Of a DNA stretch of 42,603 nucleotides, positions 1-42,603 are shown in pieces. The position numbers and the translations under genes are program-made. The notes beneath the pieces were generated by a model that made no database searches, had not been told where the DNA came from, and saw only the letters and a program-made list of their open reading frames with translations. Each line of letters begins with the position of its first letter. Position 1 is the stretch's first letter. Source of the DNA: Desulfobacterales bacterium (GTDB lineage Bacteria; Desulfobacterota; Desulfobacteria; Desulfobacterales; JAHEIW01); contig JASFIU010000002.1 of assembly GCA_050122495.1 (NCBI GenBank), positions 1-42,603 of the forward strand. The letters are read 5' to 3'.

Positions 1-16
1 CAAATGAGCTATTGAT

Positions 17-83
17 AATTAGCCACGGACCCGTCTTCGCTCTGGCGAGCTTCGCCGCGGCGAAGACGGGTCTGTGGCTAATT
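17..83. repeat. Long imperfect hairpin immediately downstream of the 83..364 gene
   Basis: Arm 17-39 (AATTAGCCACGGACCCGTCTTCG) is the reverse complement of 61-83 with one mismatch. An inner 16-nt perfect palindrome CTTCGCCGCGGCGAAG lies at 50-65. The arms are not internally periodic, unlike the other elements. Confidence 0.8.
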
Positions 84-364
84 TAATAAATGCGGAAAAG
101 CGGGCTCTGGATGTGGGATTTTTTGCATTGCGGACAGCGCCCGGGACGGGTAAAGCGCTTACGATCTTCAAACACAAACCCGCATGCCAGACACTTTGCA
201 GGTGTAATCACGATTTTTTTATCTTGAGAAGCTACCGATCGGGCGATGTGAGTTAAATGCGCATAAACTTCTTTTTCGGAAATCCCCACTTCCCCGGAAA
301 TCTCCCGGGCACTCATCTCCGCCTCACTCAATAGTATTATGATTTTCTGTCTGAGGGTGGGCAT
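83..364 (-). CDS. Small transcriptional regulator, N-terminal HTH fused to a C-terminal Zn-ribbon (CxxC...CxxC)
   Basis: The ORF-track protein contains SAREISGEVGISEKEVYAHL (HTH-like) and CLACG...CPQCK (four-Cys ribbon). ATG at 364 is preferred over the TTG at 373 used by the track. No strong SD is seen. Confidence 0.7.
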   Translation of the reverse strand: MPTLRQKIIILLSEAEMSAREISGEVGISEKEVYAHLTHIARSVASQDKKIVITPAKCLACGFVFEDRKRFTRPGRCPQCKKSHIQSPLFRIY

Positions 365-379
365 GGTCTTCAATTATTT

Positions 380-487
380 AGGTTTCAGGTGTCAGTGTTC
401 AGGTGTCAGGAATGAGCAGGTGAAAGGATTCAAGCCTCAACTTCTATGTTTCTTTTCCTGACACCTGACACCCGACACCTGAAACCT
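380..487. repeat. Periodic-arm hairpin, GGTGTCA/TGACACC heptamer family
   Basis: Left arm 380-410 is AGGTTTCAGGTGTCAGTGTTCAGGTGTCAGG. Right arm 457-487 is CCTGACACCTGACACCCGACACCTGAAACCT, an imperfect reverse complement. The loop is 46 nt. The right arm lies inside the 3-prime end of the radical SAM ORF. Confidence 0.9.
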
Positions 488-1490
488 CTTCTTTTAACAG
501 ACAACACGCAATTTTATATTCCGGCACCCCATCGGCTGTATAGCTTAAATTTTGGGGCTGGATCAGTTTATTCATCACGCAGCCCTCCGGAATATTTAGC
601 TTGAACAAATCGCTCTCATTGAGGCTTTCAACCTCACCCAACATATTGTCTTTGAACTCCAGGCTGTGGAGGGGATAGTCCTCACAAAGGGGGCACCGAT
701 AGACCCTGCCGTTTGGGAATATAAAGTAATTCTGAGAAACCAGCCCGGCACACTCAAAGCGTTCTTCCGGTTCCAAAAAAACCTTCGGAAAGCTGACGGT
801 TACACCATGCCCGGCCACTTTTTGAGCCACGGCCGGAATGATCTCGAGCCATTTAGATTTGGAAACCTGAAGCGTTTGCCCGGGGTCTTTGGTTGATCTG
901 CTTAAAGCGGCTTTGCCCCGCAGCCCGATTACCTGAATGAAAAACCTGTCGAGGCCCAAATTCTTTATTAGGGACGGCATCAATTCGAGTTCATGGATGT
1001 TCATCATACTGACCGTGTAAATCAGGCTGGCAGCAAAGCCTTTATCAACCGCCTTTTGGATGCCCTTCAGACAGATATCGTAGGACCCTTCGCCTCGAAT
1101 CCGATCATTGGTTTCGCGGGTGGCGCCATCGAGGCTGAAACTGAAAAAATCCACCTCCCGGCAGCTGACCCGGCTAAGGATATCATGAAACAGATATCCA
1201 TTGGTATCTACTGTGATAGAAACGAAACCGCGGTCTTTGGCATATTTAACGGCGCCGGCCAGATCCGGGTGCAGGCTGGGCTCACCGCCCAGGAAGATGA
1301 CATTGGTTGCGGCGCTAATGGAAGCGAATTGATCCAGCCAGGCCTTGATGGTGGCCAGGGGCAGATTTTCCTTGCCTTGCTGTTCGGGATTAATATAGCA
1401 GTGCCGACATCGGAGGTTGCATTTTGTTAGGATGTGAAAAAAAAGATTGGAGGCGTTCTTGGAGAAGGCTACGGTTTTTCTGGCGGTCAT
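444..1490 (-). CDS. Radical SAM enzyme with a Cys-rich C-terminal (SPASM/twitch-like) region
   Basis: CNLRCRHCY (CX3CX2C) lies near the N-terminus with a GGEP motif following it. C-terminal cysteines include CAG, CPLCEDY, GCV and CC. The start overlaps the stop of the upstream gene by 4 nt (ATGA). Confidence 0.85.
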   Translation of the reverse strand: MTARKTVAFSKNASNLFFHILTKCNLRCRHCYINPEQQGKENLPLATIKAWLDQFASISAATNVIFLGGEPSLHPDLAGAVKYAKDRGFVSITVDTNGYLFHDILSRVSCREVDFFSFSLDGATRETNDRIRGEGSYDICLKGIQKAVDKGFAASLIYTVSMMNIHELELMPSLIKNLGLDRFFIQVIGLRGKAALSRSTKDPGQTLQVSKSKWLEIIPAVAQKVAGHGVTVSFPKVFLEPEERFECAGLVSQNYFIFPNGRVYRCPLCEDYPLHSLEFKDNMLGEVESLNESDLFKLNIPEGCVMNKLIQPQNLSYTADGVPEYKIACCLLKEEVSGVGCQVSGKET

Positions 1491-1996
1491 ATTTGTTCAA
1501 TCAACCGTTTAACTTTCTTTTTGGTCGCAATCAGCTCTTCGTTGGTGGCGCGCAGCCGAATGGACATGAATTCAGCGAATATGCGGTAAAGCAACAACAA
1601 AAAATCCAATTTTTCATCCTGGGTGTTGCCGGCTGACATTCTTCTTTTTGCGGATGTGTCAACGGCCAGACACATGGTTTCACCGATCGCATAAACGGAT
1701 GCCGATCGGCTCAGGCTGTCGATAACACGCATTTCACCGAAAATTTCACCTTTCGAATCAATGGTGCCGATTTCCATCCCTTCTTTGGTAATTCGTATTT
1801 TGCCGGAAAGCAGAAAGTATAGCCAGGGATCAAAATCACCTTCTTTGATGATCAGCTCGCCGTCCTCATATTCCCGGATTTTACTGAGCCGCAACAACTT
1901 TCCCAGGCTTTTGGTTTCAAAATTCCTAAGCGCTGGAATGGTCAATAATTTTTGAATATTTTCAATATTATCTTTCAGGTACCTGGATTCAAGCAT
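1487..1996 (-). CDS. Stand-alone cyclic-nucleotide-binding (Crp-type cNMP) domain protein
   Basis: A cNMP-binding beta-roll signature is present (GDFDPWLYFLLSGKIRI ... GEIFGEMRVID..SRSASV). No DNA-binding HTH is recognised. GGAGG SD lies 5 nt upstream of the ATG. Confidence 0.75.
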   Translation of the reverse strand: MLESRYLKDNIENIQKLLTIPALRNFETKSLGKLLRLSKIREYEDGELIIKEGDFDPWLYFLLSGKIRITKEGMEIGTIDSKGEIFGEMRVIDSLSRSASVYAIGETMCLAVDTSAKRRMSAGNTQDEKLDFLLLLYRIFAEFMSIRLRATNEELIATKKKVKRLIEQI

Positions 1997-2149
1997 GAAT
2001 TCCTCCCGGCGACGGCGGCCGTCTTAAAATGAGCGCAACATTACTATTTTATACCGCAGACGCTAAAAGGGCAAGGAGGAAATCATAACAATCTGTAATT
2101 ATAGTATATTTTATATATAATTTGATGGACAGTCATGTCCCGGCAACTT

Positions 2150-2237
2150 AGGTGTCTAAGGCCTGGAGGTTTCAGGTGTCAAGTTTCGGGTGTCAGAATT
2201 GATCGACCTGACACCTGAACACTGAAACCAGACACCT
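2150..2237. repeat. Periodic-arm hairpin, GGTGTCA heptamer family, directly downstream of purF
   Basis: Left arm about 2168-2196 is GGTTTCAGGTGTCAAGTTTCGGGTGTCAG. The loop is AATTGATCGAC. Right arm 2208-2237 is CTGACACCTGAACACTGAAACCAGACACCT. About 23 of 30 positions are complementary. A separate 6-bp hairpin GCTAGT-TGAAA-ACTAGC at 2238-2254 covers the purF stop codon. Confidence 0.85.
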
Positions 2238-2249
2238 GCTAGTTGAAAA

Positions 2250-3704
2250 CTAGCAAGTGACTTCCAGGCAATGCTTTGACACCTCCTCATCAAAACTCAC
2301 CGGATAACAACCATCAAAGCAGGCCTTGCAAAAATGTTGCTCCGGATTTTCGATTCCGGTTGACTGCAATAGGCCTTCAATACTGAGGTAGTGCAGCGAG
2401 TCGAGGCCTAAATAATTTTTGAGTTCTTCCACCGATTTGCGGGCAGCGATCAGTTCCCCGCGGGTGGAAAAATCGATGCCGTAATGACACGGAAAGCGAT
2501 GCGGCGGTCCGGCAACCCGCATGTGTACGCGCCGGACACCCAGTTTGCGCAGGGACTTCACCCGGGTTTTGATGGTCGTGCCTCTGATAATGGAATCTTC
2601 AATAATAATCAGATCTTTGCCTTTGAGAAGTTCTTTCACGGGATTGAGCTTAATCCGCACACCGAAATCCCGCATACTCTGCGTGGGTTGGATAAATGTG
2701 CGGCCGACATAGTGATTTCGAATCATTCCCATCTCAAATGGAATACCGGATTCCTCATGATAACCCAGGGCGGCATAGGTTCCGGAATCCGGAAACGGCA
2801 TCACCAGATCAGCATCTACGGGCGCCTCCTGGGCCAGGTGCCGCCCATGGGCCTTGCGGGTCAGATAGACATTTCGGCCGAATATCGTACTATCCGGTCG
2901 CGCAAAATAAATAAGCTCAAAGATGCAGAAGGCGCGGTTTGGTCCAGCGGGGATTTGGATGCTTTTGATGCCGTCTTCACCAATGATGACAATTTCCCCG
3001 GGATTGATTTCACGAATAAACTCGGCTTCCACCAGATCAAACGCGCAGGTTTCTGATGCCAGCAGATAATTGCCGTTGAGTTTGCCCAAACAGAGGGGCC
3101 GGAAACCCTGGGGATCTTTCATCCCGACGACTTCACCCTTGCTGGTCAGCATAACAATAGAAAAAGCGCCCTCCAGCCTGGAAACCGATTCAACGAGCGC
3201 CTGTTCAAAACCGAGCTTCAGGTTTTTGACGAAAAGATGTAAAAAAATCTCGCTGTCCATCGTGGACTGAAAGATAGAACCGGCCTGCTCGAGCTCATTT
3301 TTTAGAATGTGGGCATTGGTAAAATTGCCGTTGTGGGCAACCGCATAAGACTTTTTGCGGTGGTGAACCCGAAAGGGCTGTGCATTGGTCAATATGGAAC
3401 TGCCGGTGGTCGAATAGCGTACATGCCCCACGGCGCTTCCGCCGTCCAGCTGGGCCAATTGATCCATGTCGAAAACATCCGATACCAGCCCCATGCCTTT
3501 GTGCTCAACAATCTGCATATCCCTGGCGACCGCAATGCCGGCACTTTCCTGGCCCCGGTGTTGCAGCGCATAGAGGCCAAAATACGTCAGCGCCGCAGCT
3601 TCGGGATGATCGTAAATTCCAAAAATGCCGCAGGCTTCCCGCGGCTTTTCTTCATCGAAATGTGACATTTGATACTTGGAAGGCGTTGGTTTCGTATTCC
3701 TCAT
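2250..3704 (-). CDS. purF: Amidophosphoribosyltransferase (glutamine PRPP amidotransferase)
   Basis: Ntn-type N-terminus CGIFGI follows a propeptide. A PRTase motif (DLIIIEDSIIRGTT) and C-terminal Cys ligands are present. An alternative ATG at 3668 would give a 12-aa propeptide; the first ATG has GGAG 11 nt upstream. Confidence 0.95.
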   Translation of the reverse strand: MRNTKPTPSKYQMSHFDEEKPREACGIFGIYDHPEAAALTYFGLYALQHRGQESAGIAVARDMQIVEHKGMGLVSDVFDMDQLAQLDGGSAVGHVRYSTTGSSILTNAQPFRVHHRKKSYAVAHNGNFTNAHILKNELEQAGSIFQSTMDSEIFLHLFVKNLKLGFEQALVESVSRLEGAFSIVMLTSKGEVVGMKDPQGFRPLCLGKLNGNYLLASETCAFDLVEAEFIREINPGEIVIIGEDGIKSIQIPAGPNRAFCIFELIYFARPDSTIFGRNVYLTRKAHGRHLAQEAPVDADLVMPFPDSGTYAALGYHEESGIPFEMGMIRNHYVGRTFIQPTQSMRDFGVRIKLNPVKELLKGKDLIIIEDSIIRGTTIKTRVKSLRKLGVRRVHMRVAGPPHRFPCHYGIDFSTRGELIAARKSVEELKNYLGLDSLHYLSIEGLLQSTGIENPEQHFCKACFDGCYPVSFDEEVSKHCLEVTC

Positions 3705-3788
3705 TTATCGAAGTACTCCAAATAAAAGTATTGCATTAAAGACTGTATACATCTATTTACGGCAAATTAATTGACTCGGTGTAAAAAC

Positions 3789-3872
3789 CGAGGAGGAGTA
3801 CGAGTACGACCCCGAGGACGAAAAATGTGGAGTTGAAAATCCTACTCGTCCTCGTGCTCGTGCTCGTCCTCG
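3789..3872. repeat. Periodic-arm hairpin, CGAG(G/T)A hexamer family
   Basis: Left arm 3789-3820 is CGAGGAGGAGTACGAGTACGACCCCGAGGACG. The loop is AAAAATGTGGAGTTGAAAATC. Right arm 3842-3872 is CTACTCGTCCTCGTGCTCGTGCTCGTCCTCG. The element is flanked on both sides by AAAAAC. Confidence 0.9.
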
Positions 3873-3954
3873 AAAAACGACAAGATCTCCAAATTCAGTT
3901 CTTTGGCGAGTATTCGGTTGCGCCACCACAACTGGGTTTCATGATTTAGGCCTT

Positions 3955-6900
3955 TTAAATTCCAGCATTATACTCCTGCAGGGTCTTGACATTCAGTTTT
4001 TTTCCCCGCAGCCTTTCGATCGCTTTGTAAATCGCCATCCCGCCCGCGGTTGTCGTTGCGTATGGGATTTTATAGCGCAGGGAATTCCGTCGGATATAAT
4101 ATCCGTCCCGTCGGGTTTCGCCGCCGACCGAGGTATTGATGACCAGCTGGATCTCTGCATTTTTTATCGCATCAACAACGTGGGGCCGCCCCACGGAAAC
4201 TTTGTTGATGCGTTTATTGGCGATGCCGTGCTCGGCTAAATATTTAGATGTGCCATGGGTCGCCATAATTTGAAAGCCGGCATCCCGAAACCTGGCAGCC
4301 AGGGGCAGGACCGTTTTTTTATCATTATCGATTACGCTGATAAAAACCGTGCCCGTTGTCGGAAGGTTTTGACCGGCCCCCAATTGGGCCTTGGCATAAG
4401 CAGAACCGAAATCTAAGCCGATTCCCATGACTTCCCCGGTGGATTTCATCTCAGGACCCAGTAAGATATCCACATCCGGAAAGCGGTCAAACGGCAGCAC
4501 GGCTTCTTTAACCGAGATGTGCTCGGGAACAATCTCCGCGGTCAAACCCAGTTCCTGCAGGGATCGGCCGAGCATCACCTTGGTCGCCAGCTTGGCTAAG
4601 GGCACACCGGTGGCTTTGCTGACAAACGGAATGGTCCGCGATGCCCTCGGATTGACTTCCAGGACATACAGTTGGCCGTCCTTTAAGGCATACTGAACAT
4701 TCATCAAACCGATCACGTTCAATTCAGCCGCCATGGCTTTGGTCGCCCGGGTCATTTGTTCGATAAATTGCGGTTCGATATTGACCGGCGGTAGCACACA
4801 GGCTGAATCCCCGGAATGGACCCCGGCCTCTTCGATATGCTCCATGATACCGCCGATAATGGTGGTGTGGCCATCGCAGATGGCATCCACGTCGAATTCA
4901 AAAGCATCTTCAACGAATTTATCGATCAAGACCGGATATTCCGGTGAGGCCATGATCGCCAGATGGGTATAATTTTTAAGTGCGGCTTGATCATAGACGA
5001 TTTTCATTGCCCGACCGCCCAGCACATAAGAGGGCCGCACAACGACCGGATAACCGATGGTTTCAGCAACCTTAACGGCCTCTTTTACCGTTAAGGCCGT
5101 GCCGTTGGCCGGTTGAATCAGACCGAGCTTATTGAGCATGGACTGGAAAAGCTTGCGGTCTTCGGCACGGTCGATGCTTTCGGGCTGGGTGCCCAGGATC
5201 GGAACCCCGGCGGCATGCAGCCCCACGGAAAGATTTAGTGGAGTCTGGCCTCCGAATTGAACAATGACCCCCATCGGTTTTTCGGTTTCGACAATATGGA
5301 GCACATCCTCTTTGGTCAGGGGTTCAAAATATAATTTATCGGAAGTGTCATAATCCGTGCTGACGGTCTCCGGATTGCTGTTGACCATGATGCTTTCAAT
5401 GCCTTCCTCACGCAATGCAAAAGATGCGTGCACGCAGCAATAGTCAAATTCAATTCCCTGACCGATGCGGTTGGGTCCGCCCCCGAGAATCATCACCTTT
5501 TTACGATCTGAAACTCGGGCCTCATTTTCTAATTCATAGGTTGAGTAATAATATGGCGTGGCCGCCTTAAATTCAGCTGCACAGGTATCCACCAGTTTAT
5601 ACACCGGGCGCAGTTTTAAATCGATGCGCCGTTTTTTAATGTCCGCTTCACGCAGCGTGGTTAGATGTGCCAGCTGGACATCTGAAAAGCCCCATTCCTT
5701 GGCCTGTTTCAAAAGCGCATCCGACAGTTTTGTGCCGGCCTTTTGAATTTCAAGCTCCAGGGCAACAATCTGCGCGAGCTGATGAATAAACCAGGGATCG
5801 ATTCCGCTCAATTTATAGATCGATTCAATCGACATCCCCTGCAGCAATGCATAGCGCAGGTAAAACATGCGCTGGGAGTTGGGTGAGGTTAGTTTTTGCT
5901 CGATTTCGGTTCTGGAGGGCAAACGGTTTTGGGTGTTCCCGCCCTCGGAAAAATCTTTACCATCGGCTCCCAGTCCGTAACGGCCGGTTTCAAGGGAACG
6001 CAAGCCCTTTTGAAGGGCCTCTTTGAAAGTCCGGCCGATGGCCATCGTTTCGCCCACCGATTTCATCGATGTGGTCAAAAAGTCCTCGGTCTCGGGAAAC
6101 TTTTCAAAGGTCCAGCGGGGAACCTTGACCACGCAGTAATCCAGGGTGGGTTCAAAAGAGGCCAGCGTTTCACCGGTAATATCGTTGGAAATTTCATCCA
6201 GGGTGTAGCCGACCGCCAGTTTAGCTGCAATTTTGGCAATCGGAAATCCGGTGGCTTTAGAGGCCAGGGCAGAACTGCGCGATACCCTGGGATTCATTTC
6301 AATGACCACCATCTCCCCATCTTCGGGATTGACGGCAAATTGAACATTTGAGCCGCCGGTATCCACCCCGATTTCGCGTATGATCGCGATGGAGGCATTG
6401 CGCATGATCTGGTATTCTTTATCGCTGAGGGTTTGCGCCGGGGCCACCGTGATGCTGTCTCCGGTGTGAACCCCCATGGGGTCCATATTTTCGATCGAGC
6501 AAATGATTACCACATTGTCCTGTTTGTCCCGCATGACCTCCAGTTCATACTCTTTCCAGCCCATCACCGATTCTTCAAGCATCACCTGCCCGATCAGGCT
6601 GGCATCCAGGCCGGCTCTGGAAAGTTTGTAGAGGTCATCGGAATTATAAGCCACACCGCCGCCGGTACCGCCCAGGGTAAAACCGGGACGCACAATGATA
6701 GGGAATCCGATATCGTCGGTAATTTTACGGACTTCGCCCATGGTTTGGGCGATCCCGCTGTTCGGAATCCGCAGCCCGATGTTGGTCATGGCCTTGCGAA
6801 AAAGATCGCGGTCTTCCGCCTTCTTAATCGCGGGTATAGAGGCACCGATCATTTCGACGTTGAATTTATCCAGAATCCCTGCTTTGGCGACTTCGATTGC

Positions 6901-7194
6901 CGTATTCAAACCGGTTTGCCCGCCAAGGGTCGGCAGCAAGGCATCCGGCTTTTCCCGTTCAATAATCATCGCCACGGCTTCGGGTGTAACCGGTTCGATA
7001 TAGGTCCGATCGGCTGTTTCCGGGTCGGTCATGATGGTGGCCGGATTGGAGTTTACCAGAATGACTTCGAACCCCTCTTCCTTAAGGGCCTTACAGGCCT
7101 GGGTGCCGGAATAGTCGAACTCACAGGCCTGGCTGATGATGATCGGGCCGGCCCCAATGATTAAAATTCGATGGATGTCTGTTCGTTTGGGCAT
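3955..7194 (-). CDS. carB: Carbamoyl-phosphate synthase large subunit
   Basis: The 1079-aa ORF has duplicated ATP-grasp halves. The N-terminus [16 protein letters not shown] is typical, and an MGS-like C-terminal domain is present. Confidence 0.97.
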
Positions 7195-7200
7195 AAATGC

Positions 7201-7345
7201 TCACTTTGTTCGCAGCTAAAGGAGCGCTACGCTTTAAGATCACTTCGTTTGAGGAGCGCTGCGCTTTAGGCTTAAAAGCCCGCCTCAATCCTAAAGTTCC
7301 GAAGGAACGCGCCTCGAGGCCCAGAGGGCCGCTCCTCTAGTTTCC
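7201..7345. repeat. Structured carA-carB spacer with tandem approx 35-nt units and several small palindromes
   Basis: Direct units lie at 7201-7238 (TCACTTTGTT..AAAGGAGCGCTACGCTTTAAG) and 7239-7270 (ATCACTTCGTTTGAGGAGCGCTGCGCTTTAGG). Small hairpins include GGCTTAAAAGCC and GTTCCGAAGGAAC. GAGGAGCG at 7251-7258 is complementary to CGCTCCTC at 7330-7337. Confidence 0.7.
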
Positions 7346-7373
7346 GCCGCAGGTGGAGACGATCTTTGATGCG

Positions 7374-8507
7374 TTATCGCATCAATTCCTTAAACTCATC
7401 AAAGAGATAACGTGCATCGTGCGGACCAGGAGATGCTTCAGGATGGTATTGCACCGAAAATATCGGGTATTTTCGGTGCCGAAATCCTTCCAGGGTATTG
7501 TCATTTAGGTTGATGTGAGTGATTTCAACATCATTTTCCCGAAGTGATTCCGAATCAACTGCAAATCCATGGTTCTGGGACGTGATTTCAACCCTCCCGG
7601 ATCGAAAATTTTTGACCGGTTGATTAGCACCCCGATGGCCGAATTTCAACTTAAAAGTTTCGGCACCCAGCGCCAGCCCGAGGATCTGGTGACCGAGGCA
7701 GATACCGAAAATGGGTCGGTAGTCCAGTAACGCGCGAATCGTTTCAATTGCATCACTGACCGGCTCCGGGTCCCCCGGACCGTTTGAGAGAAAAATGCCA
7801 TCGGGCGCCATGGCTTCGATGGTGTCGGCGGGGGTGGCAGACGGCACCACCACCAGTTCAAAGCCGGCCTGTTCAAGTTGCCTCAGGATATTAAATTTGA
7901 TGCCAAAGTCAAATGCAACCACCGACCGTTTTGCACCACGATGCTGCCAGATGGTTTTATCCAGCGGGCGGCTGTCGGGGCTAAAAAATTGCGGCTTGCC
8001 CTTATGCCAGTAAAAGGGATCCGGGGTCGTTACCACCTTTGCCAGGTTTAGGCCCGTCATTTTCGGTATTTGATTGGCTCTTTTCACCAAAGAAGCCGGC
8101 GTTAAATCCTCAGTGGAAATAATCGCCCGCATGGCGCCGGCATTGCGGATATGTCTTGTAATGGCGCGGGTATCCAGGTGTTCGACACCTAAGATGTCGT
8201 GGCTTACCAGGTAATCGGCCAGCGTGGCCGTCGATCGGAAATTGCTGGGATAGGACTGATATTCCTTAATTAAAAAGGCCGCAACCTGTATGCGACCGGA
8301 CTCAATATCTTCAGGATTAATCCCGTAGTTTCCAATAAGCGGATAGGTCATAACGACCATTTGGCCGCTATAAGAGGGGTCGGTCAGTACTTCCTGATAT
8401 CCGGTCATGCTGGTGTTGAATACAACCTCGCCTGAAGCTTCGCCTTTTCCGGTGAAAGACCGGCAAGCAAACGTGCGGCCGTCCTCTAGTGCTAATAGTG
8501 CATCCAT
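7374..8507 (-). CDS. carA: Carbamoyl-phosphate synthase small (glutamine amidotransferase) subunit
   Basis: The 377-aa ORF carries the class I GATase triad context (GICLGHQ ... HPE) and a typical CarA N-terminal domain. Confidence 0.95.
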
Positions 8508-8523
8508 AGAAATAATATTTTGT

Positions 8524-8641
8524 TAGATTGGTTGTATTGGTTTTATTCGTTTAATTGATTCAATTTGTTTAGAGCATTTGGTTCTTAAACTCAAGCCGTT
8601 TAACCAATAGAACCCATCAAACCAATTAGACTAATTCAAAC
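8524..8641. repeat. Periodic-arm hairpin, ATTGGTT family, abutting the stop codon of the GOGAT fusion gene
   Basis: The left arm is TAGATTGGTTGTATTGGTTTTATTCGTTTAATTGATTCAATTTG. Right arm 8598-8641 is GTTTAACCAATAGAACCCATCAAACCAATTAGACTAATTCAAAC. The right arm is near-identical to 11172-11213. Confidence 0.8.
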
Positions 8642-10989
8642 TACTCTATAGGTGTGTTTTCGACCAGATCCCACACACCGCAGGGACAGGCACCGGCACA
8701 GAAGCCGCAACCGATACAGAGGTCTTCATCTACGACATATTCATAAGCGTTACTTTCCAGATCTTTTCTGCTGATGGCAGACTGCGGGCAAACCGACACA
8801 CAGATGCCGCAGTCCCGGCAGTCACCGCAGGAGGAGCATTGCGACCCGCAGTGATCCAGATCCGCAAATTCGGTAATCCGGGGATCAAAATATTCCAAGG
8901 TTACCCGCTGTCGATCGATCATTTCGCGCTTTTCAGAAGCCGGCTTTTTGCCTTCAAACCTATCGCCGATGGTCTGCGCGACGATTCGGCCGGCGCCAAT
9001 GGCTTCGGTCAGCAACCCTGGCTGGACGACATCACCAATGGCAAAAATCTGGGCATCTGAGGTCTGGTAAGAGTCATTTACTTTAACAAAATCATTTTCG
9101 ATGGCAATATTTTCGGGAATAAACTCAAGGTCCGGCACATCGCCAATGGAAACAATGACCGTATCGGCAGGCACCTCTTCTCCGGTGGTCAATTTCACGC
9201 CCGATTTGGTAATTTCCTGCGTAAATACCGGCCATGAAAATTCTGCCCCCGCCGCCTCGGCGGCTTCTCTTTCTTTGCCGAAAGATGCCGGTTCCTGAAT
9301 ATCCAGCAGGGTAATTTTTTTAGCGCCCAGTCGATGGGCTTCAGCCGCCGCATCACAGCCCACATTACCGGCTCCGATAATAACCACATTTTTGCCCACC
9401 TTGGTTTTATTCTGCTTAGCGGCTGTCAGGAAATCAAGGGCGGTGATAGCCCTATCATTGCCCGGAACTGGAAGGTTTCTGGGTTTCTGAGCACCGGTGG
9501 CTATGACGACAAAATCAAAATCAGCTTTAAGCTGGGTAATGTCTTTGGGCCCCAGAGGCTGTTGAAGATTTACCTGGGGAATCACCTCTTTGACCCGTTG
9601 CATCTCTTTGGTGATTACTTTTTTAGGAATGCGGCTTTCGGGAATCACCCGCGTGATTTTACCACCTAAAGATTTCGCCACCTCGTAAATCGTGACCTGA
9701 TGCCCCTGACGGCGCAGCTGCCAGGCCACCGAAATTCCTGCCGGGCCCCCACCGATAACCGCAATCTTTTTATCGGTTTCCGGGGGTAGATCGGGCAGTT
9801 TGGCCTTGATGCTGGACTGACCCAGCTGGGTGACATCCACCGGAGCCATGGCTGAGATCTGCCGTGAACAAGATTGCATACAAAGGTTGGGACACAAGTA
9901 CCCGCAAATCGATGCCGGAAAGGGCGTATAGCCCAGCGCCAGATCAACGGCTTCATCCACGCGTCCTTCACGGATCAAACGCCATCTTTCCTGAACAGGA
10001 ATACCGGTTGGGCAGGTCGCCTCACAGGGTGCGGCGTATTTGCGGTTTTCCCAGACCGGAACAAATCGCCGTAGCAAGCTGTTGGTGATTAAGGGAATGG
10101 GGCTTCGATCCAGATGGGTAAGATCGCCAATTAGCCCGCCCTGCCCCAGCTCCTTTTCCCAGGTGCGCGTGCGAAATGAATGCATCGATCGCATCGGGCT
10201 GGAAATTTTTTCCTGGGGTGTGCGTGCGACTAAAAGCTGCCACTGCTCTCTGTCGGAAAAGAATTTCGTCAGCTCGGATCGATCGATCTGTTTCAGGAAA
10301 ACCTTTAAATTCTCGGTCAGCCAGTTCCAATCATCGTCTTTAATGGGAACCAGTTTCGCATCGGTCTGGCTGTAGCCGACATGAGGACCCCGGAAGAACA
10401 CTTTTCCACCGACCATGCCGACAAAGGGCCGATATCCCAGAATGTTATCCGGGTTCTGGGGCCCATGTCCGCAAATTACGGCAATTCCTCCTGCCATAAA
10501 TTCACCGAAGTAGTCACCGGCAGAGCCCAGCACCCAGAGCTCGGGCGGTTCAAAACGCGGATTATGTTTGGTCATGGTCATACCGCGCGCACCGATATTG
10601 CCGTCAATAAAAATTTTGCCCTGGGCCATCGCATTGGCGCAGCCATTGCCGGCATTTCCATGGATGACGATTTCGGCTCCGGCATTGAGCCAGCCGACAT
10701 CATCTGAGGCTGGCCCCAGGACTTCGATAAGGGTGTTGGGAAAGCCCATGGAGCCCACTCGTTGTCCCGGGTGTCCGGAAATTTTGATGTGCACCGGTTC
10801 ATTTCCGGCACACCAGAGCCGGCCGCCGATACCATGCTGACCGAAGGCATTAACTTCTATCGAGCGCTGACCCTGGGCAACCGCTTCCTGAATCTGCTCT
10901 TCAAGTATCCTTGATTCCAGTCTTTCTCCGCTGAATTTACCCGAAATCACTCTGGGGGGTTTATCGTTAACCGTGACTTGGTTATCCAT
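8641..10989 (-). CDS. Glutamate synthase fusion protein: GXGXG domain (GltB domain 3), GltD-like NAD(P)H/FAD oxidoreductase, and C-terminal 2x[4Fe-4S] ferredoxin
   Basis: N-terminal GXGXG beta-helix repeats are present (GHPGQRVGSMG, HGNAGNGCANAMAQG, GSAGDYFGEFMAGG). GltD-type Fe-S motifs are CEATCPTG and CGYLCPNLCMQSC. Two Rossmann motifs are VIGGGPAG and IIGAGNVG. The C-terminus carries CGDCRDCGICVSVCP and CIGCGFCAGACP. Confidence 0.85.
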   Translation of the reverse strand: MDNQVTVNDKPPRVISGKFSGERLESRILEEQIQEAVAQGQRSIEVNAFGQHGIGGRLWCAGNEPVHIKISGHPGQRVGSMGFPNTLIEVLGPASDDVGWLNAGAEIVIHGNAGNGCANAMAQGKIFIDGNIGARGMTMTKHNPRFEPPELWVLGSAGDYFGEFMAGGIAVICGHGPQNPDNILGYRPFVGMVGGKVFFRGPHVGYSQTDAKLVPIKDDDWNWLTENLKVFLKQIDRSELTKFFSDREQWQLLVARTPQEKISSPMRSMHSFRTRTWEKELGQGGLIGDLTHLDRSPIPLITNSLLRRFVPVWENRKYAAPCEATCPTGIPVQERWRLIREGRVDEAVDLALGYTPFPASICGYLCPNLCMQSCSRQISAMAPVDVTQLGQSSIKAKLPDLPPETDKKIAVIGGGPAGISVAWQLRRQGHQVTIYEVAKSLGGKITRVIPESRIPKKVITKEMQRVKEVIPQVNLQQPLGPKDITQLKADFDFVVIATGAQKPRNLPVPGNDRAITALDFLTAAKQNKTKVGKNVVIIGAGNVGCDAAAEAHRLGAKKITLLDIQEPASFGKEREAAEAAGAEFSWPVFTQEITKSGVKLTTGEEVPADTVIVSIGDVPDLEFIPENIAIENDFVKVNDSYQTSDAQIFAIGDVVQPGLLTEAIGAGRIVAQTIGDRFEGKKPASEKREMIDRQRVTLEYFDPRITEFADLDHCGSQCSSCGDCRDCGICVSVCPQSAISRKDLESNAYEYVVDEDLCIGCGFCAGACPCGVWDLVENTPIE

Positions 10990-11013
10990 TTATGGTCTCC
11001 AAACTATAGAATA

Positions 11014-11114
11014 GTGCCTAAAGTTGGAAGTGACTAAAGTGACTAAAATTTTAAAAGGATAGAATCCGATTTAACTTTAGCTCACTTTAGTTCACTCTAG
11101 TCACTTTAGCTCAC
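11014..11114. repeat. Periodic-arm hairpin, GTGACTAAA / TCACTTTAG 9-10-mer family
   Basis: Left arm 11014-11047 is GTGCCTAAAGTTGGAAGTGACTAAAGTGACTAAA. Right arm 11071-11114 is TTAACTTTAGCTCACTTTAGTTCACTCTAGTCACTTTAGCTCAC. The arms are unequal (about 3 versus 4.5 units). Confidence 0.85.
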
Positions 11115-11116
11115 TC

Positions 11117-11213
11117 GGGTTTTATTGGTTTTATTAGTTTGATTGGTTTAGACACGATCGCTGGTCCTGACGTTAACCAATTGAACCCATCAAACCAATT
11201 AAACGAATTAAAC
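11117..11213. repeat. Periodic-arm hairpin, ATTGGTT family, abutting and overlapping the stop codon of the GOGAT FMN-domain gene
   Basis: Left arm 11117-11151 is GGGTTTTATTGGTTTTATTAGTTTGATTGGTTTAG. Right arm 11172-11213 is GTTAACCAATTGAACCCATCAAACCAATTAAACGAATTAAAC. About 25 of 33 positions are complementary. Confidence 0.85.
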
Positions 11214-12842
11214 AACATACTTGATCTTCAATCGCTCCGCCACATTGGGATCATCGATACCCAATGCATCGGACATGCCGATGGGCAATGATGTGGATCG
11301 CCCCAGCGGCGCGACTATTTTTTTAAGTTCAGTATCAAAACTCAAATAAAGGTCCACCAGACGCTGGGCCACCTGCTCAGCATCAAGGCGCCGATACAGC
11401 CGCGGGTCCTGGGATGTTATGCCCTTGGGACAAAGTCCGATATTGCAGATGTTGCAGCGGTCGGATTCCGAGCCCAGACAGCCGGCAGCCGCCTGCATAA
11501 CATATTTTCCGATTTGTACGCCGCTGGCGCCCAGCATGATTAACGCGGCGGCATTGGCCGCTAGATTTCCGTTTTTGCCGATGCCGCCACCGGCAAACAA
11601 AGGCACCTGGTTTTGCATGCCCAGCTGCACCAGGGTCAGATATCCATCGCGAATATTGCTGGCGATGGGGTGCCCCATGTGATTCATGGAAACATTATAG
11701 GCAGCACCCGTCCCACCGTCCTCACCGTCAATCGCCAGTCCTGCAGCATAGGGATTGCGGGTTAGGTTGTTCAAGACCGCCATCGCCGTCGAGGTGCCTG
11801 AAATTTTCGGATAGACCGGCACACGGAAACCCCAGGCCATGTACATGGACTGGATCATTTTGGCCACCGATTCTTCAATCGAATATTTGGTCTGATGGGT
11901 AGGCGGGCTGGGCAGGTTCACACCGGTGGGCACGCCCCGGATGGCGGCAATCAGCTTGTTGACCTTGTACCACATCAGCAACCCGCCATCGCCGGGTTTG
12001 GCGCCCTGTCCATACTTGATCTCGATGGCACAGGGGTCTTCTTTCATCTCCGGAATGGCGTGAATAATTTCATCCCAGCCGAAGTATCCGCTGGCAATCT
12101 GCAGGATGACATATTTTAAAAACCGGGACCGCAACAGCCGCGGCGGGCATCCGCCTTCCCCGGTACAGACCCGCACCGGCATGCCCAGTTCTTCGTTTAA
12201 ATAGGCCACCCCCATCTGCAATCCTTCCCACATGGTGGGTGACAGGGCGCCGAAAGACATGGCCCCGATGATCAACGGATAGATTTCACGGACCGGCGGA
12301 ATCCAGCCGTTCACGCTTAAAAATTTCAGATTGTCTTCGGGCGGCAAAACGCGTCCCAGCAACGTGCGCAGTTCAAACTCGTGGCGGCCGGCATCCAGGG
12401 CCGGGTCGGTTAACATGGAGATCCGGATAAATTTCAGGCGATCTAAAACGCCGCCAGCCACATTGCGACGTCCGCCTCTTCTGCGGGGCTGGCCGCCCTG
12501 GTCGACATGAAATTTGAGCTTGTCGCTTTCATCGCTTCGACAGGGAACGATGCAGTCATTGGGGCAAACCATGGTACACATGGCACAGCCGATGCACCTG
12601 TAGGCCGGGTCTGTTTTTTGCCGAATACCATAATAGCTCGTATAGGCCATCACCGGAGCCTGCGTCAGGTCCGACGGTGGCTCGAGCAGCCGCTTGCGAA
12701 ATACCCCCAGTTCAATTGCATTTACAGGACACACGGCGGTGCATTTGCCGCAAAGGGTGCATTTTTGCTTATCCCATAAAATCTGCCACGGTAAGTCCCT
12801 GATGCTCAGTGTGGAAGGGGTAATGGGTCTTTCTGGTTCCAT
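11208..12842 (-). CDS. Glutamate synthase FMN-binding central domain (GltB domain 2) with N-terminal 2x[4Fe-4S] ferredoxin
   Basis: Fe-S motifs are CTLCGKCTAVCP and CIGCAMCTMVCP. A GltB-type FMN/TIM-barrel segment follows (ISMLTDPALDAG, KYGQGAKPGDGG, GGTGAA, GIGKNGNLA). The start overlaps the upstream gene by 37 nt. Confidence 0.85.
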   Translation of the reverse strand: MEPERPITPSTLSIRDLPWQILWDKQKCTLCGKCTAVCPVNAIELGVFRKRLLEPPSDLTQAPVMAYTSYYGIRQKTDPAYRCIGCAMCTMVCPNDCIVPCRSDESDKLKFHVDQGGQPRRRGGRRNVAGGVLDRLKFIRISMLTDPALDAGRHEFELRTLLGRVLPPEDNLKFLSVNGWIPPVREIYPLIIGAMSFGALSPTMWEGLQMGVAYLNEELGMPVRVCTGEGGCPPRLLRSRFLKYVILQIASGYFGWDEIIHAIPEMKEDPCAIEIKYGQGAKPGDGGLLMWYKVNKLIAAIRGVPTGVNLPSPPTHQTKYSIEESVAKMIQSMYMAWGFRVPVYPKISGTSTAMAVLNNLTRNPYAAGLAIDGEDGGTGAAYNVSMNHMGHPIASNIRDGYLTLVQLGMQNQVPLFAGGGIGKNGNLAANAAALIMLGASGVQIGKYVMQAAAGCLGSESDRCNICNIGLCPKGITSQDPRLYRRLDAEQVAQRLVDLYLSFDTELKKIVAPLGRSTSLPIGMSDALGIDDPNVAERLKIKYVV

Positions 12843-13936
12843 AACGTAACCTCCTGACGATCCGGACCGACATAGACCGTATCCAGATGCATCGGTTGAA
12901 AATCTTTGCTTTTATCCCGATTGGGAATGGCGGCGTCCAGACCACAAATCTCAGAAGAAAACGCAAAGATGCCTGGCTTACCACCGACAACGCCGGGTCG
13001 CAGTTTCTTGCGATCCTGTACCATAAACACACTATGGTCTGGCAGACAGCCGATAACGCAATTGGGCCCGTCGATGATCAGCGGCCGGCAGGTTTGCTTC
13101 AGATTCTTTAAAAAATCGCTGTTCGGATGATCGACCAAATCTGAATCCTGCAAGGGTGTAATCAGGTGTTTATATGTTTCAATTCCAAGTCCGAGTTTGG
13201 TAACTGCATAGTGCAGGATATGCGTAAAAACCTCTGAATCCGACTCATAGCCGGTGTATCCTGGAAAGCCTCTTGATTCCAAAAAGGATCGGATCGGAAC
13301 AAATGCCGTATTTTCTCCGTTGGTCATGGTTGAATACCCCTGAATGAAAAACGGATGACAGGCATACAGCGTGATGGCATAATTGGTGTTCTGCCGGCCC
13401 TGAGCCATGATCACTCTGGCAAAAAGCTCTTTGCGGTCCAGGTTCAGATGCTGAGCAATGAGCATGGGATCCCCGATTTCCTTTATCATAATCACATCCG
13501 GCCAGAAGGAGAAAACAATCATGTCATTTTGTTCCTGCCCCATCGTTCTGAGCTGAAGCCGGATTTTTAGGAGTTGATCATAGAGTTCCGCCTGGCTGAA
13601 ATCCTCCCACTCTTCCGGGTATTCATATGCCCGGATCAGATATACATCCCGCTTGGGAACACCGGGAGGAGGTGTTTTAGGTAGCTTAACCGAGATTTTA
13701 TATTTGGTCATAAAGCCGATATCCATCATGAATGTGTCCAGGCGCTTTAGCCCTTTATCGCTGAAGATTCCCGACAAAATCGGGGCGTCTTTCATCTCAT
13801 CAAACGGCCCGCCAAGATCCCGCAGAAAAATCCCGACGCCGGAACAATCATGACCCTCACGCATGACATCAAGCGCATCCAGCGCAACCATTGGTGATAG
13901 CGGCTCCTTGCTGGTGATGGCAAATAAGCGGCACAT
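12806..13936 (-). CDS. Class II (Ntn) glutamine amidotransferase, glutamate synthase domain 1
   Basis: The N-terminus is MCRLFAI, with the catalytic Cys directly after Met. It is 376 aa and is the first gene of a three-gene split GOGAT. AAGGAG SD lies 10 nt upstream. Confidence 0.8.
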   Translation of the reverse strand: MCRLFAITSKEPLSPMVALDALDVMREGHDCSGVGIFLRDLGGPFDEMKDAPILSGIFSDKGLKRLDTFMMDIGFMTKYKISVKLPKTPPPGVPKRDVYLIRAYEYPEEWEDFSQAELYDQLLKIRLQLRTMGQEQNDMIVFSFWPDVIMIKEIGDPMLIAQHLNLDRKELFARVIMAQGRQNTNYAITLYACHPFFIQGYSTMTNGENTAFVPIRSFLESRGFPGYTGYESDSEVFTHILHYAVTKLGLGIETYKHLITPLQDSDLVDHPNSDFLKNLKQTCRPLIIDGPNCVIGCLPDHSVFMVQDRKKLRPGVVGGKPGIFAFSSEICGLDAAIPNRDKSKDFQPMHLDTVYVGPDRQEVTLWNQKDPLPLPH

Positions 13937-13960
13937 GGTAATTGATCTCCTTTTTCAGTA

Positions 13961-14004
13961 TAAAATTAAAAATAAAAAATCCTGCCGGGGCAAAAACTGA
14001 CAGG
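13961..14004 (-). promoter_or_regulatory. Terminator-like hairpin plus U-tract in the 5-prime leader of the GOGAT operon (possible attenuator)
   Basis: The minus-strand RNA reads CCUGUC-AGUUUUUGCCCC-GGCAGG. This is a 6-bp stem including one G-U that would be a C-A mismatch on the other strand. It is followed by AUUUUUUAUUUUUAAUUUUA and ends about 25 nt before the SD. Confidence 0.4.
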
Positions 14005-14471
14005 GGTGCGATCTCCATTGCGATCGAACCGGTAAGTTGCAGCAATGTAGATCAGATCCGTCAGGTTAGCGCTTGGGGCAGGAAGTACTGCAAATTATGG
14101 TAGTCAAGAAATTCATCATCAGAATCTTTATGGGAGGTTATCGGAGTCGAATAGCGGGCCCGGGAGTCACCTTCGAGAATCATCGGACCGGCTGTAAAAC
14201 ATGCGGGGCATCATATTGGAATGGTTCCCGAATCAAAATTGGGATTAAATATGAATACGTTATAATGCCAGCCAACATCGTTCATCGTTCCCTTGCGGGA
14301 AATGATGAATTTAGCATTGCGCTCCTTTTAAATTTTAATAAAACCCCCTTCCAAAATACAATACGTTTAGTTTTCAATCGCTTGTATCATATAAACATCA
14401 TTTGAAAAACAAAAAATTGATATAGATCAACGAATCATCCAAACGATTCAAATTGGCGCTAAGAAATCTTC

Positions 14472-14487
14472 AGCAATGTCCGTGCCA
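14472..14487 (-). promoter_or_regulatory. Sigma-54 (-24/-12) promoter facing the GOGAT operon
   Basis: The minus strand reads TGGCAC-GGACA-TTGCT, a perfect match to TGGCAC-N5-TTGCW. It lies in a 1.1 kb AT-rich non-coding gap about 535 nt upstream of the GATase start codon. Confidence 0.7.
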
Positions 14488-14876
14488 GAGCGGCGCGCAT
14501 CACAACCCATTATAATGACTAGGAATATGGATCATGTAAAATATAACAGACAAAAAATCCCACATAATTGTAATGGCAAGCTCCTTAAATTTACAAAAAC
14601 GTAAGAATTAAGCCCATTTTCACCAGCCCCAATTAACCGCACCCGTTGCGGTGATCAACTGACTGCCGCCTTCAGAAGAAAATAAGCAGAATCGATAGGA
14701 CGACATTTTTTCACCCCAAATCAAGATTCATCCGACAAAATCGCTTATCGTGTGTGTTGGCTACCGCAAGAAAATTTATTTAATAATCTGCATCACTCCT
14801 AAAATTAAAATTTGCTGGTCATTTTAATCAATCTTTCCTGATGGTTGTTCGGGTTCTTTCTCGGACGCTTATCTTT

Positions 14877-14905
14877 TTGACAAGTCAACCGCTTTATTTT
14901 ATATA
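14877..14905 (+). promoter_or_regulatory. Sigma-70-type promoter candidate for the 15083 cNMP-binding gene
   Basis: TTGACA lies at 14877-14882. A 17-nt spacer separates it from TATATA at 14900-14905. Confidence 0.45.
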
Positions 14906-15082
14906 TATTAGGTTAACTTCCTAATCAGAGTTCTACCCCTAATATGGTGGCTGCCACAATTTGATTTATCTGATTGCCAAATCTTCTCCAATCTTAAAAT
15001 GTTCATATGGACATCAGGCTAGTTTAGGAGAAGAATATTAGGCGAAATTTAGAATCGTTTAGACACAAAGGTGGGAACGGTC

Positions 15083-15523
15083 ATGTATATCAAACAATCG
15101 GAGCTTTTTGCAGGGACCAGTATGGATTTCGTAAAAAAATTCATGGACATTTCAGAAATGTCTTCCCATAAGAAAGGTGAGATGCTTTTCAGCGAAAAAG
15201 ATCCGGCGAAGTTTTTTTTTATTCTGCTCAATGGGCGCGTAAAATTAAGTGTGGGAGAGCCGAAACAGGCGGTTTATAACGCTTCCCGCAATGGGGAAGC
15301 TTTTGGATGGTCAAGTCTCATCGGGGGAGATGTTTACTCTGCTTCGGCGGAATGTATCGAACCGACCAAATTACTAAAAACCAGCAGTGATAAATTATCG
15401 CGAATTTTAAACGCAGATCCCGACAATGGGATTATTTTCTTCAAACAACTTGCCGCCACCCTTGGCAACCGGTTGCTTGAAACGTATAAGATGATTACAC
15501 CCAAAACTGGAGATACCAAATAA
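15083..15523 (+). CDS. Stand-alone cyclic-nucleotide-binding domain protein
   Basis: A cNMP-binding fold signature is present (FFFILLNGRVKLSV ... GEAFGWSSLIGG..YSASAEC) with no HTH. ATG at 15083, with AAGGTGGG upstream, is preferred over the GTG at 15071 used by the track. Confidence 0.7.
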   Translation: MYIKQSELFAGTSMDFVKKFMDISEMSSHKKGEMLFSEKDPAKFFFILLNGRVKLSVGEPKQAVYNASRNGEAFGWSSLIGGDVYSASAECIEPTKLLKTSSDKLSRILNADPDNGIIFFKQLAATLGNRLLETYKMITPKTGDTK

Positions 15524-15540
15524 CATAAACTTAGGATTGG

Positions 15541-15609
15541 GGTTTCGGGTGTCAGGTGTCAGGTGTCAGAAATGCAAAATCTGAAACCTGAACACTGAAA
15601 CCTAAAACC
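15541..15609. repeat. Periodic-arm hairpin, GGTGTCA heptamer family (cleanest example)
   Basis: Left arm 15541-15569 is GGTTTCGGGTGTCAGGTGTCAGGTGTCAG. The loop is AAATGCAAAAT. Right arm 15581-15609 is CTGAAACCTGAACACTGAAACCTAAAACC. 22 of 29 positions are complementary, and the mismatches recur with the repeat period. Confidence 0.9.
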
Positions 15610-15626
15610 AGTGAAAGGAGATCGTT

Positions 15627-16964
15627 ATGCCAGACAATCCTTTAAACCACATAAAGAAGCCTGGATTAACCCGGCGTGATTTTTTATGGCTGTCATCGCT
15701 GGCCGCCGCCGGCTATGTGTTCGGGTGCGCCACGGATCCGGTAACGGGAAAAAAGCAGTTCATGCTGGTATCCGAAGATACCGAAATTCAAATCGACAAA
15801 CAGTATTCACCGCTTCAGTTTTCCTCAGATTTCGGGGAAGTGCAGGACAGCCAATTAAACCGCTACGTCAGCCAGATCGGAGACAAGATGGCCGCATCAT
15901 CCCATCGACCCCATATGCCGTATACATTTCGGGTGGTCAACGCCACCTATATCAATGCCTATGCCTTTCCCGGCGGCAGCATTGCCGCCACCCGCGGCAT
16001 CATGCTCTCGCTGGACAACGAAGCCGAACTGGCCGCCCTGCTGGGCCACGAACTGGGCCATGTAAACGCCCGACACTCAGCCGAGCAGATGTCTAAAGGT
16101 CAGTTAACCCAGGCGATTGTTGGCGGAATTTCGACAGTGGCCGGAACCCAGAATGCGGCGCTGGGAGACTTGGCCGGCCAGCTGGGCCAGATTGCCGGCG
16201 GCGCCCTGCTGGCGTCTTACAGCCGGGATAACGAACGCGAAGCCGATGCCCTGGGGATGGAATATATGGTCGGCGCCGGCTATGGTTCCGAGGGCTTTGT
16301 CGGGCTGATGGACATGCTGAACAGCCTGTCCAAACACAAATCCGGTTCTGTCGAGCTTTTGTTTGCCACCCATCCGATGAGTTCGGAGCGTTACGATACG
16401 GCTGTCCAAATGGCAAATACAACCTATTCATCTTCGCTTAAAGGGCCTTTACACCGCGAGCGCTACATGGACCATACCGCCCGCTTACGGTCCCAAAAAG
16501 GGGCGATTGAAGAGATTGAAAAAGGGCAAAAGGAAATGGCCCAGAAAAAATATGATGCCGCCAGCAATCATTTTCGTCGGGCCTTGAAACAGGCGCCCAA
16601 TGATTATGTTGCCCTATGCATGATGTCGATAAGCAATCTGGCCCAGAAAAAATATGCGGTCGCTCGTCAGTATGCCGAGATGGCCCAAAAGTCCTATCCC
16701 AAAGAAGCCCAGGCCTATCATCTCAGCGGCTTTTCCAAAATTCAGCTGAAGGATTTCGAGGGTGCTTATGAAGAATTTAACACCTACGAATCGCTGCTGC
16801 CCGGAAATCCAAACGTCATTTTTTTTAAAGGTTATTGCCAGGAAGGCATGGAACAGATCGAGCCGGCGGCCGAAGAATACAAGCGCTACCTGCAGGTGGT
16901 CCAGCAGGGAAAGTACGCCCAGCATGCCTATAAACGGTTGGTGGATTGGGGGTATATTAAGTAA
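15627..16964 (+). CDS. M48-family Zn metallopeptidase with C-terminal TPR repeats, Tat/lipoprotein-type signal
   Basis: The HELGH zinc motif is present. The N-terminus is TRRDFLWLSSLAAAGYVFGC (twin-Arg plus lipobox). TPR-like helices fill the C-terminal third. GAAAGGAG SD is present. Confidence 0.85.
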   Translation: MPDNPLNHIKKPGLTRRDFLWLSSLAAAGYVFGCATDPVTGKKQFMLVSEDTEIQIDKQYSPLQFSSDFGEVQDSQLNRYVSQIGDKMAASSHRPHMPYTFRVVNATYINAYAFPGGSIAATRGIMLSLDNEAELAALLGHELGHVNARHSAEQMSKGQLTQAIVGGISTVAGTQNAALGDLAGQLGQIAGGALLASYSRDNEREADALGMEYMVGAGYGSEGFVGLMDMLNSLSKHKSGSVELLFATHPMSSERYDTAVQMANTTYSSSLKGPLHRERYMDHTARLRSQKGAIEEIEKGQKEMAQKKYDAASNHFRRALKQAPNDYVALCMMSISNLAQKKYAVARQYAEMAQKSYPKEAQAYHLSGFSKIQLKDFEGAYEEFNTYESLLPGNPNVIFFKGYCQEGMEQIEPAAEEYKRYLQVVQQGKYAQHAYKRLVDWGYIK

Positions 16965-16972
16965 CCCAGAAT

Positions 16973-17101
16973 GGAGTAATGGAGTAAAATTAATTGTGGA
17001 TTTTAGATTGCGGATTGCGGATTGAAATATCAAACATATCGCATATTCAAAATCCGCAATCCGAAATCTGCATTCCGAAACCTTGAGTACTCCATCACTC
17101 C
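16973..17101. repeat. Nested periodic-arm palindrome: outer GGAGTAAT-type arms enclosing inner GCGGATT-type arms
   Basis: Outer arm GGAGTAATGGAGTA at 16973-16986 pairs with TACTCCATCACTCC at 17088-17101. Inner arm GTGGATTTTAGATTGCGGATTGCGGATTG at 16996-17024 pairs with CAAAATCCGCAATCCGAAATCTGCATTCCGAAACC at 17048-17082. The central loop is itself near-palindromic. Confidence 0.85.
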
Positions 17102-17173
17102 AAAAGACCTCCCACTTGGCAACATAATTGATTTTGGCAACGAATGTGGATGTTGGATAAAACTTGACCAAAG

Positions 17174-20047
17174 ATGATTAACCTTCCCGAAATACTTGTT
17201 CAGGACCTGGAACGGAAGTGGGAAGAGTTCAAGCAATCATCTGCCGCAAAAAAAATTAATCTTCCCAAAGACCCGTCGATTAAAACAGCACTTCAGCGCG
17301 TATTTGTATTCAGCGATTTTGTGGCTGAAAACTGCACCCGCAACCCTTCTCTATTATTCGATCTTATCAGCAGCGGAGATCTTCAAGGACGCTATTCCAA
17401 AAACGATTATGATCAAAGGCTTGCAAAAGCCCTCGTTGATGCGGAGGATGAGGCGGCTTTAATCCGCATCTTGCGATCTTTTCGCTGCCGGGAAATGACG
17501 CGAATTGCATTTCGCGACCTGGCCGGCTGGAATCATCTGGCCGATACCGTCACTGATCTCTCCGGCCTGGCCGATGCCTGTCTGGAGCGGACCACATCCA
17601 TCCTTTACGGCTGGCTGTCTCAACAACTGGGCGAACCCACAGCCGAAGATGGCTCTCCCCAGCAGATGATTATTATCGGGCTCGGCAAACTGGGGGCACG
17701 GGAACTAAACTTTTCATCCGATGTGGATCTTATTTTCACTTACCCCAAGGCCGGTCATACAAGTGGAGCTGCCCAATCGATCAGCAATGATGATTTTTTT
17801 ACCCGCCTGGGCCGTCAGCTTGTCAAAGTTATCAGTCAACCGACCGCAGATGGGTTTGTGTTCCGCACCGATCTGCGCCTGCGGCCCTACGGTGAAAACG
17901 GCCCTTTGGTGATGCATTTTGATGCGATGGAAAACTACTACGAAGAGCAGGGCCGCGAGTGGGAACGCTACGCGCTGATCAGAGCCAGAGTTGTCGCCGG
18001 AGACAGAAAAACAGGCAACCATCTGCTGGAACGGCTAAATCCTTTTATCTACCGCCGCTATCTCGATTACGGCGCCTTTGATTCACTGCGGGAAATGAAG
18101 CGAATGATATCTCTTGAAGTTAAACGCCAGGGTATGAAACACAACATTAAGCTGGGAAGGGGCGGAATCCGGGAAATTGAGTTCTTCGGCCACATGTTTC
18201 AACTGATTCGCGGCGGTGTTGCACCCGATCTTCAGCAGCGAAGCATCCAGAAGGTATTAAGGATTCTGGCCCGTGACAATCATATACCCAAAGCGGTTTG
18301 TGATGAGCTGGGGGACGCTTACGAATTTCTCAGAAATACCGAACACCGGCTGCAGGAATTTGCCGATCAACAAACTCATGAATTGCCTTTAAATGCAGCG
18401 GATCAGGAGCGTCTGGCGGCAGCGATGGGTTTCGCAGATCCGGAAAAATTCAGCTCCCGGCTTCAACAGCATCGCCACAATGTACACCGCCATTTTCAGA
18501 TTCTGCTGGAAACCAAAGATTCTGAGTCCGAAAAACAGCAATCAGAAGAACAGCTCAAAGGTATCTGGCAGGGTTTGATCGGTGACAGTCAGGCACAAGA
18601 AATATTGGCGGGCGTCGGCTTTCATGAGCCTCTGGAGGTGTTGCGCCTGTTATCGTATTTGCGCAGCACATCCGGGTCAAGCACATCTGGTGAAACAGGC
18701 CGTCGGCGCCTGGAAAAATTGATTCCCCAGGTGCTCAGGGAAGTCGGTCACCAAAATAGACCAGAGATGATCCTCGGCCGAATTATCGATCTGATCAAAT
18801 CGATTGGCGGGCGGATCAGCTATCTTGCGCTTTTACTTGAAAACCCGGATGCACTCATTCACCTGATCCAACTGGTGGAGGCCAGCCCCTGGATCGCCTC
18901 TTTTCTAGCCCAGCATCCGGTTCTTTTAGATGAGCTTCTGGACCCCCGCACCCTTTATGTACCGCCTGAAGCCAAGCAGATAGAGCTGGACTTGAAACAG
19001 CGCATGAGCCAGGCCCCTGCGGATGACCTTGAACATCAGATCGAGCAGCTATGTGTTTTTAAAGAAAGCAACGTCCTAAAGGTTGCCGCCGCCGATGTGA
19101 GCGGAGCCCTGCCCTTAATGCGTGTCAGTGACCATCTATCGGACATCGCCGAGACCGTGCTGGCTGAGGTCGTAAAAATGGCCTATGACCATCTGCAGGA
19201 AAGGCACGGCGCTCCGGCCTGCCTTCTGAACGGGGTATCCTGCGATCGCGGTTTTGCAGTTATCGCTTACGGCAAACTCGGCGGGCTCGAACTTGGGTAC
19301 GGTTCGGATCTTGATCTGGTATTTCTGCACTCCGGAACCCAAGAGAAAACCCAGGGAAGCCAGCAGGCGATCGACAGCGGCCAATTTTATAACCGCCTCG
19401 GACAGCGTGTAATTCATATCCTGACTTCACATACACGGGCGGGCAGATTGTATGAAATTGACATGCGCCTGCGGCCCAGCGGGGTCTCCGGGGTCCTCGT
19501 CAGCCATGCGGATGGATTTCGGGATTATCAGCAGAACGAGGCCTGGACCTGGGAACACCAGGCGTTGATAAAAGCCCGGCCCATTCTTGGAGATCCACAG
19601 CTGACCGATCACTTTAAAAGCACCCGTAACAAAATCCTGGCTCGCAAACGCCACAAGCGCAAACTGCAACAGGAAGTGATCCGTATGCGCGAACGCATGC
19701 GCAAGGAACTTTTAAAACCCATGGCGGGGATGTTTGATCTCAAGCAGGATATTGGCGGAATCGTGGATATCGAATTTTTGGTCCAATATCTGGTGCTACT
19801 AAAATCGCATGAATATCGAGAATTACTGCAATGGACCGACAATGTGCGCCTGATCCAGACGTTGATCACGACCGGCGCGATAGATGAATATACAGCACAC
19901 CTTTTAAAGCATGCCTATCTGATTTATCGAGCAGCAGCCCATCAGGCCAGTCTTCAGGAAAAACCCGCCCAGGCCCCCAGGGAAAAATTCAGTCACCTGC
20001 GGGACCGAGTGGAAAAAATCTGGAACACATTTTTGGGAAACCATTGA
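17174..20047 (+). CDS. glnE: Glutamine synthetase adenylyltransferase / adenylyl-removing enzyme
   Basis: The 957-aa ORF has two nucleotidyltransferase halves (GKLGARELNFSSDVDLIF and GKLGGLELGYGSDLDLVF), each followed by a GlnE-type domain. Confidence 0.9.
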   Translation: MINLPEILVQDLERKWEEFKQSSAAKKINLPKDPSIKTALQRVFVFSDFVAENCTRNPSLLFDLISSGDLQGRYSKNDYDQRLAKALVDAEDEAALIRILRSFRCREMTRIAFRDLAGWNHLADTVTDLSGLADACLERTTSILYGWLSQQLGEPTAEDGSPQQMIIIGLGKLGARELNFSSDVDLIFTYPKAGHTSGAAQSISNDDFFTRLGRQLVKVISQPTADGFVFRTDLRLRPYGENGPLVMHFDAMENYYEEQGREWERYALIRARVVAGDRKTGNHLLERLNPFIYRRYLDYGAFDSLREMKRMISLEVKRQGMKHNIKLGRGGIREIEFFGHMFQLIRGGVAPDLQQRSIQKVLRILARDNHIPKAVCDELGDAYEFLRNTEHRLQEFADQQTHELPLNAADQERLAAAMGFADPEKFSSRLQQHRHNVHRHFQILLETKDSESEKQQSEEQLKGIWQGLIGDSQAQEILAGVGFHEPLEVLRLLSYLRSTSGSSTSGETGRRRLEKLIPQVLREVGHQNRPEMILGRIIDLIKSIGGRISYLALLLENPDALIHLIQLVEASPWIASFLAQHPVLLDELLDPRTLYVPPEAKQIELDLKQRMSQAPADDLEHQIEQLCVFKESNVLKVAAADVSGALPLMRVSDHLSDIAETVLAEVVKMAYDHLQERHGAPACLLNGVSCDRGFAVIAYGKLGGLELGYGSDLDLVFLHSGTQEKTQGSQQAIDSGQFYNRLGQRVIHILTSHTRAGRLYEIDMRLRPSGVSGVLVSHADGFRDYQQNEAWTWEHQALIKARPILGDPQLTDHFKSTRNKILARKRHKRKLQQEVIRMRERMRKELLKPMAGMFDLKQDIGGIVDIEFLVQYLVLLKSHEYRELLQWTDNVRLIQTLITTGAIDEYTAHLLKHAYLIYRAAAHQASLQEKPAQAPREKFSHLRDRVEKIWNTFLGNH

Positions 20048-20285
20048 AAACGTTGTTTTTGACATAATCGCAAACCGCTTTTCAGCCGTCGCGAACCTTG
20101 CATTTTCAATCACCCACCTGTTGCCATTATCGGCGAAGCTGTTATAATTTAAAAAACTGATATTACATTTTTGTAATATTTTTTCCCGATTTCTGGCAAA
20201 TTCGTAATAACTCTAAACAGCATCATCTCGGGGGCAGACTGTTATCATACTGAAATTACATATATTTTATCAAAATTGCCCCTGA

Positions 20286-20301
20286 TGGCATGCATGTTGC
20301 T
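20286..20301 (+). promoter_or_regulatory. Sigma-54 (-24/-12) promoter upstream of glnD
   Basis: TGGCAT-GCATG-TTGCT has correct GG-N10-GC spacing. It ends 45 nt upstream of the glnD ATG. Confidence 0.7.
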
Positions 20302-20345
20302 CAACAAGCTGTGATTCATCTAATCCATATGAAACATACCGCAAA

Positions 20346-22976
20346 ATGAAAAATGTACACCAACAAACAGCTCAACAGCTGCGGCAAAAAACAAAAAGGT
20401 TAATTGCGCGCCTTTTGAACGCAAAAGAGCCCGACTTTTTAAGGCAGCATGCACGACTCCTGGACGATTATTTCCAACAGGCGTTTGAAGCGAGCATGGT
20501 GGGTCCCCGTATGGATATCAGCAAAAATCCGTATGCCATCATTGCCCTTGGCGGCTACGGCAGAGAAGAACAATGCATTCATTCCGATGTCGATCTGTTG
20601 TTTTTGTTTAAAAAGAAAGTTCCACAGGAAGCCGAAAACCTGATCCAGGAAATCATTTATCCGCTGTGGGATATTGGTCTGGATGTCGGCTATGCCACCC
20701 GTTCACTGAAAGAGTGTTTGACACTGGCCGGCAAAGATTATGAAGTGCTGACCCCGATGCTGGATGCCAGATTCATTTGCGGGTGGTCCCTGATATACGG
20801 GAATCTTCTGGATGAATTGCGCAAAAAAATCATTTTTAAAAGATCCCGGGAAATTATCAACTGGCTGGTCGAAAGCAATGAATTGCGACACGCCCATTTC
20901 GGTGATTCGGCCTATTTGCTAGAGCCCAATCTTAAAGAAGGCCAAGGTGGTTTGCGAGACTATCACACCATGCTGTGGATTGCGCGTATCGCCTTTAACG
21001 CCAAACAGCCCAGGGATCTTGAATATCTGGGATTGCTTTCCCATGAAGAGTTCCAGACCTTAATACGAGCCATTGCCTTTATCTGGAACGTGCGCAACCG
21101 GATTCATTACATCTGCGGTCGCAAATGTGATCAGCTGCATTTTGAAAATCAGGTTAAGGTCGCGCGGTCACTGGACTACAAAAAGAATAACGGGCAGGAA
21201 CCGGTCGAAAGATTGATGGGTGAGCTACACGGGCGCATGGAGGCACTCAAGCAGCAGCACCTGATGTTTTTGTACGAGCTGGGCTATGAAAAAATAAGAA
21301 AACGCCAAAGAAAATCAAAGAAAAAAAGTGACGTTGAGGGCCTGGAAGTGATCAAATGGGGGATGCTTAATTTCGGCGGGCCAGAAGCCATTTTAAAAAA
21401 ACCGGAACTCTTAATGAAAATATTTGAGGAAAGCGCCCGCCTCAAAATTCCCTTGAGCGCGGAAGCCAAACGGCTCGTAAAAGAATTTTCCCATCTGGCA
21501 ACTAAAATGTATCGCAACTCCGAGCCGATCGTAAAGTCCTTTGAACGGATTCTCGTCGCTCCAGCGCCTAAATTTAATGTCCTCAATGAAATGTTAAACA
21601 CGGATTTTCTGGAAAAAACGATCCCTGAATTCGGCGACATCCGCAACCGCATCCAGTATGATGAGTATCACCTTTATCCGGTCGACAAGCATCTGTTGCG
21701 CACCGTACAAACCATAAAAAAATTCGGCACGGCCAAAGACCGCAGCCTGGAACCGTTATGCGCGAAGATTTACCGGAATTTGAAAAGAAAGAATCTTTTG
21801 CTCTGGGCGGCGTTGTTGCACGATATCGGCAAGGGCGAATCTGCAGAAGATCACTCCGCAAAAGGTGCAGCGATCGTTAAAAACATCCTTATCCAAAAAG
21901 GATTAAAGCCTGCCGATATCGATACGGTCATTTTTCTGGTTCAAGAACACCTTTTACTGATTAAAACCGCGACCCGCAGGGATATCCACGACGAGGAGAC
22001 CGCCATTACCTGTGCCCGCAGGATAAAGGACATCGAACGCTTAAAAATGCTTTATCTGCTGACCGTTGCCGATTCGATCGCAACGGGGCCGATGGCCTGG
22101 AACGACTGGACCGCAACGCTTTTAAGGGATTTTTTCCTCAAAACCTTGAATGTCCTGGAAAAGGGAGAGCTGGCCACCGCCCAGGCTGTCGAGGTGGTGG
22201 AGCAAAAGAAAAAGGAAGCCATGCGTTCAGCCTCCAGCCCCAGAGCTAAAAAGAAAACTGAAACCCTTCTCGGTGTGATGTCGCCACGCTACCTTTTATA
22301 CATGCCGGCCGCTGAAATTCAAAAACATATCCGGCTGTACGAAAGTCTATCCTCGGATAATTCAGATTTTATATGGGAAATCGAACACGATGCCGATGCC
22401 AACACCCGCTCGGTTACTATCTGTGCCCAGGATCGCCCCGGTCTGATTTCAAAAATTGCCGGTGTCTTTACCTTAAACAACATCGACATTTTAGACGTCC
22501 AGGTATTCACCTGGCGCAATAAAATTGCCCTGGATATTTTCAAAGTCAAACCGCCACCGGATCCCTTACTGGAAGATGAGAAATGGAACCAAGCCGCCGG
22601 GAACCTCAGGGCTGCATTGTCCGGCGACCTGGATTTAACCGCAGCGCTTAAAAAAAAGGTGCGCACTTACCGTAACGGCAAGGCCGCACTCGTTAAAAAA
22701 CCCCATCAGGTCATGGTGGACAATACCAGTTCCAGTTTTTTTACCATCATCGAAGTGTTTACCTATGATTTCCCCGGTTTGCTCTTCAGTATTACCGATG
22801 CGCTTTATCAGCGCGACCTGAACATTTGGGTTGCAAAAATCGCAACTAAAGCAGACCAGGTTGTGGATGTTTTTTATGTTAGGGATGTAAATGGACAAAA
22901 AGTGGATTTGCCGGATCAGGTGGCACGTATAAAAGCCGCCATAATCGAACGGCTTCCATCCACCCAACCTGATTAG
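20346..22976 (+). CDS. glnD: [Protein-PII] uridylyltransferase / uridylyl-removing enzyme
   Basis: The 876-aa ORF has an N-terminal nucleotidyltransferase (GGYGREEQCIHSDVDLLF), an HD domain (LLHDIGK) and two C-terminal ACT-like domains. Confidence 0.9.
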   Translation: MKNVHQQTAQQLRQKTKRLIARLLNAKEPDFLRQHARLLDDYFQQAFEASMVGPRMDISKNPYAIIALGGYGREEQCIHSDVDLLFLFKKKVPQEAENLIQEIIYPLWDIGLDVGYATRSLKECLTLAGKDYEVLTPMLDARFICGWSLIYGNLLDELRKKIIFKRSREIINWLVESNELRHAHFGDSAYLLEPNLKEGQGGLRDYHTMLWIARIAFNAKQPRDLEYLGLLSHEEFQTLIRAIAFIWNVRNRIHYICGRKCDQLHFENQVKVARSLDYKKNNGQEPVERLMGELHGRMEALKQQHLMFLYELGYEKIRKRQRKSKKKSDVEGLEVIKWGMLNFGGPEAILKKPELLMKIFEESARLKIPLSAEAKRLVKEFSHLATKMYRNSEPIVKSFERILVAPAPKFNVLNEMLNTDFLEKTIPEFGDIRNRIQYDEYHLYPVDKHLLRTVQTIKKFGTAKDRSLEPLCAKIYRNLKRKNLLLWAALLHDIGKGESAEDHSAKGAAIVKNILIQKGLKPADIDTVIFLVQEHLLLIKTATRRDIHDEETAITCARRIKDIERLKMLYLLTVADSIATGPMAWNDWTATLLRDFFLKTLNVLEKGELATAQAVEVVEQKKKEAMRSASSPRAKKKTETLLGVMSPRYLLYMPAAEIQKHIRLYESLSSDNSDFIWEIEHDADANTRSVTICAQDRPGLISKIAGVFTLNNIDILDVQVFTWRNKIALDIFKVKPPPDPLLEDEKWNQAAGNLRAALSGDLDLTAALKKKVRTYRNGKAALVKKPHQVMVDNTSSSFFTIIEVFTYDFPGLLFSITDALYQRDLNIWVAKIATKADQVVDVFYVRDVNGQKVDLPDQVARIKAAIIERLPSTQPD

Positions 22977-23021
22977 TTCAGCAAAAAAATTGAAGCTTGA
23001 TGAGGAGGACAGGTCTTAAAC

Positions 23022-24314
23022 ATGAAATCAAAAACACTACTGACATCTGTAATTTTACTTGCGATGCCCTTTTCTTCGGCGGTTGCGTCGGAGGGTTTAA
23101 ATTCGGGTGATACCGCCTGGATGATTGTCTCAACCGCACTGGTCATGATGATGACCCCGGCCGGTCTGGCTCTGTTTTATGGGGGAATGTCCCGGTATAA
23201 AAACCTGCTAAATACGTTTGCCATGACATTTGTGGCCTATTGCCTGGCCAGCATTATCTGGATGATGTGGGGCTACAGTCTGGCCTTTGGATCCAGCAAA
23301 GCCGGCATCATTGGCGGATTGGAAAATATGTTCTTAACCGGTATCGGTGTGGACAGTCTTTCGGGAAGTATCCCCACCTATGTGTTTGCACTTTTTCAGA
23401 TGACCTTTGCGGGCATCACGGTTGCGCTGGTTCTGGGCTCGGCCGTTGATCGTATGAAATTTTCATCGTGGATTGTCTTTACACTTTTATGGGTTACCTT
23501 CATCTACTGCCCGATTGCCCACTGGGTGTGGGGCGGTGGCTGGATGGGAAGTATGGGCGCTCTCGATTTTGCCGGCGGCACGGTCGTGCACATTAACGCC
23601 GGCGTGGCCGGGTTGGTGCTGGCGCTGGTGCTCGGCAAGCGCATCGGATACGGTAAAGAGGCCATGTTTCCGTCCAGCATCGCATTCACCGCAGTCGGGG
23701 CCGCACTTTTATGGTTTGGCTGGTTTGGCTTTAATGCCGGCAGTCAGTTGGCCGCCGATGGTGTGGCCGGTTCGGCCTTTTTGGTCACCAATACATCGGC
23801 CGCAATGGGCGCTCTGGCCTGGATGTTTGCCGAATGGATGGTGGACAAAAAACCGACGGTGCTGGGTTTGGCTTCCGGAGTCGTGGCCGGACTGGTTGCC
23901 ATCACACCCGCAGCCGGGTTTGTCAATTTACCGGCCGCATTGATTATTGGATTTGTTGCTGGCATACTGGGTTTTTATTTCGTGGCCAAGGTAAAACATA
24001 AGCTCGGCTATGACGATTCGCTGGATGCTTTTGGTGTCCACGGGATGTGCGGGCTCTGGGGTGCATTGGCCACCGGACTGTTTGCTAATCCGGCCATAAA
24101 TGAGGCCGGCAAGGGTTTGTTTTACGGCAACCCGAAACAGCTCTGGATCCAGATTATCTCCATCGTCGCCACAGCCGTGTTTACCGCCGTCGGCACCCTG
24201 ATTGTCATATTCATAACCAAAATATTAACCGGGGGCCTGAGGGTCAACGAAGAAAACGAGGTTGCCGGACTCGACAGCTCCATACACGGCGAAAGAGCAT
24301 TTGAAATTCAATAA
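23022..24314 (+). CDS. amtB: Ammonium transporter (Amt family)
   Basis: The 430-aa ORF is polytopic with a signal peptide. Amt signatures are present (DFAGGTVVHINAG, GWFGFNAGS, DDSLDAFGVHG). Confidence 0.95.
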   Translation: MKSKTLLTSVILLAMPFSSAVASEGLNSGDTAWMIVSTALVMMMTPAGLALFYGGMSRYKNLLNTFAMTFVAYCLASIIWMMWGYSLAFGSSKAGIIGGLENMFLTGIGVDSLSGSIPTYVFALFQMTFAGITVALVLGSAVDRMKFSSWIVFTLLWVTFIYCPIAHWVWGGGWMGSMGALDFAGGTVVHINAGVAGLVLALVLGKRIGYGKEAMFPSSIAFTAVGAALLWFGWFGFNAGSQLAADGVAGSAFLVTNTSAAMGALAWMFAEWMVDKKPTVLGLASGVVAGLVAITPAAGFVNLPAALIIGFVAGILGFYFVAKVKHKLGYDDSLDAFGVHGMCGLWGALATGLFANPAINEAGKGLFYGNPKQLWIQIISIVATAVFTAVGTLIVIFITKILTGGLRVNEENEVAGLDSSIHGERAFEIQ

Positions 24315-24713
<399 letters not shown>

Positions 24714-24758
24714 AATCCCAAAATACATTAATCATACAAATAAAGGAGGAATTATCTA

Positions 24759-26171
24759 ATGACACCCAAAGAAGTATTGGACATGGCAAAGGAAAACGGC
24801 GCAAAGGTCGTCGATCTACGCTTTATGGATTTTCCGGGATTATGGCAACATTTTACGGTTCCGATGAGTGAACTGGAGGAATCCAGCTTTGAAGACGGTT
24901 TCGGCTTCGACGGCTCGAGCATTCGCGGCTGGCAGCCGATTCATGCCAGCGACATGCTGGTGGTCCCCGATGCAGAAACTGCAAAAATGGACCCGTTTTA
25001 TGAAGCCCCGACCCTGGTGTTGATCTGCAACATCGTTGACCCGGTTACCCGTGAAGCCTATACCCGCGATCCGCGCAATATCGCCCAAAAAGCAGATGCG
25101 TATTTAAAAAGCAGCGGAATCGGCGATGTGGCCTACTTCGGCCCGGAAGCCGAATTTTTTATCTTTGATGATATCCGCTTTGAATCCACGCGCTTCTCAG
25201 CGTTTTATGAGATCGATTCCGTCGAGGGCAACTGGAATACCGGCCGGGACGAAGGCCCCAATTTGGGCTACAAGCCGCGCCACAAAGAAGGCTATTTTCC
25301 GGTTCCGCCGATGGACAAATTTCAGGACCTGCGCACCGAGATGGTCCTGACCCTTGAAAACCTGGGGATCGAAACCGAGGCCCAGCATCACGAAGTGGCC
25401 ACCGCCGGACAGGCCGAAATCGACATGCGCTTCAAGCCCCTGCTGCAGATGTCCGACCAGCTCATGTGGTTTAAATATGTGCTTAAAAACGTGGCCTACC
25501 GCCACAACCATACCGTTACATTTATGCCCAAGCCGCTTTTTGAGGATAACGGCACCGGAATGCATACCCATATCAGCATCTGGAAGGACGACCAGCCGCT
25601 ATTTGCCGGTGACAAATATGCCGGAATATCCCAGGAGGCGCTTTACGGCATCGGCGGCATCCTGAAGCACTGCCGTGCGCTGACCGCCTTTACCAACCCG
25701 ACCACCAACTCCTACAAACGCCTGGTGCCGGGGTTTGAAGCACCGGTCAATCTGGCGTACTCCAGCCGCAACCGCAGCGCGGCGGTCCGCCTCCCGATGT
25801 ATTCGGCCTCACCAAAAGCCAAACGCATCGAGTTCAGAACCCCGGATCCGTCCTGCAACGGGTACCTGGCATTTTCAGCCATGCTGATGGCCGTCATTGA
25901 CGGCATCCAGAATAAGATCGACCCGGGTGATCCGCTGGACAAAGATATCTACAATCTTCCGCCGGAAGAATTGGCTGAAATCCCGTCGGCTCCAGGATCT
26001 TTGGAAGAGGCCATCGAGGCTCTGAATGCCGATCAGGAATTTTTGAAAAAGGGAGATGTGTTTACTCAGGATGCCATCGACATGTGGATCGAGTACAAAA
26101 CCGAAAATGAAATCAACGACGTTAAGCTGCGTCCCCATCCGCATGAGTTTTACCTGTATTATGATATTTAA
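24759..26171 (+). CDS. glnA: Glutamine synthetase type I
   Basis: The 470-aa ORF has GSI motifs ([37 protein letters not shown]). An adenylylation-type Tyr sits in [11 protein letters not shown]. Confidence 0.95.
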
Positions 26172-26178
26172 AAATAAA

Positions 26179-26203
26179 GCCCTGCTCGAAAGAGCAGGGC
26201 TTT
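26179..26203. terminator. Bidirectional intrinsic terminator between convergent glnA and the sigma-54 activator gene
   Basis: GCCCTGCTC-GAAA-GAGCAGGGC is a perfect 9-bp stem with a GAAA loop. It is followed by TTT on the plus strand and preceded by AAA. Confidence 0.8.
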
Positions 26204-27725
26204 ATCGATAAGATTTATATTCAACTCCATACTTTTGGGCCTTATAGCCGAACTTCCTCACGGTGGTCTTCAAAATTTCGGCGGCCAGGGTGATGTTGCC
26301 CCGGGTGTTTTTCAGGGCGTCGATGATCATTTCTTTCTCAAGACTGGCGACGGCATCCTCTAAAGAAAGCGTCGGCACTGTACCCGATTCTTTGCCAGTT
26401 TGAAGGGTGGGCGGCAGATGGTAGCTGTGAATCACACCTTCTTCGCAAAGCAGCACCGCACGCTCAATACAGTTTTCAAGCTCTCTTACATTTCCCGGCC
26501 AGTGGTATTCCATGAGCATATCAATGGCCGGCGTCGACAATCTTTTTATATTTTTGTGATTCTCCCTGGCATATTTCTCGAGAAAATAGTCCGCCAGCAG
26601 CAATATATCGGTCTTGCGTTCACGCAGCGGCGGCAGGTAAATCGGAAACACATTTAATCGATAGTAGAGATCGCCCCTGAAGGATTCGTCCTCAACGGCA
26701 TCCTCCAGGTTTTTATTGGTGGCGGCAATAATGCGCACATCTGTTTTGATGGTCCGGTGCCCCCCGACCCGCTCAAATTCTTTTTCTTGAAGTATTCTGA
26801 GCAGATTGGCCTGAACATCCAGCCCCAGAGAGCCGATTTCATCCAGAAAGATGGTGCCCTTGTGAGCCAGTTCAAATTTGCCGATTTTTTGTTTGATGGC
26901 ACCGGTAAAGGCACCCTTCTCATGGCCAAACAGTTCACTTTCAATCAGATTGACGGGCAAGGCCGCACAATTGACCTTAACGAAGGGATTTTGGGCCCGA
27001 TGGCTGCCGTAGTGAATTGAGTTGGCAACCAGCTCTTTGCCGGTCCCGCTTTCACCCCGTATCAGTACGGTTGCATTGCTCTTGCAAACCTGGGAGACCA
27101 TTTGAAAAACCTCACGCATTTTATTGCTGTTGCCGACAATGTTGCTGATACTGTATTTGTCTTTGAGCACGTTTTGTAAGCGCCGATTCTCCTCCCGCAA
27201 CCGTTCTTTTTCCAGACGTATGGTTTCAAGTTTGATCACATGGCTGGCGATCATCGCCGCGATAACTGCAAGTAGTTTTTGACCTCTTTTGAGCGCATAG
27301 GACTTATCAAAAGGCCGGTCCACACTGAGGGCGCCGATGACCTGTTTTCCTTTTTTAACCGGAACACAGATAAATGATCGCTCTTTACCCTCCTTTTTCT
27401 TGCGTGTTGCCGTGCGATCCAAAAAGAGCGGTTCCTCGCTGATTTTAGGAATTGACACCGCCTTTCCGGTCTCGATCACCTTGCCGGTAATACCTTCTCC
27501 AAGTTTATATTTGACCCGGTTCATCGTGCTTTGTGTCAGACCGTGGGCGACTTCGATATTAATCTCGTTGCGCAGGGGATTCAAAATTGTTATAGTGCCC
27601 TGCACCATGTTCATTGAGTTGGACAAGATATCCAGCACCTTATACAGCGACTTTCTCAAATCCAGATGCTCGTTTAGCGCATTGGTGATTTCGTACAGAA
27701 GCGTAACCTCTTCAATCGGTTTCAT
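26202..27725 (-). CDS. Sigma-54-dependent transcriptional activator with N-terminal GAF domain (NifA-like architecture, no receiver domain)
   Basis: The AAA+ core carries GESGTGKE, GAFTGA and the R-finger region. A C-terminal Fis-type HTH is present. The N-terminal 170 aa are GAF-like, and no phospho-acceptor REC domain is seen. Confidence 0.85.
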   Translation of the reverse strand: MKPIEEVTLLYEITNALNEHLDLRKSLYKVLDILSNSMNMVQGTITILNPLRNEINIEVAHGLTQSTMNRVKYKLGEGITGKVIETGKAVSIPKISEEPLFLDRTATRKKKEGKERSFICVPVKKGKQVIGALSVDRPFDKSYALKRGQKLLAVIAAMIASHVIKLETIRLEKERLREENRRLQNVLKDKYSISNIVGNSNKMREVFQMVSQVCKSNATVLIRGESGTGKELVANSIHYGSHRAQNPFVKVNCAALPVNLIESELFGHEKGAFTGAIKQKIGKFELAHKGTIFLDEIGSLGLDVQANLLRILQEKEFERVGGHRTIKTDVRIIAATNKNLEDAVEDESFRGDLYYRLNVFPIYLPPLRERKTDILLLADYFLEKYARENHKNIKRLSTPAIDMLMEYHWPGNVRELENCIERAVLLCEEGVIHSYHLPPTLQTGKESGTVPTLSLEDAVASLEKEMIIDALKNTRGNITLAAEILKTTVRKFGYKAQKYGVEYKSYR

Positions 27726-27911
27726 AGCATAAAATTCTTTCCTATAATTAAAAAATTAATTTGACGGATCTGTTATGGCTCGAACATAATAATACAATTT
27801 TGTAATAAATTGCAACCTATTTTCCCGGGCCACCGGAACTTGGTTCAGGCTGCCGGCTAAATGCCGGTTTTTAAAATTGGGTAATGGGAACATAACCATG
27901 ACAAATTTTAC

Positions 27912-27946
27912 TCAATCCAAAATCCGCAATCTAAAATCCAAATTCA
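27912..27946. repeat. Degenerate AATCCGC-type periodic arm ending 1 nt before the dinB start codon
   Basis: CAATCCAAAATCCGCAATCTAAAATCCAAATTCAA has the same unit as 17048-17082 and 31977-32012. Only a weak partner arm (AAAATTGGGTAATGGGAAC, about 27871-27890) lies upstream. Confidence 0.6.
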
Positions 27947-27947
27947 A

Positions 27948-29102
27948 ATGATTCTGCACATCGACATGGATGCTTTTTATGCCTCCGTGGAACAACTGGA
28001 TAACCCCCGACTTAAAAACAAATGCGTCATCGTCGGCGGGACCTCAAACCGCGGGGTGGTTTCGGCGGCCAGCTATGAAGCCCGGCAGTTCGGTATCCAT
28101 TCAGCCATGCCGATTTATCAGGCCAAACAAAAATGCCCCCAGGGGATCTTTGTGCCTCCGCGAATGGGCCGCTATAAGGAGGTATCCAAAAAGGTGATGG
28201 CGCTGCTGCGGGATTTTTCGCCGCTGGTGGAGCCGGTTTCCATCGATGAAGCCTATATGGATATCACGGGATGCCAGCGCCTGTTTGGTGAGCCGCAAGA
28301 AACGGCCTGGGAGATTAAAAGAAAAATAAAGGAAACGGTTCAACTGACCTGTTCAATCGGTGTTGCGCCCAACAAGTTTCTGGCAAAAATCGCCTCGGAT
28401 TTGGAAAAGCCGGACGGTCTGACATTGATCCTGCCGAACCAGGTTTCGGAATTTATCGATTCACTTCCCATAAAAAAAGTGCCCGGTGTTGGCAAAAAAA
28501 TGCACCGGCAACTCGAACTATTGAGTATTCGCACACTGGGAGACGTGCAGCGGCTGCCGGAGAAAACACTGGAGATGCATCTGGGCAAGTTCGGCCAACG
28601 CTTACGCAAGCTCGCAGCGGGTAGTGACCATTCGTCTGTATCTCCGCACGCACCCCACAAATCGATTAGCAGTGAACGAACCCTGGCAGCAGACACCCGT
28701 GACACAAAGCTGCTGAAGCGCTATCTTCTGAGACAATCCGAGGAAGTGGCCAAACAGCTTCGCAAGGCCGGTGTGCGCGCCAAAACCATCACCATTAAAA
28801 TAAAAGATGCGGACTTCAAGCAGGTTACCCGGCGGACAACGATTTCCATCCCCACCCAATCATCTAAAACAATCTACCGGCATGCAGAACAATTGATGGA
28901 TGATTTTAAAATTACAAAAAAAATCCGCCTGATTGGGGTCGGAACCTCCGGCTTTTCATCAATAACCGCGTCTTTACAAATGGGTCTTTTTGAAAAAGAT
29001 TCGGAAGTTAAAGATGAATGGGAAAAAGTCGACAGAACCCTCGATTCCATCAGCAAAAAGTTTGGCAAGGATGTCATTGGACGTGCGACGCTAAAGGAAT
29101 AA
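27948..29102 (+). CDS. dinB: DNA polymerase IV (Y-family)
   Basis: The ORF begins MILHIDMDAFYASVEQ. It also carries SIDEAYMDIT and the little-finger region, and is 384 aa. Confidence 0.92.
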   Translation: MILHIDMDAFYASVEQLDNPRLKNKCVIVGGTSNRGVVSAASYEARQFGIHSAMPIYQAKQKCPQGIFVPPRMGRYKEVSKKVMALLRDFSPLVEPVSIDEAYMDITGCQRLFGEPQETAWEIKRKIKETVQLTCSIGVAPNKFLAKIASDLEKPDGLTLILPNQVSEFIDSLPIKKVPGVGKKMHRQLELLSIRTLGDVQRLPEKTLEMHLGKFGQRLRKLAAGSDHSSVSPHAPHKSISSERTLAADTRDTKLLKRYLLRQSEEVAKQLRKAGVRAKTITIKIKDADFKQVTRRTTISIPTQSSKTIYRHAEQLMDDFKITKKIRLIGVGTSGFSSITASLQMGLFEKDSEVKDEWEKVDRTLDSISKKFGKDVIGRATLKE

Positions 29103-29200
29103 TGGTGTTATGTTCCCAAAAAACGCTACCAAAGTTATGTGGAATATTTTAGTGAGCTAGCATTCGTTGAACAACACAATGTCTATGGTTTCAGCCGATT

Positions 29201-29283
29201 CTCGAGTACGAATGCGAGTACGAGGACGATATTTTGTTATCCCATTTTACCCGTCCTCGTCCTCTTCCTCGTTCTCGTACTCG
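29201..29283. repeat. Periodic-arm hairpin, CGAG(G/T)A hexamer family
   Basis: Left arm 29201-29229 is CTCGAGTACGAATGCGAGTACGAGGACGA. The loop is TATTTTGTTATCCCATTTTACC. Right arm 29252-29283 is CGTCCTCGTCCTCTTCCTCGTTCTCGTACTCG. Confidence 0.9.
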
Positions 29284-29293
29284 GGTGTTGTCC

Positions 29294-29374
29294 AATAATT
29301 CATCTGACACCTGACACCCGACTGTGCGGCCGCAGGCGCTATGGCGTGGCGAAGGCCCGAAACCTGACGCCTGA
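29294..29374. repeat. TGACACC-type heptamer arm fragments (single orientation)
   Basis: CTGACACCTGACACCCGAC lies at 29294-29312 and CGAAACCTGACGCCTGA at 29358-29374. A lone GGTTTCAG unit at 29187-29194 sits on the other side of the hexamer hairpin. Confidence 0.6.
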
Positions 29375-29456
29375 TATTAACCGTGTTTTTCAGATGGGCT
29401 TGTCAGACGCAACCCGAGAGCCAACCTTAAAAATCAAAAATAGAGTGAGCCTGGTT

Positions 29457-31916
29457 ATGAAAAAGGAATTCAACAGACGATACGAGGATCTGTTTCAATT
29501 TGTTCCGATCGGTTTTTTTACCTTTGACCGGGGGGGACAAATCCTGGAAGTCAATCCGACCGGCGCCAGACTTCTGGGGACCCGACGGTCGGATTTACTA
29601 AAGCAAAAATTCGCGGATTATATTGTTGCGGATTTCCAGAGTGGATTCCAGCACCATTGTAAAAAAGTGTTTGAATCCGGCAACCGTGAAACCTACGATC
29701 TGCGTATACGCAAAAAGGGCCGGGCATCCTTTTGGGCGCAACTCGAAAGTATTGCCATTAAGCCCCATAATCGAAGCGCAAACGGCCGTCACTTTAATAC
29801 CGCCATAACGGATATCTCGGACCGCAAACAAGCCGAGGAAGCCCTGTGTAACGCCCTTGAAAAATCCAATCAGCAAGCCAAAGAAGTATCGTCTTTGCTT
29901 GAAAGTTCCCGGGCTGTCCTACAATATCGTGAATTTAAAGATTCCGCCAAATCCATATTCAATTCCTGCAAAAATCTGATCGGCGCCAGGGCCGGTTATG
30001 TGGCCTTATTAACCAAAGATGGCACCGAAAATGAATTGCTGCATCTGGACGCCGGCGGACTGGCCTGCACGGTGGATACCGAACTTCCGATGCCGATCCG
30101 GGGATTGCGCGAAAAAGCCTACCGCGCCTGCAACACGGTCTATGAAAATCGGTTTTCGCAAAGCAAATGGACCCAATTTTTGCCTGACGGACACGTCAAG
30201 CTCGATAATGTCTTATTTGCGCCCCTTGTGATTGACAACAAAGCCGTCGGCTTGCTGGGCCTGGCCAACAAACCGGGCGGATTCACAAAAGAAGATGCCC
30301 GCATCGCATCGGGTTTCAGTGAATTTGCTTCGGTGGCCCTCTTTAACAGCCACACCCTGGAATCATTGGAGCACAGCGAGGAGCGCTTCAGAACCGTGGT
30401 GGAAACTGCGATCGATGCCATCATCACCGTCGACAGTCGTGGAAAAATAATATTCTGGAACCCTCAGGCTGAACGGATGTTTGGCTATTCCGCAAAGGAT
30501 ATGATCGGTAAACCCGTTGCCGTTATTATGCCCGAACGATTCCGGCAAGCCCATCAACTGGGCTTAAGAAAAGCGGCTCAACATCAGATGCCCAAAATCG
30601 CTGGTCATATCCTTGAGCTGGTCGGGTTGCGAAAGGACGGCAATGAATTTCCCCTGGAACTATCCCTGGCAAACTGGGATACCAAAGAGGGTGTTTTCTT
30701 TACAGCGATCATCCGCGATATCAGCGAACGCAAACTTGCTGAAATAGAGTTGCAAACGGCTCGCAACGAACTGGAGCGCCGGGTAGTTGAACGCACCACC
30801 GAACTCGGAACAACCAACGAGAAATTGCGCCAGCAAATATCCGAATGCGAGCAGGCCGAGCTCGCCTTGCGTGAATCCGAACACAAATATGCGACTCTGG
30901 TCGAAGACGCTTTGATTGGCGTATATATCATCAAAGACGGAAAAATTGAATTTGCCAATGATAAATTTGCCGACATCTACGGCTATTCCAAAGACGAATT
31001 GATCGGCATGGACTCCCTGGACCTGGTTCATCCGGATGACCGGCCGCTGGTCAAAAAATTAAGAGAAAAAAGGCTTAAAGGCGAAAAAGTGCCGGTTGAG
31101 TATGAAAGCAAAAGCGTGAGAAAAAACGGTGATATCATCTGGGTCATGCGAAGCTTCTCACAGATAAACTATAAGGGGGGCGCCGCGATTTCAGGAATTG
31201 TTGCTGATATAACCAAACGCCGCGAGGCTGAAGAAGCATTGCGAAAATCTGACAAAGAGTTGCGCATTTTGTCCAACCAGCTCCTTTCAGCCGAAGAAAA
31301 GGAGCGCAAACGGATCGCCCGTGAACTGCACGACGGTATCGGGCAGGCTTTAAGTGCTATTAAATTCAGCGTGGAAAACGCCCTTCTGGAATTGCGTGAA
31401 ACAACAAACCCGATTGATCTGGGGTCTTTGGAGGCCGTCATCCCCTTAACCCAGAAAACCATCGAAGAGGTTCGTAGAATCGTAATGGATTTGAGGCCTT
31501 CCATTTTAGATGACCTCGGAATTCTGGCGACCATCGGATGGTTTTGCCGGGAATTTAAAAATGTCTATACCGGAATCCGAATTGAAACCACCATCGACAT
31601 TAAGGAAGATGAGGTTCCGCAACACCTCAAAACGATTATTTATCGCATTTTGCAAGAGGCCCTAAACAACGTCGCCAAACACAGCCAGGCCAATTTTGTT
31701 CACCTGCGACTGCGAAAAAAGGAAACGGGTATGGAATTGATCATCCATGATAACGGACGCGGATTCAATCTGGACCAGGCCATGGCCTTAAAAACATCCC
31801 GTCGGGGATTTGGGCTGGCCAGCATGCGGGAACGGGCCGAAATGTCGGGAGCGGCGTTTGAAATTGATTCAATAATCGGACGCGGAACCACGGTCAGGGT
31901 TGTTTGGAACGGCTAG
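29457..31916 (+). CDS. Sensor histidine kinase, PAS-GAF-PAS-PAS-HisKA_3-HATPase (NarL-partner class)
   Basis: The H-box is ELHDGIGQAL and HATPase N/G boxes are present (LQEALNNVAKH, DNGRGF, GFGLASMRERA). There are multiple PAS segments. The start is set at ATG 29457 (alternative 29394) because the 29139 GTG ORF extension is translated repeat DNA. Confidence 0.85.
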   Translation: MKKEFNRRYEDLFQFVPIGFFTFDRGGQILEVNPTGARLLGTRRSDLLKQKFADYIVADFQSGFQHHCKKVFESGNRETYDLRIRKKGRASFWAQLESIAIKPHNRSANGRHFNTAITDISDRKQAEEALCNALEKSNQQAKEVSSLLESSRAVLQYREFKDSAKSIFNSCKNLIGARAGYVALLTKDGTENELLHLDAGGLACTVDTELPMPIRGLREKAYRACNTVYENRFSQSKWTQFLPDGHVKLDNVLFAPLVIDNKAVGLLGLANKPGGFTKEDARIASGFSEFASVALFNSHTLESLEHSEERFRTVVETAIDAIITVDSRGKIIFWNPQAERMFGYSAKDMIGKPVAVIMPERFRQAHQLGLRKAAQHQMPKIAGHILELVGLRKDGNEFPLELSLANWDTKEGVFFTAIIRDISERKLAEIELQTARNELERRVVERTTELGTTNEKLRQQISECEQAELALRESEHKYATLVEDALIGVYIIKDGKIEFANDKFADIYGYSKDELIGMDSLDLVHPDDRPLVKKLREKRLKGEKVPVEYESKSVRKNGDIIWVMRSFSQINYKGGAAISGIVADITKRREAEEALRKSDKELRILSNQLLSAEEKERKRIARELHDGIGQALSAIKFSVENALLELRETTNPIDLGSLEAVIPLTQKTIEEVRRIVMDLRPSILDDLGILATIGWFCREFKNVYTGIRIETTIDIKEDEVPQHLKTIIYRILQEALNNVAKHSQANFVHLRLRKKETGMELIIHDNGRGFNLDQAMALKTSRRGFGLASMRERAEMSGAAFEIDSIIGRGTTVRVVWNG

Positions 31917-32012
31917 ATTTCGGATTGCGGATTTCGGATTTGGGATTTGGGATTTAAAAAAATGTTCCTCCTTTTAAAAAATCCGCAATCCGCAATCTGA
32001 AATCCGAAATCG
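31915..32012. repeat. Periodic-arm hairpin, GCGGATT heptamer family, filling the whole convergent gap
   Basis: Left arm 31915-31955 is AGATTTCGGATTGCGGATTTCGGATTTGGGATTTGGGATTT. The loop is A/T-rich. Right arm 31977-32012 is AAAATCCGCAATCCGCAATCTGAAATCCGAAATCGG. The element starts inside the kinase stop codon and ends 2 nt before the regulator stop codon. Confidence 0.9.
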
Positions 32013-32014
32013 GG

Positions 32015-32674
32015 TTATCTTTCGACCAGGCCTTGCTCTATGGCATACGCCGTCAGCGCAGCCGCATTGTGAAGATCCAGCTTCTTCATTAGATTGGCCC
32101 GATGTTTTTCAACGGTTTTTAAGCTGATGCAAAGATCGGTGGCAATTTCTTTATTTTTATACCCTTCCGCAATCAGCTTTAATACCTCCCGTTCGCGCAG
32201 GGAAAGCAACCCCAGCGTTGACAGGGGCATCTGGCTCTCTTTACCTTCCAGATAGCCTTCGACCACCTTGCCGGACACACCGGGGCTCAGATAGGTTTTG
32301 CCTCTCAAGACGCTCTCAATGGCCATCATGAGCTCTTCATGGGTGGCATCTTTGAGCACATAGCCGTCGGCGCCCGCCTGCAGGGTGGTCCGGAGGTATT
32401 CCTCAGTTTTATGGACCGTCAAGGCAATGATCTTTGTCTGGGGATATCGCTTTTTGATCTCTCTGATCGCATCCATGCCGGTCATGCGCGGCATCGAAAG
32501 ATCCATTAAAATGAGGTCGGGGATCTGTTTCTCCACAAAACGGACGGCCTCGCGGCCATCTGCCGCTTCTGCAACGATTTCAAAGTCCGGATCGGCAGTC
32601 AGAAGCGCCCGCAAACCTTCCCTGAGAATGGTATGGTCCTCAGCCAGAACAATTCTGACTTTCGCATTCATCAT
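32015..32674 (-). CDS. NarL/LuxR-family response regulator (REC plus LuxR-type HTH)
   Basis: The REC domain has VLAEDH and LILMDLSMP, giving the phospho-acceptor Asp context. The C-terminus LSLREREVLKLIAEGYKNKEIA is a LuxR HTH. Confidence 0.9.
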   Translation of the reverse strand: MMNAKVRIVLAEDHTILREGLRALLTADPDFEIVAEAADGREAVRFVEKQIPDLILMDLSMPRMTGMDAIREIKKRYPQTKIIALTVHKTEEYLRTTLQAGADGYVLKDATHEELMMAIESVLRGKTYLSPGVSGKVVEGYLEGKESQMPLSTLGLLSLREREVLKLIAEGYKNKEIATDLCISLKTVEKHRANLMKKLDLHNAAALTAYAIEQGLVER

Positions 32675-32945
32675 CTGCCCCTCTTATCAATGAGTCGACG
32701 ACCACCCGCAAAGCGTGTGGCTTGGATATTCTCTTCGAACGGTCCACTACTTAAATTTAGATAATAAAATACAGCTTATTTAAATCAAATATACAGTGTA
32801 GGCTTTATTTATCATGATGATTTTATTTAGTAAACAGTAGATGATCTGGTTTTGTGGTTTGCACTTAACTGCAAGATCGATGTGCAACAATTGTCTGGAT
32901 GATTTATCCTTTATAAATCTCACCCGATTCAGGAGCGGTTCCAGA

Positions 32946-33347
32946 ATGTTCAGGATCTTAATCATTGATCCGAATACTCCCTTCCGGGAGTCCCTCAGGA
33001 AAATCATTAATGGGCGTTTTCCGAAGATTGAGATCCAGGAAGCGACTGCCGGAGCTGAAGGGCTGGTGAAGCTGAACACTTTTGACCCCCTGCTGATCTT
33101 CATCGATATTTATTTGCCGGACAAAAACGGTCTCGATCTAGCCAAAAAGATCAAGGCATCTTATCCTGAAATCATCGTTGCCATCTTTGCAAGATACGAT
33201 TCTCCAGAATACCGGGCCGCCGCAAATGATTCCGGGGTAGAGCACTTGATCCCCAAAGACGATTGGACCGGGGAAGATATCCTGGCTTTGGTTGAATCGA
33301 TTTTTTTAGATACCGAAACCCGGCCGGCTAAAATCGATCGCAAATAA
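32946..33347 (+). CDS. Single-domain CheY-like receiver protein
   Basis: MFRILIIDPN...LIFIDIYLPDKNG...LIPKD gives REC signatures with no output domain. ATG 32946, with AGGAG 10 nt upstream, is preferred over the 32841 ORF start. Confidence 0.7.
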   Translation: MFRILIIDPNTPFRESLRKIINGRFPKIEIQEATAGAEGLVKLNTFDPLLIFIDIYLPDKNGLDLAKKIKASYPEIIVAIFARYDSPEYRAAANDSGVEHLIPKDDWTGEDILALVESIFLDTETRPAKIDRK

Positions 33348-33505
33348 TCTGGTTGTAAATTGGAAGACGTAATACAGCGGCATTTTATAAAGGTTTTCCG
33401 AAAGGCAATCAAATCATAAGTAGCATCCTCTTGTTGTTATTTGCCTTTTTATTGAACCATTTCAGCATGGAAAGGGGGTGATTCGCCCGGAAACATAAGT
33501 TGGCG

Positions 33506-33535
33506 TTGACATTGGAAAACGTTTAATTTCATTAT
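33506..33535 (+). promoter_or_regulatory. Sigma-70-type promoter candidate for the porin gene
   Basis: TTGACA at 33506-33511 is followed by an 18-nt spacer and CATTAT at 33530-33535. Confidence 0.35.
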
Positions 33536-33552
33536 ACAAGGAGGAGTTTAAG

Positions 33553-34650
33553 ATGAAGAAATTTTCACAATTAGGCATTATTGTATTGACAATGGCACTC
33601 ACAATCCTGTTAATTCTACCTGCTGCCAATGCGTTGGATTTTAAAGTTTCCGGGCAGGTTAACCGGGCGGTCCTCTGGGGCGACAACGGTAATGACGATG
33701 ACGTTAAATTCGTGGACAATGAAAACTCATCCACCCGCTTTCGATTTACCGGGTCTAATGAATTTAATGAAAATTGGTCCGTCGGCTTCAAATGGGAAAA
33801 TCAGATGGAGTCGAACTCTTCGGTGGACGATAGCGGGGACCTCGATATCGGTTCAAATGGTGATGTTGGCGATATCACTTTCACCGAGCGTCATATGGAT
33901 ATTTATTTCCAGCATAGTAAGTTCGGAAAACTTTCCCTCGGCCAGGGTGACACCGCCTCCAACGGCACCTCCGAGGTGGACCTGTCCGGCACCACGGTGG
34001 TGAACTACTCTTCCATCGCAGATATGGCCGGTGCTTTTTTCTTTCGCGATGACGATGATAATGTTATCACTTCTATCGCTGATTCTTTCAGCAACTTTGA
34101 CGGATTAAGCCGCCGCGACCGCATCCGCTACGATACGCCCAAGTTCGGCCCGGTCTTTTTTTCGGCCAGTTACATGAACGGTCAATCCTATGACTTTGCC
34201 GGGCGCCTTGCTTATCAATGGGAAGGCTTCGGAAAACTGGCGGCCGCCGCCAGCTGGCTGCCCGCTGATACGCAGCGCTTTACCTTTAAACAATACAGCG
34301 GTTCGGTCTCATTTCTGTTCGACTTTGGTTTGAATCTGACATTTGCCGGTGCCAATCGCTATGATACACCCGGTGATGACGAACCCTATAACCTCTACGG
34401 CAAAGTGGGCTATAAAATGGAAAAATGGGCCTTCTCGGTCGATTATACCTACTCAGAAGATGTGGACGAAATCGATGATGAAGCCACCTCGATCGGGCTC
34501 GCGGCTGTGTGGCAGCCCTGGAAAAGCGTGGAACTCTATGGTTCTTATCGCTGGCACGATCTAGACCGTGACGCCGACCAACGAGCCCCCGGGGTGGGTA
34601 ACGCAGAAGATCTCCATGCTGTCATGATCGGTAGCCGGGTCAAGTTCTAA
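33553..34650 (+). CDS. Outer-membrane porin (beta-barrel)
   Basis: The signal peptide ends in ANA-LD. Alternating amphipathic strands, many Gly/Tyr/Asp, and a C-terminal ...GSRVKF (terminal Phe) are present. AAGGAGGAG SD is present. Confidence 0.7.
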   Translation: MKKFSQLGIIVLTMALTILLILPAANALDFKVSGQVNRAVLWGDNGNDDDVKFVDNENSSTRFRFTGSNEFNENWSVGFKWENQMESNSSVDDSGDLDIGSNGDVGDITFTERHMDIYFQHSKFGKLSLGQGDTASNGTSEVDLSGTTVVNYSSIADMAGAFFFRDDDDNVITSIADSFSNFDGLSRRDRIRYDTPKFGPVFFSASYMNGQSYDFAGRLAYQWEGFGKLAAAASWLPADTQRFTFKQYSGSVSFLFDFGLNLTFAGANRYDTPGDDEPYNLYGKVGYKMEKWAFSVDYTYSEDVDEIDDEATSIGLAAVWQPWKSVELYGSYRWHDLDRDADQRAPGVGNAEDLHAVMIGSRVKF

Positions 34651-34664
34651 AAAGAAAGGCAATT

Positions 34665-35171
34665 ATGCATCACAATCAATCAATCCTGTGGGCGTTTTTT
34701 GGAATCGTTCTGTCGGCAGCGCTGTTGACGGGCTGCGGCGCCAAAGGACAGCCGGCTGAATTTGAGCAGACGGCCGGGGAGATGAAAGAGGGACCCGGTG
34801 TTTTCACCGGCGAAGAGGGCGAATTTACAATCTTTGACTCCAAGAAGGGCGGCCCCTTCTGGAGGCATTCCCAGGAGAAATCTGAGGAAGCTTCCAACGA
34901 GACGGGCAAGGCGGCCCCGGCGACTTCGGACCAAAGCGCTGAGGTATCCGCAACTCAGCTTGCTGCTGAAGACCGGTCCAAAGAATCTGGTGTCAGCCCT
35001 GAAGCCGCCAAGGAATTCCAGGAATTTCAGGAATGGAAAAAAGAGCAAAAGGAATTCCGCGAATTTCAGGAATGGAAAAAAACATCCCAAGGCGCAGCTG
35101 AGTACAGGGAATTTCTGGAGTGGAAGGAATGGAAGACCTATCAGGAATGGAAAAAGCGGCAGAAACAATAA
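34665..35171 (+). CDS. Lipoprotein with C-terminal EF(Q/R)EWKK tandem repeats
   Basis: The lipobox is LLTGC. A low-complexity acidic middle is followed by KEFQEFQEWKKEQKEFREFQEWKK...EYREFLEWKEWKTYQEWKK. A 36-nt DNA unit is duplicated around 35021-35092. Confidence 0.65.
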   Translation: MHHNQSILWAFFGIVLSAALLTGCGAKGQPAEFEQTAGEMKEGPGVFTGEEGEFTIFDSKKGGPFWRHSQEKSEEASNETGKAAPATSDQSAEVSATQLAAEDRSKESGVSPEAAKEFQEFQEWKKEQKEFREFQEWKKTSQGAAEYREFLEWKEWKTYQEWKKRQKQ

Positions 35172-35252
35172 GTGGATTGAACGGATCTGCATGCTTCCGT
35201 ACCGAATAGGAACACCTCAGACATAGGCCCCTTATAAAAGGGTTTCATTTTG

Positions 35253-35292
35253 AGGCAGGGCCTTATCCTGCGATCAGGCCCTGCTTTATTTT
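35253..35292 (+). terminator. Intrinsic terminator after the porin-lipoprotein pair
   Basis: GCAGGGCCT at 35255-35263 pairs with AGGCCCTGC at 35276-35284 (9 bp) around a 12-nt loop. TTTATTTT follows. Confidence 0.75.
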
Positions 35293-35306
35293 CTGGCAAT
35301 GAATGG

Positions 35307-35329
35307 AAATGAGCCGACCTCATTTTTTT
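35307..35329 (+). terminator. Second, tandem intrinsic terminator
   Basis: AAATGAG-CCGAC-CTCATTT is followed by a T-run (TTTTTTT overall). Confidence 0.55.
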
Positions 35330-35374
35330 AGGCAGGGAATGACTAGTTAACCCTGAAAGGACTCCATATTTTTC

Positions 35375-35403
35375 TTGACATACAACATATAGTATGAGAT
35401 AAA
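35375..35403 (+). promoter_or_regulatory. Sigma-70-type promoter candidate for nrdJ with a long leader
   Basis: TTGACA at 35375-35380 is followed by a 17-nt spacer and GATAAA at 35398-35403. This implies a leader of about 270 nt. Confidence 0.4.
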
Positions 35404-35682
35404 TGTTAACTGCACTACATGATAGGCTAATTCGGAAAACCGGTCATCCCGAACTCTGACCAGAGTTGACCTTAAACAGGTAATACCCAACCTTTTTATA
35501 TTACAACGACACGATTTCCCTTTAGCCGTATCACATCTTATCGAGCAGGTTAAAATTCCTCAAAGCGATACAAAAAAGATGGCAAACGCCCAGATAGTTG
35601 CGGGTTTTTTTATTCCAAAATACCGGCGACACTACAGCGAATAATTCAAAAAGATACATATCCTCAAATCAGGAGCAGCGCA

Positions 35683-38175
35683 ATGGGGCAGAAAGGCAAA
35701 TTTTTAGTTACGAGCGAAGGCAGTTTCGATCTCAGCACCTATACCTGGGATGATCAGCTTTTTTCAGACATTCTCGTCCGTGAAAACCCGATCGATGCCA
35801 ACCAGGCCTTGGGTATCAGCCAGTCCTTGCGTGAAGATATTTCCAAGCTGGAAATCAACACCATTCCGGTCGTGTTTATCGAAAAAATGATTGAAGCCAA
35901 GCTAATGGAATACGGGCTGACCAAACCCTCACCGATTCATCTGGACAAATCGATTTTCGTAAAAAATCGATTGAATCTCTCCGATAACGCCAGAAGGGTT
36001 TTAAGAAGACGCTATTTGAGAAAAAGCCGCATAGGCAAAGTCATTGAAACCCCGGAGCAAATGTTTCGACGGGTAGCGAACCATATCGCCAAAGCAGAGA
36101 AAAAATACGGGGACAAATCCAGCGGCCAGGTAGATCAGTGGGAAGAAATCTTCCACGAGATGATGACCGATGGAAAGTTTCTGCCCAACTCTCCCACCCT
36201 CATGAACGCCGGGCGCCGGCTGGCTCAGCTGGCCGCCTGTTTTGTCTTGCCGGTTGAAGACAGCATGGAGGGCATATTCGGGGCCCTGCACCATGCGGCC
36301 CTGATTCATAAATCCGGCGGCGGAACCGGTTTTGCATTTTCACGGCTGCGTCCGAAAAACAGCACCGTCGGCACAACCGGCGGCGTGGCCTCGGGTCCGG
36401 TTTCGTTTATGAAGATTTTCAATACCGCCACCGAGCAAGTCAAGCAAGGCGGCACCCGCCGCGGGGCCAACATGGCGATTTTACGGGTGGATCACCCGGA
36501 TATCATGGAATTCATCTTCAGCAAAGAAGACAACAGCGAGCTCAATAATTTTAATATCTCGGTGGGCGTCTCCGACAAATTTATGAAAGCCGTTGACCGG
36601 CAGGAGGACTATGACCTGATCGATCCCCGCGATCAGAGCGCGGTTGGCCGCTTAAATGCGGCTGATGTTTATCAAACCCTGATAAAGCAGGCCTGGAAAA
36701 ACGGAGATCCGGGTATCATCTTTTTAGATCGTATTAACCAGGATAACCCCACACCGCATCTCGGTGACATCGAAAGCACCAATCCCTGCGGTGAACAACC
36801 ACTGCTTCCGATGGAAGCCTGCAATCTGGGCTCAATCAATTTGGCCAAATTTGTGCTGGAAAATGGAGACGGACCGGTCATCGATTTTGAAGGCTTAAAA
36901 GAGGTGGTCGGCTGGTCGGTGCGGTTTTTAGACAACACCATTGACATGTCCAAATATCCGCTCCCGGAAATCGATGAAATGGTCAAAGGCAACCGCAAAA
37001 TCGGTTTGGGGGTTATGGGCTTTGCCGATATGCTTTTTCAGCTAAAAATTCCGTATAACTCCGATGAAGCGCTGGAAACCGCGGAAACGGTGATGCAGTT
37101 TATACAGGAAAAAGCCCACGAAACGTCTCAAAATCTGGCCGAAGAGCGGGGTGTCTTTCCCAATTGGAAACAAAGCATCTACAAGCGTCACGGCCTCAAA
37201 CTGCGTAACGCCACCTGTACCACCATCGCGCCCACCGGTACATTGAGCATCATTGCCGGATGCTCCAGCGGTATCGAGCCGCTGTTTGCGCTGAGCTTTA
37301 TTCGCAATGTGATGGACAACGATAAACTGCTGGAAGTCAACCCCCATTTTGAAGAGGTGGCCAACGATCAACGCTTTTACAGCCGTGAGCTGATGGATGA
37401 AATTGCCAAAAGAGGCAGCATCAAAAAGATCAAACAAATACCCAAAGACGTCCGCAAGGTATTTGTCACCGCCCATGATGTATCGCCGGATTGGCATATC
37501 CGCATGCAGGCTGCCTTTCAGAAATATACCGATAATGCCGTATCCAAAACCGTCAATCTTCCCCGGGATGCCACCGTCGAGGACGTCATGAAGGTTTATA
37601 ATCTGGCCAATGAACTGGGCTGCAAAGGGGTGACGATTTATAGAGACGGCAGCAAAGAAAACCAGGTCTTATCGTTTTCTCAAAAAGACCGGCGCAAGGA
37701 CGATTTCATGTCCGCCGTCAAGGAACGGCCGGAGACCCTGGATGGTTTCACCACCAAAATGAAAACCGGCTACGGCCATCTTTATGTGACCGTCACTGAA
37801 TATGACGGCAAGCCCTTTGAAGTCTTTGCCACCATCGGCAAGTCCGGCCGGTCCACCACCGCTAAAACCGAAGCCATCGGCCGCCTGGCCTCTTTGGCGC
37901 TCAGGTCGGGCATAAAAGTGAATGAGATCGTCCATCAGCTCAAAGGTATCGGCGGTGAACATCCTGTCTTTCAGAACGGCGGATTGGTGCTGTCCATCCC
38001 GGACGCCATCGCTCGGGTGCTGGACCGACGGTACCTTTCCGGTGATGCCGCCAAACGAAATCACAAATCTGAAAACAGCCTTATGGGTGAAAAATGCCCC
38101 GAATGCGGGCAGACGGTTAGTTTCGAGGAGGGGTGTATACTCTGTCACTTCTGTGGCTTCAATAAATGCGGATGA
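35683..38175 (+). CDS. nrdJ: Class II (adenosylcobalamin-dependent) ribonucleotide reductase
   Basis: The N-terminal region LSDNARRVLRRRYL is present. The active-site region is TNPCGEQPLLPMEACNLGSINL. A C-terminal Cys4 ribbon (CPECGQ...CILCHFCG) is present. It is 830 aa with an AGGAG SD. Confidence 0.88.
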   Translation: MGQKGKFLVTSEGSFDLSTYTWDDQLFSDILVRENPIDANQALGISQSLREDISKLEINTIPVVFIEKMIEAKLMEYGLTKPSPIHLDKSIFVKNRLNLSDNARRVLRRRYLRKSRIGKVIETPEQMFRRVANHIAKAEKKYGDKSSGQVDQWEEIFHEMMTDGKFLPNSPTLMNAGRRLAQLAACFVLPVEDSMEGIFGALHHAALIHKSGGGTGFAFSRLRPKNSTVGTTGGVASGPVSFMKIFNTATEQVKQGGTRRGANMAILRVDHPDIMEFIFSKEDNSELNNFNISVGVSDKFMKAVDRQEDYDLIDPRDQSAVGRLNAADVYQTLIKQAWKNGDPGIIFLDRINQDNPTPHLGDIESTNPCGEQPLLPMEACNLGSINLAKFVLENGDGPVIDFEGLKEVVGWSVRFLDNTIDMSKYPLPEIDEMVKGNRKIGLGVMGFADMLFQLKIPYNSDEALETAETVMQFIQEKAHETSQNLAEERGVFPNWKQSIYKRHGLKLRNATCTTIAPTGTLSIIAGCSSGIEPLFALSFIRNVMDNDKLLEVNPHFEEVANDQRFYSRELMDEIAKRGSIKKIKQIPKDVRKVFVTAHDVSPDWHIRMQAAFQKYTDNAVSKTVNLPRDATVEDVMKVYNLANELGCKGVTIYRDGSKENQVLSFSQKDRRKDDFMSAVKERPETLDGFTTKMKTGYGHLYVTVTEYDGKPFEVFATIGKSGRSTTAKTEAIGRLASLALRSGIKVNEIVHQLKGIGGEHPVFQNGGLVLSIPDAIARVLDRRYLSGDAAKRNHKSENSLMGEKCPECGQTVSFEEGCILCHFCGFNKCG

Positions 38176-38238
38176 CAAAAATTTTAGAATAAAATTTTTG
38201 TCAGTTATCAGTTATTGGTTAATGGTTATTCGGTTTTG
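38173..38238. repeat. 13-bp perfect AT-rich hairpin containing the nrdJ stop codon, followed by five tandem GTTATTG-type heptamers
   Basis: TGACAAAAATTTT at 38173-38185 pairs with AAAATTTTTGTCA at 38191-38203. Next comes GTTATCA GTTATTG GTTAATG GTTATTC GGTTTTG at 38204-38238, in one orientation only. Confidence 0.8.
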
Positions 38239-38243
38239 ATAAA

Positions 38244-38273
38244 GGCAGAATCATAAATGATTCTGCCTTTTTT
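38244..38273. terminator. Bidirectional intrinsic terminator between nrdJ and zur
   Basis: GGCAGAATCA-TAAA-TGATTCTGCC is a perfect 10-bp stem. It is followed by TTTTTT on the plus strand and preceded by an A-rich run. Confidence 0.8.
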
Positions 38274-38300
38274 GATTTTGGGTGATGGGCTTTGGGGTTG

Positions 38301-38750
38301 TTAATGTATTGGATTTTTCTCGGTTTGCAGGCAGGTTTTGCAGACGCCATCGACACGCACTTCTATGTTTTGAATCAAGCCCGCAAAGGTTTGCTGCATC
38401 GGCTGGGTGTCCACATTGAGACTCTGTGGTGTTAAACATTCCATGTGGCCGCAGCTTTTACAGTAAAAATGGGAATGCGCCGGATGATAATCGTTGGGTG
38501 CCAAACCGTAAACAAATGACCGCCCGCCGCCGCTAAGTCGCTGGACCAGTCCACGCTTCACAAGCAAATCAAGAATCCGATAAACCGTCACGCGGTTAAT
38601 CGAGGTGTTGGGTTCTAAAGTTTTATAAATATCACCGGCCGAAACAGGGGCGTTTGTGTTTCCGATGGCTTCTAAAACACGGAGACGATTAGCGGATACC
38701 CCGAGCTGGCATGATTTTAATAGTTCTGTATAATCACATTGATGACACAT
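38301..38750 (-). CDS. zur: Fur-family metalloregulator, probably Zur
   Basis: A winged-helix region (RVTVYRILDLLVKRGLV) is present with CxxC pairs (CKSCGH, CKTC). It is the last gene of a znu-type operon. AAGGAG SD overlaps the znuB stop. Confidence 0.7.
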   Translation of the reverse strand: MCHQCDYTELLKSCQLGVSANRLRVLEAIGNTNAPVSAGDIYKTLEPNTSINRVTVYRILDLLVKRGLVQRLSGGGRSFVYGLAPNDYHPAHSHFYCKSCGHMECLTPQSLNVDTQPMQQTFAGLIQNIEVRVDGVCKTCLQTEKNPIH

Positions 38751-38759
38751 GTTAACTCC

Positions 38760-39605
38760 TTATGGATTGGTGCTGGAAACGGTTTTTGAATTCTGCCGGC
38801 GCCAGGCAAACAGATGGTCAACCAAAAAGAAAAGAAAAAAAGTGATTCCGGCAACCATTATAATGGACGCGCCCGATGTCAGGTCAAAAGCGTATGAAAG
38901 CCAAAGACCGCTTATCGTAAAAACTGCCCCCAGCAGGCTTGAGCCCACCATCATTTGAAAAAGGGATTTGGCATACTTTTCGATGATAAACGGCGGGATG
39001 GTTAACAGCGCTATCACAAGGATTAGCCCTACGACCTGGATGACCATCACAATCGTGATTGCCAGAATACCGATTAGGGCAAAATAAAGCGCCCGAATCG
39101 GCACCCCCCGAACGCGGGCAAATTCCTCATCGTAAGATATCGCCAACAGATCTTTATAAAAAAGGATGGCAAAGCCGGCAATCAAGGCTCCCACCATCAG
39201 CATAATCCACAAATCCGATCCGGGGACGGTTAAAATGCTGCCAAACAGATAGCTCATCAGATCCACATTGTATCCGGGTGTCAAGTCCAACAATATAATA
39301 CCGCAGGCCATGCCCAGGGCCCAGATGACACCGATGATCGTATCGGCCCGATGTTTGGCCTTCAGACTGACCGCGGCCATAACCATTGCCGCCGCAAGGG
39401 AAAACCCGAGGGTGCCGACCAGGTAAGGCCAACCCAGGAAGAAGGATAGGCCGATCCCTCCGTAAGCGGCGTGGGCGATTCCGCCGGACAGAAAAACGAT
39501 GCGGTTGACCACCACCAGGGTTCCCATGACCCCGCAGATGACACTGGCGAGCAAGCCGGCCGCCAGGGCATTCCGCATAAATTCATATTGCAGGGCTTCA
39601 AGCAT
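38760..39605 (-). CDS. znuB: ABC-3 family metal (Zn/Mn) transporter permease
   Basis: The 281-aa ORF is polytopic. ZnuB/TroCD-like segments are present (FMRNALAAGLL, GGIAHAAYGG). Confidence 0.85.
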   Translation of the reverse strand: MLEALQYEFMRNALAAGLLASVICGVMGTLVVVNRIVFLSGGIAHAAYGGIGLSFFLGWPYLVGTLGFSLAAAMVMAAVSLKAKHRADTIIGVIWALGMACGIILLDLTPGYNVDLMSYLFGSILTVPGSDLWIMLMVGALIAGFAILFYKDLLAISYDEEFARVRGVPIRALYFALIGILAITIVMVIQVVGLILVIALLTIPPFIIEKYAKSLFQMMVGSSLLGAVFTISGLWLSYAFDLTSGASIIMVAGITFFLFFLVDHLFAWRRQNSKTVSSTNP

Positions 39606-39677
39606 CGGATTACGTTTCGTAATTTCTCAAATTTCTTAGAGCTCAAGTACTTTTTGAGGCCAACTTTTTTTAAGCCA

Positions 39678-39802
39678 TATGGAATAGTGGAATATTGGAA
39701 TACTGGGTAGGTGGAACGCGGAAAATACCTGCAAAATTATCCCCTCAAAATCCGTTTTCTTGATACCCATCATTCCAATATTCCATTATTCCACCATTCC
39801 GC
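39678..39802. repeat. Periodic-arm hairpin, GGAATANT octamer family, inside the znuC-znuB gap
   Basis: Left arm from 39678 is TATGGAATAGTGGAATATTGGAATACTGGGTAGGTGGAA. Right arm 39766-39802 is CCCATCATTCCAATATTCCATTATTCCACCATTCCGC. The loop is about 45 nt. Confidence 0.85.
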
Positions 39803-39821
39803 TTAGGGCATAGCCCCAAGC

Positions 39822-40598
39822 TTAATCCGGATGTTGTTTCAAAACGCGGTGGGGCAATCCATGTGCCACCAATTCAACGGGGCAGACGTCCTCATCGGTG
39901 CAGGGGTACATCTCTTCGAGCATCTCCCCCGTAATCTCTGCCTGGTGGTGATAGTGAAGTCGCTTGTTTACACAGGCCACGGATTTAACGTAGGTTGAAA
40001 TCGCCACCAGATCGTGGCTGACGACCAGAATAGTTATATCTTTGTTTAGCTCTTTTAAAAGGCTGTAAAACTCAGCCTGGCCCCTGGCATCGATGCTGGC
40101 TGTGGGTTCATCCAGAAGCAACACCTTCGGTTGGGTAACCAGGGCCCTGGCAATAAACACCCGCTGGCGTTGGCCCCCCGAAAGTTCACCGATTTTACTG
40201 CCGGCGTAATCTGCGATTTCCATTCGCGCAAGCGCGTCAAGCGCATCGGTGCGGTCTTGAGCGGAATTTTTCGCCCATCTCTTGCCGGGTTCCAGTTTGC
40301 CCATCAGCACGACATCGATGGCGGTGATGGGAAAACTGCGGTTAATGTGAACGTCCTGGGATACGTATCCGATGTGGTGTGAAGCTTTTTCGGTGGGGTC
40401 TCCCAGTACCCGAATCGCACCTGTGTTCGGTCTCAGTAACCCCAGCATCAGTTTCAGCAGGGTTGTTTTGCCCCCGCCGTTAGGACCGATCATGGCGATA
40501 AAATCCCCCGGCCGGATGTCCAGGCTGACGTCTTCAAGCACCGTCTTCCCGTTGTATGCAAACCACACGTTTCTTATCTCAACGATCGAATTTTCCAT
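39822..40598 (-). CDS. znuC: ABC transporter ATP-binding protein (ZnuC-like)
   Basis: Walker A is GPNGGGKTT, the signature is LSGGQRQRV, and Walker B is LLLLDEP. It is 258 aa. Confidence 0.9.
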   Translation of the reverse strand: MENSIVEIRNVWFAYNGKTVLEDVSLDIRPGDFIAMIGPNGGGKTTLLKLMLGLLRPNTGAIRVLGDPTEKASHHIGYVSQDVHINRSFPITAIDVVLMGKLEPGKRWAKNSAQDRTDALDALARMEIADYAGSKIGELSGGQRQRVFIARALVTQPKVLLLDEPTASIDARGQAEFYSLLKELNKDITILVVSHDLVAISTYVKSVACVNKRLHYHHQAEITGEMLEEMYPCTDEDVCPVELVAHGLPHRVLKQHPD

Positions 40599-41322
40599 TT
40601 ATTTTAAAGCCCCTTCGATTTCTCTGACAAGTTGGCGAAGATTACCCGACCAGTCTTGAGCCAATGGTCGGCTACGACCACCCGGCCGCCGATTTCTTTG
40701 GCCACCAGCTTGGCACTCTTGGATGAAAACTGTGGCTGCACAGAGATGATTTTGATACCGCTGTTCTTGGCATGCTCGATCATCGCTTTGAGCTGAGCCG
40801 GCTTCGGGTCTTTGCCTTCGATTTCAACCGCTATCTGTTTCAAACCATAGGTGCGGGCAAAATAGCCCCAGGATGGATGAAAGACCATAAATTGAAGCCC
40901 CTGCTTGTCTACGAACATATTTCTAAACTCGGCATCCAAAGCCGCAAGCGTCGCAACAAAAGCTTTGTAGTTGACGTCATAAACCAGACGGTGGGCCGGA
41001 TCGATTTCCTGTAAGGCATTCCGAATGGTGCGCGCCTGCACTTTCACCAGCTCTGGCGACAGCCAGATATGCGGATCAGGCTCACCGTGTTCTTCTCGAT
41101 GGTCTTCTCCCGGGTGAACTTCAGCCTGGTGACGATGCGTGCTCATCGGTATTTTTTGAATGCCATGATCCGTTTGCACCACCTGCATGTTCGGGTTGGC
41201 TGCGGCGATTTTTTTTCAGCCAGCCTTTTGCCTGCCGCTGCACTTGAGCTGCTGATGAGCAAAAAGGCCCATGAAACAAAAAATATGCCGCCTAAAAGGC
41301 GTTTGTGCCGATTTACCTGCAT
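40599..41322 (-). pseudogene. znuA: Decayed ZnuA-like periplasmic metal-binding protein: two frameshifts, and the N-terminal lobe is missing
   Basis: A signal peptide is encoded in one frame (41322 downward: MQVNRHKRLLGGIFFVSWAFLLISSSSAAA). The body lies in another frame (His-rich loop, DPHIWLSP, FHPSWGYF). The canonical C-terminus DPLAQDWSGNLRQLVREIEGALK lies in a third frame and ends TAA-ATG against znuC. Confidence 0.6.
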
Positions 41323-41376
41323 CAATATGATCTATCCCCGCAACGTGTCCTGCCAGTTAAAATAGTGCACCCGACT

Positions 41377-41412
41377 AAATGCAAATATGTTGCATTTTAT
41401 CTAAATTGTCAA
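41377..41412 (-). promoter_or_regulatory. Putative znu promoter with overlapping Zur-type palindromic operator
   Basis: The minus strand has TTGACA (41412-41407), a 17-nt spacer and CATATT (41389-41384). The palindrome AAATGCAA-ATATG-TTGCATTT at 41377-41397 overlaps the -10 element. Confidence 0.55.
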
Positions 41413-41597
41413 TTAAATTAAGGATCGGCGCGCTTTTCGACCCGCTTTTTTCGACAAGCTCGCCTTCTGACTGTCATTGAAAACGGCTGTGCTTGGAGCA
41501 AAATGGGTTTCAAGGAAAAACTTCCCGACCGCTGATTTAAGGTAGAATGGGTGCATTCAGAAGAAACGCTTAAGGGGATGGAGATAAATGAAAACGG

Positions 41598-42603
41598 CTA
41601 TTTTTTTACGACCTTCATGCCATCTTTGGTGTCCTGGACCTGATAGCCCAGAGCTTCAATTTCTGCCCGCAGTTGATCTGAGGCCGCAAAATCTTTGGCT
41701 TCCCGGGCTTTTACGCGCGCTTCTATCAGCTTTTGAACCTCTGCGGGCAACGCCGGCGCTTGGTCGAGCTGATCCAGCCCCAACCCGAGCACGTGGTCAA
41801 AATCCAACGCCGTGGTATGTTTTTCGACATCGCTGATATCGCTTTTCAGCATCTCCTGGAGAACTGCCATCGCCCGGGGCATATTTAAATCATCATTGAC
41901 AGCTTGAATGAATTTATTCTTAAATTCAGCGTTGACGGCATTGTCAGCATCGACCCCGGCATCCGCCACCTGGCGCACCTGGTTTTGCAAATGCAGCAAC
42001 CCATTGCGGGCAGCCTCGATGCTCTCGTCGCTGTATTCCATGGGTTTGCGGTAATGGGTCAGAAAGGCTGCAAAGCGGTATGCCAGCGGATTAATATCAT
42101 TTTTGAGAAAGGCATTTTCCAGGGTCAGGAAATTTCCCTCGCTTTTGGCCATTTTTTTGCCGCCCTGAATGATAAGAAAAGCCCCGTGCATCCAGAAATT
42201 AAAAAAGGGTTTGCCCGTTGCAGCCTCTGACTGCGCAATTTCATTGGTATGGTGGACGTCAATATGATCCGTGCCGCCGCAGTGAATGTCCAGCTGGTCA
42301 CCTAAAAACTTCATGCTCATGGCCGAGCACTCCAGATGCCAGCCCGGAAAGCCGATCCCCCAGGGCGAATCCCATTCCATCTGCCGTTTTGAACCTTCAG
42401 GTGAAAATTTCCACAGAGCGAAATCGGTGGGATTGCGTTTTTCCGGATTGCGCTCAACCCGGGCACCTTCCTGCAAAGCCTCAAGGTTCTGGTGCGATAG
42501 CTTGTTGTAGCCCTTAAATTTAGCGGTATCAAAATAAATGCCGTCAGCGGTGCGATAGGTGAAGTTTTTTTCTTCCAGCGTCTGGATCAAGGCAATCTGC
42601 TCC
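41598..42603 (-). CDS. cysS: Cysteinyl-tRNA synthetase, C-terminal part (N-terminus beyond the window edge)
   Basis: GFPGWHLECSAMS and the KMSKS-type motif KMAKS are present, followed by an anticodon-binding/DALR-like tail. The ORF is open to the window end. Confidence 0.9.
   Translation of the reverse strand, partial: EQIALIQTLEEKNFTYRTADGIYFDTAKFKGYNKLSHQNLEALQEGARVERNPEKRNPTDFALWKFSPEGSKRQMEWDSPWGIGFPGWHLECSAMSMKFLGDQLDIHCGGTDHIDVHHTNEIAQSEAATGKPFFNFWMHGAFLIIQGGKKMAKSEGNFLTLENAFLKNDINPLAYRFAAFLTHYRKPMEYSDESIEAARNGLLHLQNQVRQVADAGVDADNAVNAEFKNKFIQAVNDDLNMPRAMAVLQEMLKSDISDVEKHTTALDFDHVLGLGLDQLDQAPALPAEVQKLIEARVKAREAKDFAASDQLRAEIEALGYQVQDTKDGMKVVKK

Follow-up and report, generated by a model that had tools for sequence, protein, structure and literature searches.

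Tandem-armed hairpins between the genes of a Desulfobacterales bacterium as probable gene-less copies of a PF05635-linked selfish element

Why should the gene gaps of one bacterium be occupied by hairpins that share a design, two inverted arrays of a short repeat, when the repeated units differ from gap to gap? We addressed this question in a stretch of 42,603 nt (the window) of a sulfate-reducer-like genome, in which each element is laid out as (unit)n, a loop and (reverse-complement unit)n. An earlier, sequence-only reading had placed such hairpins in at least 15 gaps, regarded their units as unrelated and the class as undescribed, and listed an assembly artefact among the outcomes to be considered.

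Hairpins of the window

Such hairpins are real and non-random, although the count is lower than had been stated: 12-13 hairpins with arms of tandem 6-10-nt units are spread over 10 gaps. Taking 100 dinucleotide shuffles of the window as the random expectation, we found 41 short-period tracts (5.4 +/- 2.2 in the shuffles) and 10 clusters of a tract with an inverted partner (0 in the shuffles). The extra gaps of the earlier count hold other things: a plain palindrome (17-83), classical terminators (26172-26201, about 35243-35291 and 38241-38270) or unpaired arrays. The unpaired arrays, both on the + strand, are a C-type array of AATCCGC/AATCCAA units (GCGGATT family) at 27913-27939, directly upstream of the dinB start codon, and, at 38201-38235 with the terminator 38241-38270 next to it, two TCAGTTA units (38201-38215; the reverse complement of TAACTGA) followed by GTTATTG-like units. 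The anatomy first described held up well. The arms measure 20-48 nt and are 70-92% complementary (25-45 nt and imperfect pairing had been proposed), typically comprising ~4 units or 25-45 nt and staying at ~4 units across unit lengths; the periods are indeed 6-10 nt, and the loops contain 44-82% A+T, compared with 51% for the window overall. The hairpins are not classical intrinsic terminators, as had also been said, there being no T-run 3' of the 3' arms and true terminators elsewhere in the window. Rfam has no family that matches them. Both elements flanking the M48 peptidase gene were recovered, with one SNP, in two independent assemblies made from other samples (L201 and L202), and are therefore not assembly artefacts.

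The GGTGTCA family occurs four times in the window. The hairpin at 380-487 (arms 380-412 and 455-487, loop of 42 nt) has a predicted RNA fold of -59.8 kcal/mol (z = -8.4 against shuffled sequence), and a radical-SAM ORF on the minus strand (444-1490) takes its final ~14 codons and its stop codon from the 3' arm; that at 2167-2238 (arms 2167-2196 and 2208-2238; z = -3.5) lies 11 nt past the stop codon of a GATase gene, also on the minus strand. Between a cNMP-binding gene and the M48 peptidase gene, the hairpin at 15541-15609 (z = -4.7), identical in L201 and L202, has the mismatches recurring with the period that had been noticed, namely G.A mismatches where GGTGTCA units lie opposite GGTTTCA units. 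A degenerate GGTGTCA-family element forms the outer part of a nested composite at 29187-29374, with GGTTTCAG at 29187-29194 and a C-arm at 29304-29322 and 29358-29374; within it lie a CGAGGA hairpin (29203-29283, arms 29203-29229 and 29257-29283; z = -5.9) and a GC-rich insert, a REP-like palindrome (29323-29357). Since the kinase gene most likely begins near 29458, this composite is most likely intergenic. CGAGGA occurs twice in the window, GCGGATT three times and ATTGGTT twice. A CGAGGA/CGAGTA-family hairpin of period 6 lies downstream of carB at 3796-3872 (arms 3796-3821 and 3846-3872; z = -5.3), and one of the GCGGATT/TCGGATT family takes up the whole gap between convergent histidine-kinase and response-regulator genes (31916-32011; z = -6.6). 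The nested pair at 16970-17102 (z = -8.4), matched in L201 and L202 except for one SNP, has outer arms of TGGAGTAN (16970-16987 and 17083-17102) around an inner GCGGATT hairpin (16998-17080, arms 16998-17024 and 17050-17080). The ATTGGTTNN family, with a period of 9, fills the gltD-like/carA gap at 8516-8635, starting 5 nt past the upstream stop codon and ending 8 nt short of the carA ATG, and folds weakly (z = -1.2); another copy, at 11118-11213 (z = -2.8), overlaps the gltB stop codon and adjoins a GTGACTAAA-family hairpin of period 9-10 at the gltB/gltD junction (11013-11115; z = -5.4). Finally, a TGGAATAN-family hairpin of period 8 stands between znuC and znuB (39680-39800, arms 39680-39709 and 39764-39800; z = -5.3).

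Unit families and their turnover at orthologous sites

The view that the design is common and the sequence is not did not survive comparison with other genomes. About seven unit families, the six named by GGTGTCA, GCGGATT and the TGGAGTAN to GTGACTAAA units together with CGAGGA, are shared by the window and related Desulfobacterales (L001-L080); GGTGTCA was also found in 120 metagenome contigs of 37-71% GC, and the variant-unit order TCAGTGTTCAGG is common to 16 loci, unrelated loci and genomes included. Such recurrence is the behaviour of dispersed repeat families. The arrays are also polar: the G-containing arm is 5' in 62/62 GGTGTCA pairs, and the tally over all families is 44 G-first against 7 C-first. 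Each unit has a conserved core and degenerate spacer positions. The region between the arms is free to vary in length and sequence, arm sizes are sometimes very unequal, and the loops of same-family copies compared across sequences are unrelated to each other; the centre may consist of a few nucleotides, or it may contain a further element nested within it or a PF05635 gene.

Orthologous sites differ in what they hold. The gltB-gltD junction is 17 nt long in the close relatives L001 and L004 (stop-TTTGGAGAC-ATG) and 218 nt in the window, the insertion falling precisely after the stop codon and before the ribosome-binding site; the window has two elements here, L007 one, of the same family as the window's 11118-11213 copy, and L011 half of one. 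The gap past the M48 gene carries a hairpin in 9/11 close relatives, drawn from three different families, and where the window has the nested pair 16970-17102 relatives have the TGGAGTAN or the GCGGATT family alone. Nested elements occur in L004, L005 and L092 as well as at the two sites in the window. The znuC-znuB gap is empty and 16 nt long in L045, whereas it is occupied by a PF05635 gene in L042 and by a hairpin without an ORF in the window. Unit number differs between the window and L002 and among samples L228, L229 and L244. At the DNA level, then, elements come and go, nest in one another and take one another's place. Among the elements and sequences examined we saw neither a target-site duplication nor a transposase, and no two paralogous copies were identical. 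The reported absence from promoter-bearing gaps is true of the window, but across 201 sequences the depletion is only moderate, divergent gaps holding 16/100 elements where 29 are expected by gap length (p=0.011); nor is absence from the glnD-amtB-PII-glnA block a rule, given that L021 carries elements at glnD/amtB and amtB/PII. Surviving elements sit just past stop codons, disrupting nothing.

PF05635 genes and described relatives

PF05635 is the 23S-rRNA-IVS / S23p / Avd-like four-helix-bundle protein, which was originally discovered within the intervening sequences (IVS) of 23S rRNA. The link of the arrays to its genes lay beyond what the window alone showed. Wide GGTGTCA arm pairs enclose PF05635 genes in L171, L132, L117 and L197 (E 1e-22 to 1e-35), and arrays of other families enclose them in L115 and L041. 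When eight contexts were chosen solely by protein similarity (from Marinimicrobia, Deinococcus aetherius, Thermodesulfobacteriota, Desulfobacter and other contigs), all eight genes adjoined period-7 arrays, five of them on both sides; two contexts had a 3' array alone, and one of these arrays forms a C-first hairpin that encloses a REP-like sequence. TRF detected an array at 5/6 of the first six contexts, against a background of 14.7% of genes. One locus exists in three states across three relatives, with no element in L039, an ORF-less GGATTCAAG hairpin in L044, and same-family arms enclosing a PF05635 fragment in L041. No PF05635 gene was found in the window, so that the membership of its hairpins in this class is argued from architecture, shared families and analogy. 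Our search found no PF05635 gene flanked by exactly TGGAGTAN, TGGAATAN, ATTGGTT or GTGACTAAA, the nearest flanks being TGAGTAN (Desulfobacter) and GGATTC (L041). At depth, PF05635 clades and array families do not correspond, and GGTGTCA-flanked proteins are mutually only 21-42% identical; the gene could therefore have settled in hairpin loops as a passenger instead of belonging to the element.

The architecture has in fact been described. The Coxiella 23S IVS, a described relative, has an S23p ORF and a 28-bp terminal stem with 2-3 tandem GACAGAT heptamers, strain-variable in number; cleavage by RNase III falls inside this stem (PMC4990558). The Avd protein of diversity-generating retroelements is a homologue of PF05635 (PMC10053308). 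IVS with an S23p ORF, for example in Coxiella burnetii and Leptospira, resemble the window elements in their terminal inverted repeats (~28 bp stem) and in the tandem heptamers of the 5' arm region; their centre may have or lack the PF05635 ORF, which decays, they insert into hairpin loops, and they are regarded as selfish (PMC4990558). They differ in being single copies in rRNA helices, whereas the window has ~12 elements in 42 kb, between mRNA genes, of ~seven families and with no ORF. In Geobacter metallireducens, paired tandem hepta-, octa- and nona-nucleotide "global regulator binding sites" of the same architecture fall into classes 1-3 (Aklujkar et al. 2009; PMC2700814), with 3-5 tandem 7-9-nt units (GTTGCTYN, TCTCCGTS[Y] and MTYCTGA, the class 3 core being TCAG) in opposite-strand pairs around a variable spacer, intergenic (e.g. 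proB/proA) and G-first, as in the window. They were, however, read as IHF/HU sites, described only in the genome paper and its supplements, which made no tie to PF05635 genes, gain and loss, or other phyla. Cyanobacterial STRR and the Beggiatoaceae TAACTGA repeats, the latter the reverse complement of the window's TCAGTTA, are likewise tandem heptamers of several families, intergenic only and spanning phyla (PMC4679880). The TAACTGA repeats are direct and lie just upstream of start codons (1/170 sets inverted), whereas in the window the arrays form inverted pairs that follow closely on stop codons. STRR-built helices were reportedly seen in cyanobacterial RNase P RNA by Vioque in 1997. Eukaryotic foldback (FB) transposons have long inverted terminal repeats that are made of short tandem repeats, and their centre varies or is missing; being eukaryotic, kilobase-scale and without homology, they offer an architectural analogy only.

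Weighing the explanations

On balance, and with moderate confidence, we read the window hairpins as ORF-less, IVS-like foldback elements belonging to a widespread class of small elements. It is unlikely that they are instead host-selected RNA structures evolved in place (U-tract-less terminators, mRNA 3'-end stabilisers or intercistronic processing signals) whose repeats are incidental. Such structures would explain why elements lie a median of 21 nt from the upstream stop codon (54% within 30 nt), why 11/11 in the window stand between co-directional or convergent genes, much as first reported, why the predicted folds of most are far stronger than those of shuffled sequence (z = -3.5 to -8.4), and why some hairpin is retained past the M48 gene. 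For the 27 elements whose transcription sense is known, however, we counted 788 Watson-Crick, 32 G:U, 38 A:C and 111 transversion-type positions, so that the sense strand has no G:U excess over A:C and transversions predominate among the mismatches, and the AT-rich ATTGGTT family folds barely better than shuffled sequence: the arms are conserved as a motif and not as base pairing, without selection for RNA pairing. Host structures also sit poorly with junctions that are empty in close relatives, with identical units across such a range of GC, with a polarity that pairing alone does not demand, with operon ends that already have classical terminators, and with the same arms enclosing a gene elsewhere. 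A neutral origin, in which one arm of a hairpin already present changes by microsatellite-like slippage and template switching carries the change over to the other arm, separately at each site, would accommodate the varying unit numbers and very unequal arms, but we consider it highly improbable, and largely refuted already by the sharing of families and of variant-unit order across unrelated loci, to which the absolute polarity of GGTGTCA and the association with PF05635 genes can be added.

REP/REPIN-type elements, moved as single-stranded DNA hairpins by a RAYT (IS200/IS605-like Y1 transposase), are a further candidate. Like REP/BIME/REPIN and MITEs, the window elements are short, non-coding, palindromic and intergenic, mostly 3' of genes, with several families per genome, clustering, nesting and presence/absence variation; orthologous gaps stay occupied as the family changes, as is known for REPs, and REP-like GC-rich palindromes accompany the elements (29323-29357 in the window; L011; L209-L227). 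Nevertheless we hold this very unlikely. Each arm repeats a short motif in tandem, unlike a single imperfect palindrome, which bears out the earlier remark that these are not ordinary REP/BIME palindromes, and the ends, read directly, lack a GTAG or CGTC tag; the spacers are unconstrained in length and sequence, no RAYT was seen in the sequences examined (short of whole genomes), and the gene found between arms is PF05635 and no transposase. Arrays of double-stranded-DNA binding sites for nucleoid-associated or global regulators such as IHF and HU, as Aklujkar et al. proposed in Geobacter, would fit the conserved core with degenerate spacers, the fixed head-to-head orientation and the ~4 units per arm whatever the unit length. 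This seems quite unlikely to us: units that recur every 6-10 bp are out of step with the helical repeat, each of many unrelated motif families would need a separate protein, and the elements are mostly distant from promoters and dispensable at orthologous sites. The binding-site reading is compatible with our preferred one, and the PF05635 protein itself could be what binds the arrays.

The hairpins are thus probably gene-less copies of a PF05635-linked selfish element and not a new kind of terminator. Each with two arrays of its family's 6-10-nt motif in inverted orientation, the G-containing one on the 5' side, the window copies would relate to PF05635-carrying elements as MITEs do to transposons, or as ORF-less do to ORF-bearing rRNA intervening sequences. 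Transcribed in operon mRNAs, they would fold as long imperfect duplexes that RNase III, by analogy with the rRNA intervening sequences, would probably cut; the predicted cut may in turn alter the processing and stability of the mRNAs that carry them.

Repeat-armed hairpins of the window and their unit families

The window is gene-dense, at about 50% GC, and encodes radical-SAM and cNMP-binding proteins, a glutamine amidotransferase, carB, carA, a three-gene glutamate-synthase-like set, an M48 peptidase, glnE, the glnD-amtB-PII-glnA block, a sigma-54 activator, dinB, a PAS histidine kinase with a LuxR-type regulator, a porin, a class II ribonucleotide reductase, fur-znuBCA and cysS. The best relatives of the M48 peptidase are found in Desulfobacterales metagenome-assembled genomes, at 80–84% amino-acid identity, and we compared the 42.6 kb of the source genome with loci of about 20 kb from relatives. 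Tandem Repeats Finder (TRF) reported 41 tracts of period 5–20 in the window against 5.4 ± 2.2 in 100 dinucleotide-preserving shuffles, and tracts with a reverse-complement partner at most 130 nt away formed 10 clusters, against none in the 100 shuffles. Because the arms contain indels, an ungapped inverted-repeat detector with a periodicity filter caught only half of the elements, and it was replaced by TRF tracts followed by local alignment to the reverse complement. According to the inverted-repeat tool the arms are 20–48 nt long and 70–92% complementary; by arithmetic from the coordinates, the repeat-armed hairpins make up roughly a fifth of the intergenic DNA.

The hairpins are a real feature, partly mis-described by the sequence-only reading. 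That reading counted at least 15 gaps; examined gap by gap, the window holds 12–13 elements in ten gaps, with nested composites (one hairpin inside the loop of another) at two sites, 16970–17102 and 29187–29374. The other hairpin gaps contain a plain palindrome (17–83; 32-nt arms, 88% complementary, without tandem repeats), classical terminators (26172–26201, about 35243–35291, 38241–38270) or unpaired arrays (27913–27939, 38201–38235). Its list of units, period range, periodic mismatches, A/T-rich loops and absence of T-tracts all hold. A small HTH/zinc-ribbon-like ORF (83–373, minus strand) ends immediately before the palindrome at 17–83, and no second copy was present among the loci compared. 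An identical M48 protein is encoded on two contigs from other samples, where both flanking elements are reproduced with one SNP; the elements are therefore neither assembly artefacts nor hypervariable at that scale. The corresponding exact-protein look-up with the cNMP-binding ORF found nothing, probably owing to an incorrect GTG start.

The same families recur within the window, in relatives and in metagenomes. Window arms are of the GGTGTCA type four times, GCGGATT three times, and CGAGGA and ATTGGTT twice each. The same detector, applied to 80 loci of related genomes, picked up the architecture in the close clade and sporadically in Desulfobacterales further away, with the units AGGTGTC, TGGAGTAN, TGGAATAN, GGATTTN, ATTGGTTTA and AAGTGACTA common to window and relatives, and GCGCATAG, AGCGGTC, GGTTCAAG and GAGGACA as additional families. 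Two tandem GGTGTCA units match at least 120 metagenome contigs, which among the matches listed span 37–71% GC; among these same listed matches, 121 evaluable arrays have a TGACACC-type partner downstream in 62 cases, upstream in none and are unpaired in 59, and variant-unit orders such as TCAGTGTTCAGG recur at 16 loci. When every family of the window and the genome loci is counted, 44 pairs are G-first (the G-containing arm 5'), 7 C-first and 4 mixed. With recurring families and one-way pairing, the claim of a shared design with unrelated sequence is wrong, and the units behave as dispersed repeat families with fixed polarity. A BLAST search of one GGTGTCA hairpin against plasmids gave no match, for which the low-complexity filter may be the cause, and a literal search of the literature found the sequence in no paper.

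A period-7 core, TCAG or T(C/T)AGC, is common to many of the array families, examples being GGTGTCA, Geobacter class 3, the Marinimicrobia and Deinococcus flanks of PF05635 genes, and TAACTGA. At 38201–38215 the window carries two units of TCAGTTA, the reverse complement of the Beggiatoaceae/cyanobacterial TAACTGA repeat, continuing into GTTATTG-like units (to 38235) and then the classical terminator at 38241–38270. Three loci from Parabeggiatoa/Thiotrichaceae MAGs (L064, L076, L077), encoding M48 homologues 55–57% identical to that of the window, have about 9–11 short tandem tracts per 10 kb, a density like the window's, and none of these tracts has an inverted partner. The window arrays were also compared with STRR and SDR repeats.

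Turnover at orthologous gaps and position relative to genes

Synteny was mapped first, and orthologous gaps were then compared between the window and its relatives. At the DNA level the elements undergo gain, loss, nesting and replacement. The gltB-gltD junction reads stop-TTTGGAGAC..ATG, 17 nt, in two relatives (L001, L004) and is 15 nt in a third (L031); in the window it is 218 nt long, its two elements separating the stop codon from the ribosome-binding site precisely, while one further relative (L007) has a single ATTGGTT-family element there and another (L011) only the 3' half of the GTGACTAAA element. After the M48 gene a hairpin is present in 9 of 11 close relatives, its family (TGGAGTA, GGATTTN or GCGCATAG) differing by genome, and in the window a GCGGATT hairpin occupies the loop of TGGAGTA arms. 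The gap before M48 carries GGTGTCA, TGGAGTA or CGAGGA, and in L004 and L005 the GGTGTCA arms enclose a nested GAGGACA hairpin. Unit number varies as well, the 5' arm at 15541 having four units in the window versus three in the related locus L002. GC-rich REP-like palindromes lie inside or adjoining array arms at window 29323–29357, in L011 (9838–9878) and downstream of the PF05635 gene in L209–L227. They appear to represent another type of small element that targets the sites used by the arrays.

Ten of the window elements lie between co-directional genes and one between convergent genes; they start from 43 nt inside the upstream ORF to 83 nt past its stop, most of them 0–21 nt from the stop. 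Crude ORF calls over 201 sequences placed 72 elements between co-directional, 12 between convergent and 16 between divergent genes, with 16 in coding sequence, against 59, 12 and 29 expected from gap length in the three intergenic classes (p = 0.011), and the median distance from the upstream stop codon to the element is 21 nt. The earlier observation that the elements lie almost only between co-directional or convergent genes thus describes all window elements, but is too strict across the 201 sequences, where 16 are divergent (29 expected); similarly, the glnD-amtB-PII-glnA block, noted as element-free, is not exempt in relatives, L021 carrying elements there. This placement fits purifying selection that spares only insertions which break nothing, and function is not required.

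Several junctions deserve separate description. The last 14 or so codons and the stop of the radical-SAM ORF (minus strand) at 444–487 are encoded by a hairpin arm, the protein ending in ...EEVSGVGCQVSGKET, so the element has rewritten either the protein C-terminus or the ORF call. The mechanically called ORF 29139–31916 starts too early: within 29139–29457 it reads through a nested repeat composite, and the likeliest start of the PAS histidine kinase is the ATG near 29458 (MKKEFNRR...). In this clade carA has no Shine-Dalgarno sequence; the C/A-rich 3' arm in the window ends 8 nt before its ATG (8508–8516), and L004 and L011 have a long direct array, (AACACCA/AACACGA)n, that extends to the carA start codon. 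These arrays resemble the TAACTGA-before-start pattern of Beggiatoaceae; MacGregor described the TAACTGA repeats as direct and situated upstream of start codons (PMC4679880). The carA-carB gap (7195–7373, 179 nt) is conserved with L003 2622–2805 and has many small hairpins of an ordinary kind; it also contains, twice, a palindromic AAAGCGYAGCGCTCC motif, which resembles the GRCGTAGCGCTGCTACGCC family of Geobacter and Desulfotalea (PMC2700814).

Folding, arm pairing and alternative readings

For most elements predicted folding is far stronger than in shuffled sequence (z from −3.5 to −8.4), but not for the A/T-rich ATTGGTT family (z = −1.2 and −2.8), and a structured functional RNA would be expected to leave G:U-tolerant or compensatory changes on the transcribed strand. 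In 27 elements whose sense is known from co-directional neighbours, with arms aligned without regard to wobble, we counted 788 Watson-Crick pairs, 32 G:U, 38 A:C and 111 transversion-type mismatches, and thus no excess of G:U on the sense strand (p = 0.55). The unit profiles consist of a conserved core and fully degenerate spacer positions (TGGAGTAn, TGGAATAn, ATTGGTTnn), and it is at these degenerate positions that the two arms differ. Together, the lack of a G:U excess and the location of the mismatches show that the motif array and its orientation are conserved and not pairing in the transcript, and the reading as a tuned RNA structure was set aside. The TCAG-cored pairs have a median of four units in each arm and a median spacer of 48 nt (range 11–106), and their arm sizes correlate weakly. 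Rfam covariance models, a check proposed in the sequence-only reading, gave no match at the gathering score over the whole window on both strands. The class II ribonucleotide reductase gene is preceded by a 511-nt leader (35172–35682), which contains the terminator-like hairpin near 35243–35291 and likewise has no Rfam match at the gathering threshold.

A classical intrinsic terminator is a G+C-rich stem with a U/T tract right behind it; no run of T is present in the 12 nt beyond the 3' arms, and a terminator scan found classical terminators elsewhere in the window (26179–26195, 38241–38270), none of its matches coinciding with an element, which bears out the earlier statement that the elements are not of this type. 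REP elements and REPINs are single imperfect palindromes with a GTAG or CGTC end tag; here the arms are tandem arrays, and neither tag occurs at the ends, which are of the kind AGGTTTCAGG, TGGAATAGTGG or GATTTCGG. The elements are not terminators and, by their architecture, not REP elements. Of the marks of a MITE, inverted ends are present; filled versus empty gltB/gltD sites show no clear target-site duplication, at most TT(T/C)G, and the larger relatives carry PF05635 and not a transposase. Translational coupling, with the G-arm beside the stop codon and the C/A-arm as a ribosome landing pad, was rejected because the distance from the 3' arm to the next start varies irregularly between 8 and 170 nt and a Shine-Dalgarno sequence of their own precedes most downstream genes; the idea that TGACACC arrays supply stops in three frames was rejected since most families encode no stop codons.

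PF05635 genes between the same arms

We searched for arms without a nearby partner and then for distant G-arm/C-arm pairs. Pairs 370–750 nt apart bracket PF05635 genes in L171, L132, L197 and L117 (in L117 on the opposite strand), and across the larger cargo looked for, such as transposase, only PF05635 genes and ordinary genes lie between arms. A profile built from these four proteins and searched against the compared loci found a PF05635 gene in L115 flanked by a different family, GGTGGAGG / CCACCTCC, again G-first, and a truncated one between GGATTCAAG arms in L041. The latter belongs to a locus that has, in three related genomes, three states downstream of the same gene: a simple short hairpin in L039, an ORF-less GGATTCAAG/GGGTTCAAG hairpin in L044, and arms of the L044 family around a PF05635 N-terminal fragment in L041. 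The znuC-znuB gap holds a PF05635 gene, also found with the profile, in L042, is empty in L045 and has a TGGAATA hairpin in the window.

Eight distinct PF05635 contexts were then chosen by protein similarity alone. Upstream arrays, with downstream ones that are clear in all but the first case, occur in Marinimicrobia (L203; TCAGCGG ×3 starting at the upstream stop codon, weak downstream; neighbours aminotransferase and glyoxalase), Deinococcus aetherius (L205; TCAGCCG ×4 and GCTGACA ×4; acetyltransferase, carA), Thermodesulfobacteriota (L206; TTAGCGG ×2 and AGCTGAA/AGCTAAT), L208 (AGTTAGC ×4 and CTGATTG-type; two RND pump genes), Desulfobacter (L228, L229, L244; TGAGTAN and NTACTCA; HlyD-like gene, glycosyltransferase) and L234–L243 (TGAGATA/TGAGTAT ×4 and CTCAATA ×5; NuoF-like gene, Fe-S oxidoreductase). 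Two contexts with a divergent upstream gene have no upstream array and a downstream array of GCTAACC (L209–L218) or AGCTAAC (L219–L227). The name Desulfobacter comes from the protein match behind L244, with L228 and L229 assigned by the same gene context; their upstream TGAGTAN array (about 670–700) has 4, 6 and 3 units in L228, L229 and L244, which come from three samples, a copy-number polymorphism resembling the heptamer variation between Coxiella strains. Period-7 arrays thus abut the gene in 8 of 8 contexts, the TRF threshold being reached in five of the first six versus 14.7% of ordinary genes in L001–L080, and wherever both arms surround the gene the G-arm is 5'. The GGTGTCA-flanked PF05635 proteins share 21–42% mutual identity, which favours neither clearly: PF05635 as the elements' own gene, or as a passenger targeting hairpin loops. 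Co-variation of PF05635 clade with array family was not supported at depth. In the protein match lists most homologues lie on contigs of 0.5–2 kb ending close to the gene, which suggests that short-read assembly commonly breaks off at the flanking arrays.

PF05635 (TIGR02436, 'four helix bundle protein') is the S23p family, encoded in 23S rRNA intervening sequences (IVS) in Leptospira, Coxiella and Brucella. Members are found in rRNA insertions of CPR bacteria too, and the family has a homologue in Avd, which serves diversity-generating retroelements as accessory protein (PMC10053308). The Coxiella IVS is a selfish element of 428 nt, in which two or three GACAGAT heptamers in the 5' region, depending on the strain, precede a decaying S23p ORF, and the RNase III cleavage site lies in the stem, at the first of these repeats (PMC4990558). 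GACAGA-type units are also present in L004, L005, L124 and L198. The window elements have the terminal inverted repeats of at least 20 bp that mark an IVS (arms of 20–48 nt, long stems predicted), and tandem repeats in their arms as in the Coxiella stem arm. They differ in location, classical IVS residing in 23S or 16S rRNA helices and every window element between protein-coding genes, with no rRNA gene in the window. No PF05635 gene is present in the window either; since one is found in elements of the same architecture (L171, L132, L117, L197, L115, L205, L228, L234), with a fragment between the arms in L041 and an ortholog without the ORF in L044, the window copies would be ORF-less derivatives and not full members. 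In G. metallireducens, Aklujkar et al. described 24, 21 and 8 opposite-strand pairs of 3–5 tandem units of 7–9 nt, proposed to bind IHF/HU, with class 3 aligning as (TCAGRAK)n ... (MTYCTGA)n, G-first (PMC2700814); the window elements match these classes in paired strands, unit number and length, variable spacer and intergenic site, and have the same polarity. The earlier remark that no described class was recognised is consequently superseded: the paired architecture is that of the Geobacter sites and the heptamer stem arm that of the Coxiella IVS.

The window elements are best placed among the paired tandem-repeat and IVS-like elements, which are known but little understood. In the best-supported reading they are ORF-less members of a foldback element class, whose fuller members would carry PF05635 and whose rRNA-resident members would be the classical IVS. 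We infer that PF05635-bearing copies gave rise to the window copies or are needed by them; by analogy with Coxiella, RNase III probably cuts the window copies in mRNA. A literature search pairing S23p or four-helix-bundle proteins with heptameric or tandem repeats, in which intergenic repeat hairpins were not a separate target, returned the Coxiella paper only, and the array–PF05635 link appears unreported in the literature searched. It is unlikely, though conceivable, that the hairpins, the Geobacter sites, many STRR/TAACTGA-type arrays and the rRNA IVS form one selfish superfamily across bacterial phyla with PF05635 as its trans-acting factor. A pentameric, Avd-like PF05635 protein would then read arrays of about 4–5 short units, RNase III would excise the elements from transcripts, an RNA or single-strand intermediate would carry them into hairpin loops and to sites near stop codons, and the fixed G-first polarity would be the footprint of that mechanism.

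Short tandem heptamers between bacterial genes have been reported piecemeal for 35 years without explanation, and, outside diversity-generating retroelements, few bacterial proteins of unknown function are as common as PF05635. The elements also have practical consequences, as they appear to break metagenome assemblies, many PF05635 contigs ending at arrays, and mislead ORF callers, two window ORFs being mis-extended through them. By joining the repeat-armed hairpins, the PF05635 gene and the RNase III-cut rRNA IVS, the data turn a curiosity into testable questions: whether PF05635 binds the arrays, whether RNase III cuts at these stems in operon mRNA, and how the elements move.

Follow-up and report, generated by a model that had tools for sequence, protein, structure and literature searches.

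The split glutamate-synthase (GOGAT) operon of the Desulfobacterales bacterium examined here is preceded by a long, conserved leader, and the best overall explanation of that region is probably a pair of tandem promoters feeding a leader transcription attenuator. Glutamine synthetase and glutamate synthase together form the main route of ammonium into biomass; to our knowledge, the control of this pathway in sulfate-reducing Desulfobacterales is essentially unstudied. Our analysis covered one 42,603-nt stretch of DNA, which we call the window, and orthologous loci from related genomes. The elements discussed below are listed in Table 1.

Table 1. The glutamate-synthase operon and the elements in and upstream of its leader (positions in the window; elements other than genes are predictions)
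Feature	Position	Strand	Description
Split glutamate-synthase operon	8641..13936	-	three genes
Operon gene 3	8641-10989	-	GXGXG and GltD-like oxidoreductase
Operon gene 2	11208-12842	-	4Fe-4S and Glu_synthase FMN domain
Operon gene 1	12806-13936	-	MC... N-terminus; weak GATase_6 match
Listed segment at operon start	13934..13950	-	takes in the ATG at 13936
3' leader domain	13955..14085	-	long imperfect hairpin; MFE -38 kcal/mol
Terminator-like element	13968..14004	-	CCUGUC (14004-13999) and GGCAGG (13986-13981), then UUUUUUAUUUUU (13979-13968)
Possible upstream ORF (uORF)	14066..14119	-	17 codons; MMNFLTTIICSTSCPKR*
Structured RNA domain R1	14150..14307	-	158 nt; hairpin P1, long helix P2 with 2-nt bulge, inner hairpin P3, variable hairpin H8
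Candidate -10/extended -10 of promoter P2	14380..14393	-	TATATGATACAAGC; predicted start ~14380 +/- 3
Perfect CRP/FNR-type box	14417..14430	-	TTGAT-CTAT-ATCAA; one copy in window
Sigma-54 (-24/-12) promoter	14472..14487	-	TGGCACGGACATTGCT; predicted start near 14461
Upstream activator dyad 2 (putative)	14560..14573	-	TTACAATTATGTGG, 2 mismatches; ~86 bp 5' of motif
Upstream activator dyad 1 (putative)	14591..14604	-	TTACGTTTTTGTAA; consensus TTACA-N4-TGTAA; start 117 bp 5' of motif

The original prediction placed an exact sigma-54 consensus on the minus strand at 14487-14472, and we confirmed it: TGGCACGGACATTGCT has GG at -24 and GC at -12 at the fixed spacing and fits TGGCACG-N4-TTGCW, the extended sigma-54 consensus cited in PMC2725144. 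An exact search for TGGCAC-N5-TTGCW returned this site as its one match in the whole window. Dinucleotide-preserving shuffles contained 0.07 such matches on average (7 of 100 shuffles had one), in agreement with the roughly 0.08 chance matches that had been expected; taken alone, the motif match is of only moderate significance (about 0.07). Scoring with a sigma-54 PWM had been proposed as a check, and we ran it on the window with a matrix trained on 52 orthologous sites, the window being left out. The site scored 20.0 bits, a value reached by none of 20 shuffled windows (best scores, 9.3 to 19.1 bits), and just one further site in the rest of the window exceeded 12 bits (20282-20305, plus strand). 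The gap that holds the motif, described beforehand as large, AT-rich and non-coding, is indeed the largest intergenic gap in the window (13937-15082; 1146 bp; GC 0.33-0.41). From the start of the motif to the ATG at 13936 there are 551 nt; with a start assumed about 11 nt beyond the GC element, near 14461, the leader would be ~525 nt long, as predicted. No rpoN gene was found in the 42.6-kb window.

The reading of this motif as a promoter is strengthened by comparison with related genomes. In 53 of 80 Desulfobacterales loci, the orthologous gene is preceded by a sigma-54 motif on the same strand, while control scans of coding sequence and of the opposite strand gave 0/80 and 1/80, respectively. 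In 39 of the 51 testable loci, the motif is accompanied by paired TTACA-N4-TGTAA dyads ~90 and ~120 bp further upstream, compared with 4 matches in the coding controls. The window carries both dyads, at -117 and -86 relative to the motif, inside the range of roughly 80-150 bp upstream expected of enhancer-binding-protein sites. Dyad 2 sits 31 bp 3' of dyad 1, and many orthologs likewise have a second dyad near -90, ~31 bp from the first. The conserved motif and the stereotyped dyad pair support a genuine enhancer-dependent promoter, and we consider the sigma-54 promoter very probably real. The one other high-scoring sigma-54 site in the window (20286-20301), with a perfect dyad 110 bp upstream, stands ahead of glnD-amtB-glnK-glnA; there, dyad and motif span 20163-20301. 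A NifA-like activator gene at 26202-27725 has a one-mismatch dyad upstream of it, and its product is a candidate for the activator that would act on the dyads.

The original prediction regarded a leader of this length as unusual and took it to suggest post-initiation control, or an unannotated RNA or small gene. The first of these views holds in part. The long leader is confined to one clade of Desulfobacterales, but leaders of more than 300 nt occur in 14 of the 53 orthologous loci, so that a long leader is less unusual than was assumed. The second is supported by the conservation of the leader, its covarying domain R1, a hairpin with a U-run and the possible uORF, each of which is taken up below. 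We found 19 related leaders, every one ahead of the same gene; an nhmmer search outside the close clade detected a single one (locus L006). These leaders are 63-84% identical to that of the window, while the four-fold degenerate sites in the gene next to them are 43-64% identical, which supports the view that the ~525-nt stretch is a conserved control region and no mere spacer. The segment from the sigma-54 site to the CRP/FNR-type box does not align. Three relatives that have no sigma-54 module (L002, L087, and L089) nonetheless keep the leader.

Two other accounts of the leader were considered and rejected. As to an element that is mobile or present in several copies, a degenerate 26-nt pattern taken from the leader had 12 matches in the metagenome collection, all upstream of the same gene, and the covariance model of R1 had no other matches in 800 kb of related loci. 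As to a protein-coding leader or pseudogene, a 110-aa plus-strand ORF (14073-14405) is broken in relatives by non-triplet indels, as are the short minus-strand ORFs; only the 17-codon uORF keeps its frame.

Within the leader, the box at 14430-14417 matches the CRP/FNR pattern TTGAT-N4-ATCAA perfectly. In ~800 kb of related loci the perfect box occurs 9 times, each time at this orthologous position; it is absent from some clade members (L002, L003, and L087). Downstream of it, the columns of the TATATGATACAAGC block are invariant or almost so in both alignments (A1 and A2). Relatives show TGnTATAAG at this block, as do L006 and L007, and the block is retained in all three relatives that have no sigma-54 module. 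The candidate -10 ends in G, and its version in the window is TACAAG. We consider it probable that the block is part of a second, sigma-70-type promoter, the candidate promoter P2. Relative to a start that is itself predicted, the centre of the box (14423.5) would fall at -41.5 to -44.5, depending on whether TATATG or TATGAT serves as the -10; class II CRP/FNR-dependent sigma-70 promoters have it near -41.5. Promoter P2 has no recognisable -35 and was not called by the scan tool. Given its candidate position near 14430-14380, within the leader, some transcripts may have a leader of ~445 nt. We also sought a promoter in the interval from U-run to ATG; a TATACT there is restricted to the subgroup of the window, has no -35 and is unconserved, and we rejected it.

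Domain R1 bears the marks of a structured RNA. Its covariance model matches GOGAT leaders only, including that of L007, which was not used in building the model. Paired cells make up 89% in R1 and 35-50% in slid controls. In the model-fitted alignment, double changes occur at 15 of 33 pairs, and the covariation score, likewise from the model-fitted alignment, is 0.276, against 0.06-0.09 in slid controls. Independent covariation events are few because the clade is narrow. The covarying helices flank conserved junction nucleotides. A search of the whole window against Rfam at the gathering score gave zero matches, and one of 13800-15700 at E<=10 gave only miRNA, CRISPR and MS2 noise; R1 matches no catalogued RNA family. 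In L006, R1 adjoins the Shine-Dalgarno sequence and there is no terminator.

Folding stability relative to shuffles is significant for the 3' domain only: it falls short of significance for the whole leader (z = -1.57) and is unexceptional for R1 alone (z = -0.66), whereas for the 3' domain z = -4.27 and 0 of 200 shuffles fold equally well. At the base of this domain, UCCUGCC (14083-14077) pairs with GGCAGGA (13986-13980), which abuts the U-run. The terminator-like hairpin and U-run end ~30 nt upstream of the ribosome-binding site, so placed that a hairpin directly followed by a U-run lies between promoter and ATG. The hairpin of the window itself is weak (6 bp with one G-U pair; -8.5 kcal/mol) and was not called by a simple terminator scan. 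The form is canonical in half of the relatives: the orthologous hairpins of L048 and L085, with 9-10 bp, are called terminators by the scan tool, and in seven relatives the hairpin folds at -14 to -20 kcal/mol. Across 17 leaders, the stem shows compensatory changes at position 6 (CG<->UA) and position 7 (GC<->AU), together with several wobble changes. The window offers two alternative pairings, of CUGACGG (14064-14058) with the 5' terminator arm and of UCCUGCC with the 3' arm, which are confined to a subgroup of the clade. No antiterminator conserved across the clade was found; alifold runs and single-sequence folds disagree among subgroups. In Desulfosarcina-type loci, a strong hairpin and U-run lie ~37 nt upstream of the ATG; extending the leader terminator to all Desulfobacterales was rejected, as some of these hairpins begin just a few bases downstream of the predicted start.

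We propose that an RpoN (sigma-54) promoter at 14487-14472 would drive the split glutamate-synthase operon, activated by an enhancer-binding protein on the two TTACA-N4-TGTAA dyads. Promoter P2, ~80 nt 3' of the sigma-54 start, would add a CRP/FNR-type input, and its downstream position would let the two inputs meet on one ~445-nt leader. The leader RNA is predicted to fold into the conserved 158-nt R1, likely a sensor that binds some factor, and the long 3' hairpin domain that ends in stem and U-run. Since no conserved promoter lies past the U-run, expression of the operon would require that polymerase read through, and the leader would thus act as a transcription attenuator. The sequence comparison itself shows the motif and its conservation along with the dyads, a leader conserved beyond synonymous sites, covarying helices in R1 and the conserved hairpin with its U-run; RpoN dependence, the activator, activity of promoter P2, termination and its relief, and any signal are inferred.

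Several other explanations bear on what the leader does once it is transcribed. R1 may be the aptamer of a riboswitch, whose ligand (glutamine, glutamate, 2-oxoglutarate or an alarmone) would decide termination at the stem and U-run; we regard this as possible but unlikely. The conserved junction nucleotides between covarying helices and the terminator-like expression platform downstream point in this direction, as does the pairing of R1 with a different platform in L006, the Shine-Dalgarno sequence, which is typical of riboswitches; glutamate-synthase genes elsewhere are under the gltD motif and the glutamine riboswitch (PMC8632094) and under ppGpp riboswitches (PMC6003355). However, R1 is known from one gene context in a narrow clade, has no Rfam match and no exceptional thermodynamic stability, and its helix P2 is degraded in L005; a protein or an sRNA might recognise it instead. 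The fuller claim, that R1 senses a nitrogen-status metabolite as a riboswitch of a new class and gates expression after initiation from both promoters, through the terminator in most members and the RBS in L006, is somewhat less likely still. Read-through might instead depend on a response regulator of the ANTAR type that binds RNA, as in the GnfK/GnfR system at the sigma-54 nitrogen genes of Geobacter. The layout of paired activator sites, sigma-54 promoter and premature leader terminator is the same (PMC2995071), nitrogen genes, glutamate synthase among them, commonly have ANTAR targets ahead of them (PMC3369931), and a GCAAUGG found just 5' of the hairpin in the subgroup of the window resembles part of the GnfR site CAGGCAANGGCGCC. 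We nonetheless consider such a regulator quite improbable: a regex scan of 17 leaders for the hexaloop hairpin pair (A at position 1, G at position 4) near the terminator found none, and ANTAR dual hairpins were rejected on this count; the 42.6-kb window encodes no ANTAR-domain protein; and the leader is several-fold longer than the mechanism requires.

Translation of the uORF (14119-14066) could set the fold of the 3' domain, as in leader-peptide attenuation. The ATG, frame and stop of the uORF are retained in 12 of 13 uninterrupted relatives, the synonymous share of codon differences is 36% in its frame versus 10% and 19% in the other two, and in the window its stop codon lies 2 nt from CUGACGG, the candidate antiterminator arm able to pair with the 5' arm of the terminator. 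Yet the uORF has no Shine-Dalgarno sequence; in L048, L086, and L092 a hairpin insertion shortens it to 8 codons, and L085, which also has the hairpin insertion, carries a 1-nt deletion that shifts the frame, so that spacing is disregarded; it is missing in L005, L006, and L007; its Thr, Ile, Cys and Ser codons have no obvious link to glutamate synthase; and the antiterminator pairing is not clade-wide. We therefore hold a leader peptide to be improbable. Sigma-54-dependent small RNAs exist in other bacteria, and with this precedent the leader, given its candidate promoter of its own, conserved structure and terminator, could be read as a stand-alone small RNA of ~400-500 nt made from promoter P2, the sigma-54 promoter or both, the operon mRNA being a by-product of read-through. 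This too seems quite improbable, for the element always sits immediately ahead of one and the same gene and keeps its distance from the RBS, the operon would depend on read-through in any case for want of a conserved promoter between U-run and ATG, and L006 has no terminator. Finally, the sigma-54 motif might be due to chance or vestigial here, with the operon transcribed from promoter P2 alone. Three relatives manage without the sigma-54 module, and the motif by itself has a chance probability of just ~0.07 per window; but the motif and both dyads keep a stereotyped spacing across orthologs, the counts of 53/80 orthologs and 0/80 controls differ sharply, and the same module also precedes glnD in the window, so that we judge this reading very improbable.

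If the preferred reading of tandem promoters and an attenuator is correct, the operon would be subject to three layers of control, namely a sigma-54 promoter, a promoter with CRP/FNR-family input and an RNA checkpoint shared by both. Three products of the analysis lend themselves to testing: R1, a 158-nt RNA suited to direct ligand- or protein-binding assays; TTACA-N4-TGTAA, a candidate consensus for activator sites; and, within the window, a candidate regulon of two members, the GOGAT operon and glnD-amtB-glnK-glnA.

Among known systems, E. coli glnA has tandem promoters, glnAp1 (sigma-70, CRP-dependent) and glnAp2 (sigma-54, NtrC-dependent) (PMC1865078). The operon studied here would resemble it in being a nitrogen-assimilation locus with a sigma-54 promoter and a predicted sigma-70 promoter bearing a CRP-family site, an arrangement that would join nitrogen status with a second signal. 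Unlike in glnA, the order is reversed, the sigma-54 promoter being distal and the second promoter only predicted, and both would feed a long structured leader that glnA lacks. The leader is similar to the gltD motif and glutamine riboswitch (PMC8632094) and to ppGpp riboswitches (PMC6003355) in that a conserved structured RNA immediately precedes GOGAT genes and is coupled to a terminator or to a platform that occludes the RBS, but R1 has no match in Rfam, comes from another phylum and is much larger. With ANTAR targets it shares a leader terminator before nitrogen-metabolism genes, including glutamate synthase (PMC3369931), and differs from them in the dual hairpins with A1/G4 hexanucleotide loops, which were sought here and not found.

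The closest parallels come from Geobacter. An RpoN-dependent promoter has been reported for the GOGAT operon of Geobacter sulfurreducens, GSU1235-1239 (PMC2725144). As there, a -24/-12 promoter precedes a split GOGAT operon of several genes, the first of them annotated as hypothetical, and belongs to a sigma-54 regulon for nitrogen assimilation in a former deltaproteobacterium (PMC2725144). The host studied here belongs to another order, however, and PMC2725144 describes no long conserved leader, internal second promoter or structured domain. The nitrogen-fixation genes of Geobacter are controlled by a cascade of GnfL/GnfM and GnfK/GnfR (PMC2995071), and our locus resembles that system in layout: two activator sites lie ~90-130 bp ahead of a sigma-54 promoter, and the leader holds a premature terminator, here a predicted one, that has to be overcome. 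Unlike the GnfK/GnfR system, it has no GnfR/ANTAR motif but a ~525-nt leader, a 158-nt domain and a candidate sigma-70 promoter. If our reading is correct, the pattern known from Geobacter, in which leader termination follows initiation at a sigma-54 promoter, would reach another order, where it would work with a different and much larger RNA element.

The window comes from a Desulfobacterales bacterium and is a nitrogen-assimilation locus. On the minus strand, three genes that jointly hold glutamate-synthase domains are followed by carA, carB and purF, while the plus strand encodes a 146-aa cNMP-binding-domain protein and an M48 peptidase, and then glnE and the glnD-amtB-PII-glnA cluster, of which glnD is the first gene. 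The first gene of the GOGAT operon has 593 confirmed relatives in a genome scan. Searches of Pfam and NCBIfam gave it no above-threshold match, and a sequence search of solved structures gave none either; its N-terminus and a weak domain match are the two features that suggest an amidotransferase role.

Features of the nitrogen-assimilation locus and of the GOGAT leader
Feature	Positions	Strand	Remarks
cNMP-binding-domain-only protein	1487-1996	(-)	169 aa; no DNA-binding domain
Operon gene 3	8641-10989	(-)	GXGXG and GltD-like oxidoreductase domains
Operon gene 2	11208-12842	(-)	4Fe-4S and Glu_synthase domains
Operon gene 1	12806-13936	(-)	MC... N-terminus; weak GATase_6 match (E = 0.033)
Candidate uORF, ATGATGAAT...TAA	14119-14066	(-)	Product MMNFLTTIICSTSCPKR
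Near-invariant block TATATGATATAAGC (TATATGATACAAGC in the window)	14393-14380	(-)	~23 nt downstream of the CRP/FNR-type box
Perfect CRP/FNR-type box TTGATCTATATCAA	14430-14417	(-)	Start of the ~475-nt block; unique in the window
Predicted GOGAT sigma-54 promoter TGGCACGGACATTGCT	14487-14472	(-)	20.0 bits
Dyads TTACA-N4-TGTAA	14604-14591 and 14573-14560	(-)	31 bp apart; upstream of the GOGAT sigma-54 site
Near-consensus sigma-70 promoter, TTGACA-17 nt-TATATA	14877-14905	(+)	Faces the cNMP-binding-domain gene (ATG 15083)
cNMP-binding-domain-only protein	15083-15523	(+)	146 aa; no DNA-binding domain
Perfect dyad TTACATTTTTGTAA	20163-20176	(+)	110 bp upstream of the glnD sigma-54 site
Second predicted sigma-54 promoter TGGCATGCATGTTGCT	20286-20301 (PWM span 20282-20305)	(+)	20.9 bits; ~45 nt before glnD
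PII gene	24375-24713	(+)	
GAF-AAA+-HTH activator (NifA-like)	26202-27725	(-)	Beyond glnA; NifA model 520 bits vs cut-off 529
Dyad copy with one mismatch, ATACAATTTTGTAA	27792-27805		Upstream of the NifA-like gene

The original prediction was of a sigma-54 promoter in an AT-rich gap upstream of this operon and, from it, a ~525-nt leader. This observation holds. The motif is the only exact TGGCAC-N5-TTGCW match in the window, for which dinucleotide-preserving shuffles give a mean of 0.07 chance matches, close to the 0.08 estimated originally. It lies in the largest intergenic gap of the window (13937-15082, GC 0.33-0.41), bounded by the minus-strand ATG of the first operon gene at 13936 and by a divergent gene from 15083, and begins 551 nt from the ATG, which puts the predicted start near 14461 and agrees with the proposed leader length. 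The first GOGAT gene served as anchor for a set of 80 orthologous loci. A sigma-54 motif lies upstream in 53 of them (at most one deviation, within 700 nt, correct strand); the identical scan gave none in 80 coding stretches and one on the opposite strand of the 80 loci. A PWM trained on the orthologous sites, with the window left out, scored just two sites of the window above 12 bits, those of GOGAT and glnD. A dyad with at most one mismatch recurs near -120 and/or -90 in 39 of the 51 testable loci, irrespective of leader length, compared with 4 matches in coding stretches of double length. Together, dyads and sigma-54 site have the layout typical of enhancer-dependent promoters, and we consider the GOGAT site very probably functional. 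We infer its RpoN dependence and the identity of its activator, as we do all functional statements on promoter and leader, pending transcript mapping.

The glnD promoter probably shares a regulon with the GOGAT operon. The dyad copy upstream of the NifA-like gene may point to autoregulation of that gene; there are no nif genes in the window.

Distances from motif to ATG vary widely in the 53 orthologs: 28 have 160 nt or less, 11 have 161-300 nt and 14 have over 300 nt. The long leaders form several unrelated sequence groups, one of which includes the window. The closest GTDB relatives (loci L001-L004 and L048) have a common alignable block, ~475 nt long and extending to the ATG. A degenerate 26-nt pattern taken from this block occurs on 12 contigs of a scanned metagenome collection. 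On 11 of them it always precedes the same ATGTGY gene; the twelfth, L084, stops short of that gene. A sigma-54 motif lies 260-360 nt upstream of the pattern in 9 of the informative contigs. Because identity to the window is 63-84% in the leader versus 43-64% at the adjacent gene's four-fold degenerate sites, and because the sequence between the sigma-54 site and the block is not alignable among relatives, we conclude that the block is under selection. On the other side of the gap, an insertion of the 15083-15523 gene separates GOGAT from glnE in the long-leader clade only (11 loci), glnE being the direct divergent neighbor in most other Desulfobacterales. The sigma-70 promoter facing this gene, with a predicted leader of ~170 nt, is kept in L002, and was missed by the promoter scan because its -10 ends in A.

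Transcription of the leader could also begin within it. The exact CRP/FNR-type box occurs nine times in ~800 kb of related loci, every time at the orthologous leader position, and the near-invariant block downstream, recognizable also in the distant loci L006 and L007, is readable as an extended -10 (TGnTATAAG). The box center would fall at -41.5 to -44.5, depending on the choice of -10 hexamer, a spacing that fits a class II activator-dependent promoter. Three relatives (L002, L087 and L089) keep the ~475-nt block but have no part of the dyad-plus-promoter module, and this survival of the leader also argues for a promoter here. The promoter scan of the window did not call the site because it has no -35. 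On balance, we lean toward a second promoter at the box and extended -10.

RNAalifold on the leader alignments predicted a 158-nt structured domain, R1 (14307-14150), which comprises hairpin P1, a long helix P2 with a two-base bulge that encloses hairpin P3, and a variable hairpin H8. A covariance model of R1, built without L007 and searched over the window and 92 loci, matched GOGAT leaders only: 18 close members, L006 (84 bits), L005 (68 bits) and L007 (47 bits). In the alignment, which was fitted to the model and spans a narrow clade, 89% of cells pair (35-50% with slid partners), 15 of 33 pairs have changes on both sides (5-13 when slid), and the covariation score is 0.276 (0.06-0.09 when slid); none of 500 shuffles reached the observed values. 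The thermodynamic stability of R1 is not unusual (z = -0.66), and no Rfam family matches R1 or the leader. L006 has no terminator, and its R1 adjoins the ribosome-binding site.

All 17 aligned leaders end in a stem and a U-rich run ~30-40 nt before the start codon, with exchanges of CG and UA at stem position 6 and of GC and AU at position 7. The stem reaches -14 to -20 kcal/mol in seven (L003, L004, L048, L085, L086, L090 and L092), five of which have a 9-10-bp hairpin; the scan calls a terminator in L048 and L085. The proximal hairpin of the window (CCUGUC 14004-13999 with GGCAGG 13986-13981) is weak (-8.5 kcal/mol) and was not called by the terminator scan. Its 3' arm has an alternative partner, the invariant UCCUGCC at 14083-14077, closing a long hairpin of the 3' domain (-38 kcal/mol, z = -4.27) that also adjoins UUUUUUAUUUUU. 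Since the aligned leaders have no conserved promoter between U-run and ATG, operon expression would require read-through of both stem and U-run. We looked for an antiterminator pairing conserved across the clade and found none.

The leader also contains a possible small ORF. The start and stop of the candidate uORF are conserved in 12 of 13 uninterrupted relatives, and 36% of its codon differences are synonymous in frame versus 10% and 19% in the other two frames. It has no upstream Shine-Dalgarno sequence and is absent from L005-L007. Four relatives carry a hairpin insertion, which leaves only eight codons of it in three; in the fourth, L085, a one-base deletion shifts its frame. We regard a genuine uORF as unlikely. 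The insertion (66, 78, 78 and 227 nt) occupies an identical leader position within the candidate uORF in L048 (about 3750-3815), L085, L086 and L092 (columns 326-552 of A2, a leader alignment); its ends are inverted repeats, AACCTATCTCAAAAAT...ATTTTTGAGATAGGTT, and its appearance suggests either an expandable stem or a miniature inverted-repeat element. Overall, the comparative evidence supports the original interpretation of a real promoter and a long leader with post-initiation control, an RNA or a small gene.

Other leader types exist among the related loci. Nine Desulfosarcina-type loci (L018, L020, L024, L025, L028, L034, L037, L044 and L045) have a short sigma-54 leader with a strong conserved hairpin, CCGGCAUUGA...UCAAUGCCGG, and a U-run ~-40 from the ATG. 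In some, the predicted transcription start is only a few bases from where this hairpin begins, so it may serve either as a terminator or as a stabilizing 5' stem. In L015 and L017, GC-rich leaders carry tandem GTCAGCCGGTCAGCC-type repeats between sigma-54 promoter and gene (~-200 to -120 relative to the ATG); their sequences are not related to that of the window leader.

Taken by itself, the GOGAT promoter belongs to a known type of regulon and is ordinary for it. An RpoN promoter has been reported for the Geobacter GOGAT operon (PMC2725144). The nearest precedent for promoter and leader together is found in Geobacter nitrogen genes, in which a sigma-54 promoter follows paired GnfM sites at ~-131 to -91 and the ANTAR regulator GnfR relieves a premature terminator in the leader (PMC2995071). 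The defining feature of ANTAR targets is a pair of hexaloop hairpins with A at loop position 1 and G at position 4 (PMC3369931). Membership of the leader in this class is not supported because no such hairpins were found near the terminator in any of the 17 leaders; the logic of the leader may be similar despite the missing motif. In other phyla, glutamate-synthase genes can have structured RNAs upstream, namely the gltD motif, the glutamine riboswitch and ppGpp riboswitches (PMC8632094, PMC6003355); none of these matches the window leader. The tandem promoter arrangement resembles E. coli glnAp1 and glnAp2 (PMC1865078), with the order reversed in the window. The clade-specific leader is a new variant, with a probable second promoter, an uncatalogued structured domain and a terminator-like end.
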